DNA of 64,000 nt from Scenedesmus sp. PABB004. Its lineage: Eukaryota. Every line of letters begins with the position of its first letter. Position 1 is the first letter of the stretch. Position numbers and translations under genes: made by a program. The notes under the pieces were generated by a model. That model saw nothing but the letters and a program-made list of their open reading frames with translations, was not told where the DNA came from and did not search any database. Location of the stretch: the NCBI GenBank assembly GCA_014905635.1, contig JABVCE010000035.1, positions 124,001-188,000 of the forward strand. The letters run 5' to 3'. Below are positions 1 through 64,000 of this stretch, piece by piece.

Positions 1-343
1 CTCAGATCAAAGCCTCATCCAGTTTGTAGTAGTGAGCGGTGCGGTCCCACGTCGTCACGCGGGCTGTGCGAGAGCCCCGGGCGCCGCCGCCGCAACGCGC
101 GGCAAATAGAGCATCACATGCGTGCAACCTGGCGGTCGCCGCGGCGCGCCCGGCGCGGGCAGCAACCCCCGTGCGCGCGGCGGGCAGCGGCCGCGACCGC
201 CGCCCGTTTCGCCGCGCGCGCGGCACATACGTGAGCATGCACACCCTCCCCGCGCCGCGCCGCGCCGCCCCGCGCGGCCCACGCCGCGCCGCGCGCGGGG
301 CCGCTGGCCCCGCGGCGGCCGGCGCGTCTGCTCGCGTGCTGGC

Positions 344-3300
344 TCAGGGCACGATCTGCACGGAGAGCGTCGTCGTGCCGAGGTACAGCGGGTAGCCAGC
401 GAGCGTCGCCTGCGGGCGGCCAACGAGCGCGGCCGGGCGGCGCGGGCGCGTGAGCGTGGGCGGGCGGGGCGGCGCACGCCTGGCGTGGACGCGTGCGCGC
501 CGCGCGGCGGCGGCGGCGCAGCCCCGCGCGCGTGCGCGCGCGGCGGTGTGCAGGTGCGCCCACCTGGTTGCACGTGGTGTAGATGCTGGCGTCGAGCAGC
601 GACTGCGTGCAGCACGCGACGCTGATGCGGTCGCTGCCCGCCACGTTCGTCGGATACGCAAAGTTGGTCGTGTACGGGTACGTCCCGCCGACCGGCGCGC
701 AGGACCCCCAGGCCGCGGGGTGCGCGCCTGCGGGGGCGCGGGCGCGCGGGCGCGCGGGCGCGCGCGGGCGCGTCAGCACCGCGCCGCGTCGGCGGCGCCG
801 GGGGGGTGTGGCCCTGCTGGAGGTTCCCTGGAGTCTACTTCTTTACTATCATCATTCTTCGAGTATTATCTAACAACACTCACCGGTGATGCGGAAGCAG
901 CAGATGACGTCCTGCTTGAGGTAGCCGTTGATGGAGAAGCCGCCCTTGCACGTCTCCGTCTGGCCGGCGATCGCGGGGTTGGGCGAGCAGTCCATGTACA
1001 CGCCTGGCGGGGGGTGAAGTTGGGCGGGCGCGGGGTGCGGCGCGGCGGGCGGGCGCGGGCACGGCGGGCGGGTCAGGGGGACGGCGGCGGGCAGGTGCGG
1101 GCGGCGGCGCGCCCCGCGCGGCGCGGCGCGGCGCGGCGCGGCGCGCACCCTCGGGGTAGGTCTGCCAGCTCGCTGGCGGCGGCGGGCTCGGAGGCGGGTT
1201 CGGCGGCGGCGGCCGAGGCGGCGGCGGCGGCGGCGGCGGCCGCGGCGGCGGCGGCGGCCGCGGGGGCGGCGGCGGCGGCCGCGGGGGCGGGGGCGGCGCC
1301 ACCGGGCCAGCGACGCCAGGCGGGCTGCGGGGCGCGGCGGCGCGGGCGCGTCAGCGCTCACTCGCAGCGCGGCGAGCGCCGGCGCGCGCTGCGCGCCAGA
1401 GCGTGAGCCGCGGCGCCGCGGCGCTCACTTCGGTGGCGGTGGCGACGGTGGCGGCGGCCGCGGCGGCGGGGGCGGCGGCCTCGGGGTGGCGGCGGCCTCG
1501 GGGGCGGCGGCGGCCGCGGCGGCGGCGGCGGCGGGCGGCGGCGGCGCGGGATTGCTCCACACAATCGCCTGCGGGCGGCGGCGGCGGCAGGCGGCAAGCG
1601 TCGGCGCGGGAGGGGCGTGGGCGCGCGGCGCGGCGCGTCGGCTCCAGCTCCCGCGCCCGCGCCCGCGCCCGCGCGCGTGCCCGCACACACCACGTCCGCC
1701 GTGCCCCACAGCCCGCCGGTCGTGCTGCCTATGACAAAGTCCGAGTTGAAGCAGGCGGCGTAGGTCTGGTTGGTCACAACGTCGGCCTTGCAGCACGCCG
1801 CGGAGAGCAGGTCGGTGCCGGCGCGCAGCGAGCCGAGGACCATCGTCGTGAGCGGCGTCTGGGGCGCGCAGAACTCCTGGCCCTGGTTGGGCCCCGCCGG
1901 CACGGTGTCGAGCACGCGCTGTGCGGCGGGCGGGCGGGCGGGCGGGCGGGCGGGGGCGTGGCGTGGTGAGGCGCCGAGCGGGGCGCGGCGGCCGCAGCTG
2001 CGGCGAGGGGCGCGCCGCGCGGCGCTCGCGCGCTGAGAGGCCGACTCACGAAGCAGCAGAACGTGTTGGGCGCGGCCACGCCGGCATCGAAGTAGCCGCC
2101 GTAGCAGCTCACGGGCAGGCCGCCGCGCTGCAGGCGCGGGTTGCACCAGAGCTGGAAGCCTTGGAAGCTTTGGGGGCTGCGCGGGGGGAGAGAGGGGGCC
2201 CGGGGCGGGGCAGGGCAGCTCAGGGCTGAAGCGCGTGCCGGCGCGCGGGCGCCTGCGCGCGTGCGCCGCGCGCGCGCGCGCCGGCGGCGGCCCTCACATC
2301 GGCGGCAGCGGCGGCGGCGGGCTCGGCGGCGGCGGCGGCGGCGGCGGCGGGCTCGGCGGCGGCGGCGGCGGGCTCGGTGGCGGGGGGAGCGCGACAAAGT
2401 CATACGTCCCGCCCGCGCCGGCGCCGGCGGCGCAGACGTTGGGCACGCCGAAGAAGGTCCGCGTCCCGATCTGGTCCTCGCCGCCGCGCAGCGCAAAGCC
2501 CTTGCCCTGGTAATAGATGAAGCCCCAGCAGGCGCCGTTGGTGTCGCACGCGTCGCGGCAGCTCGCCTCGTCGGTGCAGCCGGGCGCGTTCCACTCGACC
2601 GTCGTCTTGGCCTCCTCCACGAGCTTGGGGTTGGGCGACGTGCCGACCTCGCCCGTCGCGGGCAGGCTGCCCCAGTGGCTCATGCCGCAGCGCGCGTAGA
2701 TGTAGGCCGACTTGGTCTTGGCGCGCACGTCGCCGGCCTTGCTCGCGTCCGAAATGAGCATGCTCGGCGGGAGCTTGTAGAAGAGGCGCGAGGTCGCGGG
2801 GTCGGCCGCCACGCTCGCGGCGACCCAGGGCAGCAGCGCGCGCTTGCACGCGGCCGGCGCCGCGCCCGCCGCGGCCTCGTACTGCGCGATGCAGCAGGAG
2901 GAGTCGGGGCAGGTGCCGACGCACGCGGCGGGGCTCGCCGCGCCGGCGGGCATGATGGTGAAGACGACGTCGTTGATGCCCATGCGCGCGCCGGCGGGGT
3001 TTGGGAGCTGGTTGAACCGCGGCACGCATGCCTCGGGCCCGGCCGACTGCTTCGTGAACGTCAAGCCGGGGCTGATGTAGGTGTCGCCGATCGGGTGGTT
3101 GAACGCCGTGGAGGGGCAGGCCATGCACGTGGTGCCCTCGCCGGTGCTGTACGTCCCGCAGTCGCACTGCCCGCAGTCGGACACCGACGACGAGCCGGCC
3201 ACGGTGATGCCAAAGCCCGCCTTGCACACTGCGGGCACGCAGTGTGCACGCAGTGTGCACGCGCGGGCGCGGCGGCAGAATGGGGCGGCGACCGTGAGCG

Positions 3301-6049
3301 CGCGCGCGGCGGGCAGGCGTGGGCGCGCAGGCGCCAGGGGGGGGGGAGCAGGGCGGGCGCGCGGCGCGGCGGGCACTGGACGCACCGTCGCAGGCGGGGC
3401 TGCCCTCCGCGCTGGAGCTCTGCGTCGGCGGGCACTGGATGCAGCCCGGGTTGGCCGTCGTGTTGGCGTCGGCCGCGTCGCCGGGGCCGTACCAGCCGAC
3501 CGGGCACTTGGCCGCCGGCGGCAGCCCGCCGGGCGGCGCGCCGCCGGAGATGCCGCAGCCGGGCACGACCTTGCAGCTCGTTATGTCGGACTGCTTGCTG
3601 CCGTCGCCGGGGGCGTAGTCGGTCGTGCGGCAGGTCCCGCACGGCGCGCACGGCTCCATGGAGTCCTGGGTCGCGTAGAAGCCGTCAGGGCACTGGTTGG
3701 CGCCCTCGCTCGTGTAGCCAAAGCCGGCCTTGTTCTTGCACGCGGTGTAGCTCGTGGAGCCCGCCGGCGACACGAGGTTGGTCGAGCAGGCCTGCGCGCG
3801 TGCGGGCGCGGCGCGGGCGGCGCGGCGCGGGCGGCGCGGCGTGGGCTGGGCGCCGGCGCGTGGGGGCGGCGCCCGCCGGGCGCGCGCGGCCCGGGCGCGG
3901 CGCGGCGCGGCGCGGCGCGCCAGTCAGCGGACCTTGCAGGGCGACACGACGAGGCCAAAGGTCTCCGCCGCGACGCCGTAGGTGTTGGCGGGGCAGGGAA
4001 TGACCGCCTTGAACTTTGTGAAGTCGGCGGTGTCAAACGTGAGGCCCCAGCCAGCCTTGATGTCTGCGGGTGAGCGGCGCGGCGCCGCGCGGCGCGCGTG
4101 CGGCGTGAGCGCGGCGCGAGGCGGGGGGGGGGGGGGGGGGGGGGCCACAGCGGGCCACAGCGGCGGCGGGCGGCGCGGGCCACAGCGGGGGCCACAGCGG
4201 CGGCGGGCGGGCGCGGGCGGGCGCGGGCCACAGCGCGGCGCAGCGCTCACAGCAGGATGCGGAGCTCGACGCGACCTTGCTGCCCGCGGGCGCGTTGGGC
4301 ATCTCGTCGTCGTCGACCGCCCGGCTCAGCACGCCGTCGCCGCACGGCGTGCACACGTCGGTGCCGTCGAGGGCCGCATTGGCGGTCGTGACCTGCGACG
4401 CGGTCTTCCAGCCGGCGCGGTAGAACCCGGGCGTGGTCGTGCCGGTCGGCGTGGTCGGGCAGAGCTTGAGCACGCCGCTGGTGCCGGCGAGGGGCTTGAC
4501 GTAGTACCCAGGCGGCACGAGGCACTCGTCCGCCGACGCCGCGCCCGGCTTGAGCGTCGTCGCGCCGCCGCGGCAGGGCACGCACGCGAGCGCGGGCGTC
4601 GCGCCGTCGTAGTAGAAGCCGACCGGGCACGGCTCCGCCGGCGGCGCGCTGCCGTCGGCCTGCGGCGTGAGCGGGCCCGTCGGCTCCACGCCGGGCACCG
4701 CGCTGACCAGCTTGAAGCCGGGCAGCAGCCCTGCGGGGGGGGGGGGGGGGGGGGCGGGCGGGCGCGGTGCGGCCGCCGCGTCGGCGAAGCGCGGCCGGCG
4801 CGGCAGCGCGTCGCGCCGCGCCCCCGCCCCCACCCCCGCCGCTGCGGCGCACGCGCGCGCGCGCTCGCCGCCGCCGCTCACTGGAGCACTGCCCCGGCGT
4901 CGTCGAGCCCGTGCCGGTGGTCGTCCAGCCGGCCGGGCAGGAGAGGCAGTTGATGGCGAGCCTGCTGTCGGTGCGCACATAGTCTGCGCGGTAGAGGCCC
5001 TTGGGGCACTCCCGGACGACGTTGAGCTCCCAGAAGCGTCCCGGCGGCACCTGGCACACGTCGTTCTTGTCGGCGCGTGGCCCCGCGTAGCCGGCCGGCG
5101 CGCCCAGCCCCGACTGGCAGGGCAGGCAGGCCTGGAGGCGGTTGAGGTTGGGCGCGTAGGTGCTGCCGACGCACGCCCGCGCGGCGCCGCCGGGCAAGGT
5201 GGGCAGCACGTAGCCGGCCTGGGCCACTGCGGGGCGCGCGCCGCGGCGGCGCCGGGGTGGGCGCGGCGCGGCGCGGCGCCAGGCGCGGAGCGCCCGCGCC
5301 CGCGCCCGCGCTGCCGGGGCCTCGCGGCGTAGCGGGGCGCACCGCAGTCGGTCGCGGAGCGCGCGCGGTCCGACGACGTCGTCAGCCCCGCCGTGCCGGA
5401 CGGGTTGCACTCGGTGCGCGTGCCGAGGTCGTCGGTCGGGCGGCGCGCCGTCTTGCTGCCGCCGGGGCAGAACGAGCCCGTCGGGCAGGACTGGCAGGAG
5501 GGGGGGCTGCCGCTGACAGTGACCTGATAGGTCCCGGGCTGGCACACTGCGGGCGCGCGGCGCGGCGCGTGAGCGCGCGAGCGCGCGGGCGCGGGGGCAC
5601 GCCCGCCGCGCGCCCAGCGGCGCTGCGCGCGTCCAGCGGCGCCGCCGCGCGCGCGGCCGGCGAGGCGGGGCTCACCGCACTGCACGATCGAGCGGCCGTC
5701 GCTGCCGCGCACGGGCGCGTAGCCTCGCAGGCAGCGCAGGCACACGTAGGTCTCCCGGCTGTCGAGGATGCGCGTCGTGCAGCTGCGGCGCGAGGGGCCG
5801 GCGGCGGCCACACGTCAGCCCCGCGCGGCGCCAGCAGCGCAGCGCGCGCCGCCGCCGCGGGCCAGCGCCGCGGCGCGCGCACCGTCGTGCCGTGCAGCCC
5901 GGGATCTGCGCCGGGCAGGACACACCGGCCTGGTGCAGCCTGCGCCCCGGCGCCGAGAGGTCTGCCGAGCTCAGCGGCGGTGCCGCTGCCAGCGCCGCCG
6001 GCAGCGCCAGCAGCACCAGCAGCGGCAGCGCCGCCGCTCGCCAGCCCAT
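344..6049 (-). CDS. Large secreted Cys-rich / Pro-rich (chimeric HRGP-like) extracellular protein, ~15 exons; mastigoneme/cell-wall-like architecture
   Basis: ATG at 6049 in a gccaccATGG context. Signal peptide MGWRAAALPLLVLLALPAALAAA. Many CxxCPxG(T/F)Y repeats (CQSCPTGSFCPGG, CPKGLY, CPVGFY, CPANTYG, CPDGFY). A PAN-like CRDACDTNGACWGF segment and three poly-Pro (SP/RP) linkers. 14 GT-AG introns join in frame. Last exon ATLAGYPLYLGTTTLSVQIVP ends at TGA 346-344. Confidence 0.8.
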
Positions 6050-6959
6050 GGTGGCGGAGAGTCTAGCGAGAGGCGTGGGGAGGCATGCTGCTGCCCCCGG
6101 CGGCCTCCAGCTCGACGGACGGACGGGCCCTGCAAGCTCGGGATCCCGCAAGCCCGGGCGCGCGGGCAGGCAAGTTGCGCGCCGGTCGCTGTCGCCCCGG
6201 GCGCTGGAACGGCCGGCGTAGGTTTGGGGGCGCGCGCTCGGGCGCCGCGGACGGCTGGCTGCGGCGGGCGGGCGGGCGCGAGGGCCTGGCGAGGTTCACG
6301 CAGTGCCGGCGGGTGCACCGCGCAGCGGGGAAGGCAATGGCAGCGGCGCGCGCCGGCTCACGCCGGCCCGGCGGAGGCGGGGCCCGCCGGGCGGCGCGGG
6401 GGCGACTAGGGCGGACCGTCTTTTCCGCTGCCCGGCCTGCCAACCTCGCGCGATGCCGGCACAGGTCGCGTCGGTCGCAGCGAGCCTGGGCCGCGTCTCT
6501 GCCCGAGGGGGGCCTGAACTGCACGAGGCCCGCGGGCGCGCTGCTGATGCAGGTGAGTCGTCTCGACATGCACCATAAAAGCTCCAGGAGCACCCACCAT
6601 CTCCAAGACAACCTCCTGGGCACTACGCCGCGCGCGCGCCCGCATCAGACCTGACTTGCGACGGCGTGCCTGCGCCGCTGCCGCGCGCCGCCGCCGCTCA
6701 GCCCCTGCACCCACCACCGCGCCAGCGCGCAGTCCCCCACATCTCTCTTCGGCCCGTGTGTTGGCCGCACCCCGATAGATCGCACGTGCCGCCGCCGGCC
6801 GCCGCAGCAGCAGCAGCGCGCCGCCGCGCCGCGCCGCGCCGCGCCGCCGCTCGCGTCGCCTCCAGCGGGCGCGTCCGCTGGCCGCCGATCCGGAGAGCAT
6901 CCAAGCGGCGCGGGCAGCAAACGCCACAGGCGAGAGCAGCAGCAGCAGCGGCGAGCGAG

Positions 6960-9307
6960 ATGGCGGCGTCGCGCTACGCGATGATCAGCATCCCCGAGGC
7001 CACCGCCATCGTGCTGGGCGAGACGCGCGTGCTGGACGCGGAGCGCGTGCCGCTCGGCGCCGCGCTCGGGCGCGTGCTCGCCGCGCCCGTGACGGCGGCC
7101 GACGCGCTGCCGCCGTTCCCCGCGTCGATCATGGTGCGGCGGCGGGCGCCGCGGCAACGCCGGCGAGGCGCGCCGACGGCCGGCCCCGCGCGGCGCCGAC
7201 CCCGCCGGGCGCCGACCCCGCCGGGCGCCGCTGTGCGCAGGACGGCTACGCGGTCGTCGCGGCCGACGGCGCGGGCGAGTTCCCGGTCGCGGGCGAGTGC
7301 CGCGCGGGCGCGACCGACCCCGCCTTCACGCTCACGCCCGGGCACGTGGCCTACATCACCACCGGTGCGGCGCCGCCGCGGCGGGCGGGGCCCGCGCGCC
7401 GCCGCACCTGCGGACTGACGGCGCCGCGCCGCGAGCGCGGCCGCAGGCGCGCCCGTGCCGCCGGGGGCCGACGCCGTGGTGAAGGTGGAGGACACCGAGC
7501 CGGGCGCGCCGGCAGGTGCGCGGGCGGCGGGGCGCTGCCGCGCGGCCAGCGCCGCCGCGCGGACCCGCGCGCCGCCCCTGCCCACCCGCCCGCCCGCCGT
7601 TCAGGCGACGGCCAGCCGCGCCGCGTCGTCATCCGGGCGGCGGCAAAGCCGGGGCAGCACATCCGCCCCGTCGGCTCCGACATTGAGTGAGCGCCCGCCG
7701 CCGGCGCGGCCCGGCTGCGCGGCGCCGGGCCGCGCCTCGCGGCCCTCCCCGTCGGCCCACCCCCCTCTCTCGCCCACGCCCTCCCCTCTCGCCCACGCCC
7801 GCTCGCCCTCGCACACACACGCGCGCGCGGCGCCGCGCCGCGCCAGGGCGGGCGCGGAGGTGCTTGCCGCGGGCGTGCGCGTCGGCGTCGCCGAGGTCGG
7901 CATCCTCGCGACCGTCGGCGCGGCGGCGCTCTCCGTGCGCCGCCGCCCGCGGCTCGCGGTGCTGTCGACGGGCGACGAGGTCGTCGCGCCCGACGCGCCC
8001 GGCCCGCTCGGCCCGGGCCAGATCCGGGACTGCAACCGCGCGATGCTGCTCGCCGCCGCCGCCGCGGGTGGCGCCGAGGCGCTGGACCTCGGCATCGCGC
8101 GCGACGCGGAGGGGCACCTCGAGGGCGCGGTGGCGCGCGCGCTGGACGCGGGCGTCGACGTGCTCGTCACCTCGGGTGCGGCGCGGCTGCACCCGCCGCC
8201 GCGCCCGCCGCCGCCGCACGCACCGCACGCCCGCGCCGCGCGCCCGCCGGCCCGCGCCCGCCGGCCCCGCGCCGCCGCCAACGCGGCGGCGACGCGCCGC
8301 GCCGCGCGCGCGCCGGCCCGCAGGCGCCGTGTCCATGGGCGACCGTGACCTGCTCAAGCCGCTGCTGGAGGCGCAGGGCAAGGTGCGCGGACCGCGGCGC
8401 GGGCGCCGCGGCGCCGCCGCGGCCCCGCTCCGCCGCGCGGGCGCCGCCGGCGGCGGCTCAGCGGCGCGCCTGCGCGGCGGCGGCTCAGCGGCGCGCCGGC
8501 GCGGCGGCGGCTGAGCGGCGCGCCTCCGCGGCGCCGCGCGGCGCGCCCGGCGTGCAGGTGCACTTTGGCCGCGTGCTCATGAAACCGGGCAAGCCGCTCA
8601 CCTTTGCGACGCTCGACGCGGCCGGCGGCCGCCAGCTGCTCGTGTTTGGCCTCCCGGGTGAGCCAGCCGCCCCCCCCCCCCCCCGCGGCCGCGCCCGGCC
8701 GGCCGGCGCGCGCCCCACTCCGCCGCGCGCCGCCGCCGCGCCCCACGCCGCCGCGCCGTGCGCGGCCGCCGTCGCGTCTTGCGCGCAGGCAACCCCGTGA
8801 GCAGCTTCGTGTGCTTCCACCTGGTCGTGCTGCCCGCGCTGCGCAAGATGGCGGGCTGGCGCGCCCCGCAGCTGCGCCGCGTGCAGGTCGCCACGACGAG
8901 CGCGCTGCGGCTCGACCCCGAGCGCCCCGAATACCACCGGGTGGTGCTGCACTACGGCAGGCGCGGCATGACGCGCGGCGCGCGGCTGGGCGCGCGGCGC
9001 GGGGGCTCGCCGCATGCACGCGACGCGCGACGCCCGCCCCGCCTGCGCCCCGCCCGCGCTCGCGCGCAGGCTGCCGGCGGCGTGCGGCGCGGCGCCCGGC
9101 GCGCTCGGCTGGTTCGCGGTGACCACGGGCAACCAGATCAGCAGCCGCCTGCTGTCGGCGCGCAGCGCCAACGCGCTGCTCGAGCTGCCGCGCGCGAGCG
9201 GGGAGCTGCCCACGGGCGCGACCGTGTCGGCGCTCCTGATCGACGACCTCGCCGCCAGCCCGCAGGAGCCGGGAGACGTGCCGGCGACGCCGGGGTTCGA
9301 GGGGTGA
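6960..9307 (+). CDS. CNX1E: Molybdopterin molybdenumtransferase (MoeA / gephyrin E-domain), stand-alone E domain, 9 exons
   Basis: Spliced motifs [108 protein letters not shown]. Confidence 0.95.
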
Positions 9308-9585
9308 GGAGGCTTGGCCTTGCAGGCAAAGATTTGTCATGCGCCGGCTTCGACGAGCAAAGCCGCACGACGCCCGCCGCCGCCGCTCAAAGCCCGCCGC
9401 GCGCCATGCCGTCGACCATCGCGCCCGCCTTGTAGCCCGACCGGTTGTCGCGGCGCACGAGCTGCACGTTGTGCCCCTGCTCCAGGCACGTGACCGCGGC
9501 GTCGACCTTCTGGCGCACGCTCTCGCGCGTCATCTGCGGTCAGCGACCCCAGCGACGGTTGGGTGTTGTCCTAAACAACCGCACC

Positions 9586-9627
9586 ATGCCGTCGCGCCTC
9601 GGCGTGGGCCTCCTGGTGGCCTGCGCA

Positions 9628-9658
<31 letters not shown>

Positions 9659-10755
9659 CGCCTCCAGAGCCAGGCGCCGCCCGCGGCCTTGCCAAGGCCG
9701 CGCTGATCGTCGTCGACGTGCAGGTGCGAGCCCCGAGGCGCCGCCACGCTCCAGCGCCGCGCGCTCACCCGCGCACCGCCGCGGCGCGCCGCGCGCTCAC
9801 CCGCGCCGCCGCCGCGCGCGCGCCGCCGCGGCACAGGCGTGCTTCCTGCCCGGCGGCGCGCTGCCGGTGGGCGTGGACGCCGGCGCGCTCGTCGGCCGCA
9901 TCAACGCGCTCATCGTCGCCGGCGGGTTTGACATCGTGATCTTCACGCAAGACTGGCACCCGCGGGGACACATTTCGTTCGCGAGCACGCACGACGGCAA
10001 GCGCCCGCTTGACGTGGTGGCGCTGGAGTACGTCGACGGCGCCGGCGGCGAGGCCGAGCTCTGCGCCCCCGCCGGCGGCGCCGACGCGGGCCTCTTCCCC
10101 GGCCACACGGCGGCGTGCGGCGCTGGGGCCGGCGGCGCGCCGCGGCGCGCCGTGCGCCAGGTGCTGTGGCCGGAGCACTGCGAGGCTGGGACCCCCGGCG
10201 CGGCGCTGCACCCCGGCCTCCTGGTCAAGCCGGAGCACCTGCTCGTGCGCAAGGTGCGCCCGCGCGCTGCGCCGGCCAGCCATGCTGGCGCGGGCGCCGC
10301 AGCTGTCGCAGGAGCGGAGCTCAGCGCCGCGCGCGGCCGCCGCCCGCCCCGCGCAGGGCACGCAACCCCACGTCGACGCGTACTCGCCCTTCCACGACGC
10401 CGCGGCCGGGCCACGGACCGCGTCGGGCCTCGCGCGCGAGCTGCGCGCGCGCGGCGTGGGCCGCGTCGCGGTCGTGGGCCTCGCGACCGATTTCTGCGTC
10501 GCGACGACCGCGCTCGACGCGGCGCGCGAGGGCTTCGACACCTCGGTCGTGCTGGATGCCACAGCACCCGTCACGGCCGCCGGCGGGGCCGACGCGGTGC
10601 GCCGGCTGCGCGCCGCCGGCGTGGCGGTCGTGCCGAGCGTGCGCGAGGCGCTCGCCGCCGCCGGCGGCCGCGCCAGCGCAGCAGCGCCGGCCGGCGGCGG
10701 CCGCGGCAGCGCGGGCGGCACGCAGCGGCACGTCGAGGCGCCTGTGCGCGACTGA
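9586..10755 (+). CDS. pncA: Nicotinamidase/pyrazinamidase (isochorismatase family) with an N-terminal hydrophobic leader, 3 exons
   Basis: ALIVVDVQ|ACFLPGGAL, TQDWHP, SFASTH, LWPEHC, VRK|G...DAYSPF, VVGLATDFCV. The Asp-Lys-Cys triad and the metal ligands are present. Confidence 0.9.
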
Positions 10756-11458
10756 CCAGGCGGCTGGGCTCGCTGTTCGGTGCGCGGGGAGGAGGGGCGT
10801 GTCGTAACAGGCCGCGCGCGCGCGAGCGCGACACCCGGCGGCGCAAACCAGTGCAGCGCGCAGACCGATGACCCCCGACGGCGGCGCCACGGTGCGCTTG
10901 CAGCACCGGACCCGCGCGGCGCTTGTGCAGCGCCGCGGGGCGTGGCGCGCACGCTGCGGCAGCGACAGGGGCGCGCGCCCGTCAGGCACCGCCGACCGCT
11001 CGGGCAAAGCTCGCGTCGGCGTTGCGCGCGCGCCGCGGGGTTCAGGGCCGCGCCCGCCGCCGCACCACACACTCGGACCCCAGCGCGGCCTTGCTGGCAG
11101 GCAGCGAGCGGACGCCGCGTGGACGTCCGCACTCCAGAAATAGCAGTGAGGGAGCAATCACGTTGATTCGCTGCTGCTGATGCTGCTGCTAGCTGAACCC
11201 AAGCACCCGCACCACCACCGAGCCAGCGCTAGCAGTCTAGGGAGACAGCCGCGCCCGCGGCAACGGCGACAAAAATCGAGTGCGCACGTGCGCCGCAGCC
11301 ACCGCCGCCGCGGGCGTGGTGGGGGGTGCGCGGGCGCGCGGGGGCGGCCCGCCTGGACTTGCCACGCCGCACCGCAAAAAGCAAAGGGCCCTGCCTGCCT
11401 ACCCCCTGCTCCGCCCCGCCGCCCGCACAGGCGGCGCTGCGTGGCGCTGACGCCGCCG

Positions 11459-12228
11459 TCAGTCTGTGTCCATTGGCTGGCTGCCGCCCGCCAGGCCCAC
11501 CAGGCCCGCCGCGGGCTGCTTGCGCTGCCCCAGCGGCGAGGGCTGGTAGCTGCCGCCGCCGCTGCCTGCCGCCTCGGCCGCGGCCGCCGCCAGCGCGCCC
11601 GCCGGCGCTGACATCTGCGCGCGCCGCGGCGGCGCGGGCCGTGAGTTGGCGCGGAGCCGGCGCCGCGCGAGCAGGGCGTCTCATGCGCGCGCGTGCGCGC
11701 GCGGCCCGCGCGCCGCCGCACGCTCGCGCACCTGGCTGTGGAGCACCTGCGGGCAGCTGTTGTTGTGCGCGCCGTCGGCGCTGCCCAGGCACGAGGGCGC
11801 GGGCGCCATGTTGCCAGACGACGCATGGGAGCGCGCCTCGGTGAGCGAACCGAAGCAGTGCACCGCCACCTCGCTCTGGCGGGCGCGCACAGGGCCGCGG
11901 CGGCAGCGGTGGCGGCGGCGGCGGGGGCCGGCGGCGTCAGCACGGGGGCGGCCGCTCGCGCGCGGCCGCGGCCGCAGGCCGGGCCGGCGCGCGCGCGCGC
12001 CGCACCTGCGTCTGCGCGCGGCCACGCAGGTGCGGCCCCGCCGCGGGGCGCATGTGCTTGAGCAGCCAGGGGTGCGCGAGCAGCTCCGCGAGCGACGCGC
12101 GCGCCTCGGGGTCGCGCACGAGCGCGGCGCGGATGAAGTCCGCCGCGCCCTCGCTCAGCGAGGCGGGGTAGGCAACCTCCTGCGTCTTGATTTTGTACAG
12201 CGTCTCCTGCGGCGTGCGCTGCACAGCC

Positions 12229-12259
<31 letters not shown>

Positions 12260-14630
12260 TGCGGCCGCGGGGCCGGGGTCGGCGGCCGGCGCGGTGGCGA
12301 CCGCGCGCGGGGCTACCTGCGCACAGTGCGGCGGCGCAGCGCGGCGCGGCTCTCACCGCCTCGAACGGCGTGCGGCCGAGCAGCAGCTCGTACGCGAGCA
12401 CGCCGACCGACCAGACGTCGACCTTGGCGTCGTACCACTTGGAGGGGTTGGTCTTGTGGTCCTGCGGGTGCGCCTTGACGGGGCAGTCCAGGATCTCGGG
12501 GCTCAGGTAGTCAATGGTGCCCAGCCTGCGCGCCGGCGGCGGCGGCGGCGTCGTGGGCACCGTCCGCGTCGGCGTCAGCGGCGGCGGCGTGCAGCGTGCA
12601 GCGTGCTCAGCGCAGCGCGCGGCGCGCACCGCGTGTTGGCGACCTCGTAGGAGGAGTGGATGCTCAGCCCAAAGTCGGCGAGCTTGATCTGGTAGCTCGT
12701 GGTCAGCAGAATGTTCTCGGGCTTGACGTCGCGGTGAATCATGCCCTGGCGCGCCGCGGCGGCGACGGACGACGCGGCGCGGCGTGGGCGCGCGCGCGGC
12801 AGCGGGGTGCAAGCCCGCGGGCGCCGCGCGCCCGGAAGGGGTCCCGCGCGGCCGGCGGCGGCGCACCAGCTCGTGCGTGTAGTGCAGCGCGCTCATGGTG
12901 GGCTCGAGGATCATCGGCACCACCACGCTCTCCGGCAGCCGCCCGCCGCTCTGCTGCAGGAACGTGAACACGTTGCCCTGCGGCGCGGGGCGCAGGCGCG
13001 GCGCGCGCGGCGCCGCGGTCAGCGCACTCTAGGCTCGGTCAACGTCTGAGCACGCAACAACTGGTCGAACTGGTCTGAAACAGCGCAACACAGCGCCAAC
13101 AGCGCCACAGCAACGCACGGCGGTGGCCCGGCCGCCGCACCTCGGGGGCCCACTCCAGTACGAGGTAGATGTAATCCTTGTCCTTCCAGGCGGCGTAGAG
13201 CGCGATGATGCTCGGGTGGTTCAGCTGGATGTGCAGCCAGATCTCGCGCGCGATCTGCGGCCGCGCGCACGGCAGCACGGCGGCAGCGTCAGCACGCGGC
13301 GGCGGCGGCCGCGGCGGCGGCGTCAGCGCGCTGCAGCGGCGGAGGCGCCAAGCGCGGTGGCGGCGGCCGGCGGCGGGCGCGGCGCGCGCCTGGTGTCGCT
13401 CCATGTCGTTGAGCATCGTGCGCTTGTAGAGCTTCAGCCCGACCGTGATGCCCGACTTGCGGTCGACGGCGCGGTAGACGCTGCTGATGTGCCCCGCGTA
13501 GAGCTTGGACCGGATCTCAAACGCGCCCAGCGACCTGCGAGGCGGGCGCGGCGCGCCGCCGGCGGGGTCCGGCGGGCGGCGGCGGGCCGCCTGCTGGGGC
13601 GGGGCGCCGCCGCCGCGCGGCGCGCGCGGGCGCGGCGCCGGGCGGCGGCTGCAGCGCACCAGGTCTCCTTGAGCATCGCCGCGGGGCAGTGCTCCGCCAC
13701 CGCGATCAACGAGCTGCGGCGGCGGCGGCGGGTGCGCGTGAGCTGCTGCGCCTGCGCCCGCGCCCTCAACACAAGTTTGACCGGCCAGGCGCCCGCGCCC
13801 TCCTTGCGCGCCGCTGCCTATCGTGCACCGCGCCGCGCACCTTTCATTGTCCTGCTGCTGCTGCGGCGGCGGCGGCGGCGGCGTGTGCTCGCCGCCGCCG
13901 CCTTGCTGCTGCTGCTGCTGCTGCGCCGCGCCGCCGTCGCCGGGCGCGCCCGCCGCCGCGTCCGCTGCGTAGCGCGCCCCGTCGTGCCCGTAGCAGTGCG
14001 TCGCCGTGGCCGGCGCGGACGCGCTGCGGTGGGTGCGCGGCGGGGGCGGCGTCGGCGGGCGCCGGCGCGCGCACAGCGTGCACAGCACGCTGCTGCCGCG
14101 CCCCGTCCGCACGCGGCCGGCGCGCCCTCCCAGCGCCGCCGCCGCCGCTGCTACTGCTGCCGCGGGCAACGGCCTTGCCCCACGCCCGGCCGCGGCACCG
14201 TCGGCGCCGCGCCGTGCGCGCGGCGCACCCGTTCGCGCCGCCGGGCGTGGCGGGGTTTTCGGGCGTGAACGCTGCCACGCCGTCGTCGGCGGCGCGCGCG
14301 CGGCCGTTGCTGGACTTGCCGCTGCGACGGCGCGGGCGACGGGGGCGGCGGTGGGCCGGCGGGGCGGGGCGGTGGGCGGCAACAGCAGCAACAGCAGCAC
14401 CAGGCCTGGACCGCCCCTTGCTGCGCGGTGCTCCCGCGCGGGGCCGCCAGCGGGCGCCGGCTGAATGCGGACGTCTCGTCCGCGCCACATGCGCTGCCTG
14501 CCGCGCCGCTGCCGGCCGCGGGGCGCCCGCAACGCTGGTCAGCCGGCATTGCCGGCCGCCCCCCGCCCCGCAGGGCGCCCGCCCGAGCTCGCGCGGCCGC
14601 TCACAACAGCTCCTTGAGGGCGTGCTTCAT
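11459..14630 (-). CDS. Aurora-like Ser/Thr protein kinase (~12 exons; N-terminal exons uncertain)
   Basis: VGLKLY, RHQ|IAREIWLH, HPSIIALY, IHRDVKPENILL, KLADFG, RLGTIDYLSPE, YDAKVDVWSVGVLAYELL, HPW. Probable start MKHALKEL at 14630 followed by a GTGAGC donor. Stop TGA at 11461-11459. Confidence 0.85.
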
Positions 14631-14901
14631 GACGGCCCCCAGGGAGCTCTAAGCGTCCATCCTGTTGCCAGAAAACCGAAGCTGTTGTGCCGGCCGTCCC
14701 CTGTGCGCGAGAGCGGCGGTTGGCGACGCTGACGGCGGGCGGCTGGGCTGCGCGGGCGGCGACGAGGCAAGCGGGCGGCGGGGAGTTTGTGCCGACGCGC
14801 GCGGCGGCGGCGGTGCACGCCGCTGCGCCCTGCGCCGCGCCGCGCGGCGGTGTCCGCGGCTCGGGAAACGCACGCACGCATTGAGCACGGGCCGGGGGGC
14901 G

Positions 14902-17256
14902 TCACACGGCGAGGGGCTCGCCCGCGCCCGCGTCACTCCCGCCGCCGGCGGCCGCGGCTGCCTCGGCCGGGCCGCCGCCACCGGCGTTCGCCTCGCCGCG
15001 CCCGCCGGCGCCGGCGTCGGCCTCCAGCTGCGCCAGCACCGAGTCCAGGGCGAAGAGGCAGGAGGGAATGAAGTGGTCCCTCACCATGGCCGGGTTGAGA
15101 CGCACGCGGCCGTACGCGGCCTGCACGTCGCGCACCTCGATGAGAGCGTACGCGTCGCCCAGCCCGGGCGTCCCCGTCGCACCCGTGAGCGGCGGCAGCG
15201 CCGGCGGCGCGGCGCCGGTCTGCGCCGCGGCGACGACGCTCGCCGGCAGCAGGTGCAGGACGCGGCCGACCGGGTACATGCGGCGCCGCGCCGCGCGCTC
15301 CGCGGCGCGGTCCTTGTCGGGGCTGCTGCCGGCGCTGGCCGGCGCGGGCGGCGCCGCCCCGCCGCCGCCGGCAGGCGGCGGCGACGGCGCGCCGGCCGCG
15401 CCGCCGCCGGGCGCCGCGCCGCGCCGCGCCGCCGCCGCCAGGCGCGCGAGGTCGGCGGCCGACGCGCCGCCGCCACCGCCGGCCTCGCGCAGCAGCTGCT
15501 CCGCGGCGGCCGCCTCCTGCGCGTGCGCGGCGCTTAGCGCGCCGCCGCCCTCGCCCGTGCCCACCGCCGCCATGAGGGCGGAGATGCTCGCCCGCAGCGC
15601 CGGCTGGTTGGGCGCCAGCGCCACGACCAGCGAGCCGCCGGCGCCGCCGTCGGCGCCGTCGCGCTCGGGCAGCAGGTCGGGGTCACTCTCGCTGTCGCCG
15701 TCGAGACCCTCATCCGCCGCGCCCTCGCTGCCGCTGCCGCTGCCGCTGCTGCCGCTGCCGCCGCCGGGCCGGCCGGGGCTGCGCCGCCGCCGCGCGCGGC
15801 TGCGCCGCCCCGCCGCCGCGCCGCCCCGCGACTCGCGCTCCATGCGCATGAGATCGCTGCTGCTGCCCGGCGCCGTCGTCACCGCGCCTGCCGGCGTGGG
15901 CGCCGGCGCGGGCGCGGGCGCCGGCTGCGCCTGCAGCCGCTGCGCCGCGCGGCGGCCCTGCTCGCCGCCGCCGCCCGCGCCCGGTGCGAGCCAGGCCGCG
16001 CCGCCGTCGCCGGCGACGGGCGCGACACACGCGCCGAGCACCGGCAGCGTGCCCTTGAGCAGGTGGCCCGTGGTGGCGATGGCCGCGCGCCCCGCGTGGC
16101 CGACCGTCTGCCCCAGGAGCGCGACGACGCTGCCGCCGCCGCTGCCGTGGCCGCCCTCGCCGTCGGCGACCCAGCCGCCGCCGGGGCCGCCCAGCACGCT
16201 GTCCCAGGCCCAGCCGCGCCGCCGCAGGCTCAGCGGCACGGGCTTGCCGGCGCTGCTCGCGGCCACCGCGGCGTCGGCGTCGCCGTCGTCGGCGCTGCCG
16301 CTCCAGGCCGCCGCCGACGACACGGGCAGGCCCGCCGCGCCGCCGGCCCCGCCCGCCGCCGCCGCCGCCGCGCTGCTGCTGCTGCCGCCGCCAGCGACAG
16401 CAGCCTCCGCGCCCGGCGCCTGGCCGTCGTCGTCGTCCTTCTTGCCCGGCGCCGCCGCCGGCCGCTTCGTGCCGAGCACCGCCCGCGACGCGGCCTGCAG
16501 CCCGCTCGCCAGCCCGCTCGCCAGCCCGCCGGCGCCGCCGCGCCTGCCGGTGGCGCCTGCGCGGCCGCCCGGCGGCGGTCCCAGCTCCGCTTCGAGGTCC
16601 CCGGCGTCCGCCGCCGACAGGCACGCCTCCAGCGCGCGCTCAACCAGCACCGCCTCGTCGCTGCCGGGTGGCGGCCCCGCGCCGCTGCCCGCGGGGCCGG
16701 CGTCGCTGCTGCGGCGCCGGCCGATGCGCAGCCAGGACGCGCCGCCGCCGCCGGGGCGCGCCAGCAGGCCGGAGCGCTCAGAGGGAGCGAGCCCGCTGCC
16801 GGCGTCGGCCGCGCCGCCACCAAACCAGCCCGCGAGCGCGCCACGCCGGGGCGCCGGCGGCGGCACGCCTGCCCGGTCGCCGGGCTGGCGCGGGCCGCGG
16901 CTGTAGCAGGAGCGCGGCGCGGCGCTGTAGCACGAGCTGCGGCGGCGGGCGGGGGCGCGCGTGCGGACAGTGATCAGGCGGGCGCCCGCAGGCGGCGCGG
17001 CAGCGGCGGCGGCGCTGCTGCGCGGCTCGCCTGAACGATGTGGCCGCCCACTGCGCCGTGCCCGCCGCGCCGCTGGCGACAACGCGCAGGCTGCTGCTCA
17101 GGTTGGCGGCGAGGCGCTGGCGCACGCTGTCCCTGAACTCTGCAAACCAGGCCGACTCGGTGACCTGTGCGGGGGGTGCGGGCCGGCAGGCGGGGTGGGC
17201 AGCAGTGCCCGGCCAGCCGCGCAGCGGGGCGTGCGCTGTGCGGCGCGGCCGGCTGC

Positions 17257-17315
<59 letters not shown>

Positions 17316-18993
17316 ACCTCCTGGCGCAGGTCGTCGATGGCCGCCGAGCTGAACGACGGCACGACGTCGGTGCCTGCGCAGCGGCGGCGGCGATTGCCGG
17401 CCGACGGTCCAAGGAGCGCTGCCGCCGCTGCGGCTGCTGGCGCCGCCGCAAGCGCCGCCGCCGCCGGCGCCGCACCGTGGACGAGGGTCGTGACGAAGCT
17501 CGCGCAGCTCCGCCCCAGGTCCAGAGTCATGCACGCGGGGCACGCAATCGCCAGGGCGGTCACGTGCGCGAGCTCCGGCGCCTGCCGGCGCGGCGCGGCG
17601 CGGCGCGTGTGGGGCTCCGCCCCGCGCCGGCGCGGCGGAGCGCGGGGCCCCCGAGCAGCGCCCCCGCCCCCGGCCCCGGGCCGACCTTCTCTCGCAGCAG
17701 CATCGCCAGCATCGCCGCAGTGCCGCCGCCCATCGAGTGCCCTGCGGCGAGCGGCCGCGCGCGTGCAGCGCGGCGCCGTGGTGCGGCGGCACCGGCGCAG
17801 GCGTGCGCGCCGTGCAGAGCGGCCGCGCGCGCCGCGCCGCGCCGCGCCGCGCCGCACCGACGACGCGCAGCTCATAGCCCGGGTGCGCCGCGACCGCGGC
17901 GGCGAGCGGCTCGCGCGTGCGGCCGAGCAGCCAGCGCGCGGCGGCGAGCATGCCCAGGTGGGAGTAGCCCAGCACGACGCCGCCGTCGGGCGTGACGGCG
18001 TGGTGCGGCTTCACCGTGCCTGCGTGCGGGGCGCGCCGCTGCGTCGGCGGCGCGACGCACGGGGGAGCGGGGCTCGCAGCGCCCGCGAGCTCCCTCCCCT
18101 GCCCTCCCCGCCCAATCCCTGCGCGCCGCACCGGTGAGGCTGGTGAACATGTCTTGCCGCGAGTGCGTGCCGCGCACGCACAGCACGATCGCGGCGCTCT
18201 CGCGGTCGCGCACGAGCACGTACGCGGGGCGCAGCAGCCCCGCGGCGGGGCTGTGAACCAGGACGTCGGACGCGCCTGCGGGGCGGCCCGGCGCAGGCGG
18301 GGCGCGGGCAGGTCTCGGCGGGGCGCAGTGGGACGCGGCGCGACGCGGCGCCGGCGGCAGCGCGAGCCGCGCGCCGCGCACCCAGGCCGATCGTGTCGTG
18401 CCAGTGGCGGCGCTGCTGCTCGGGGCGGTGGTGGCGCAGGCCCTGGCAGAGCAGCATCACGCGCCGCGCGCCGCGCAGCTCCGCCGCGAGCGCGGCCGCG
18501 GCGCCGGGGGCGGCGGCGAGGCCGGGGCCGGCGAGCGGCACGCCCGCGGCCGCGATGTCGGCGGCGGGGTATTCGACCGTCGTCCGGCGCGCCAGATAGG
18601 CGAGCCCAAAGAACAGGTCCAGCGCGTGCCAGCGGCCGAGCGTCTCCTGGTACGTGTAGCTGCGCGGCGGCGGTGGGCGCGGCGCCGCGGCGTCCACGAG
18701 CAGCGGCGGCGGGCGCGGCGGCCGGCGCGCGGGCGCGGGCGGGGCATGCCGCGCGCGCTGCGTGCTTGTCGCGGTGGCGCGCGCGGGGCCCCGGCGGCGG
18801 CGCCGCACCGCAGCGCCTCATGGAAGAGGTACACGGTCTCGCGCCACGTCTGCGGCGGCGCCTCGGTGCGCGCGTGCGGCTCGTCGCGCGCCGGCAGCAG
18901 CCCCTCCGCGCCGCCGGCGCCGCCGCACTGCCAGCGGCGCAGGTAGACGTAGAAGCCCAGCGCCGCCGCGCCGACGGCCATGGGCGAGGCCAT
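14902..18993 (-). CDS. Class-3 lipase (mono/diacylglycerol-lipase-like, Lipase3_N + Lipase_3) with a long low-complexity C-terminal region
   Basis: YTYQETLGRW..LDLFFGL, LLRPAY, LCVRGTHS, GYSHLGMLAAARW, nucleophile motif G|HSMGGGTA, ACPACMT, VHG|TDVVPSFS, C-terminal MYPVGRVLHL and MVRDHFI. Confidence 0.9.
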
Positions 18994-19180
18994 GCCGCGG
19001 CGCGGCGCGGCGCATGCGGCCGCCCGCCGCCCGCGCCGCCGCGCGCCGCCGGCGGGGCGCCGCGCCCCGCGCTGGGGCGCCTGGGTCGAGGGCTGCGCGG
19101 CGCGCCGAGCAGAAGGGCGCGGGGGCTGGCCGGTTGGCGCTGCGCCGCGCAGCGCACGGGGACAGCGCGGCGGCGCGCCC

Positions 19181-19211
<31 letters not shown>

Positions 19212-19589
19212 GTGCTGCTGGTCTGGTGCTGCCGATCAGCTCTGTGGTCACACCGCGTCGCGCGGAGCTGGCTGGCGGTCGCGGGCGGCGTCAGGGCGCA
19301 ACCTGAATGAGGTGCGGCACTCTTCTGCAGCTCCCCGCCTGCGTTCGCGATACCCACTCCATCGCTCCCGGGCGGAGGGTCGCTCCCCTCGCCCGTCTCA
19401 CCGCCGCTCGCGGTGCCCAGGCGCGCCAGCAGCCTGCAGGCTCTGCAGCAGCAGCAGCAGCAGCAGCGGCGGCGCCCGCCGCGCCGCGCCGCATCGCCGC
19501 GCCGCATCGCCGCCGCGCCGCATCGCCCCGCCTCCGCCAGCCGCGCGGCATCGCCCCGCCTCCGCCAGCAGCCGCCGCACGCAGCAGCG

Positions 19590-21088
19590 ATGTCGAACAG
19601 CAAGTATGCGAAGCTCCAATCGCGCCAGAACTACCCGCGCACATGGGCGCTGGACCTGTCGGCGACGCCGACGCGCCCCGGTTTCTGCTGCTTCGCCACG
19701 TTCTGGTGCGCGGCGCGTGGGGGCGGCAGGGTTGCTCCTGCTCGCGCCACGGCCGCCCGACCGCCGCGCGCCGCCGCCGCCGCCGCGCCACACTGCAGCT
19801 CCTACTGCGCATCATACACCCTGCGCAAGCAGGCGCTCTACGGCGACATGTCCCGCTACGTCTGCTGCAACGGCGACTGCCCCTGCTCGGGGCGCTGCGG
19901 CGAGCAGAGCAACCCCGAGTGCTGCCTCTGCATGGAGGTGCGGCGCGCGGGCGGCCGGCCGGCGCCACGGCGCCCCGGCGCGGACCCGACCGCGCGCGCG
20001 CGCGCCGCTCACCCCGCCGCCGCGCCGCCGCCGCCGGGGGGCCGCCCGGCAGGTGTTCTGCTGCTTCGCGCAGAGCGTGGCGAGCACGCGGTGGATGATC
20101 CAGGACGAGCTGCGCATCCAGACGACGAGCTGCGACAACTGCATCATCGGCACGAGTGAGCGCCGCCGCCCGCCGCCGCGCGCCGCCGGCTGCGCGCCCC
20201 TCCTCCCCCCTCCGCCCTCCGCTCCCCCCTGCCGCGCGCCCGCCACTGCGCCGCACAGCTCACCGCCCGCCGCCGCTCACCACCACCACCACCGCTCTCC
20301 CCCGGCAGTGATCTTCATGCAGTACTTTGCCTGCCTCTGCTCCATCGCCGCGTGCCTCACGGGCAGTCAGGAGATCAACGACCTCGCGCAGCTCCTCGAC
20401 TGCGTCGCCGACGTGCTCTGGTGCACGTGAGCGCCGCAGCGGCGCGCACGGCGCGCACGGCGTGCGCAGCGTGCGCAGCGTGCGCAGCGTGCGCAGCGTG
20501 CGCAGCGCGGCGCGGCACCGGCGCCCGACCGACCGCGCGCCGATCGACCGCGCGGCGCCGCAGTGTGTGCGCGTGCATGCAGACGCAGCACAAGGCGGAG
20601 CTGGACCTGCGCGACAGCGGCGGCGCGCCGCGCGCGCCGCCGCCCGGCCACCACGCGCCGGCGGTGCAGATGATCCACACGGGTGCGCACGCAGCGCGCA
20701 GCGCGCAGCACGCAGCGCGTGCGCACGGCCGCCGCCGACCCGCGCGGGCCGCCTGCGGCTGGCTCGAGCCGCCGCCGCCGCCGCCGCCGCCACGGTCGCG
20801 CGCAGGCGGCCACCCGCCCCAGCCTGGCGGCTACCCGCCCCAGCCGGGCTACGCGCCCCAGCCCGGCTACGCGCCCCAGCCCGGCTATGCGCCCCAGCCC
20901 GGCTACGCGCCCCAGCCCGGTGAGCGCTCGCGACCGGGGCTCGCGCGCTGCGCGGGCTGCGCCGCCTGCGTTGCAGCAGCCGACGCCGGCGCGGCCGCGC
21001 CCGCCGCCGCTGCCGCCGCGCAGGCGCCTACCCGCCGCAGCAGGCGCCGCCGGGGTACCCTCAGCCGCAGGCGGGCATGTACCGCTGA
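19590..21088 (+). CDS. PLAC8-family Cys-rich membrane protein with C-terminal GYAPQP repeats, 7 exons
   Basis: SYTLRKQALYGDMSRYVCCNG, CGEQSNPECCLCME|VFCCFAQSVASTRWMIQDE, CDNCII, VCACMQTQHKAELD, and (PGYAPQ)n. Ends AGMYR-TGA. Confidence 0.9.
20815..20919 (+). repeat. Coding 18-bp tandem repeat (PGYAPQ, ~5 units)
   Basis: ccggctacgcgccccagc units. Confidence 0.9.
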
Positions 21089-21353
21089 GCTGAGCTGAGC
21101 TGTGCTGCCAGAGGCCCCGGGGCTGATCGATTGGCCGCTTTCGATGCCGTTCGCGTTTGAACGCTGCACGCTGCACCCGCCGAGTTGGGCGCTAGAGAAA
21201 TGCACTGCCGGGTGGCGCCGCCGCCGCACACAGCACTCGCCTTTTGCCTTTTGCCCGCGCGCCGCCGGGGCGCAGGGCCTAGCGTTGCGGACGGACGGAC
21301 GGGCTGCGCGGCGCGGCGCGGCAATCTCGCCAGCTGCGGGGAAGGGAGGGAGC

Positions 21354-21375
21354 TGTAAACGACTGGGCTCTTACA
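21354..21375. terminator. Opposed TGTAA poly(A) signals: + strand at 21354-21358 (PLAC8), - strand at 21375-21371 (probably CBM20 gene)
   Basis: ctgtaaac...cttacaag between convergent genes. TGTAA is the established chlorophyte poly(A) signal. Confidence 0.6.
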
Positions 21376-22438
21376 AGCCGAGTGGCCGCGTCGTCTATGG
21401 GGCGCGCGCCGGCAAGGGGCAGGCGTTTGATGCGCCTCACGCGCAGGGAGTCGAACCGCGGTCAAACCTCAACGCGCGCTGTCGCATGTTGGTACAAGGA
21501 AACGCCCACCACCACACGCCCCGCCGCGCAAACGGCAGAGGCCTCGTGCTCGCGACGTCGGCAGCCTGCTGCTGCGAGCCAGCAGCAGGCGCGTCAGCAT
21601 CATCAGCGCCCACAAAACGACACATCAATGTCCCCCCGCACCACAGGTCAAGAGCTCTGTCGGTGTTCTGCACGGCCTGGCTAGAAGAGCGACCCCGTCC
21701 CGCGCTTCGCTCCCTCGCTTGCGAGCACCACCTCCTCCTCCAGCTTCAGCAGGCAGGCCGCCGCCGGCGCTGCGGCGGCGAATTCGCGCGCGCGCCGGCG
21801 GCGGGGCCCGCCTCGCTCCTCCTCGGCCCGATCGATCGATCGAGCCCCTGTCGCGCTCAGCAGCTCGGCTCGGCTCCACGCGACGGCTAGGCGACCCCAG
21901 AGGCCTCCCCCAAATAAGTGCCCCTCCTCGCGTCCCACGAGAGACCGCGCCGCCGCCCGCGCGGCGCGACTGGCGCGTGCAGCCGCACTGCTGCCGCGGC
22001 TGGTTGGGGCGCCGCCAGGCGCCGCGCGGGGCGGGCGGGCGCGTGCACGGACAGAGCCCATGCCGCCCGTGCGTGCGTGCCCACGAGGGGCTCGCTGGCA
22101 TTCTTCCAGGGGCCGCGATGGTGGTGTGGGTGGAGGGGCGCGGCGCCGCCGCTGCGCGCGCCCCGCAGAGGGGCGAGCACGCGCGCGCGCGCGCGCCGCG
22201 CCCGGGGGCGTGCGTGTGTGCATTGCTCAACTCACTTCAAGCGCGACGCTCCGGCTCGGCACACAAAACGCGGGAGCTCAGCAGTACCAGACAGAGAGAC
22301 AGCCAGACAGCCACGTCATCCCGTCAGCAGCAGCAGCAACAACAATCGCGAGCCCGCGGCCGCCGGCAGGCGCCGCGGCGGCGGCAGCGCGGGCGCGCGC
22401 ATGCGCGCGCGCGGCACGCGGCACTCGGCGCGCGCCGC

Positions 22439-24996
22439 TCACGCCACCACCGCGGCCGCGGCCGCCGCGCCCGCGCCGAGGCTCGCCGTGAGCGCGGCGA
22501 GGCGGCGGTCGGCGGCGAGCATGCGGGGGTCGGTCGGGTCGTCGGTCCAGTGGTCCAGCTCCGCGCTGTGCTGCAGCGCGGCCATCACGCTCTGCAGCGC
22601 CTGCCAGCGCGCGTGCTCCTCCGGCGTCGCGCCCGCGCGCGGCGGCGGCACAAACACGCGCGGCACCTCCGGCGCCTCGCCCTGCTGCTGCTGCTGCTGC
22701 GCCGCCGCCGCCGCCGCGGCGCCGCCGCCCCAGGGGTCCTGGTGCGCCTGGTGCTCGTTCGCGGCAAAGCGCGGCTTGTCGGTCCAGTGCTGCATCACGC
22801 CCGGCTCCGGCGCGGGCGCGCCGACGGGCGTGTCGCGGATGCCGTCCAGCGGCCGCGCGAGCGCGGCGCCGGCGCCGCCGTCCATGCGGCTGTAGCGGCC
22901 GCGCGCCTGGGCGACGCCGCCGGCCTCGTCGCCGGCGCCGGGCGCCGCGTCGGCGTAGCCAAAGCGCGGGCTGTCGGTGTGCACAGCGACGCCGTCGGCC
23001 GTCTGCGCGTACGCCGCCTGCCCCGACGGCGGCGTCGCGCGCCAGCCGCCCGGCGCGCCGCGCCCCGCGTACGGGCCGCGCCGGTTCGCGCGCCGGTGGC
23101 TCTTGGTCCAGCTGTCCAGCACCAGCACGCCGCGCCGGCGGCCGTTGTTGCCCTGCGCGACCGGCACGTCCATGCGCAGGTTCTCGCCCGGCTGCCAGCG
23201 GTCCATCGTGCCGTCGGCGTTGCGCACGACGTACTTGTAGTCCACAGCCTCCCTGCGCGAGCGGGCGCGGGAGGGCGCGGCGCGGGCGCGTCGGCGGCGA
23301 GCGGGCGGCGGGCGGCGAGCGCGGTCGCGCGCGCGCGCGCGATCGCGGCCCGCCGCGCGCGCGCGCGGGCGCTCACCCGGCGGGCAGCTCCACGCTCGCC
23401 TCCCACACGTGGCCCTCCTGCCAGTTGAGGCGCACCGCCGCGTCGGTGTTCCACGACCCGAGGCTCGCGCAGCTGCCGACGACGAGCAGCACCTGCCCAA
23501 AGTCGACCTTGACCCGGATGTTGAACCGCACCGACGTGCCGGCCGCGAGCACGCGCTTGACCTGCTTCGCCTGCGGGGCGACCGCGGCGACAGCGCGGTC
23601 AGGGTCAGGGTCAGGCCGGTGCAACTGCGGGCCTGTGGCCTCGGCCTGGGCTCGCGCGCGCTGCCGCCGCAGCCTCGCCCGCCGCTGCGGCCGGCGCCCG
23701 CCGCGTCGGCCCCCGCCCGGCGGCGCCGCCGCGCGCCGCACCTGGTTCCACGAGTCCTCCACGTCCAGCGCGAGCGCCTCGGCCTGGCCGCCGGGCATCT
23801 CCAGCGACACGTTGTCGCCCTCCTGCCAGCGCAGCACCTCGGCGCCGGCGCGCACGACATACTTGTACTGAATGTGCAACCTGCGCCGGCGATGCGCGGT
23901 GGTGCGGTGGTGGTGGTGAGCGCGCGGGCCAGAGAGGGGCTGCGGGGGCGAGCCAGCGCGCTCGAGAGAGAGGGCGGGCGGCGGCCAGCGCGGCGCGGCG
24001 CGCGCGCGCCGCACCCCGCGGGCAGCTCCACCGAGCCCTGCCAGATGTGCCCCGCGCTCCAGGTGAGGCGCACGCCCTGCGCGGCGGGGGCGCGTGAGTG
24101 CGCGCCGCGGCCGCAGCCCCCGCCGCCGCCGCCGCTGCCCCCGCTGCCCCCGCCGCTGCGGCCGCTGCCACGCTGCGCGCGCCGCGCGGGGCTCGCCTGC
24201 ATCACGTCCCAGTTGCCGAGCGCCGCGCAGTTGCCGACCAGGTACACCTCTTGCCCAAAGTCGGTCTTGTAGCGCACGTGAAACTGTGGGAGCGACGCGC
24301 GGCGGCAGCAGGCGCGGTCGACAGCAGCAGACGCGGCGCCGGCGCGGCCGCGGGCGCGCGCGCGCACGCATGCGGGGCCCCGCCGCCCCAGCGCGGAGCC
24401 CGCCGCCGCCGCCGCCCGCCGGCGCGCGCCGCACCTTGACCGAGCGCGTGCTGGCAAACATCTTGCGCCCGTTCTTGCTGCGCTTCGCGAGGCCTGCGCG
24501 GCGGTTGCGGCGGGTGGGCGCGCGGCGCGGCGCGGCGGGGCGCGACGCGGCGCCTCGGCGGCACCGCGCCGCGCGCGTGTGCGGCCTGCCGCCCCGCCGC
24601 GCCGGCCCACGGCGGCTACGAGCCCCGCGCGCGCCCCAGGCGGCGGTCCACGCACCGGCATCGCCCTGCTGCCGGCCGCGCTGCTCCGCGCTCCCCGTGG
24701 CGGGGCCCTGCGCGTGGCGTGCGATCGCGTCAGGGTGGGTGTTCCGCGCGTGCGGCGGACGCGCACAGGCGCCGGGCGGCGCGACAGCACGCCGTGCGAG
24801 GCTTTCGGCCGCCCGCCGAGCAGGGCGGCCGGGGGCGCACCTGGGGCCGGCTGTGCACGGTGGCGCCGCTGCGCCGGTAGTACGCGGCCACCGCCAGGCG
24901 GCAGGCGCGCGACGCGGCGCGCGGCAGCGATGGCGTCGCCAGGCGCGGCGCCGCGGCCGCGCCTCGCCGCGCGAGCGCGGTCAGGCTGGCGTTCAT
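22439..24996 (-). CDS. Plastid-targeted protein with two tandem CBM20 starch-binding domains and no catalytic domain
   Basis: Transit-like MNASLTALARR... CBM20-1: FHVRYKTDFGQEVYLVGNCAALGNWD..LTWSAGHIW..YKYVV..WQEGDN. CBM20-2: VRFNI.VKVDFGQ.LLVVGS...LGSWN..LNWQEGHVW..YKYVV..WQPGEN. Exon 2 is uncertain. Confidence 0.85.
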
Positions 24997-25771
24997 GGCG
25001 TGCCCGACGCGCCCAGGCCGTGAGCGCGCCGATCGGGAGCGAGTGGCGGTCGCGCGGCGGGTCGGCCGCGTGCTGCCTCGGTCGGCGCGTGGGGCGCGCG
25101 TTGACCGCGCGTTCGCCGGGCGCGAAGTGCGAGGGTCGGCGCGGAGTGTGTGGGGGTGGCGGCGGCGGCGCCACACTCGTGAACTGGCAACAAGTAGCGA
25201 GGGATGGTATTGTAGGTGTTTCCTCACCTTCGCGGCGCACCGTCTGAACGCGCTCCCCGAGCACGCGTGCGCCGCGCTTTCGCGGCGACCCCGTCCTGGC
25301 CGCGCGCGCGCGCAGCGCGCGGGCCCTCTGTTGCCAGCACGCGGCGCGGCGGCGGCGCCGGCAGCGGTGGCCAGGCGGCGGAGCGTGCAGGTGCGGGCCG
25401 CGCTGAGGGTCGGCGGACGGACGCGGGGCCCCGCGCCCGCGCCGACCGGGCGGCAGAGAGGCTGGCGCCGTGCAGCTCGCGGGCGGGGACGGCGGCGCAC
25501 AGGGAGAGACCGAACTTACTCAGGCCGCGGACCCAGCCAGCGCCGACCGCTCGCGCACCGAGCGCGGCGGCGCCCCCAAAACCTGGGCCCCGGCAGCGGG
25601 CGCGCGGGCCGCCGCTGCTGCAGCTGCGCGCGCAGCAAAACGCGGCGCCGCCCGCCGCCGCGGGCGGGCGGCCGCCGCAGACGGGGCGCCGCCGCCGGCG
25701 CCCAAAACTCAACGCCGCGCCGGCGGCGGCGGCCCGCGCCGCGCGGGCAGCGGGGCGCGCGCGGCGCGCGC

Positions 25772-27345
25772 TCACTCGGGCTGCCTGAACTCTGCGCCGT
25801 CGACGCCGAGGCCGTACAGCACGCCCATGTGCTTGCTCGCGCCCTCCACGCCGGAGAAGAACTTCTGGGCGAGCTTGATGAACGTGAGGCTCGTGAGCAG
25901 CGAGTCCGAGCCGGCCTGGTGCTGCGGGCCGATGCGCTGCACGTCGAGCAGCTCCGCGAGCTTGTTGAGCCCTGCGCCGCGCGGCGGCGCGGCGGGTCGG
26001 GGCGGCGGCGCGCGGGCTCTCGGGGCGCGGCCGCGCGGGCGCCGAGCGCGGCGGCGCGCGGCGCCCGCGCTTGCGACGCGGCGCGCGTCCGCCCGCGCGT
26101 CGCGCGCGCGGCTCTCTCTCTCTCTCTCTCTCTCTCTGTGCGCGGCCCTCTCCGCGCGCGCCGCGTCGCCGCACCGCCGTGCAGGTTGTCGCAGAACTTC
26201 ATGAGGTACTTGATGTCAAAGACATTTGGGAAGTAGAGGTTGAGCAGCTCAAAGAACTCGCTCTCCGCGGCGGGCAGCGGCTGGTGATGAGGCGCGGCGG
26301 CGGCGCGGCGGCGGGGCGGCGCGTGAGGCGCGCAGGCGCGCGCGGGCGGGCGCGCCTGCTCCCTCCCGCCCGCCCGCTCGCCCGCCCTCGGCCTCCTGCC
26401 CGCCCCCCTGCCCTTGGCCTCCCGCCCTCGGCCTCCCTGCCCGCCCGCCCTCGGCCTCCCGCCCGCCCGCGCGCCCGCCCGCGCGCGCGCACCTGCGCGG
26501 TGAGGACCTTGAGCAGGTAGCCAAAGTCGTAGCCGCTGTGAAAGGTGATCCAGCGGATCTCCTCGTTCAGCACGATGCCGCTGCTCATCAGCAGCTCGCC
26601 GAAGCGCGACACGTCGATGCCGCGCGCCTCGTTCTGCGCCGCGCGCGCGTGCAGCCGCGGCGGCGGCGGCGGCGGCTGGGCTCGGCCGCGCTCGGCGCCG
26701 CGGCGGGCCCCCGCCGCGCCGCAGCGGCCGCTCGCTCCCGCCGCTGTCCCCGCAGCGCCCGCCGCCGCCGCCGCTGGTCCCCGCGCGCGCGCGCGCGCGC
26801 CTGCGCAAAGTCGATGCCGCTCTGCTTGAGCAGCTCGATGCTGTCCTGCGCGTAGACGTCCTCCGAGAGCCGGAAGCCCCGGAAGTTGAACTGCCACACC
26901 GTGTGCTCGCCGCCGCACACCGGCAGGTTGCCCTCCGCGTCCGTGAAGGTGAGGCCGAGCTGGATGAGCTTCAGCATGTCCACGTTGATCTTCAGTGCCT
27001 GCGCGGCCGCGGCGGGCGTGAGGGGCCCCGCGCGGCGCGTGCCGGCCGCTGCTCCCGCGCGCCGCCGCCCCGCGCGCCGCCGCTCCCGCCGCTGCTGCTG
27101 CTGCGCGCCGCGGCCGCTGGCGGGCCCGGCGGCCGCGCCTTGTAGTGGTACTCCCTGCTCGACTTGAAGTTTCCCACGGGGCGCGCCACGACGCCGGGGA
27201 ACTCGGTGTCCATGGCGACGTAGGGATACTCCTCGACGATGTTGCGGATGACCGCAATCTCCTCGCCCAGGTTGTCGTTCCACACCTCCCGCACGCGCAG
27301 CGTCTCGCCATTCTCGGTGGTGCCGGTCAGACCCTCCACGCCCAT
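25772..27345 (-). CDS. CAF1: CCR4-associated factor 1 (POP2/CNOT7-8) DEDD deadenylase, 5 exons
   Basis: [66 protein letters not shown]. Confidence 0.97.
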
Positions 27346-28040
27346 GGCTGGAGGCGGGGCCGCGGGCTCAGCTCGCCGGGAGGGGCTGGTGCTGCTTGCT
27401 GCCGTCTGCTGCCGGGCGCATGGGGCCGCGCCGGCCGGTCAGCAGGGCGGCGGAGGGGGGTGTCGCCCCTCTTCCAGCGCCGGGGGGCACGCCGGCGCGG
27501 CTGCTCGGCCGCTGGGCGAGCGGGGGGAGGGCCGGGATGCGGGGACCCGCCGCGTTTGTGGGGCCTGGTGCGCGCGTGAGACGCCTGACACGCGCGGGCG
27601 GTCGCTCGTGTCTGCGTCGCGCGGCGGGCGCGCCGGCGCGGGGCGCGCGACAGCAGACGCCGGGGCTCGAGCAGCTGAGCCCCGCCGGGAGCAGCGCTCG
27701 TCCCGCCTGGTGCCGTCTCGGCCGGCGTCCCGCGCGCCGCTCGGCGGCCGAGGGAGCGGGCGGCCGCGCACGCGCAAGGCCGGGCGCCGCTGCCGCCGCG
27801 CGGCGCGGGCGCGGGTGCGGCGCGCCAAGGGGTGTGCGCGGCGCGTGCGCGTTGGTGGTGGGTTACCCGGGGCCCAAACGGGGGTGCGACGACGAACAAA
27901 GCCTGGCGGCCCTCGGGGGCCGTCGTCCTGCGCGCCTCGCCGGCGCGTCTTGCAAGCGTGCTGGTGGCAAACACTCGACGACACGCCCGACCCGACCTGA
28001 CCTGACGAGAACACAAACGCCCCGCGCCGCCGCCCCGCCG

Positions 28041-28194
28041 ACCGACCGACCGCCCGCCCGCTCCTGCGAGAGTTGACGCTCCCGCGCTGATCAAACCCCC
28101 GCCGCTGGTCAACTCTGCCATGGCCTGCACACCACCAGCCCGCACACCACCCCCGCACAGCTCTACACAAGCCGAGCCAAGGCGGTCGGTCGGT
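28041..28194. mobile_element. ~154-bp MITE-like element with 14-bp perfect terminal inverted repeats (copy A)
   Basis: ACCGACCGACCGCC (28041-28054) and GGCGGTCGGTCGGT (28181-28194). Internal inverted repeat GAGTTGAC...GTCAACTC. A second, inverted copy lies at ~33151-33299. No TSD is visible. Confidence 0.5.
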
Positions 28195-29522
28195 GGGCCA
28201 GCGAGCGGGGCGGCGAGCCCGCGACACCCAAGAAGAACCAGCGCCCATCCCCGCGACCTCCCTCCCTCGTGCCCCCCCTGCGGCCGTGCCGCGCACACAC
28301 ACACACACGCTCGCAGGGTACAGGCTCTCCTCTGAGTGAGTCGAATCTCACGCGCGCGTGGTGTAGTCGGCGCGCCGCAGGCGGGCGCTGCGGGGCACAG
28401 GCAAGGGCAGTCGAACCGCGGTGCAAAGAGAACGAACGTGCGGCCCGCGCCGCAGCAATGGCGGGGGGCCGTTTGTTGTGGTTTGTGGGTTGTCGTCGTC
28501 GTGTGTGCGTGAGAGGCGGGGCCACGGCGACGCGTGGGGTGTGGCCGTCGCCGCCGGCCGCCCGAAGGGATGTGTGTGGGGGAGGGTTTTGGCTAGAGAC
28601 CGCGCATCAAAACCAACCACCCCAGCCGCCGCTGCCCGCCGCCAATAGGCGGGCCCGCGGCGCCTTGCCCGTCGATCCCCCGCCACCCCCACCCCCCTGA
28701 AGACAGCATAGGATGTCGCCCGCCCGCGCGAGCGCGGCGCCCAAAAACGCGGGCGGCCCGGCTTTGCGGGCCCCCGCTCGGCGCCGCGCGGCTGCGCGCA
28801 CGTGCGGCGGCGCGCGCGCCCCGGGCGGCCGCGCCCCGGGGTAGACACACACACACGGTGCAAGGCAAAACGCAGGCGGCTCGTTGATTGCGGAAGGGTT
28901 GGTTGGTTGGCACGCGCGCCCCCGCCCCGCCGCACGGTGTGCATCACATGGGGCGGCAGGGCGGAAAACAGGGGCGCGCGTGCGTGCTGCCGGCGCTGCT
29001 GCCGGCGCAAAAGCTGGCGGGCAGCCAGCCGCAGCAGCAGCGCGGTCGAGGCCTCCCCACCCACCCACCCACCGGGGCGCTGGCGCCCCGCCCAAAAGTG
29101 ATGCGAGAGGCAGGCCGGCCCGCGCGGCCGCCGGCCGCGCGGCGGGGCGCGCGCGGGCGTTGCCGCGCCGCCCCAGCGCCCGCGCGGCAGGCGGCTGCCC
29201 AGGCGAGCACACAACGAGCCGGGGCCAGAAAAGAGAGAGGGGCCGGCGCCGTCCAAACTGAGAGAGCCCGGCGCAGCGCGCCAGGGCTGAAGGGGATCAA
29301 AAATTTGAGCGCCGCCCAGCAGGGCGCCACGCGCCGGGGGCGCGGCGGGCAATGGCCCGCCCCCCGTGCGCGCCCGCGCCGGTAGGCACCGGCGCGGCCC
29401 GCGGGCGCGCCCTGCTGGCGCGCTGCAGCGACGCGGCGCGCGCGCGCCCGCTGCCGCCGGCTGGGGGCGGCGGGGCGGGCGCGCGCGCGCCCGCCGCCAG
29501 TGGCGCGCAGGCGCTCAAAAGC

Positions 29523-32345
29523 TCAGAAGCGCGTGCGCGAGCCGCAGCCCGCCGCGACGGCCACCATGACCGAGTGCTGCTGCTTGCGCTGCTGCGGGCT
29601 GTACCGGCCCGCGGCGCCGGCGAGGCCCGCGCAGGGGGGCCGCGCGCCGCCGGCGCCCGCCGTGCCGGGCAGCACCCTGCTGCCGTCGTCGAGGCTGCGC
29701 CGCGCGCGCACGACGACGGGCGTGCCGAGCAGCTGCAGCAGCCCCGCCGCCGCGCGGCGCACGTCGGCGTCGGGCACGCTGCGCAGCAGCGCCACGACGA
29801 CGGGCACCGCGCAGTGCAGCTTCAGCAGCGGCACCGCGCGCGGCACCGTCGCCGCGAGGCGGCGCAGCATGTGCACCGCGGCGAGCCGCACGTCAACGCC
29901 CTTGCCCGCGTCCTGCAGCACGCGCAGCAGCACCGCGACCGCGGGCTCCTGCGAGAGCCGCTCCGCGCCGGGCCGCACGTCGACGAGGCCCGTGAGGATG
30001 CAGGCCGCCTGCAGGCTGCGCTCGCCGTCGCCCTCCGCCATCTGCGCCAGCAGCGGCGGCAGGCAGCCGCTCGCGCACACGGCCGCGTGCAGGGCGGGGT
30101 GCTGCTCCGTCAGCACGACGAGCAGCTCCAGCGCCGCGCCGAGCACCAGGTGCCCTTGGCGCCGGTGGTTGGGGATGAGCAGCGGCATGAGCGCAAACAG
30201 CACCGTGTGCCACCCCGCCGTCGCGGCGCGCGCCGCGCCGGCGCGCGCCGCGCCGATGCTGCCCGCGCCCGGCGGCGGCGCGGGCGTCTCCGGCTGCACG
30301 CTCGCGGCCGCCTTGCTGAGCAGCTTGAGCGCCGACAGCAGCACCGGCACGTCGGCCGCGGGGTGCAGGCACGCCGCGAGCGCGGGCACGACGCGCGGCT
30401 CGAGCAGCACGTTGGCGCCGCTGCAGCTGCTGCTCGCGCTGTCGGTGCTGCTGAACGCGCCGCTGCTGATCGAGTCGAACACACTGCCGCCGCCGCAGCC
30501 GGCGGCGCCGCCGCCGCAGCCGCCGCCGCCGTCGACGCTCCAGCAGAGCTGCGCGACCGCGCCGTGCGCCGCCTTGACGACGGGCGTGTTGGTGCGCCCG
30601 CGCAGCAGGCGCAGCAGCACGCCCGCGTCGGCGGCCTCCCAGAGCTGCGCCTTGACGGCGTCGTGCTTCGCGAGCGCCGGCAGTGCGGCGAGCGCGGACG
30701 CCGCGACCTCGGGCGCCGGCGCGGCGCCGGGCTGCAGCTTGGCGAGCAGCAGCTCGACCGCGCCGAGGTCGATCAGCGCGACGCGGTTGGAGTCGTCCAT
30801 GGCGAGGTACTTCACCGTGTCGATGCAGTCGACCACCTTTTGCTGCGCCGCCGCGGCGGCGCGCGCGCGCGCCGCCGCGAGCGCCGCCGCGCGCTCCGCG
30901 TCGCCGTCGAGCGCCGCCGGCGCGTCCTCGTGCAGCGTCGGCGGGACGAGCCCGCCGAGCGCCGCCGCGGCGTCGTCGAGCGCGGCGCCGTCGGCGCTGC
31001 CCGCGCGCGAGCGGCGGCCGCCGCCGCCCGCGCCGCGCGGCGCGGCGCCGGCCGCAAAGCCGGCGCCCGTGCTGGTGCTGCTGCAGGTGCTCGCCGCGCT
31101 CTCGGTGAACGATGAGCGCCGCGACGTCGCGCCGTTGTGGCGGATGATGCTCAGCAGCGGCGCGAGCACACCCGCGTCGCACGTGGCGGGCGAGTAGTCG
31201 CGCAGGCCGTGCGCGCCGGGCATGCTGTTGATTGCCTCCGCGAGCACCAGCTTGGCCTTGCTGATGCTGCCGCGCGGCGCGGCGCGGCCCGCGGTCGGGC
31301 TGGCCGCGAGGCCGAGCGCCGCGACGCTCGCGAGCAGCGGGCCGCCGCCGCCGCGGCGCGCCCAGGGGTGCGCGCACGAGTCCTGGCTCGACCGGCGCAG
31401 GTCGCTGCTCGTGCGGTTGCGGGCCGGGTAGCGCCGGTTCGCGCCGAGCAGCTGCTGCTGCCGGCTGGCAAACGAGGCGCTGCTGCACGCGCCCGGCGCG
31501 GCGGCGAGCTCGCACGCGCCGGGGCGCCGCGCCGCCGCCGCGGCGTGGCGCGAGGGCGCGTCAAACACCAGGGCGTGCAGGTGCAGGCCCATGCTGTTGT
31601 CCGCGCCGCCGGGGGTGCTGCACGCGGAGCGCGGCGACACGCTCGGGCTGGCGGGGCCGCCGGCGCCGCCGGCCGGCCACGCCGCCTGCTGCTTGCTGCT
31701 GCTCCGCCGCTGCTGCCGCGGGTCGGCAAGCTGCTTCAGCGCCGCCGCCGCGCCGTCCGGCGCGATCTGGGACCAGCGCGCGTGCGCGTGCCCCGTGGCG
31801 CGCGGGCTGCTGGACCGCGAGTCGGCGTCGTCGCCGCTGCTGCCCGACGACCGCCGCCCGGCGGCCGCGAGCGAGTTCAGCGCCACGCCCTTGGGCAGCG
31901 CCAGGACGGGCAGCTCCTGCTCCTGCCTGCTGTCAGCGCCATCCAGGCGCGCCAGCGCGGGCCTGCGGGGGCGGGCGGCGGCGCGGCGGCGGCAGGTGAG
32001 ATGTGATGTGTCTGTGGCAGCAGGCGCGGACGCGTGCGGCGCAGGCGGCTGCGCCCCGGCCGGCCGGGCGCCTGGCGCAGCGCCGAGCGACCGGCCTGAG
32101 CAGCGCCCGCGGCGGGCCGCGAGCGCCCCCGCGGCGCAGCTGCTCCGGGGCCCGCGCCGTGCGCTGGGGGCCGGCCCAAACTCCGGGGCCGCCAAATTGG
32201 GGCCCCCGGACCGCGCCGCGCCGCCACGACCGCCGCCGGGGGGCGCCGGGGGCCCCCAGACGGGGGGGCGGCCCGAGAGCATCCCGCGGCCCGCGGCCCC
32301 CTGCGCCGCCCCCGCGCCGCCGCCGCACCTTGTGGGGCCACACAT
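29523..32345 (-). CDS. Armadillo-repeat protein with a disordered Ser-rich N-terminus, probably 2 exons
   Basis: Micro-exon ATGTGTGGCCCCACAAG (32345-32329), GTGCGG donor and CAG acceptor near 31963 splice in frame. ARM-like segments NRVALIDLGAVELLLAKL, VCASGCLPPLLAQM, AVPVVVALLR. Confidence 0.75.
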   Translation of the reverse strand: MCGPTRCGGGAGAAQGAAGRGMLSGRPPVWGPPAPPGGGRGGAARSGGPNLAAPEFGPAPSARRGPRSSCAAGALAARRGRCSGRSLGAAPGARPAGAQPPAPHASAPAATDTSHLTCRRRAAARPRRPALARLDGADSRQEQELPVLALPKGVALNSLAAAGRRSSGSSGDDADSRSSSPRATGHAHARWSQIAPDGAAAALKQLADPRQQRRSSSKQQAAWPAGGAGGPASPSVSPRSACSTPGGADNSMGLHLHALVFDAPSRHAAAAARRPGACELAAAPGACSSASFASRQQQLLGANRRYPARNRTSSDLRRSSQDSCAHPWARRGGGGPLLASVAALGLAASPTAGRAAPRGSISKAKLVLAEAINSMPGAHGLRDYSPATCDAGVLAPLLSIIRHNGATSRRSSFTESAASTCSSTSTGAGFAAGAAPRGAGGGGRRSRAGSADGAALDDAAAALGGLVPPTLHEDAPAALDGDAERAAALAAARARAAAAAQQKVVDCIDTVKYLAMDDSNRVALIDLGAVELLLAKLQPGAAPAPEVAASALAALPALAKHDAVKAQLWEAADAGVLLRLLRGRTNTPVVKAAHGAVAQLCWSVDGGGGCGGGAAGCGGGSVFDSISSGAFSSTDSASSSCSGANVLLEPRVVPALAACLHPAADVPVLLSALKLLSKAAASVQPETPAPPPGAGSIGAARAGAARAATAGWHTVLFALMPLLIPNHRRQGHLVLGAALELLVVLTEQHPALHAAVCASGCLPPLLAQMAEGDGERSLQAACILTGLVDVRPGAERLSQEPAVAVLLRVLQDAGKGVDVRLAAVHMLRRLAATVPRAVPLLKLHCAVPVVVALLRSVPDADVRRAAAGLLQLLGTPVVVRARRSLDDGSRVLPGTAGAGGARPPCAGLAGAAGRYSPQQRKQQHSVMVAVAAGCGSRTRF

Positions 32346-32385
32346 GGCGTCGGTGGGGTGCCTCTCACTGCGCAGGCGCGTGCTC

Positions 32386-34033
32386 GGCGCCCATCAAGAA
32401 TCGCTCGTGCGATGCTGCGCGGGCGTGTTGCTCTCGCGCTCGGCTCTCTAGGCTAGGCTCTCTACGTCGCGCTCGTTCGGTCTGGCCCAGCACCGGCGGC
32501 GCGCGCGGGGTGGCGGGCCCTGGCGGGCTGGCCTGGCGCGGCGCAACAAAGCCGCGCTAAGCTGGAGTAAGCCAGCTGCGCAAGTGGTGCGCGGGGCGGC
32601 GAGCGGCGGGGGAGCACTGAGGGGCGGCGAGGGGGCCGGCGCATGCGGTGCGCGGGCCAGCGCAGGTTGCAGTTTGAGCCGCGGGGCCGACGTCAGCCAC
32701 CCACCTGTCCCCGTCGCCCGCCGGCAGCGCCCCGCAACGGTCTGGGGGTGATCGCGTCGATTATTCAGCACGCCTGAGGGTCCCGCGGCCGCCGAGCTGG
32801 CCTCCTGGCGCGGGTCAACGCCGCGCTCTGACCATACTCCTCGCACGCGCCGCCAGCCCGCGCGCAGCAGGCCGGGCGGCAGCGCTGCACACCGGCCAGG
32901 TCGACGCGTGCTGGGCGGCACGGCGGCCGGCACTGCCGGCAGCAGCGCGGCCTGCTGCCCGCCCCGCGCCGCGGCCGTGGCGCGCGCACGCGCGGCGGGC
33001 GGTCCGACCGAGTTAGGGCCTGTGGGCGAAACCGCCCGGGCTTGTGGGACTGGCTGGATGTCTAGACAGATCTGGCTGGCCCCACGGCAGCGCCGCCACG
33101 CTGGGCGCACGGCGCGGGTCGGCAGCGCGTGTCGCCCCGCCGACCGCCCGACCGACCGACCGCTGCTGCGAGCTGTGCGGGGGGGGGGGGGGGGGGGGGG
33201 GGGGGGGCTGGTGGTGAACAGGCCATGGCAGAGTTGACCAGCGGCGGGGGTTTGATCAGCGCGGAGCGTCAACTCTCGCAGAAGCGGGCGGTCGGTCGGC
33301 CGGCGCGCCGTGCGCCCAGCGTGGCGGCGCTGCCGTGGGGCCAGCCAGATCTGTCTAGACATCCAGCCAGTCCCACAAGCCCGGGCGGTTTCGCCCACAG
33401 GCCCTAACTCGGTCGGACCGCCCGCCGCGCGTGCGCGCGCCACGGCCGCGGCGCGGGGCGGGCAGCAGGCCGCGCTGCTGCCGGCAGTGCCGGCCGCCGT
33501 GCCGCCCAGCACGCGTCGACCTGGCCGGTGTGCAGCGCTGCCGCCCGGCCTGCTGCGCGCGGGCTGGCGGCGCGTGCGAGGAGTATGGTCAGAGCGCGGC
33601 GTTGACCCGCGCCAGGAGGCCAGCTCGGCGGCCGCGGGACCCTCAGGCGTGCTGAATAATCGACGCGATCACCCCCAGACCGTTGCGGGGCGCTGCCGGC
33701 GGGCGACGGGGACAGGTGGGTGGCTGACGTCGGCCCCGCGGCTCAAACTGCAACCTGCGCTGGCCCGCGCACCGCATGCGCCGGCCCCCTCGCCGCCCCT
33801 CAGTGCTCCCCCGCCGCTCGCCGCCCCGCGCACCACTTGCGCAGCTGGCTTACTCCAGCTTAGCGCGGCTTTGTTGCGCCGCGCCAGGCCAGCCCGCCAG
33901 GGCCCGCCACCCCGCGCGCGCCGCCGGTGCTGGGCCAGACCGAACGAGCGCGACGTAGAGAGCCTAGCCTAGAGAGCCGAGCGCGAGAGCACACGCCCGC
34001 GCAGCATCGCACGAGCGATTCTTGATGGGCGCC
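32386..34033. repeat. Long inverted repeat: arms 32386-33116 (731 bp) and 33304-34033 (730 bp), 187-bp spacer
   Basis: The arms are reverse complements throughout. The only difference I noticed is a 1-nt indel (gtgttgctc vs gtgtgctc). The ORF track shows identical mirror ORFs on both strands. Confidence 0.97.
33151..33299. mobile_element. MITE-like element copy B, inverted relative to copy A, forming the loop of the long inverted repeat
   Basis: 33205-33299 is the near-exact reverse complement of ~28045-28141. gagctgtgcgggg matches ccccgcacagctc. Ends are (CCGA)n / (TCGG)n. A 29-nt G run replaces the C-rich middle of copy A. Confidence 0.55.
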
Positions 34034-34062
34034 CGGGCGGCAACGCGGCTGAAACCGCTTTG

Positions 34063-34067
34063 TTACA
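34063..34067 (-). terminator. TGTAA poly(A) signal of chorismate synthase
   Basis: ttaca on +, ~240 nt downstream of the aroC stop. Confidence 0.6.
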
Positions 34068-34309
34068 ACCGCGCCGCCGAGCTCGGCGGGCGGTGCCACC
34101 TGGCTCGCTGCGTCGCGCGCACTCCTGCTGAACGAATCGCCGCCAGCTGCGCTCGCCGCCCCGCTCGGCGCGCTGCCGCGCAGCGGGGCCCCGCCCCGGG
34201 GGCGGCGCTGCCGCGCGTTCAGCGACGCAGCCGCCGCCGCCGGCGGCTGTCGCCGCGCAGCAGCCCCCTCCCCTCCCCGCGCCGCGCCGCGCCGCGCCGC
34301 GCCGCGCGG

Positions 34310-36441
34310 CTAGTGCGCCGCCGCCGCGGCGCTGAACTGCTGCGACAGCGTCTTGTCGGGCGAGCTCGCGCCGTCGCGCGGCAGCAGCTCGCACTGGGCG
34401 TAGTGTGTGAGGAGCTGGTCGGCCAGCACGAGCGCGACCATCGACTCGACCATCGGCACCGCGCGCGGCACGACGCACGGGTCGTGCCGCCCCCGCGCGC
34501 GCAGCTCCGTCTCCTCGCCTGCGCGCATGCGCGCGCGCGCGGCGGCGCGGCGGCGCGTCGGCGCCGCGGCCGGCGCCTCAGCGCGCCCCCGGCGCCGCGG
34601 CGCCCGGCGCCGGCCGCGGCCGCGGCGGGGCGCTGCGGGCCGCGCACCTTCCCGCGTGACGGTCTGCTGCTTGACGCCGATCGTGCTGGTCGGCTTGAAC
34701 GCGACCTTGAGCACAATGTCCTCGCCGTTGCTGATGCCGCCCTGCGCGAGCGCGCGTATCGTGTGTAGCGTGTGATTAGGGTTAATAGAGCAATGGGCGC
34801 GCGCGGGGGTGTCGGCAGGAGGAGGGCGCGCCGCGCGCCGCCGGAGCGCGCGCCGCGCCCGCACGCGCCGCGCGCGCCTGGATGCCGCCGGAGCGGTTGG
34901 TGCGCGTGCGCACGGCGCCGTCCTGCATGAAGAAGGCGTCGTTGTGCTCGCTGCCCGTCATGTGCGCGCCGCTGAAGCCGCTGCCGATCTCAAAGCCCTG
35001 CAGCGGCGCGTGGGCGCGGCGCGTGGGCGCGGGCGGAGCCGCAGCGCGCGGGCGGGCGGGGCGACGCGGCGGCGCCCGCCGCGGCAGCAGCAGACGCGCG
35101 CCTTGGTGGCTGGCAAGCTCAGCATCGCCTTGGCGAGCTCCGCCTCGAGCTTGTCGAACACTGGCGCGCCCAGGCCCTTGGGGCAGCCCCGCACGACGCA
35201 CGTCACGACGCCGCCACAGCTCTCGCCGCGGTTGCGCACGTCGTTGATGACTGCGCGCGGCGGGCGGGGGCGGGCAGAGGTTGAAGCGCGGGCGTCTGGC
35301 GTGCCAGCTGCCGGTCGCTGCGCCCAGCGACACCGCTTGAGCGCTGCCGCCGCTGCTGCTCCAGCTGCTGCCGCTGCTGCTGCTCCAGCTGCCCCCACCA
35401 CAGCTGCTGCTCCAGCTGCCCCGGCCTCAGCTGCTGCTCCAGCTGCCCCCGCCTCAGCTGCCGCCGCCGCTGCGACCGCCGCCGCCGCCGCGGCGCGTCC
35501 GCGCGCGCCCGCGCGCACCGTCGATCATTTTCTGCGCCGCCGCCTGGTCGGGGCAGCGCACGATGTTCGACTCCACGTCCTCCAGTGTGAACGACGCCAG
35601 GTCCACGTTGCTCTCCACGTCCAGCACGCCGCTCACAAACGCGAGGATCTGCGGCCGGCGGCGGCGGCAGCAGCAGTGGCGGGCGTCGGCGGTGCGGCGC
35701 CGGCCATGCGGCCCCCGCCCGGCGGTGGGGCACGCGCCCGTCGATCCGCGGGGCGCCGCCGCCGCCCTGGGCGGCGCGGCGGCGGCCCCGCGCCGGCGGG
35801 GCCGCGCCCGCCGCGCGCGGCGGCGGCGGCAGCAGCGGCGGCCAGCCGCGTGCCGCGCCCGCGCCCGCCCGCCCGGCGCGCGCGCGGCGCCGCCGCCGCG
35901 CCTCGGTGCCGCTGACGGTCTTGAGCAGCTTCTTGGCCACCGCGCCGGCGGCGACGCGGCCGATGGTCTCGCGGGCGGAGGAGCGGCCACCGCCGGCCAC
36001 GGCCCGGATGCCATACTTGAAGTCGTAGGTCGCGTCCGCGTGGCTGGGACGGTAGGCCACGCTCATCTCGCTGTAGTCGCCGCTGCGCTGGTCCTTGTTG
36101 CGCACCAGCACGGCAATGGGCGTGCCCAGCGTGATGCCGTCGCCCACGCCGGACAGGATTTCGGCCGTGTCCTCCTCCTTGCGCGGCGTGGTGATGATGC
36201 TCTGCCCCGGCCGCCGGCGGTCGAGCTCGAACTGGATCTCCTCCAGGCTGAGCGGCAGGCGCGGCGGGACGCCATCAATCACGCAGCCCACGCCCCGCCC
36301 GTGGCTCTCGCCGAACGTGGTGACCCGAAAGTTGGTCCCGTAGCTGCTGCCGCTCGCGGACACGCGCAGCTGCGCCCGGGAGCGCCGCGGCGCGCCCTGG
36401 CGGGCCGCCAGCCGGCTGCTGCTCTGCTGCAGGGCCGCCAT
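34310..36441 (-). CDS. aroC: Chorismate synthase, plastid-targeted, 6 exons
   Basis: Transit peptide, then [93 protein letters not shown]. Confidence 0.98.
35341..35475. repeat. Intronic minisatellite (gctgctgctccagctgcccc-like units) in aroC intron 2
   Basis: About 4-5 degenerate units. Confidence 0.75.
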
Positions 36442-36561
36442 CTGGGGGCGCCCGGGCGTCGGGGAGCGGGGCCGGACGGCGTCTGGGGCGCTGTCGCGCT
36501 GCTGCCGCAACCCCATGCGGCGGCGGCGGGCCGTTACGCTCGACAGGTCTCGGCCGCGCGC

Positions 36562-37237
36562 TCAGCTGAAGCACACGCCGGCCGGCGGCGGCGCCGCCAG
36601 CTCGGCCGCGAACGCCGGCTTCCTGCGCAGCTCCGCCCAGACCAGCCGCGTGTTCTGCGCCAGCTCCTCCTCGCCTGCGCCACGGGCGGCGGAGGCGGCA
36701 CGGCGGCGCGCGGCGTGGGCCTGGCAGCGCACGGCGCGGCGGCGCGGCCCCGCGCGGCCGCTGCGCCCGGCGCGTGGCCGCCGCGCGCGGCCGCGCGCAC
36801 TGTAGAAGCTCTGCAGCGTGACCGGCGAGATGAAGAGCGGCCGCGTGGAGCGCTGCATGCGGCTGATGCCGGCCAGGCAGCTGCGGGCGGCGGGGTCGGG
36901 GTCGGGGCCGCACGCCGCCGCGCGCCGCCGCGCCGCGCGCGGCCAGGCCGGCACGCTCTGTGCCGCGCGCCGCGCACATGAAGCACGCCGGCATGTCCGA
37001 CGCGCAGGTGAGGCAGAACGCGTGCTTGCAGGGCACGAGGCGGCCGTACACGGCGATCGGCACCTGGCAGCAGATGCAAAAGTGCGTCTTGTCGCCTGGC
37101 CGGCGCACGTGCAGCACGCCGGGGAACGGCGGCGCGTGCTGCTGCTGCTGCTGCTGCGGTGGCTGCTGCTGGTGGTGTTGCTGGTGTTGCTGGTGTTGCT
37201 GGTGCTGCGGCGGGGAGTGCGGCGTGCTCTGCTGCAT
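36562..37237 (-). CDS. HAKAI: Short Hakai/CBLL1-like RING-HC E3 ligase with a Gln-rich N-terminus, 3 exons
   Basis: HFCICCQVPIAVYGRLVPCKHAFCLTCA..MPACF|.CLAGI matches the Hakai RING signature (HFC..C..PI.xYGRxxPC.HxFC..CA). Confidence 0.75.
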
Positions 37238-37614
37238 CGCGCTGCACGATGCAGCGCGGCGGGCGTGCGCGGCGGGCGTGCGCGGCGGGCGTCTGTCTGC
37301 GCGGCGCGTGCTGTGTGCGGCGGCAGTGGGGACTGGGGCGGATGCCAGGCGCCGGGCAGGTGACGGCGCGCCGCCAAAAACGCGGCGACAGCAGCGCACG
37401 CCGGGTCTCGAGCTCAGCGCGCGCGCGCCGATCCCCACTCGCGCCCGCTCTCCCCGTTCGCGCCGCGCGCCGGCAAAGCCCTCGGCGGCGCCCGCGCTCG
37501 GGCACACGCCGGGGGGCGTCGCTGCTGTGCGCCGCCGCTGCTGCGCTCGACCCGTCGGCGGCGCATGGCCGGCCCGCGCGCGCGCCGCTGAGGCGCCCGG
37601 CGTCGGCAGTGGCC

Positions 37615-40600
37615 ATGGCAGACGCAGGGGGAGGCCCCGGCGGCGAGGCGGCGCCGCAGGGTGCCGGCGACGGCGGCGGCGCGGGCGACGCGCGGCGCGG
37701 GCTGCTGCTGCCGTACGAGGAGCAGCTGGTGGCGGAGCTGCTGGAGGCGGACGGCCTGGCCGTCATGGCAGCGGGCCTGGGCTGGCACCGCGTCGTCGCG
37801 GCGCTGCTGGCGATGCACGACGACGCCGCGGGCGGTGCGTGCCGCGCGGGCTGCGGCGGCGGCGCGCTGGCGGCGCGCGGCCGCCGCCGGCAGCGCCTGA
37901 GCGCGCCCCTCGCCGCGCAGGCGTGGTGCTGGTGCTGGGCGCAGCGCCGTGGCAGCGGCAGCTGGTCGTGGAGGAGCTTGCGCGCACGCACCCGGGGCTG
38001 GCGCCGCCGACCGACGTGAATAACGAGGTCCCCGCCTGGCAGCGCTTGCTGCTCTACGCCCCGCCCAGCGGCGGCGCCGCTGCCGCCGCCGCCCAGCAGC
38101 AGCCGCAGCAGGGCGTCGGCGCGGGCGGCGCCGCCACTGCCGGCGAGGGCGCCGACGGCGGCGGCGCCGCGGCCGAGGGCAGCCGCACCGGTGACGGCAG
38201 CGCCGCCGCCGAGGGCGCCGCCGGCGGCGAGGACGCGCCCGCGCCGGCTGCGCGGCGCTGCGCGGCGTGCTTCGTGACGACCCGCATCCTGGTGGTGGAC
38301 ATGCTGAGCCACCGCGTGCGGCCGAGCCAGATCGCGGGTGCGGCTCTGCCTCGGCTCGGCTCGCCCCGGCTCGGCTCGGCTCGGCTCACCTCCGCGCAGC
38401 TCGGCTCCCCTCGCCTCGGCTCACCCGCCCCGCCGCCGCAGGGCTCATCGTGGTCAACGCCCACCGCGTGAGCGACAGCAGCGGCGAGGGCTTTGCCGTG
38501 CGGCTCTTCCGGCAGGGCAGCGCGCAGGGCCCGGAGCTCGGCCTCGGCGTCGGCGGCAACGCGGCCGGCTTTGTCCGAGCGTTCAGCGACACGCCCAACG
38601 CCTTTGCGGCGGGGTTCAACAGGATCGAAAAGGTGGCGGGGCCGCGGGCGGGCGGGCGGGCGGGCGGGCGGGCGGTCAAGCTGCAGCCGCCGCGCGCCCA
38701 CGCCGGCGGCGACAGCCGGCGCACGCGGCCCGCGCCCGGCCGCTGACCGACGCGGCCGCGCGGGGGCCCGCTGCAGGTGATGCGTGCGCTGCGCGTGCGC
38801 CGGCTGCTGCTGTGGCCGCGCTTCCACATCGCCGTCAAGGACAGCCTCGAGGCCGCGCCGCCAGAGGTGCGGGGGCGCCGCCGACGCCGCAGCCGGTTCG
38901 GCGCAAACGCATTTCTCGGACCACCGGCGGCCAAGCGCGGCACGGCACCACGCGCCGCCCTGCCCGCCGCGCGCACCGCCAGTTTGAGGAGTGGGAGGCG
39001 AACGCGGCGCCGAGCCAGCTGGGGCTGCTGGAGGCGGTTCGGGAGGTGCTCGCGGCGCTGCTGAAGGACCTGGGCCGCACCAACGCCAAGCTCGACCTCA
39101 CAGACCTGCAGGCGCGCCACCCTGGGCGCGCCCCGAGCGCGCGGCGGCGGCCTGCGAGGTTGCGCCCGCGGCGCCCACGGCAGCCCCGCGGCTCACGCGC
39201 CGCGCCCGCCGCCGCCCGCCGCCGCCGCGCAGGCCGACGGCGACGCGCTGCTCGGGCGGCCGCTCGACCGCGCGGTGCGGTCGCAGCTCGAGTCGCAGTG
39301 GCACACGCTCAACTGGCGCAGCAGGTGCGAGGGCCTGTCGGGACCACGTGCGCGCGGGGCCACGTGCTCGCCCTCATGCTCCTTGCCGCCGTGGCCACGG
39401 CTGCGCCGGCCGGCTGACGCGGCTCTCTCTCTCACGCGGCTCTCCCTCGCGCGCGCCGCCCTGGGCGCGCGCAGGACGGCGGTGCGCGACCTCGCGAGCG
39501 TGCAGGCGCTGGCGGGCCGCGTGCTCGCGTACGACCCCGTCACCTTCCTGGCGCACCTGGAGGGCCTGCGCCTGAGCGAGGCGGGCAGCAGCGTCTGGCT
39601 CTACCACGAGGCAGCACACATCATCTTCCAGCAGGTGCGCCGCCGACCGCGTGCGCCCGAGGGCCCAGCGCGCGCGGCCGCAGCGCGGGGACGCGCGCGC
39701 GCCCGGCGCCGAGCGCGCGCGCGCCGCCGCCGCGCCCGGCGCCGTGCAGGCGCGGCGGCGTGTGTACAGCATCTCATACCCCGGCAGGGCAGCGGCGGGC
39801 GGCGCGGCGGGCGGCACGGGCGGCGGCAAGGCGGCGGGCAGCGGGCGGAAGCGCGGCCGCGCGGCGGCGGGCGCGGCGGTGGGGCTGGACGCCGCGGCGG
39901 CTGCGGCGGCGGACGCCGCGGCGGACGGCGCCGCCGACCGCGCGGCCAAGGTGCCCCGCGGCGCCGGCGACGCGTCGGCGCCGGGCGCGGCCAGCGGCGC
40001 GGCGGCCGCGGCGCCCGCGGCGCACATCCAGCCGGTGCTGGAGGTGCCGCCAAAGTGGGAGCTGCTGCTGCAGCTGCTGCAGGAGGCGGAGGCGGCGCGC
40101 CAGGAGCTGCTGGCGGCGGCGGACGGCGCCGAGGTGGTGTCTGACGCCGAGGCGGAGGCCGAGGCGGAGGCGGAGGCGGAGGAGCAGCAGCGGCTGCAGC
40201 CGGGTTCCCCCCGGCAGCAGGGCCCCAGCAACGTGGTGGAGCTGCTGGACTCGTCGGACGACGAGCAGCAGCAGCGCCGCGCCCCCGCGCCGCACGCGGC
40301 CGCCGAGGCGGGCCTGCCGCCGCAGCCGCCGCAGCAGGAGGAGCCCGCGGCGGCGCGCCCGCGGCGGCTCACGCGCGACGGCGTCGCGGCGCTGCGTGAG
40401 GCGGCGGCCGCGCCGGTGCTGGTGGTCTGCCGCGAGCTGCACACGCTGCAGCAGCTGCAGCAGGTCGTGGCGCAGGGCCCCGAGGCGGTCATGCGGGGGC
40501 TGTACAACACCTACCTGCGCGCGCGGCTCGCGGCGGCGGCGGGCCCCGGCGGCCGCGGCCGGCGGCCGGGCGGCGGCGCGGCGGCGCGGCGCGGCGGCCG

Positions 40601-41948
40601 CGGCGGGCGGGGCCGCGGGCGCAGCGGCGCGGGCGGCGCGGCCGGCGCTGACGGCCAGCAGCAGGCGCCGGAGCAGCAGCAGCAGCAGCAGTCGCAGGGC
40701 TTGGGGCTGGACCCCCGCGCGCCGCGTGGCGGGCGGGGCCGCGGCCGGGGGCGAGGCTACCCTGACAGGTGGGCGGGGCCCACCGCGGCGCGGGGGCGGA
40801 GCTGCGCGCGCGGGCGGCGGCGGCGCGGGCTGGGCTGCCGGGTGCGCCCGGCTGCCTGGCCGCTGCGCGCGGCAGCGGCGCCCGCCGCCACCCCTGCCTC
40901 CGCGGCCCGGCCGCCACCGCACCGCGCAGGCAGCGCTTTCGGGAGATGATCTGGGCCGGCCGCGGCCCCTCCGTGGCGGCCGCCGAGCAGGCGGCCCTGC
41001 TTGTGGCGGCGCGGCAGCTGCAGGAGGAGGAGGAGCAGGAGGCGGCGGCGGCGGCGCTGCCCGGCGCGGACGGCGCGCCGCCGCCCCAGCAGGCGGCGGG
41101 CCGCGCCGGCGGCGGCCGGGGGCGCGGCAGGGGACGCGGCCGCGGGCGCGGCCGCGGGCGGCAGCAGCAGCAGCAGCAGCCCGACGGCGGCGAGGCCGGC
41201 GGCGCGGAGCAGCCGCCGCAGCAGCAGCAGCGGCGGCGGCGGCGGGGCCGCGGCCGCGGCGCGGAGCCGCCCGACCCCGACCCCGACCCCGACCCCGCGC
41301 CGGCGCCCGCGCCGGCGCCGGCGCAGCCCAGCGCCGTGCCGGGGCTGGCGGTGGTCTTCCACGCGCTGGACGCGTGCGACCCGTTTGTGCTGTGGCGCGC
41401 CGCGCCGGCGTTTGTGGTGATGCTCGACGCCGACCTCGCCTTCCTGCGGGCAATCGAGGTCTACCAGGTCAGTTGCTTTATTTATTTGTTTGGTTAGTGT
41501 GCTTGGTTAGTTAAGTTTGTTTGGTCTGTTAGTCCAGTTGAACCTTGGGAGCGCCTTGCGAGGGCGGCCGGCGGCGGGGCCGCGACGCCACGCGCCGCGC
41601 CGCGCCGTGCCCGCCGCCGCAGGCGGAGCGCGCGGCCGGCCGCCCGTGCGCGCCGCCGCTGCGCGTCGCGCAGGCGTACGCCGCGGGCGGCCCCGAGCGC
41701 GGCGCGTTTGCGGCTGCGGTGGCGCGCGAGGGCGGCATGTTTGGCGACCTCATCCGCGCCAAGCAGCACCTCGTGCTGCCCCTGGACATGGGCCGCGACG
41801 TCACCAGCGCGGTGCGCCCGCGCCCGTGCCGCGCTGACCGCGCCCGCGCTGACTGCGGCCTGCGCCCGCCGCCGCGCGGCCTGCGCCCGCGCCCGCCGCC
41901 GCGCGCTGGCCCCGCCGACCCCGCCGCCACGCGCTGGCCCCGCCGAAC

Positions 41949-42009
<61 letters not shown>

Positions 42010-43602
42010 TGCCGCCGCGGCGCAGCTGCTGCCGCCGCTGGCGGAGCAGGCGCAGGCGCTCGCGCTCGCCGCGCGCGGCCCGGGGCGCGCGCTGCTCGGC
42101 GCGCCGCCGCCGGGCGGGCTCGCGCTCGACGTGTATGCTGCCAACGCGCTCACCCGCGCCGGCGGCGCGCGGCGCGGGCGCGCCGTGCCGTGCCGGGTCG
42201 TCGTGGACGTGCGGGAGTTCATGTCGACCCTGCCCGCGGTGCTGCACCAGCAGGGCTTCCGCCTCGCGCCCGTCACGCTCGAGGCGCGCGCTCGCGCGCG
42301 CACGGGCCGCGCGGCGAGCCCCGCCCGCGGCGGCAGCCCCAGGGCCCAGCCCGCGCCGGCCCCTGGCCGCCGCCCTGACCGCGCATCGTGCCGCGCGCCG
42401 CCGTGCCGCGCGGCCAGGTGGGCGACTACGTGCTGAGCCCCGAGGTCGTGGTCGAGCGCAAGGCGCTGCCAGACCTCTTCGCCTCGCTCGGCTCGGGGCG
42501 CCTCTACCACCAGGCGCGCGGGCCCGGGGCCGCGGTTCAGGGCTCGGGGCTCAGGACTTTGGGCTTTGGCGTTTGGGGCTCGGGGCGCGGGGCCGACTGT
42601 CCGCCCGCTCGCGTGCTTGCTGTCGCCCCGCTCACTCCGGGTCCCCGCGCCGCTCACTCCCGGCCCCCGCGCCGCCTCCCGGCCCCCGCGCCGCCTGGCC
42701 GCCGCGGCCGCGCCCCCACCAGGCCGAGGCGATGGTCAAGGCGTACCGCACGGCGATCCTCCTCATAGAGTTTGAGGGCGACAAGGCCTTTGCGCTCACC
42801 GGCACGGCGGAGCTGGCCGACGCGCTCGACGCGCGGTCGCCGCAAGCGCGCCTCGTGCTGCTGCTGCTCCACTTCCCCAAGCTCCGGTGCGGCGGCGGCG
42901 GAGCTCGGCGGGCGCGCGCGCGCGGGGCGGCGCGCGGCCGCACGCGCCCGGCGCGGCGGCGCCCACGCGAGGCCCGTGCGCGCTTGCGCGGCCGCCGCGC
43001 GCGCAGGCTGCTGTGGTCGCGCAGCCAGCACGCGACGGGGGAGCTCTTTCTCGCGATCAAGCGCAGCCAGGAGGAGCCGGACGCCGCCGCCGCGGCGCTC
43101 GTCGGCCTGCCCGCCGGCGCGGCGGGCCCCGCGGCGCCGGCGGGCGGCGGCGGCGACGCCACGATCAGCAGCGCCATGGTCTCGGGCTCACCCGGCGCCG
43201 CGTCGCTGGTGGCGCAGCAGGTGCGGCCGGCGCCGCCCCGCGGCGCCCCCCCCCCCCCCGCGCCGCGCCGCGCCGCGCCGCGCCGCGCCTCGCCCACAGC
43301 GCCGCGCCCGCGCCTCCCCTCCGCGCTGCGCTGTGGACCAGGCCGGCGTGGCGCCCGGCAGCGAGAGCCTGGTGAACCAGGCCGCGATCGACCTGCTGCG
43401 CCGCCTGCCGGGCGTGACGCCGAGCAACTACCGCGGCCTGGTCGCCGGCGGCGGCAGCCTCGCGGAGCTCGCGGCGCGGTCGCGCGAGGAGCTGCAGCAG
43501 CTCATGGGCGGCCCCGAGCAGGCCAAGGCCGCGCGCGCGCTGCACGCCTTCCTCCACGCGCCCTGCCCGCTCGACGGCGGCGGCCTCGGCGGCCTCGCGT
43601 GA
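37615..43602 (+). CDS. XPF: DNA repair endonuclease XPF (ERCC4/RAD1/UVH1), ~15 exons
   Basis: DGLAVMAAGLG, VTTRILVVDML, GLIVVNAHRV, GFVRAFSDTP, LLLWPRFH, LEVPPKW, FLRAIEVYQ, VVDVREFMS.LP, VTLE|VGDYVLSP, VERKALPDL..SL.SGRLY.Q, LLIEF, LLWSRS, C-terminal HhH (LRRLPGV). Confidence 0.95.
41950..42010. repeat. (GCC)n trinucleotide microsatellite in an XPF intron
   Basis: About 20 consecutive gcc units. Confidence 0.9.
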
Positions 43603-43789
43603 GCGGCGGCGGGGAGGGGCGCGGTCGGGTTGCAACAAGAGCCAGTTGTGCAGGCGCCCGTGTCCCTCGCGCGCGCGCGCCGCCCGCCGCGGGCGCTTGT
43701 GCAGCGCCGCGCGCCCCCTGCAGGCGGCCCCGGCCACGCCGCCACGCCGCCGCCCCCCGCCGCGGTCCGCCCGCCGGGGTCTGCGGGGG

Positions 43790-46054
43790 TCAGAACGCGG
43801 GCAGCGCGACGGCGCTGTAGTTCATGTCGCACGTGTAGGAAAACGGCCTGCGGCGGCGCGCGGGGGCGCGCGGGCGCGGCGCGGCGCATGTGCGGGCCGG
43901 CGCGCCGCCGGGGTCCGCGGGCACCGCGCGCCCCGCCCGCCCGGCGCGTCGCCGCGCGCCGCCGCGCCTGTCCTCAAACTGTCCGATGTAGACGAAAAAC
44001 TTCCAGACCGCGGCCTGCACCGCGGGGCTGCTCCGCCGCGCGCGCTTGAACACATCAGCGTTGCGGTCGAGGAAGAGGGGGACGTCGAAGCACCCCGCGC
44101 CGCGCGCCATCGCGACGAGGATGCGCGGCAGCTTGAACGCGCCGCGGCTCGCCGCGTACGCGTTGGCTGGCGGGCGCGGCGCGGCGCGGTGCGTGGCGGG
44201 CGGGCGGGGTTGAGCGGGTGGGGCGAGAGCGGGAGCCAGAGGGAGGGTGGGGCGGGTGGCGCGCGCGGCGCGCCCGGGCGGCGGCGGCGCACCCGACACG
44301 CGCGCGGTGAGGTTGTGCGGCCGCCCCGCCGCCGCGGCGTCGACGTCGGCCGCCCAGGCGCTGTAGGTGTCGGCCTTGACCGCCATCGGCACGCGCTGCG
44401 CCAGCAGCGCTGCGCGGCGCGCCGCGCCGCGCCGCCGCGGCGCGCGGGCGGGGCGGGGTCGGCGGCCGGGGCGCCGGGGCGCCGGGGCCGCGGCCGCGGC
44501 CAGCGCGGCGCACGGCCCGGCGCCAGCGCCAGCGCACGCCCGCACGCGCGCGCCAAACAAGCTCACCCGTGTTGGCGCGAACGAACAGCACCTCCAGCGG
44601 GTCCAGCGCGGTGCCGTCGTACGCGCCGTCGCCGACGCCGGCCGGGTCCCAGCGCCGGTTGCAGCCCCACGCGCTGGGGTCGGCCCAGTCGACGCCCTGG
44701 TACCTGCGAGGGGGAGGGCAGGGGGCGGCGGCGGGCGGGCGTCGGGCGCGAGGCGCGCCGCGGGCCGGGCGCCCGGCGGCCGCCGCGGCCGGCCGCGCGC
44801 GGCGAGCGGCGCGCGGCCCGGCGCGGCGAGCCGGTCGCGCGCCGCGGCGAGTTGAGAGCGCGCGGCATGCCGAGCGCGCGGCGAGCCCAGAGCGCGGCGA
44901 TCCGAGCGCGCCGCGGCGGCGGCGGCGGCGCACCGTATGAGCAGGCAGTCTATGGCGTAGCCGGCGCGCAGGATGGCGGCGGACGCGCCGAGCTCGCTGT
45001 GGTACTTGGCCGCCCAGGCGCTGCTGTGGCACGCCGTCACGTTCCCGTCAGCGAGCAGCACCTCCAGCCCCGCCCTGCGATGCACGTGGCGCGGCGCGCG
45101 GAGGCCTCTCGGCTGGCGCGGCGGCGGCGCCTGCGGCCGCGCCCCGCGCGCACCTGTCCGTGGCGATGGCTGAGAAAGGGATGTGAGGGTTGCGCCGCCA
45201 CGTGGCGTTGACCGCGCCCGGCTCGGCCGGCGCGCCGGCGCAGCTGATCGTGGGGCCCACCAGCTTCACGCGCTCGTTCAGCCGCCTGCCGCCGGCGGCG
45301 GCGGCACAGCGCAGCGCGCCCCGCGCTCTGGCCGCCGCGCCCGCCGCCCGCCGCCGCGCGCCGCCGCCTGTCATCGCCTGCCGTCCGCCGCCTGGCCGCG
45401 CAGCGCGCGCGCGCCGCACCCGAGCAGCGGCTCGGTCCAGTGCACCGCGCCGGCGAGGTACGCCGGCAGGAAGGGCCCGCGCACGGCGGAGCTGAGCAGG
45501 ACGAAGCGCGCGTAGTCGCGCCACGCCACGGTGTGCGACTGCGTGAGCAGCCAGCCCACGATGCCCCACTCGAGGCAGCGCCCGCCGTAGTACACATACT
45601 CCACGTCGGGCAGCGCCGGCAGCTCGCGCGCGCTCGTGAGCGAGCGCTCCTGCACGACGACGACCACGCGCGGCGTGCCGCCGGGGCCGCCGCCGGCGCC
45701 GCCGAGCCCCGCGGCGACCACGAAATGGTCAAAGTTGGCCGCGTGCACCGCGTCATCCTCGTTGTAGATGTACACGATCAGCGTGTCGCGCCCCGCCGCC
45801 GCGGGGCCGTAGCGCGGCGGCTGCGGCTGGTGCTGCGGCTGCTGCGCCGGCTGCTTCGGCTGCTGCGGCGGCGCGGCGCGGTACGCCGCGAGGCCCTCCC
45901 AGTCGTCGCCCGCGCCCGCGCGCGCCGCCTGGTGCCAGCCCAGGCGCAGCTGGTAGGTCAGCAGCACGGCGACGCCGCCCAGCAGGAAGACGGGGAGGGC
46001 GGCCGACAGCGGCACGGGCGGGCGCAGCACGCCGCGCCAGCCGCCGAGCTTCAT
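43790..46054 (-). CDS. Uncharacterised type II membrane protein, possibly glycosyltransferase-like, 7 exons
   Basis: N-terminal TM (ALPVFLLGGVAVLL) and a Q/P stem. Then LIVYIY..NFDHF, CLEWG, FVLLSSAVRGPFLP, VKLVGPTISC, ELGASAAILRAGYAIDCLL|RYQGVDW, LDPLEVLFV. The exons join in frame. Confidence 0.7.
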
Positions 46055-46646
46055 CGCCGCCCGGCTGGCGCATGCCGGGACAGGCGGCGCCACGCCGGCC
46101 GTCAGCGCCGGCGGCGCCGCGGCGGCATGGGCGCGGGGCACGCGGCGCTGCGCAACCGCCGCTGCTGCTGCGCCGGCGCTGCGGCGAGGCGGCGCGCCGA
46201 CGTCCCTGGCCTGGCGTGAACACAAAGAGCTGCAGGCTCTCACTGACGGGCACGGGCACGGAGGCTGGGGAGCGTGCGTGCGGCGGCGGCGGCGGCAGCA
46301 GCAGATGCCGTGCACAGCGCTCTCCGGAGGTGCGGCGGCGGCGCTGCTCGCGATCGGGTGTGTGCGCTCTCTCCGATCGAAGCTCGCGAGTGGCGGTCTG
46401 AGAAGACACGCGTGTTACGGCGGCGCGCGCTGCGCCGCGCCGCGCCCGCAAACACCGCAGGGCGGCAGGCGCCGCCGCGCGGCGCGACGAAAGAATGGGG
46501 GAGGCGCGCTGCCCGACGCGCTCAGTGCTTGGCCGCACCCCGCCCGCGCCCCCCGGCCCCCGCGCGCCCCCCGCGCGCCGGCGCCGCGCCCTCGGCCCGT
46601 GGGCCGGGGGGTCCGCCGCGGCCGCCCGCGCGCGCGCGGCGCGCGC

Positions 46647-49600
46647 TCAGAGGCCGAACACCTCGAACAGCCGGCTGTTGACGTGGTCGTTGTCGACCAC
46701 GCTCACGAGCCACCACGTCGCCGCGATCTCGGCGAGCAGCGCGCGCGAGGCGCTGCCCTCCTCATACAGCGTGCCCCACTCGCTGTTCCACAGGTCAAAC
46801 GCCTCGTCCTTCCAGACCATGAAGCTCACCAGGTCCACGACCGTGGGCTGCTCGATCTCGCGCCCTGCGCGGCGCCGCGGCGCGCGCGGCGGCGGCCGCG
46901 GTGGGCTCGCGCTCGCAGGACGGCGCGCTCGCAGGACGGCGCGCGCGGCGCCGCGCGCTCGCAGGACGCGCTCGCAGGACGCGCTCGCCCCGCGGCAGCA
47001 AGCGCGCACGCGGCGCGGGCTGCGCACCCGGGAAGACGCCCCACGTGACGGCGTTGACCGCGTCCGGCTTCATGTTGCTGCGCACGTCGCCGGCCGCGTT
47101 GACGGCGACGTATGTGACGCCCGGCGCGGCGCCGAGGCGCGACAGCAGCGGCTCGAGCTTGGACGGCGCGCAGAAGAACTCGACGTAGGCCTTCTGGTAC
47201 ACGTAGCTGCGCGCGCGTGGCGGGTGGGTGGGTGTGGGTGTGGGTGTGGTGGGCGTGGTGTGCGTGTGAGTGTGAGTGTGCGCGCGGGTGTGTGTGAGTG
47301 CGTGTGGGTCCGTTGTGGGGTGCGGCGGCGCGAGCGGGCGCGCGCGGGCGGGCGCGCACCCGCCGGGGCCGCCCCAGCCAAACTGCGGGTCGGCGCTCGG
47401 CACGCCGTTGAGCGCGGGCTGCGAGTTGATGGTCAGGAAGCCGGCGGCGTTGAGCCCGGCGAGCTGGTCCTTAATCGCCGCGGTCTCGCGGTGCAGGCCC
47501 TCCAGCTCAGCCCAGGGCAGCATCGTGATGTCGCCCTGCGCGGCGCGGACGTGTGGTTGGGGAGGGGCGGGCGGGGGAGGCGGCGCGGTCGGGCGTCTGC
47601 GCCAGCCGCGCGGCGCGGCCCCGCCGCCGCCGCCCGCGCCGACACAGGCGGGCAGGCCCCCACCCGCGCGCTCCCAGCCCCGACCCCGCGCGTGCCGGTC
47701 CTCAACCCCCGCGCGCCCTGAACCGCCCCGCACCTTGCAGTAGCGCACAAAGACGTCGACCACGTCGTCGACGCCACCGAGCGCCTCGCCCCACGCCGCG
47801 CGCGCGGCGTCGCGACGCTTGTCGCTCGCCGCGTGGCGCCGCATGAACTGGTAGTCGCTCAGCGTGCCGTACGCGGGGCTGCGCGCGTTGCCCCACCTGA
47901 CGAGCGGCGGGACGGGCCGGGCGGGCGGGCGGACGGGCGGCAGAGTGAGAGTTTGAATTTGGGCTCTTGAGTGTGAGTGAGCTGACACTCGATAGTGAGT
48001 GGGGAGCGAGACCGCAGGCGGGGGGGGGGGGGGGCAGCGGCGGCGGCGGCGCGGCGGCGCACCGTCCGCTGGGGAAGGAGTCCCAGTCGAGCGTGCGGTG
48101 GAGGTAGGCCTTGGGGCGGTTGCTCCAGAAGATGGGGCGCACCGTCTGCGGCGCGGCGCCGCGTGGGCGCGGCGCGTGGGCGAGGCGGGCAGCGTCGCGT
48201 GGGCGAGGCGCGGCGGCGCGCGACGTGGCGAGGGCGCGAGGGAGCGCCGCCGCTGGCGCCCGCCGCGGGCGCCGCGCCGGCCCGCCACGGCCCGCAGCGC
48301 GCGCTGCGCGCACCTCGCCGGGGCGCGTCGCGGGGACCTGCCGCCACGGCAGCGGGCGCGGCACGCGGCTCGGCTCGAGCACGCCGACCGCCTCGAGGAT
48401 ACCCACGGCGCTGCGCTCCAGGTTGAGCGTGTACATGTGAAGCCCCGGCACGCCTGGCCGCACCCGCGGCCGGCAGGGCGGCAGGGTTTAGGGAGGGCGC
48501 CGGCCCTCCCCGCGCGCGCGGAGCGCGCCGCGGCGCCGGCGCCCCTGCCCCAAGCGCCCGCGCGAGCGTCCCGGCCCTGCCCCCACGCACCCGCGTCGAG
48601 CAGCGCGCGGCACATCTGCGCGCCGAGGCTCACGCCGTAGGCCTTGACCGCCTCGTCGTCGTCCTTGATCGCCTCCAGCGCGGCGCTGACCTCGGGCGGG
48701 ACGTCGGTCTTGCAGAACGTGGTCATGCGCTTGAAGCCGCCGTAGTTCATGATCGGCATGATGCCTGGGCGCGCGGGCGGGGGGTGCGTTATGTCATTTT
48801 GTTATTTTTGTTATGTTGACATTGTGTGTTGAAACGCACGACACGTTGCGTCGCCCCCGCGCCCGAGCCCGGGGCGGCGGCGGCGCGCGAGCGGGCCCGC
48901 GCGGCGCCGCGCGGCGCGCACCCGGCAGGATGGGGCAGGTGATGCCGATGGAGCGGCAGTCCTCCACAAACTGCGTGAAGCGCTCGACGCGGTAGAAGAG
49001 CTGCGTGATGATGAAGTCGGCGCCCGCGTCGATCTGCGGCGCCGCACCGGGCGCGGCGGCGGTTGAGCTCGGGCTTGAGCGCCGGCGGGGCTCGGGAGGG
49101 GCGTGCACGGCCGGCCGCCCCGCCCCGCGGCGCGGGCCGGCACGCCGCGCCGCCGCCGCCGCCGCCGCTGCACCCCCGCCCTGCACGCCGCACCTTTTGC
49201 TTGAGGTAGTCGAGGCTGTCCCAGTAGTTTTTCTTCATCTGCTCCGGGTCGTCCACGATAAAGTCGGGGTGCGCCTCGGGGTAGCCCGCGACGCCGATGC
49301 CAAAGTAGTCGCCGTGCTTCTCCCTGCGCGGGCGCGGGCGGGCGTCACGTTTTGCGTCATTTTGTGTGCCATTTCGGCTGCCACTTTGGTGGGCGCTGCC
49401 GTGCCGCGGCGCGCCGGCGGGGCACGCAGCACGCGCCGCGCGTGCCCTCCTCGCCCTCCTCGCCTCTCCAACGAGGCGGCGGCGACGAGGGGCCGGCTGC
49501 GCGCCCGCCCGCCTGCCAGCTCACCTCCCCCCCCCCCCCCCCGCCACACCCACCCACCCACCCACACCTGATGTACTTGACGAGGTCCAGCGCGGAGCCA

Positions 49601-50472
49601 AAGCCGCCCTCGACGACGGTGAACTCGTCCTGGCCCTTGGGCGGGTCGCCGCGCAGCGCGAGGATGTTCTGCAGCCCCGCCTTGCGCACCTGCGGCGGCG
49701 GCGGCGGCGGCGGCGGCGGAGGGCGCGGGCGCCGGCGGCGCGGTGAGGGGGCCGCGCCGCGCCGCGCTGCGCGGGCGCATGCCCGCCACCGCCGCCGCCG
49801 GCTGGCCGGCTGCCCGCTGCGCTGCAGCGGCTGCGCGCCTCGGCGAGCGCGTTGTCCAGCTTCTCGGTGGGCATGTTGGTGCAGGTGAGGTGCATCATCG
49901 TCTCGACGCCAAACTGCGCGGCGCGGGCATGTTGCGTCGGTTGCGGCCGCGTTCCGCGCTCCGCGCTCCGCGCTCCGCGCTCGACGCCGCGCCCCCGGCC
50001 GGCCGGCAGCAGCGGGCCGCCGCGGAGGCGCCGCCGCCGGCGCGGCTGGGGCTGGGGGTGGGGCCGGGGCCTGGCGCCGGCGCGCCGGCGCGCCGGGCGC
50101 ACGCGCACGCTGCGCTGCGCTGCTGCCGGCGGCGCCGGCGGCGCCGGCGGCGCCCATTCGACCCGGGCGCACCAGGTTCTGCATCTTGGTGGCGATGCCC
50201 AGCGTCACGTCGGCGGTGGAGCCGCCCGCGCCCCAGGTGATGTCGCAAAAGGTGGGCCCATACGCGACCATGCGGTCCAGGCGCTCAAACAGGTTCTCCA
50301 CACCCTGGCGCGGCCCCCGGCGGAGTGAGGCGCTGGGCACCACCGCCTCCCAGCCGCTGGGCACCCCGCCGCGGCGGGCGCGCACCTCCTCGGTGCGCGG
50401 CGGGAAGTACTCGAAGGAGAAGAACGTGCGGCCCTCCTCTATGTTCGCGTTGATCCTGTCCACGATCTTCAT
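46647..50472 (-). CDS. MTHFR: Methylenetetrahydrofolate reductase (eukaryotic type with C-terminal domain), 13 exons
   Basis: [116 protein letters not shown]. Confidence 0.98.
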
Positions 50473-50904
50473 GGCGGCACGCGCCCGGCCGGGCGGCGCG
50501 GCGGCAAATGAGAGGCGCGCGGGGCGGGTGGCCGCGCAGACGGCCCCGGCAATCACTCGCTCGCAGCGGCGCGCAGCCCGCAAGCGCGGCACAGGCGGGG
50601 CCCGGAGAGCTGCAGGGAGGGGAGGCGGACCCGACGCGCCCAGCGCAGCGACTCCCTGGGCCGGCGTGCGGCGGCGGCGGTGCAGCAGGGGGCGCGGCTC
50701 CGCAAAGCCCTCGTCGAACCAGCGCTGGAGCGCCCACCCGGGCTCCCAGCCGCACAGCCCCGCCCCGCCACCGCCACCGCCAACCGCCACGCCACCGAAG
50801 CGCGCCCCAGCGGGAGGAGGCAGCCGCGCCGCAGCGCCGCCGACGCACGCCGCAAGCCCGGACGCTAGCGTCGGCGCCCCTGCCCGCCGAGGCCCGGCCC
50901 AGCC

Positions 50905-51159
50905 ATGGGCGTGCAGCGGCGCAAGGCCAACCAGCTGGTGGAGGCGGAGGGCCGCGCGGCGGAGGAGATCGCGGCCTCGCACGCCGCCGCGGCGCACCCG
51001 GCGCAGCAGCAGCGGCCGGCGCCGCCGCGGCGCGGGGCGCGGCGGCCGCCGCTGCACGAGCGCAACCCGCTGCTGGCCTACTGCATCACCGTGGCGCTCG
51101 CCTGCGGCTTCTGGGTCGCCTGCCAGGCGCTGTTCAAGCACGCGGCGCACCTCGCCTGA
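50905..51159 (+). CDS. Small (84 aa) protein with one C-terminal transmembrane helix, single exon
   Basis: gccATGG context and coding-like G/C-ending codons. Hydrophobic [27 protein letters not shown] at 51402 downstream. Divergent from MTHFR. Confidence 0.65.
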
Positions 51160-51637
51160 CGAGCGCGCCTCGAGCCCCGTCCAGACGCGGACGGCAGCGC
51201 GGCCCTCTGCTGTGCTGAGGGGCAGCTTCAGACGACTGCCGCGCAGCACGGCGGCGCACCACCACATGCGCGCGGTGGTGCGCGGCGCCGCGCGCGGCGC
51301 GCGCAGCGACGGCGCGCCGGCGGCCCCTCTGGCTGCTGGCGGCGCGCGCGGCCTCGCGGACGCCGGCTCCCAGGCCGTCGCAGCAGCCAGCAGGGCTCGC
51401 GTGTAACGGCCCGCGCGGCGACGCGCCCCTTCGCAGCGGGCCCTGCACCGCCGCGGTCCACCGGCCACGGGCCGCCATCTCGCCGCCGCATGGCGCCCGC
51501 CGCCCACCCGAGCCGCCCACACCGCGCCGCCGGCCGCTCTCGTCGTGCCCTGTGAAGCGTCGCCGGGACCGCGGCCGCGCCGCCGCCGCCGCGCCGGCCA
51601 CCCAACCGAAACTTGCCCGAAACTTGACGCCCGGGCC

Positions 51638-53014
51638 ATGCAGCTGGCGCAGCGGACCGCCGTGGGCCCCACGGCCTGGCGGGGGCAGGGCCAGCGGCGG
51701 CCCCGCAACACGGGCCTGGCGGGCGCATGCCCGGCCGCAGCTCCCCACGCGCAGCTGGCGCGCCCCGGGCGTCAGCAGGCGGCTCGGGAGGGCGCACGGC
51801 CATCTCGGTGAGGAAGAACGCGCGCGGCCCGGGCGCAGGCAGCGCCCGCCGCGCGGCGGCCGCCGAGCGGCGGCGCCGACGCGCCGCCGGCCGACGCGCC
51901 GCCCGCCCGCCCGCAGGCGCGTGCGCTGTGCCGCCGGGCGCGGCGCCGCGGACGGCGTCAAGTGGTGGGACGCGCCGGCGCCGCCCAACGTGCGCAGCGT
52001 GGGCGACGTGCAGGAGCTCGTGGACGCGCTGGTGCGGCGCACCAGCAGCCTGGCGGCGGCGCCGCAGCAGCCTGGCGCGCCGCGCGCCGCGTAGCGCGGC
52101 AGCCTGGCGCCGCGCGCGCCGCGCTGCGCAGCAGCAGCCTGGCGGCGGCGGCGGCGCAGCAGCCTGGCGCCGCAAGCCGCGCGCCCACGCGCCCCGCCGC
52201 CGCGCGCGCAGGCCGACGCGGGGGACAGCTTGGTGATCGTTGACTTTTTCGCCCCCTGGTGCGGCGCCTGCCGCGCGCTCTACCCCAAGGTGCGCCGCCG
52301 TCGCCGCCGCCGCCGCCGCCGCCACGCGCGCATGCGCACCACGTGCGCGGCGCCCGACGCGCGCCCGCGCCGCCCCGCTCTCATCGTCGCTGCCGCCCGC
52401 CGCCGCTGCGCAGCTGGTGAAGATGATGGAGGCCTTTCCGGACGTGCAGCTGCTCAAGGTCAACTTTGACGAGTCCAAGGACATGTGCAAGACGCTCGGC
52501 GTGCGGGTGCGCGCTGCGCCGCGCCGCGCCGCCGCGCCGCCGCGCCGGGCCATTGCTGGCACCCGCCAACTCCCCGCCACGCTCGCCGCCCCAGGTGCTG
52601 CCCTATTTTCACATCTACCACGGCGCGGAGGGCCGCGTCGCTGCGTTCAGCTGCACCGTCGCAAAGTTCCAGCGCATGCGGTGCGCGCAGCGCCGCGCCA
52701 CGCTGCTCGCCGCGCCGCGCTGCTCGCCGCGCCGCGGGCGCCGCGCGCCTGCCCCCGGCGCCCGCCGCGCCCACCGCGCCGACCGCGCCCGCCGCCCGGC
52801 GCGCGCCGCCAGGGACGCGCTGGAGGACTACCACACGCCCATCTGCAGCCTCGAGAGCAACCCGGGGCTGCCCGAATTTCCAGACATCGTCCCACACCCA
52901 TCCTCGGTCACCCGCCTCGTCGCGGGCGCGGCCGTGCCCGCCGCCGAGGCGCGGCTCGGGGTGGCGGACGCGGCGTCGCCGGCGCCGTCGCCGTCGCCCG
53001 CGGGCGTCGCGTGA
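51638..53014 (+). CDS. ACHT: Chloroplast atypical Cys/His-rich (Lilium-type) thioredoxin, 6 exons
   Basis: Transit peptide, KWW...[50 protein letters not shown]. Confidence 0.9.
52042..52172. repeat. Intronic minisatellite (gcagcagcctggcg) in ACHT intron 2
   Basis: Five copies of cagcctggcg with GC-rich spacers. Confidence 0.75.
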
Positions 53015-53734
53015 GGCGGAGCGCGAGGCGCGGCGCGGCGCGACGCGCGCGGCAGCATTCTGCCGCGCGGGGGCCCTCTCCAGGCAGCGTGGCGCGGGGG
53101 CAGGGTGGAGGACTCGCCGCCGCCTGATTGGCGCGGCGGCGGCGCCGCGGCACTGCAAGACCGTGCTGGATGATGGCGCCGCGCAGACGCGGGCGGCGGC
53201 GCGGGCTCGCTCGGGCGGCGGGCGGGGCGGGGCGGGGCGGGGCCATGGGCTGGCCCTGCGCAGCGTGCGGCTGCGGCCGCGGATTGCTTGCTCGCTGGCT
53301 CGCGCGACTGACGGATTGACCACCGCGCGGCGTGCGTCGGCCTGCCGCGCTCGGGCGCCGCGGCCGCGCTGGGCGCCCTCGTCATCATGCCTGCTTGCTC
53401 CCAAGGGAGGGGGGTTGAGGGGGCTGCACTCGCCATGCGCCTGCTTGCACGCACACGTGTGTCACACGTGCAGGCGACGGCGAACACCAAAACCACTGAA
53501 ACCGACCACGACGACGCGCCCGCGAGCCGCGGCCCAGGCACCTGCCTCACGCGCCCTGACAGCGGGCGCCGCTCGCTCGCTCAGCCCCCCGCTCGCTCAG
53601 CCCCGCTCGTGCCCGCGGCCGCTCCAAGCGCATGAAGAGAGTCGCTGCGACAGACTCGGTCGCGCCCGCCCCCGCCCGCCCGCCCCTCCGACGCACCGTC
53701 GCCGCCGCCGTCCGCCGGCGCGGTGGCCGCGCGC

Positions 53735-55984
53735 TCAGCTGAACGCGACGCCGCCGCCGGGCGGCGCGCCACCGGTGCCGAGGTCGTCGGCGCGCCAGCT
53801 CACGCGCGCGTCGTCAAAGACGCGCAGCTGCGGCGCGAGGATGCGCGTGTAACGGTCAAAGTAGAGCAGCTGCTTCACAAAGAGACCAAACTCGCCTGCG
53901 TGTGCGCGGCGGCGGCGGCGGGCGGGCGGGCGGCGCCGTGGGCTGAGTTGCGCGCGCGCGGCGCGCGCCATGCGGCGGGCCGGGCGCGGGGCCGGCGCGG
54001 CGCGGCGGCGGCGCGCACGTGGGAAGCGGATGCCGTGCCGCTCCCCGATCGCCACCAGGTCGAGCAGCACCCGGTTGACCTGCGCCTGGTCAACCTCCAG
54101 CGACGCCGACAGCCCGCCCGGGCCTGCGGCATGGCGCGCGGCGGCGGGGCTCGGCAGCGCGCCGCGCTCCAGCACGGCGCGGCGCCCGGCGCGGCGGCGC
54201 GCCCCCGCCGGTGCGCGCGCGCGGGGCGCGCCGCCGGCGGCGCGCACCCGCGCCGCCGCCCGCGTCCGCGAGGACAACCAGGCTGGAGTTGAGCGACTCG
54301 AGCTCGCTGAAGAGCGACTGCAGGTCGCGGCCAAACGCGGCGTAGTCGACGTCCTCGCTGCAGGTTGTTGCGGGAGAGGCGGGAGCGGCAGTGAGTGAGT
54401 GGGTGGGTGGGTGGGTGGGTGGGTGGGTGGGTGGGTGAGTGAGTGGGTGGGTGGGTGGGTGTGCGTGGGCGTGCGCGCGCGCTCGGCGCCGCGGGGCGGA
54501 GCGATGCAGGAGCGGCGGCGGCGGCGGCGGCGCGGCGCGGACACGCGCCTGCAGGCGCCGATGGTGGCGAGCGCACGCGCGAGCGTCTCGTAGTCGCCCA
54601 CCGCGAGCGCGCCGAGCAGCGCCTCCATCGCCGCCCATGTCACGGGGCTGATGCGCCCCACGATGCCTGGCGGGGCGGCGCGCGGCGGCGGCGAGGAAGG
54701 GTGGGCGCGCGCGGCGGCAGCAAAGGTGGGCGCGCGCGGCGGCGGCCGGCCTCGGGCGCTGGCTCGGCGGCGGCGGCCCGTGGCGGCGCCCCCGCCCCGC
54801 GCGATCCACAGGCGCACCAAAGTCGATGAAGCCCACGCGGCCGTCCGGCAGCACCAGCAGGTTGCCTGCAGAGGCACGGCACGCGGCGCGCGGCCACCGC
54901 GGTGAGCGCGCCGCGCGGCCGGCGGGCGGCACGCGGCCGACGGCGGCGGCGATCGCGGCGGGTGCGACGCGTCCGCCCACCCGCGTGCACGTCGGCGTGG
55001 AAGGTGTCGGCGCCGAGCACGCTCGCAAACCAGGTGTTGAGCGCGGCGATGAGCACGGCCTCGGGGTCCTTTGCCGTCACGGCGCGAATGGAGTCGAGAT
55101 CGGTCAGCGGGACGCCGCTCAGGCGGTCCATCACGAGCACGCTGGCGGCGGCGACGGTATGGCAGCGTGGGGTGCGGCGGGCGCGGGAGAGGAGAGGGAG
55201 GGAGAGGGGTGGGACAGGCGGGCGTGCGGGGGCGCGGCGAGGGAGGAGGGAGGGCGGGCGGGCGTGGTGAGAGGAGGGGAGGGCGGGCGGAGGGCGCGCG
55301 CGGGGGCGGCGGCGCCGCCGCGCAGCGGCAGCGGCCGCGCGGGCGACGCGCCCCGGCCTCGCCCCTGCGCGCCCCGGCCTCGCCGCGCGCGCCGCCCGCC
55401 GCCCGCCGCACCGCTTGCTGCTGAACTGACGGTACACGTACGGCGCGGTCGCGACGCCGCGCAGGCCGCGGCGGTCGAGAAAGTCGTTGAAGGTCTGCAG
55501 GTGGAACGCCTCCTGCGTGTGTGCGCGGCACGGCGCGGCGGCGCACGGGTGCGACGAGGGCGTGTGACGCGGGCGCGCGTGACGGGGGCGGGCGTGACGA
55601 GAGCAAGCGTGACGAGAGCGGGTGTGACGAGGGCGGCGGCGGCGGCGCGAGCTGAGCGCACGCGGGCGGGTCCGCGCTGTCGGCCGGCTGCAAGCCGACG
55701 GCGGTGCGGTGCGGCGAGGCGGTGCGTGGTGCGTGGTGCTGCCACGCGCCGCGCCGCCGCGCGCCGCGCACCTTTGTGAAGTCGACCTCGTCCATCATGG
55801 AGGTGCGGATGTCAGAGACGATGCCGCCCAGGCTCAGGCGCGACAGCTCGGGCGCCGCAAACTCGAGCGCGCGCGTCACCAGGTACAGCTGCCGCGCGCG
55901 CGGCGCGGGCGCGGGCGGCAGCGCGGCGGGCGCGCCGTTGGGCGTGGCGCCCCCGATCCAGGGCGCGGCGGCGCGGGCACGGAC

Positions 55985-56015
<31 letters not shown>

Positions 56016-57099
56016 AGGGGGGCTCACAAAGTTGAGGTCGGTGACCAGCACGTCCTCCGTGCCCGGGCGCAGCACCTTCACCACCACGTCCTTGCCGCTG
56101 CCCGCCAGCACCGCCGCGTGCACCTGCGCGCGCGTGACGTGCGTGGGCGTGTGGGCGCGGCGCGGGGGGCCGCGGCGGCCGGGGCGCGAGCCGGCGCGCG
56201 GGCGCGCCGCGCGCCTGCGCGACCGAGGCCGAGGCGAGGGGCTGCGGATCGATGTAGCTGAAGACCTGCAGCGCGGCGGGGTGGGGCGTGGGGCGGGGCG
56301 CGGCAGGGTCAAAGCTGCGCGGCGCCGAGGCCAGGGCCGCGGCGCGGCGGCGGCGTGGCGGGCGGCGCCGCCGGCGCGCGGCGCGGTAGGCTGCGCCGCG
56401 CCTGCTCGAGCGGCTGCTTGAGCTCGGCGCGGATGATGCTGCGGATGGTCGAGAAGGGCACCGGGTCGGTGCGGTCGAGGCACTTCTGAAACTCCAGCAC
56501 GTACTCTGCAGCCGCGGCGGCGGCGGGGGCTCGGGCGCTGAGGGCGCGGCGCGCGCGCGCGCCGCCGCGCACAGCGCGCGCGCACCCTCCGGGAAGAGCG
56601 AGGGCGAGGAGGCGATGAACTGCCCGAGCTTGATGTAGGTCGCGCCGAGGCGCTCGAAGAGCTTGCGCAGCACCACCGGCGCCGGCTCGAGCCCGCCCGC
56701 GCGCAGCTGGTCCTGCACGAGCGACGCCACCGCGCTTGCCGCCTGCACGCTGCGGAAGACGCCGCGCGGGCCTGCACGGGAGGCGCGGCGAGGGCGTGGG
56801 CGCGTGCGGCCGGCAGCGGCGGGCCCATGCGGCGCGTGGGCGCGGAGTGGCGGCAGCGGCGGCGGCGGTGCTGCCGCTGGCCCACCCGTCGCAACCGCGA
56901 GCTGCAGAGACTCCTGCAGCAGGCCCTGGAGCTCGCGCGTCCGCTTCTCCAGCTGCTCCGGCGTCAGCGGCGGCGGGCGCTGCTGTCCCGGCCAGGCGCT
57001 GCTGCCGCCTGCCGCTCGGCACACGATGCTCGGCGCCAGCGCGCGCCCGCGGCGCGGCCGCACTCCCGCATCAGCTCTGCTGCTGAGCCGCAGCGCCAT
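53735..57099 (-). CDS. ABC1K9: ABC1/UbiB atypical kinase, plastid (ABC1K9-like), 13 exons
   Basis: [73 protein letters not shown]. Confidence 0.9.
54392..54460. repeat. (GGGT/GAGT)n tetranucleotide microsatellite in an ABC1K intron
   Basis: gtgagtgagtgggtgggtgggt... run. Confidence 0.85.
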
Positions 57100-57287
57100 G
57101 GCGCTGCGCTGCGGCCGGCGGCGCGCGGCGCGGCGGCGCTGCTCTGTGGCTGCGGGCGCCGCGGGAGCGGGCGCTGCGGTCGGCGGCTGGCTGGGCTGCA
57201 CGCTGGGGAGCGAATTGCACGTGCTAGCGGCCGATTAAACGACGGCACGGTACAAAGCGAACCCTGCGCGCCAACCGCCCCAAAACC

Positions 57288-57410
57288 CACGACCTCTGCG
57301 CACGCAGACGCACCATTCGATTAGTCACGCCTGCATGCAATCATCAGCACGACCTCTGCGCACGCAGACGCACCATTCGATTAGTCACGCCTGCATGCAA
57401 TCATCAGCAC
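57288..57410. repeat. Perfect 60-bp tandem duplication (2 units + 3 nt)
   Basis: cacgacctctgcgcacgcagacgcaccattcgattagtcacgcctgcatgcaatcatcag at 57288-57347 and 57348-57407. Confidence 0.95.
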
Positions 57411-57682
57411 CGCGACGGCCAAGCGGCCTCCCGTTCCAGTCCAAGGGGGAGTCACGAATGACACGAAAGGCCTCAAGGCGTGAAAGACATGACGCACCGC
57501 ACGCTCTAGTTGTCGCACCGCACGTCCCTAGGTGAAGCAGGAGCCCGCATACCATGAGTTTGCCTTTTCATTGGAGAGCGCCCCCGTGCCCGCGCCCCGC
57601 TGCCCGTGCCCCGGTGCCCGCGTGCACGACAAGGGCCCCGCCGGCGTTCAAGGCCAAGGGCACTCGCCGCCGCGGCGCCGCC

Positions 57683-59565
57683 TCACACCACGGATGACTC
57701 GGTCAGCGCCGTGGCCGTCGTGCCGGCGCGCAGCAGCTGGCAGCTGCCCGGCACGACCGTGCTGGGCGTGCTGGCGGTGGACTGCAGGTGGCGCCAGGTC
57801 GTGAGCGCGACCTGCGTCTGGCGCATGATGCTGCCGTGCCCTGCGGCGCTGCTGCCCCTGCCGCCGCCCGGGGGCGCGGTTGCGGCCGCCGGCGGCAGCT
57901 GGCTGGCGCCGGGCGCGTGCTGCGCCGCCGCGGCCGCCGCCTCGCTGGCGCTGACCGCCGCCTGCGCCTCGCCTGCAGCGCAGCCGGTGCAGCTGCAGCG
58001 CTGCGCCGCGGCGGGCGCCAGCGACAGCGGCTCGCCCACCAGCGCCTGCTGCGCGGCGCTGCCGTGTGCCTGCTGCTCTGCGCGCTCCCGCTGCTGCTCC
58101 TGCTGCTGCTCCTGCTGCTGCTGCTGCTCCTGCTGCTGCTGCTGCGGCTGCGCCACCGTCGCCGCCCGCCGCCTGCTCGCCAGCGCTGGCCAGGTGCGCG
58201 CGCTCGGACGCGCCACACGCCGCCCCCTGCCCACATGCCGCTGCCTCCGGCGCGGGCGGCGCGCTCTCCGCGCCCAACGGGTCGCCCGCGTGCGACTGCC
58301 TGCGGCGCTTGGAGCCCGCCGCCGACTGGACCTCCGACATGGAGCCGCGCTGCGCCAGGTGCGCCAGCTGCGAGGCCGCCTGCTGCCGGCGCTTGCGGCT
58401 GCCGCCGCCCGAGGCCGCGGTGTCGCCCTCCAGCGTGGGCTCCGTGTCAGAGCGGCTCGAGGCGTCGCCCGAGTCGTCGTCCGCGAGCTGCTGCAGCAGC
58501 TCCAGGTCCAGCCCGCCGTGGGACAGCGCCGCGGCGTCGGCGCCGCCCGCCGCCGCCGCGGCCGCCGCGGCCGCCGCTGCCGCCGCGACCGCCGCCGCGG
58601 CCGCCGCGCGGGCCCGCCGCCGCGCGGCGGCCGCGCTGCCGGCCTGCTGCTCCGTGGGCTCGCTCGCGCGCGCGCCGGGCGCGTCCATGCGCTCCGCGAG
58701 GCGCTGGATGTCCTCCTCCACGCGGTGCGCGATGCTCGTCATGAGCTGCCGCGGCGGCGGCAGCGGCGGCGGCGGGCGTGCGGGCGTGTGGGCGTGGGCA
58801 TGGGCATGGGCGTGGCCGGGCCCGGGCCGGCTGCGCGCCGCGTGCGCCCTGCATGCGCACGCGCGCATGCGCGCGCGCGCGGCGCCGCACCTCGGTGGAG
58901 CAGAACGGCTGCTGCAGCAGGTTGCCGAGCTGCGGCGCACGGACGAGCAGGCCGGTGCGCTTGTGGTGCTTCTTGAGGATCTTGACCGTCGCGGTGTACG
59001 CGAGGATGGACCAGTGCACGAGCAGCAGCACCTCGCCGTGAAAGTCGACAAACTGCTTGTGCAGGTCGGCGAGGCCGGCCGGGCCGCCCGCCGCGGCGAG
59101 CGCGTGCTCGAGGCGCTCCACGCGGATCACGCTGTCCTCCTCGCGCTCAAGGAACATCTCGTTGAGCCGGTGCAGCGTGCCGCCGAGCGCGCCCACAAAG
59201 TTGGCCTCCTCCTCGCTCAGCGCCTCGAGCGTGCCGCGCTGCCCGAGCTGCTCCTTGTAGGGGAGGCGCTTGATCGACTTCTGCGGGGCCCGCGGGCGCG
59301 CGGGGGCCCGCCGGCGCGGCGGGGGGTGGGCGGGCGCATCGCGGGGGCGGCGCCGGCGCGCGCCGGCGCGGCGGCGGCCCGGGCGGCGGCACGCGGGGCC
59401 GCGGGCGGGCGCCGGGCGCCCCCGGGCTTGCGCGGGCGACGCGGGCGGCGGCGCGGCGCGCCGTGCGCGGCGCTGCCCCACCTTGAGGCCCTTGTAGGCT
59501 GAGAAGAGCGTTTCCATCTCCGGCAGGTCCTGGGCCGTGGTCTTGAGGAGCTGACAGAACTTCAT
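57683..59565 (-). CDS. SPX: SPX-domain phosphate-signalling protein (C-terminal frame join unresolved)
   Basis: MKF..., AYKGLK|KSIK, EEANFV, LNEMFLEREED, FHGEVLLLVHWSILAYTATVKILKKHHKRTG, QQPFCSTE. A C-terminal ALTTWRHLQSTASTPSTV lies in a different frame and ends at 57683. Confidence 0.85.
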
Positions 59566-60236
59566 GGCGGCCCAGGAGGGGGAACGGGCCAAGGTGAAGG
59601 GAAGCTGCTGGCGGGGATGGGCGGAGTGCTGTCCCTGCCGCGCGGCCGCGAGCGCGCGCTCTGCGCCCGTCCTCAGAGCAGGGCGAGGAGAGTCCCCGGG
59701 GAGCGCGACCGGAAGGCCCGAGCGCGCCGGGGCTCGCGCCCCGCCGGCAGGCCGCGCGCGGTCACCGAGGGAGCTGGGCGCGTCGGTGCGGGCTTGGCGC
59801 GTCGCGTGACCACGGTGGACACGGCAGGAGTGAGCAGCTGGGCACAGCGCGCCGGCCGGGGCGCCGCGCAAAACACGCTTTTCTCTGCGCCGCGACACCG
59901 ACCAGCATATGCCCATTGCACAACCCTGACCCGCGCCGACCAGTCCGAGCTGTCCGCGTGAGCGATCGGAGCACCTTCGGCGCGCAGCTGGCGGAGCAGC
60001 CGCCGCCGCCGCGCCGCCCGAGCTCGCTGCGCCGCGCGCCGCGCGCACAGCTCCAAGCTCACAGGCGCCGCCCGCAGCGCTCTCCACGAGCTCCTCAGCG
60101 AGTTTCCCCGGCACAGTCGGGCCGCACAGGCCGCGTCGGCGACGGTCACCGCTCAACCGCCGCTGCTGCTGGCCGGCCAGCCCGCGACAAGAGTCGCGTG
60201 CACCGCGGCGCCGCAGGAAAAAAACCAGTGCCACGC

Positions 60237-63200
60237 ATGGGCGTGCGGCAGGACGCGCAGCTGGCGGCGGCGGCGGCGAGCCCGCCGCGGCAGCGCGGCG
60301 CGGCGCGGGCGGGCGCGGCCGCCGCGTCCGCGCGCGCCGCCCGACAGCAGCCCGGCGGCGCGCGGCGGCGCCGCGCGCCGCGGGCCGCCGCGGCGCTGCT
60401 GGCGCTGGCGCTGGCCGCGGCCGCGCTCGCGGGCTGGCACCGGGCGGTGTGGGGCGGCGCGGGGCGCGGCCCGCGCGCGCGCGCGCGCCCGCTCTGGTGG
60501 CACGCGCCCGTTTACAGCGGCAGCGGCTACGGCAGCGAGGCCATTTTCTTCGTCGAGGCGCTGCTCGGTGCTGGCGCGCGCGCGCTGCGGCCGGAGGACC
60601 TGTGGCTGACCCACAGCGGCGACCGCATCATCGAGCGCGCCGTGCGGAGCCTCACCCCGCGCACGCGGGCGCTCCTGCAGGTGCGGCGGGCCCCGGCGGC
60701 GGCGGCGCCCGGCCGCGCCAGGCCCGCGCCGCCGCCCGGCCGCGCCGCGCCCCGGCCCCGACCCTGACCGCCGCGCGGCGCAGCGCCAGGAGCACGGCGC
60801 GCTGCTGCGCAGCCTGCCGGCGGCGGCGCTGGACCGGCCCGCGATCGTGGTCTGCCACTCCTTCCCCGACTGCTGGCTGCTGCCCAAGGACCAGGGCGGC
60901 ATGCGCGTGCCGGTGCGCGGCGGCCGCGCGGGCGCGCACGCGGCGCGCGGGGCGAGCCAGCCTGGCTCGCGCCGACCGTCGCCGCCGCTGCGCGGCCGCG
61001 CAGGGCTGCCCCTGCCCGCCGCCGGAGGCGTCGGAGCTGGTGCGCCGCGCGCGGGGGGCCTCGCCGGGCTGCCCGGCCGCCCGCGCCGGGCTGCCTGGCC
61101 GCCGTACACAGCCGCGCCGCGTCCGCCGCCCCGCGCGCCAGGTCACGTACCGCATCGGCCGCACGATGTTCGAGTCTGACGGCCTGCCGGCGCACCTGGT
61201 GGAGCACTGCAACGCGATGGACGAAGTCTGGGTGTGAGCTCCAGCGGGCGCAGCGCGGCGCCCGCCGCGGCGGCGGGCCGGCCGCCCGCCAGCGCGCGGG
61301 TCGGCGTCGGCACGACGCCGCCCGCGTCGCCGCTGCCCAGGCCGACGGAATTCAACCGGCGGACCTTTGCCGCGGCGGGCGTCGCGCCGGAGAAGCTGTT
61401 TGTCGTTCCGCAGGGCATCGACGTGGCGGCGTTTGACCCCACAGCCGTGTCGCCGCTGACCCTGCGCGACCAGCCCGGCGCGCAGCTCGTCACCGGCGCG
61501 CCGGCTCCAGACGGCGGGCAGCGGCCGTTCGGTGCGGGCGCGCGCGCGGGCGCCGGGCGTGGCCGTCGCGCGGGCGCGCCGGCGCCCCATCTCACCACCC
61601 GCCCGCCTGCCCGCCCGCTGCGCAGCCTTCCTGAGCATATTCAAGGCAAGGCGCGCCGCGTGGAGCGCCGCCGCACGCGCCCGCCCGCCCGCGCGGCCGC
61701 GGCTAACGCGCCCCCCCCCCCCTTCCCCCCGCAGTGGGAGGCGCGCAAGGGCTGGGACGTCCTGCTGGGCGCCTATCTGCGTGAGTTTGCGCAGGACGAG
61801 GCGGTGGAGCTCCACATCGTCACGCACGCCTTTGCCGGGCACGGCCGCGAGGTCCGCGAGGCCCCCCGCCGCGCGCAGCGCGCAGCGCGCGCAGCGCGCG
61901 CAGCGCGCAGGCGCGCCGCAGCCGGCGCCTCGGCCGCCGCCGAGCTGGGCCGCCACCGCCGCGCCCCGCGCGCGCGCCCGCGCGCCCTGCAGGACTTTGG
62001 CGAGCAGGTGCTGCGCTGGCTGGAGCTCGAGCTTGGTGTGCCCGCGCGCGGCGCGGCCGCGCTGCCGCGCGTCTACATTCACGCCGGCCACGTCGACGAC
62101 GCGACGCTGCCGCGGCTGTACGCCTCGGCGGACGCGGTCGTGCTGCCGACGCGCGGCGAGGGCTGGGGCCGGCCGCATATGGAAGCGCTCGCGATGGCCC
62201 GGCCGCTCATCGCGACAAACTGGTCGGGGCCGACCGCGTACCTCTCCGAGGCCACCGGCTACCCGCTGGCCGTCGAGGGCCTCGTCCCCGCCGAGCAGGC
62301 CGCCGCCGGCACAGGCGCGCGCCGCCGCCCCGCCGGCCCGGCCGGCGCGCTGTGCGGCCGCCGCGCTGCGCGGCCGCCCGCGCGCGCGCCATGGGTGACA
62401 CGGAGTCCCCCCCCCCCGCCGCCGGCGCGCAGCCGCGGGCGCGCAGGAGGAGGCAAACCCCTACTTCACAGGGCAGCGCTGGGCGGAGCCGAGCCAGGCG
62501 CACCTGCGCGAGCTCATGCGCCGCGTGGTCGCCCGCCCCGGCGAGGCCGCGGCCCGGGGCGCTGCCGCGCGGCGGCACGTGCTCCGGCACTTCACGCCCG
62601 AGGTGCGGCGGCGGCACGCCGGGCCGCACGCCCCGCACCACGCGCGCGCCACCACGCACCAGCGGCGGGCGGCGGCGGCGCCACGCCGCGCCGCGCCGCG
62701 CGCCCCGCACCACGCGCGCACGCACCACCACGCGCGCGCCGCGGGGGGGGGGGGGGGGGGGGGGCGTCTCCGGCGCGGCGAGCCGCGTCGCATGCGTGCG
62801 CCGCCGCCTCCGCGCGCAGGTGCTGGCGCGCGCGGTGCTGGCGCAGCTGGCCCGCATCGACGCCAAGCTGGGGCGGAGCCGGCCGCTGCCGCCGCGCGCC
62901 GCGGCCGCGTCGCAGCGCGCGCTCTGCCTGGCCCAGCCCGAGCTCTGCAGCCAAGGTGTGAGGCGGCCGCGTGCTGCCCGGCGCAGCTGCAGCGGCAGCA
63001 GGGCGAGTCCGCACGGCAGCTGGGCGGCCCACGCGCCGCCGCGGCCGCCGTCACGCGCAGGCGCCGCGGGCATGGCCGAGGCGGCGCGGCGCGCGGCGAC
63101 TGCGTTCAGCTCGTACCGCGCGACTGACCCGGCGGCGCTGTCGGTGGCGGCCGGGGGGCTCACGGCCGACGAGGCGATCGCGCACGCGCGCGCGGCGGTG

Positions 63201-63242
63201 CGCGCGGGCGGCGCGCCGACCGACGGCGTCGTGCTCAGCTGA
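60237..63242 (+). CDS. Glycosyltransferase family 4 (GT-B) with an N-terminal membrane anchor, 11 exons
   Basis: WWHAP..SGSGYGSEA, IVVCHS.P, RIGRTMFESDGLP, CNAMDEVWV|PTEF, FDP, FLSIFK|WEARKGWDVLL, PRLYASADAVVLPTRGEGWGRP..EALAM, IATNWSG, RWAEPS. Confidence 0.92.
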
Positions 63243-63659
63243 GCGGGCGCGGCGCGGCGCTGCAGCTGCGCGCTGCCGGCGGCGACAGCTTCGCGCACTG
63301 AGGCGCGCTGGTCGAGGCTGCGCGCCGGGCCGGTCGTTGCGTGAAACGGCATAGTCGCGCCCGGTGGTTCAGGTTGCCAGACCGGCGCGCGGCCGACCCC
63401 TCGCGGCCCGCCGCCCCAGCTTCTACTAGCCCGCCCCCCGCTGCTGTGGTGCTCTCTGGCGCGCCCTGTTGCGCAGCACGGCAGCACGCACAGCAGCCCG
63501 CCGCCGGACGCTGCGGCCGCGCGCGCCGCGCGCTCAGGGCCGCGTGCGCTGCTGCAGCTGCGCGCGCGCACGCGGCCCGCCGCGCGCTGCGGTCAATGCG
63601 CCGCGCGCCGCTCCGGCCGCGGCAGCCGCCCGGCTGCCGCTCCGGCCGCCGCGGCCGGC

Positions 63660-64000
63660 TCAGTGGTGGCCGTGCCCGTGGCCGTCGTCGTCGTCCAGCC
63701 CCTCGGCCTCAAAGATCGCCGGCAGGCCGCGCTGCGGGGCGGCGGGCGCGGGCGCGGGGCGCTCGGCGCGCGCTCGCCACGCCGCTGCTGCTGGTGCTGC
63801 GCCGCGCCGCCGCCGCCGCTGCTAGCTGCTGCTGCGGGCGCTCACCGTCTTGTGGTCCCACTCGTGGTAGGCCATGTAAAAGACCCAGAACCTGCGGCGG
63901 TGTGTGCGCGCACGAGAGCGCTCGGGCGGCGCGCCCCCGGCCGCGCGGCCGCCGCGCCGCGCCGCGCTGCCCGCCGTCGCCGCGCTGCAGCCTGCCTGCG
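63660..64000 (-). CDS. NDUFB2: 3' part (last two exons) of a probable complex I subunit NDUFB2/AGGG; the gene continues beyond the window
   Basis: Exon ~63891-63846 FWVFYMAYHEWDHKT with a GTGAGC donor. Exon ~63731-63660 RGLPAIFEAEGLDDDDGHGHGHH-TGA. This resembles the W-F-W-x-x-Y...His-rich tail of plant/algal NDUFB2. Confidence 0.6.

Follow-up and report, generated by a model that had tools for sequence, protein, structure and literature searches.

GC-AG introns in GC-rich DNA of a green alga: evidence from protein homology and donor context

Introduction

Can a large share of the introns in a GC-rich genome begin with GC instead of GT, and would this call for a changed splicing machinery? 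The question is raised by a 64-kb stretch of nuclear DNA (the window, meaning the whole stretch that was analysed) from a chlorophyte green alga, whose best named protein matches are to Tetradesmus (78% over 59 aa) and Parachlorella (42%). G+C content is 79% overall and 77–82% in every 4-kb bin, third codon positions are 95% G+C (A 1.8%), and GC is the commonest dinucleotide (0.21). A sequence-only reading had proposed that keeping conserved protein motifs contiguous requires GC donors at 19 sites, or ~15% of some 130 introns called by hand, and that recognition of the 5' splice site has adapted to this composition.

Results

At all 19 claimed donors the DNA reads AG / GC on the expected strand, and the claimed continuation GCG(C/A)G is present at 18 of them, the exception being 61646, which reads GCAAGG. 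The claim was confirmed for part of the set: spliced alignment to homologous proteins fixed 12 intron starts (three each in aroC, XPF and ABC1K, two in CAF1 and one in MTHFR), two further sites are supported by other evidence, and five remain candidates. At these 12 of the 19 sites the segment starts with GC and ends with AG, and its removal restores the conserved frame without an indel. The fixed introns are as follows.

35649..35901, minus strand: aroC (chorismate synthase) intron 1, GC-AG, phase 0, 253 nt; KTVSGTE / GCGCGG...CAG / ILAFVS
34998..35101, minus strand: aroC intron 3, GC-AG, phase 0, 104 nt; 18/22 references in both donor modes
34742..34877, minus strand: aroC intron 4, GC-AG, phase 0, 136 nt; exon end NRSGGIQ
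39112..39232, plus strand: XPF intron, GC-AG, phase 0, 121 nt; 4/4 references with GT and GC allowed
42284..42417, plus strand: XPF nuclease-domain intron, GC-AG, phase 0, 134 nt; PVTLE / VGDYVLSPE
42514..42722, plus strand: XPF nuclease-domain intron, GC-AG, phase 0, 209 nt
56266..56401, minus strand: ABC1K intron, GC-AG, phase 0, 136 nt; 17/17 references with GT and GC, 16/17 with free donors
56124..56214, minus strand: ABC1K intron, GC-AG, phase 0, 91 nt; ASASVAQ / VHAAVL; 17/17 references in both modes
54358..54548, minus strand: ABC1K intron, GC-AG, phase 2, 191 nt; 12/17 references in both modes
26999..27138, minus strand: CAF1 intron 1, GC-AG, phase 0, 140 nt
26634..26800, minus strand: CAF1 intron 2, GC-AG, phase 0, 167 nt
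49690..49838, minus strand: MTHFR intron, GC-AG, phase 0, 149 nt

In aroC, the donor at 35901 was chosen by 16/22 references when GT and GC were allowed and by 10/22 when all 16 dinucleotides were allowed (free donors), and the donor at 34877 by 14/22 in both modes; with free donors, no junction apart from 35901, 35101 and 34877 reached five of the 22 references. The score summed over these references was 17709 with GT only, 19174 with GT and GC, and 19416 with all 16 dinucleotides. In a decoy test with 12 references, adding GC to GT gained 762 score units, the best result among 15 dinucleotides, followed by CG (+541) and GG (+423), with the others at 342 or less.

The summed scores for XPF (four references) were 3938, 4575 and 4773 in the same three modes. 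The junction at 42284 was chosen by 4/4 references both with GT and GC and with free donors, and that at 42514 by 4/4 (whole gene) and 5/5 (C-terminal run) with GT and GC and by 3/4 with free donors, while the junction at 39112 is placed only to within two codons, as 2/4 references chose 39106 when donors were free. For ABC1K, with 17 reference proteins of which three are bacterial, the corresponding scores were 20007, 22064 and 22216, and free donors yielded 11 consensus introns, eight with GT, three with GC and none with any other dinucleotide. In CAF1, exon 1 aligns up to residue 53 of human CNOT7 (2d5r_A) and exon 2 from residue 54 (27138), and exon 2 ends at residue 115 with exon 3 starting at 116 (26800), with no indel at either junction. 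The MTHFR exon likewise runs to residue 101 of PDB 8uy2_A and the next exon from 102, without an indel, and this donor was chosen by 3/5 bacterial MetF references.

Two further sites were supported on other grounds.

13255..13389, minus strand: protein-kinase segment, 135 nt, 3n and stop-free, probable GC-AG intron
8961..9069, plus strand: last intron of CNX1E (MoeA), probable GC-AG, phase 2, 109 nt

Removal of the kinase segment makes the spacing of two matched PLK4 (4jxf_A) blocks right to within one residue, although the segment may alternatively be a lineage-specific insert of 45 aa. For CNX1E the support comes from frame logic, given that a frame change is obligatory and that 8947–9069 contains no GT; the exact junction was picked by only 2/6 bacterial references.

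The five candidate sites are listed below.

61646..61734, plus strand: GT4 glycosyltransferase candidate GC-AG intron, 89 nt; AAG / GCAAGG; FLSIFK / WEARKGWDVLL
62315..62432, plus strand: GT4 candidate GC-AG intron, phase 1, 118 nt
17029..17030, minus strand: lipase, candidate GC donor CAG / GCGAGC; motif present, acceptor ambiguous
24195..24196, minus strand: CBM20 gene, candidate GC donor CAG / GCGAGC; motif present
43966..43967, minus strand: membrane protein, candidate GC donor CAG / GCGCGG; motif present

Both GT4 introns are plausible from the ranking of coding scores, the distant bacterial references having given no consensus junction. In the CBM20 gene the upstream exon matches CBM_20 positions 5–39 and the downstream exon could not be placed by coding score; for the membrane protein, a well-scoring acceptor was absent within 450 nt.

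As homology guides these calls, the GC introns could partly or wholly be artefacts of hand-calling, with transcripts using a nearby GT or retaining the segment in the coding region. Given the abundance of GC dinucleotides here, almost any junction has one close by, the kinase segment, being 3n and stop-free, could be an insert, and a GT occurs within 1–7 codons at six of the 12 fixed junctions (35101, 54548, 56214, 42284, 35901 and 42514). Moreover, forbidding a single GC donor while allowing other GC dinucleotides had a median cost of only 2–15 score units, and the aligner, when GC was allowed, also placed false GC introns here and there in ends of low conservation. However, at the other six junctions the nearest frame-keeping GT would remove 12–23 conserved residues (34877, 12 aa; 27138, 13; 26800, 19; 56401, 20; 39112, 22; 49838, 23), and homology disfavours the close alternatives as well: GT would delete 5 aa at 35901, 4 at 42284 and 3 at 56214 (GTCGCG), add 2 at 35101 (GTCTGC, 6 nt downstream) and change the length by +1 to +7 aa at 42514 (GTTCAG). 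At 54548, the weakest of the 12 fixed junctions, a GT 4 nt downstream (0 or +2 aa) would need a GAG acceptor, and G at −3 occurs in 0/42 verified introns. The nearby GT sites (GTCTGC, GTCGCG, GTCACG, GTCAGC, GTTCAG) lack GTGCG, whereas the GC sites all read AG / GCGCG.

Retention of the segments as coding sequence would break the frame, because 13 of the 14 GC segments are not 3n. The claim that several GC introns are both 3n and stop-free is thus overstated, the kinase segment being the only 3n one among the 14. Furthermore, across the 3864 nt of exons bounded by GC introns the phases agree and no stop codon falls in frame. Finally, comparison with relatives (lower-GC ones had been proposed) showed that two of them, L102 and L107, carry an intron beginning with GT whose position and phase are those of aroC 35901; L102 has lower GC, with an exon GC3 of 0.64, its protein is 94% identical to that of the window, and its junction ends CAG / ILAYVS, compared with CAG / ILAFVS in the window. 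We therefore regard the artefact explanation as very improbable, and the beginning of a large share of introns in this DNA with GC appears to be real, a conclusion confirmed in part.

The window thus holds 12–14 GC-AG introns. They make up 14 of 42 introns in the genes examined, a fraction that overstates the rate because these genes were chosen for carrying claimed GC donors.

In order to compare the two classes, we took 14 GC introns (the 12 fixed ones plus kinase and CNX1E) and 28 verified GT introns. The claim that GT donors here are mostly GTGCG was borne out in 19/28, and GC introns carry the same GCG at +3 to +5 as the GT introns of these genes; AG / GCGCG was found in 14/14 GC introns, at a 7-mer background of 0.00055 per position per strand. 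The full context AG / G.GCG, that is A at −2, G at −1 and GCG at +3 to +5, was present in 14/14 GC vs 7/28 GT donors (Fisher p=4e-6), which fits the exon-driven half of the proposed adaptation. Phase 0 was found in 12/14 GC vs 9/28 GT introns (p=0.0025), the phase-0 GC introns following a CAG, AAG or GAG codon; exonic AG is rare in other phases because of the scarcity of A at third codon positions. In other respects the classes are similar, with median lengths of 136 (GC) and 135 nt (GT) and a common acceptor CAG / G: all 42 introns have C at −3, and 12/14 GC and 22/28 GT introns have G at −4.

Donor position +6 is C or G, and a strong branch-point box was not seen in the intron tails. The signals of U12-type introns are a [AG]TATCCTT donor together with a conserved branch site resembling TCCTTAAC. 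We rejected this class, as 19/19 donors read GCG... or GCAAGG and the intron tails lack such a branch motif; ATATCC and CCTTAAC are the U12 motifs given in one survey (PMC3033335).

Discussion

We consider it highly probable that these are ordinary U2-type introns which carry C for T at +2 through GC mutation pressure and compensation, a reading that requires no change in snRNAs. Strong GC-biased substitution, of the kind suggested by a window with this base composition, would turn the T at +2 into C, and the change would be accepted wherever base pairs between U1 and the exon end, +1 and +5 offset the lost U:A pair, with pairing of the exon end to U5 also compensating. Being tolerated in donors of strong context, GC donors would then accumulate, to at least a tenth of introns. 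The GC donors were found only where the remaining donor equals the genome consensus AG / GYGCG.

Alternatively, the splicing machinery itself may have changed (the U1 5' end, the U6 ACAGAGA box or proteins), so that GYGCG is cognate and any pyrimidine is accepted at +2. GT and GC donors do share GYGCG and depart from GUAAGU at +3/+4, the same idea has been raised for the Ostreococcus donor GTGCGTG (Irimia & Roy 2008, PMC2483917), and base modification or U1 snRNP proteins are suggested as possible causes by Iwata & Gotoh (PMC3033335). Nevertheless, the same survey gives a putative U1 5' end equal to the consensus AUACUUACCUG in the cases examined (Aureococcus, M. pusilla and Micromonas RCC299), and the persisting need for exonic AG (14/14 GC donors) is what would be expected if standard U1/U5 pairing were limiting. 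The poor fit to U1 at +3/+4 affects GT donors (GTGCG) equally, and this consensus is already published for green algae, so that altered machinery is not needed and seems quite unlikely. No snRNA gene was matched by Rfam in the 64-kb window, either at the gathering threshold or at E<=0.1. A related proposal, in which +2 is effectively any pyrimidine and GC donors form 15–30% of introns through a changed reading of GYGCG by U1 snRNP, U6 or protein and not through mutation pressure and compensation alone, is unlikely; if true, it would give the highest GC-donor share reported for a core chlorophyte, and the alga would show in nature to what extent recognition of the 5' splice site is able to drift. 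Compared with altered U1/U6, the simpler reading is that GC mutation pressure affects donors otherwise at consensus.

The GC donors might also have arrived with a mobile intron family. Micromonas pusilla offers an example: a GC donor is present in 53% of its IE-A1 introner elements, and the IE-A donor, AG / GYGCG, is the same as that seen here (PMC3879977). Such an origin is scarcely credible for the window. When the 42 introns were compared by blastn with one another and with the window, all matches were short, low in complexity and GC-rich (73–95% identity), fell on either strand and were spread over the whole stretch, and no full-length intron family emerged; the aroC 35901 intron, whose position is common to the two relatives, is therefore old.

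How does the picture favoured here, of U2-type introns under GC mutation pressure, compare with known systems? The classical GC-AG donor of animals and plants is AG / GCAAGT. The window shares with it a C at +2 in an otherwise best-consensus donor, especially the exonic AG, but here it is the genome's own GCGCG that is maximised, and only the candidate at 61646 (GCAAGG) resembles the classical form. In genes chosen for claimed GC donors, the frequency is at least ten-fold above the rate of ~1% of introns given for animals and plants in PMC3033335.

With the Mamiellophyceae, in which the donor is AG / GTGCGT in Micromonas and AG / GYGCGT in its introners (PMC3879977) and GTGCGTG in Ostreococcus (PMC2483917), the window shares the GYGCG core after exonic AG. 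However, +6 is T in that group and C or G here, and the introns of the window have neither a strong branch-point box nor a repeated intron family.

In the haptophyte Emiliania huxleyi, GC-AG accounts for 56% of 241 curated junctions, nine GC junctions were confirmed by RT-PCR, and gene prediction that accepts GT alone gets junctions wrong (PMC4028052). There too, the GC donors are put down to a high G+C content and the acceptors remain AG, although GC donors are the majority in that species and a minority in the green alga studied here, where they are called from protein homology.

The closest parallels come from surveys of GC-rich algae. Iwata & Gotoh 2011 (PMC3033335) give GC-AG shares of 39.6% (Aureococcus anophagefferens), 22.2% (Micromonas pusilla) and 7.7% (Chlorella sp.) and attribute the excess to high G+C, and a preprint gives 14–17% for pelagophytes (bioRxiv 10.1101/2024.10.30.620910). 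The genomes named in these surveys reach up to 69.5% G+C, compared with 77–82% in the single window studied here, which thus lies above the ~65% that characterises such genomes. In the surveyed algae high G+C goes together with a GC-AG share far above ~1%, as is probably so for the window, and both there and here GC-AG and GT-AG introns are alike in length. The abundance of GC-AG introns here matches what is described for other GC-rich algae.

Composition and gene content

Every one of the sixteen 4-kb bins of the window lies at 77-82% G+C. GC3 is 0.953 and GC2 0.471 in verified exons, and most verified introns have a G+C near 0.9. Genes were placed by a Pfam scan of all 442 open frames of at least 90 aa.

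Genes placed by the Pfam scan, with strand
MoeA/CNX1E, plus
Isochorismatase, plus
Protein kinase, minus
CBM20 protein, minus
CAF1, minus
Chorismate synthase (aroC), minus
XPF/ERCC4, plus
MTHFR, minus
Thioredoxin, plus
ABC1 kinase (ABC1K), minus
SPX protein, minus
GT4-type glycosyltransferase, plus

Among the matches listed, the best ones to named organisms are to green algae, such as Tetradesmus obliquus (78% over 59 aa of ABC1K) and Parachlorella kessleri (42% across the XPF nuclease region), and the nearest relatives of the chorismate synthase are metagenome proteins. The stretches 14500-22400 and 27400-34200 hold many open frames, with no Pfam match at E<=0.001 except for the claimed lipase. 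An Rfam search of the window returned no matches at the gathering threshold or at E<=0.1.

Placement of GC-AG introns

The sequence-only reading had claimed GC donors at 19 sites, named here by their first intron base. At all 19, on the strand claimed, an exonic AG precedes GC, and the described continuation GCG(C/A)G is present at 18, the exception being 61646 (GCAAGG). As GC is the commonest dinucleotide in the window (0.21 per position), the motif by itself is weak proof of an intron; AGGCGCG occurs rarely, with 70 copies over the two strands (0.00055 per position per strand). U12-type introns were considered and rejected, as no donor of U12-type appearance is found among the 19.

Junctions were placed with a purpose-written program that aligns proteins to genomic DNA across introns; it uses BLOSUM62 with affine gaps, requires AG acceptors and lets the donor dinucleotides be chosen. 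It was run in three modes: GT only, GT+GC, and all 16 dinucleotides (free donors). References were 5 proteins for XPF, 22 proteins of at least 355 aa from the 150 listed for chorismate synthase, and 17 of the 120 listed for ABC1K, including three bacterial and several transcriptome-derived sequences. Bacterial genes served as further references for CNX1E (MoeA), MTHFR (MetF) and the glycosyltransferase (GT4 paralogs), and CAF1, MTHFR and the kinase were aligned residue by residue to solved structures. Once GC is allowed, the aligner places sporadic false GC "introns" where protein ends are poorly conserved, and banning a single GC donor has a median score cost of only 2-15, because neighbouring GC dinucleotides substitute for it; for these reasons only junctions common to many references were counted.

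Introns placed by spliced alignment, with supporting references
35901-35649, minus, aroC, GC donor: GT+GC 16/22, free donors 10/22
35518-35251, minus, aroC, GT donor: GT+GC 15/22, free donors 9/22
35101-34998, minus, aroC, GC donor: GT+GC 18/22, free donors 18/22
34877-34742, minus, aroC, GC donor: GT+GC 14/22, free donors 14/22
34647-34519, minus, aroC, GT donor: GT+GC 13/22, free donors 11/22
56401-56266, minus, ABC1K, GC donor: free donors 16/17
56214-56124, minus, ABC1K, GC donor: free donors 17/17
54548-54358, minus, ABC1K, GC donor: free donors 12/17
39112-39232, plus, XPF, GC donor: GT+GC 4/4; with free donors 2/4 favour 39106
42284-42417, plus, XPF, GC donor: GT+GC 4/4, free donors 4/4
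42514-42722, plus, XPF, GC donor: GT+GC 4/4, free donors 3/4

With free donors, the same five aroC junctions and no others reach five of the 22 references, and ABC1K (17 references) has 11 consensus introns, eight GT and three GC, with no other dinucleotide. XPF has nine GT introns beside its three GC introns (4 references, GT+GC), and the position of the 39112 junction carries an uncertainty of two codons, since two of the four references favour 39106. Summed scores for GT only, GT+GC and all 16 dinucleotides were 17709, 19174 and 19416 for aroC, 20007, 22064 and 22216 for ABC1K, and 3938, 4575 and 4773 for XPF. When each dinucleotide was offered as a decoy for aroC (12 references), no addition to GT raised the score as much as GC (+762); CG gave +541 via a one-codon slide, GG +423 and the other twelve at most 342.

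Comparison with solved structures placed three more junctions. Against human CNOT7 (2d5r_A), the boundary of CAF1 exons 1 and 2 falls between residues 53 and 54 and that of exons 2 and 3 between 115 and 116, with zero indels at the GC junctions 27138 and 26800. In MTHFR aligned to 8uy2_A, the exon preceding 49838 stops at residue 101 and its successor starts at 102; most introns of this gene could not be placed from the bacterial MetF proteins, which are too distant. The exons between verified introns (3864 nt) have mutually consistent phases and zero in-frame stops.

Could these genes be spliced from GT donors instead? GT-only alignment loses or adds 2-23 residues at every GC-AG junction in the genes examined. 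At six of the 12 junctions fixed by homology (34877, 39112, 56401, 27138, 26800 and 49838) the nearest frame-keeping GT-AG intron deletes 12 to 23 conserved residues, and at the other six a GT lies within 1-7 codons.

Nearby GT alternatives, with their effect on the protein
35101: +2 aa, donor GTCTGC
54548: +2 aa, or net 0 with a shift of 4 in both donor and acceptor
56214: -3 aa
42284: -4 aa
35901: -5 aa
42514: +1 to +7 aa

On homology these six alternatives are less likely than the GC donors. None has the GTGCG consensus, and the shifted 54548 variant requires a GAG acceptor, with G at -3 seen in 0/42 verified acceptors.

Evidence at the remaining seven sites is of several kinds. In the kinase (13389), a 45-aa insert is possible, and this is the one GC intron of 14 whose length is a multiple of three, so that the earlier description of several such introns as stop-free and 3n was overstated. 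Removal of the 135 nt brings the spacing of two matched blocks within one residue of that in PLK4 (4jxf_A), and a GC-AG intron is the reading supported by this alignment. CNX1E has seven GT introns backed by six bacterial MoeA proteins (7516-7604 in 4/6); its last junction requires a change of reading frame, and there is no GT anywhere in 8947-9069, while 8961-9069 is chosen by only 2/6 MoeA references, which do not fix the junction. For GT4, the bacterial paralogs (only distant ones were found) gave no consensus junction; a codon-bias score, which recovered the right acceptors at two control introns, puts 61646-61734 and 62315-62432 first, making GC-AG introns plausible there. The same scoring placed no downstream exon for lipase 17030, CBM20 24196 or membrane-protein 43967. 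The 19 sites are thus divided into 12 fixed by homology, two supported, two plausible and three without a placed downstream exon.

At least one GC-AG intron was found in 7/7 genes examined, these genes having been picked for claimed GC donors. A gene finder based on codon bias, with the verified exons and introns as its training set, yielded no intron census: it recovered 24/37 of the verified introns in the genes used to train it and joined adjacent genes into one, and its choice of 17/19 listed donors is circular.

Anatomy of GC-AG and GT-AG introns

We compared 14 GC-AG introns (the 12 fixed by homology, kinase 13389 and CNX1E 8961) with 28 homology-supported GT-AG introns.

Features of GC-AG and GT-AG introns
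Median length: GC-AG 136 nt; GT-AG 135 nt
Intron G+C: GC-AG mostly about 0.9; GT-AG mostly about 0.9
C at acceptor -3: GC-AG 14/14; GT-AG 28/28
G at acceptor -4: GC-AG 12/14; GT-AG 22/28
G at +3: GC-AG 14/14; GT-AG 27/28
C at +4: GC-AG 14/14; GT-AG 20/28
G at +5: GC-AG 14/14; GT-AG 26/28
A at -2: GC-AG 14/14; GT-AG 11/28 (Fisher p=1.2e-4)
G at -1: GC-AG 14/14; GT-AG 24/28

Counted from the donor contexts, 19/28 GT donors are GTGCG, in agreement with the earlier statement that most are. The full context AG/G.GCG (slash, splice junction; dot, position +2) surrounds 14/14 GC donors versus 7/28 GT donors (p=4e-6), and the difference holds when only the 12 GC donors positioned regardless of motif are taken (p=9e-6). 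Phase 0 accounts for 12/14 GC introns versus 9/28 GT introns (p=0.0025). Third positions of verified exons are 95.3% G+C with A at only 1.8%, which leaves exonic AG readily available only at the ends of CAG, AAG and GAG codons and so explains the phase bias; this codon-driven bias may in turn explain part of the uneven spread of GC donors among genes. A clear rule emerges for the 14 introns: GC donors occur only at AG/G.GCG, and nearly all are in phase 0, following a CAG, AAG or GAG codon.

No enriched motif that could represent a branch-point box was found in the last 50 nt of introns. Introner elements were rejected, as a blastn comparison of the introns with one another and with the window produced low-complexity matches only and no repeated intron family. 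Several other features were observed. (GCC)n tracts lie just upstream of many acceptors, the usual position of the polypyrimidine tract, and ABC1K intron 54358-54548 carries a short CCCAC/CTCAC-type repeat. AT-richer islands, some with A-rich runs and none with an Rfam match, are found in introns 48765-48921, 41468-41622, 34742-34877 and 49324-49567 (intron G+C 0.62-0.77 versus about 0.9 elsewhere). In the XPF region, 42887-43006 is a 120-nt, 3n, stop-free GT intron through which a JGI protein, P0001 ("ERCC4-type nuclease", 386 aa), aligns straight; the segment is absent from four other XPF proteins, and the orthologous intron was probably taken as coding in the P0001 gene model.

Orthologous introns in relatives

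A metagenome scan with aroC exon 1 identified eukaryotic relatives on contigs, among them L102, L104 and L107. In the aroC exon, L102 (450-1188) matches window 35649-36348 at 94% aa identity and 362/450 aligned nt columns. GC3 is 0.64 in the L102 exon versus 0.95 in the window, and intron G+C 0.62 versus 0.92, base compositions far apart for apparently close relatives. The 35901 intron lies at the same position and phase in both, with acceptors TTGCAG/ILAYVS in L102 and CCGCAG/ILAFVS in the window, and L102 has a GT donor where the window has GC. At this position L107 (72% identity) likewise carries a GT intron, and L104 (75% G+C contig) has none. The chorismate synthase gene of L104 contains a 352-nt GC-AG intron (2314-2665; CTTCCG/GCGAGTCG, CG/GCGAGT; 12/12 references) near the position of an L107 GT intron.

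The proposed comparison with lower-GC relatives was thus carried out at one site, 35901, where both L102 and L107 have GT. The orthologous pair appears to show the +2 substitution directly, and this single site points to a T-to-C change at +2 as G+C rises.

Discussion

Judging from homology and intron anatomy, these are very probably real GC-AG introns of the major spliceosome. In the genes examined, which were picked for claimed GC donors, their share appears to be several-fold or more above the usual 1%. The likeliest cause would be GC-biased substitution at donor +2, with C tolerated there only where the remaining donor matches the genome's own consensus; the invariant context, the phase bias and the one orthologous GT/GC pair argue for this reading.

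The main value of these observations is practical, for the annotation of such GC-rich genomes: a GT-only gene finder would mis-build many genes of Scenedesmus sp. PABB004. No new question is raised, as why some GC-rich species tolerate many GC donors was already posed in 2011 (PMC3033335). Our literature search on Chlorella, Scenedesmus and Chlorophyta (the term GC-AG not being forced) and on Chlamydomonas and green algae returned nothing specific on GC-AG.

The earlier reading had suggested that splice-site recognition adapted to extreme G+C, for example through changed U1/U6 pairing sequences. According to the 2011 survey, the putative U1 5' ends of Aureococcus and two Micromonas strains have the consensus AUACUUACCUG, and its authors concluded that U1 sequence does not explain the GC-AG excess (PMC3033335). 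In Ostreococcus, with donor GTGCGTG, a matching snRNA change was reportedly weighed, and one ordinary spliceosome was judged the likelier explanation (PMC2483917). The 2011 finding, taken by analogy, would make an altered U1/U6 unnecessary here.

Similar donors are reported elsewhere. The Micromonas donor is given as AG/GTGCGT and its introner elements as AG/GYGCGT, with GC in 53% of IE-A1 (PMC3879977). Curated junctions of E. huxleyi are described as 56% GC-AG (241 junctions; nine RT-PCR-confirmed) (PMC4028052). The 2011 survey puts the GC-AG share of Aureococcus (69.5% G+C) at 39.6%, that of Micromonas pusilla (65.9%) at 22.2%, that of a Chlorella sp. at 7.7% and that of Micromonas RCC299 at 2.7% (PMC3033335); in a 2024 preprint the shares are 14-17% among Aureococcus strains and about 14% in Pelagomonas (10.1101/2024.10.30.620910). 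The G+C of our window exceeds the 69.5% reported for the top genome of the 61-species survey (PMC3033335), and the present case extends the known association of GC-AG introns with genomic G+C to still more GC-rich DNA.
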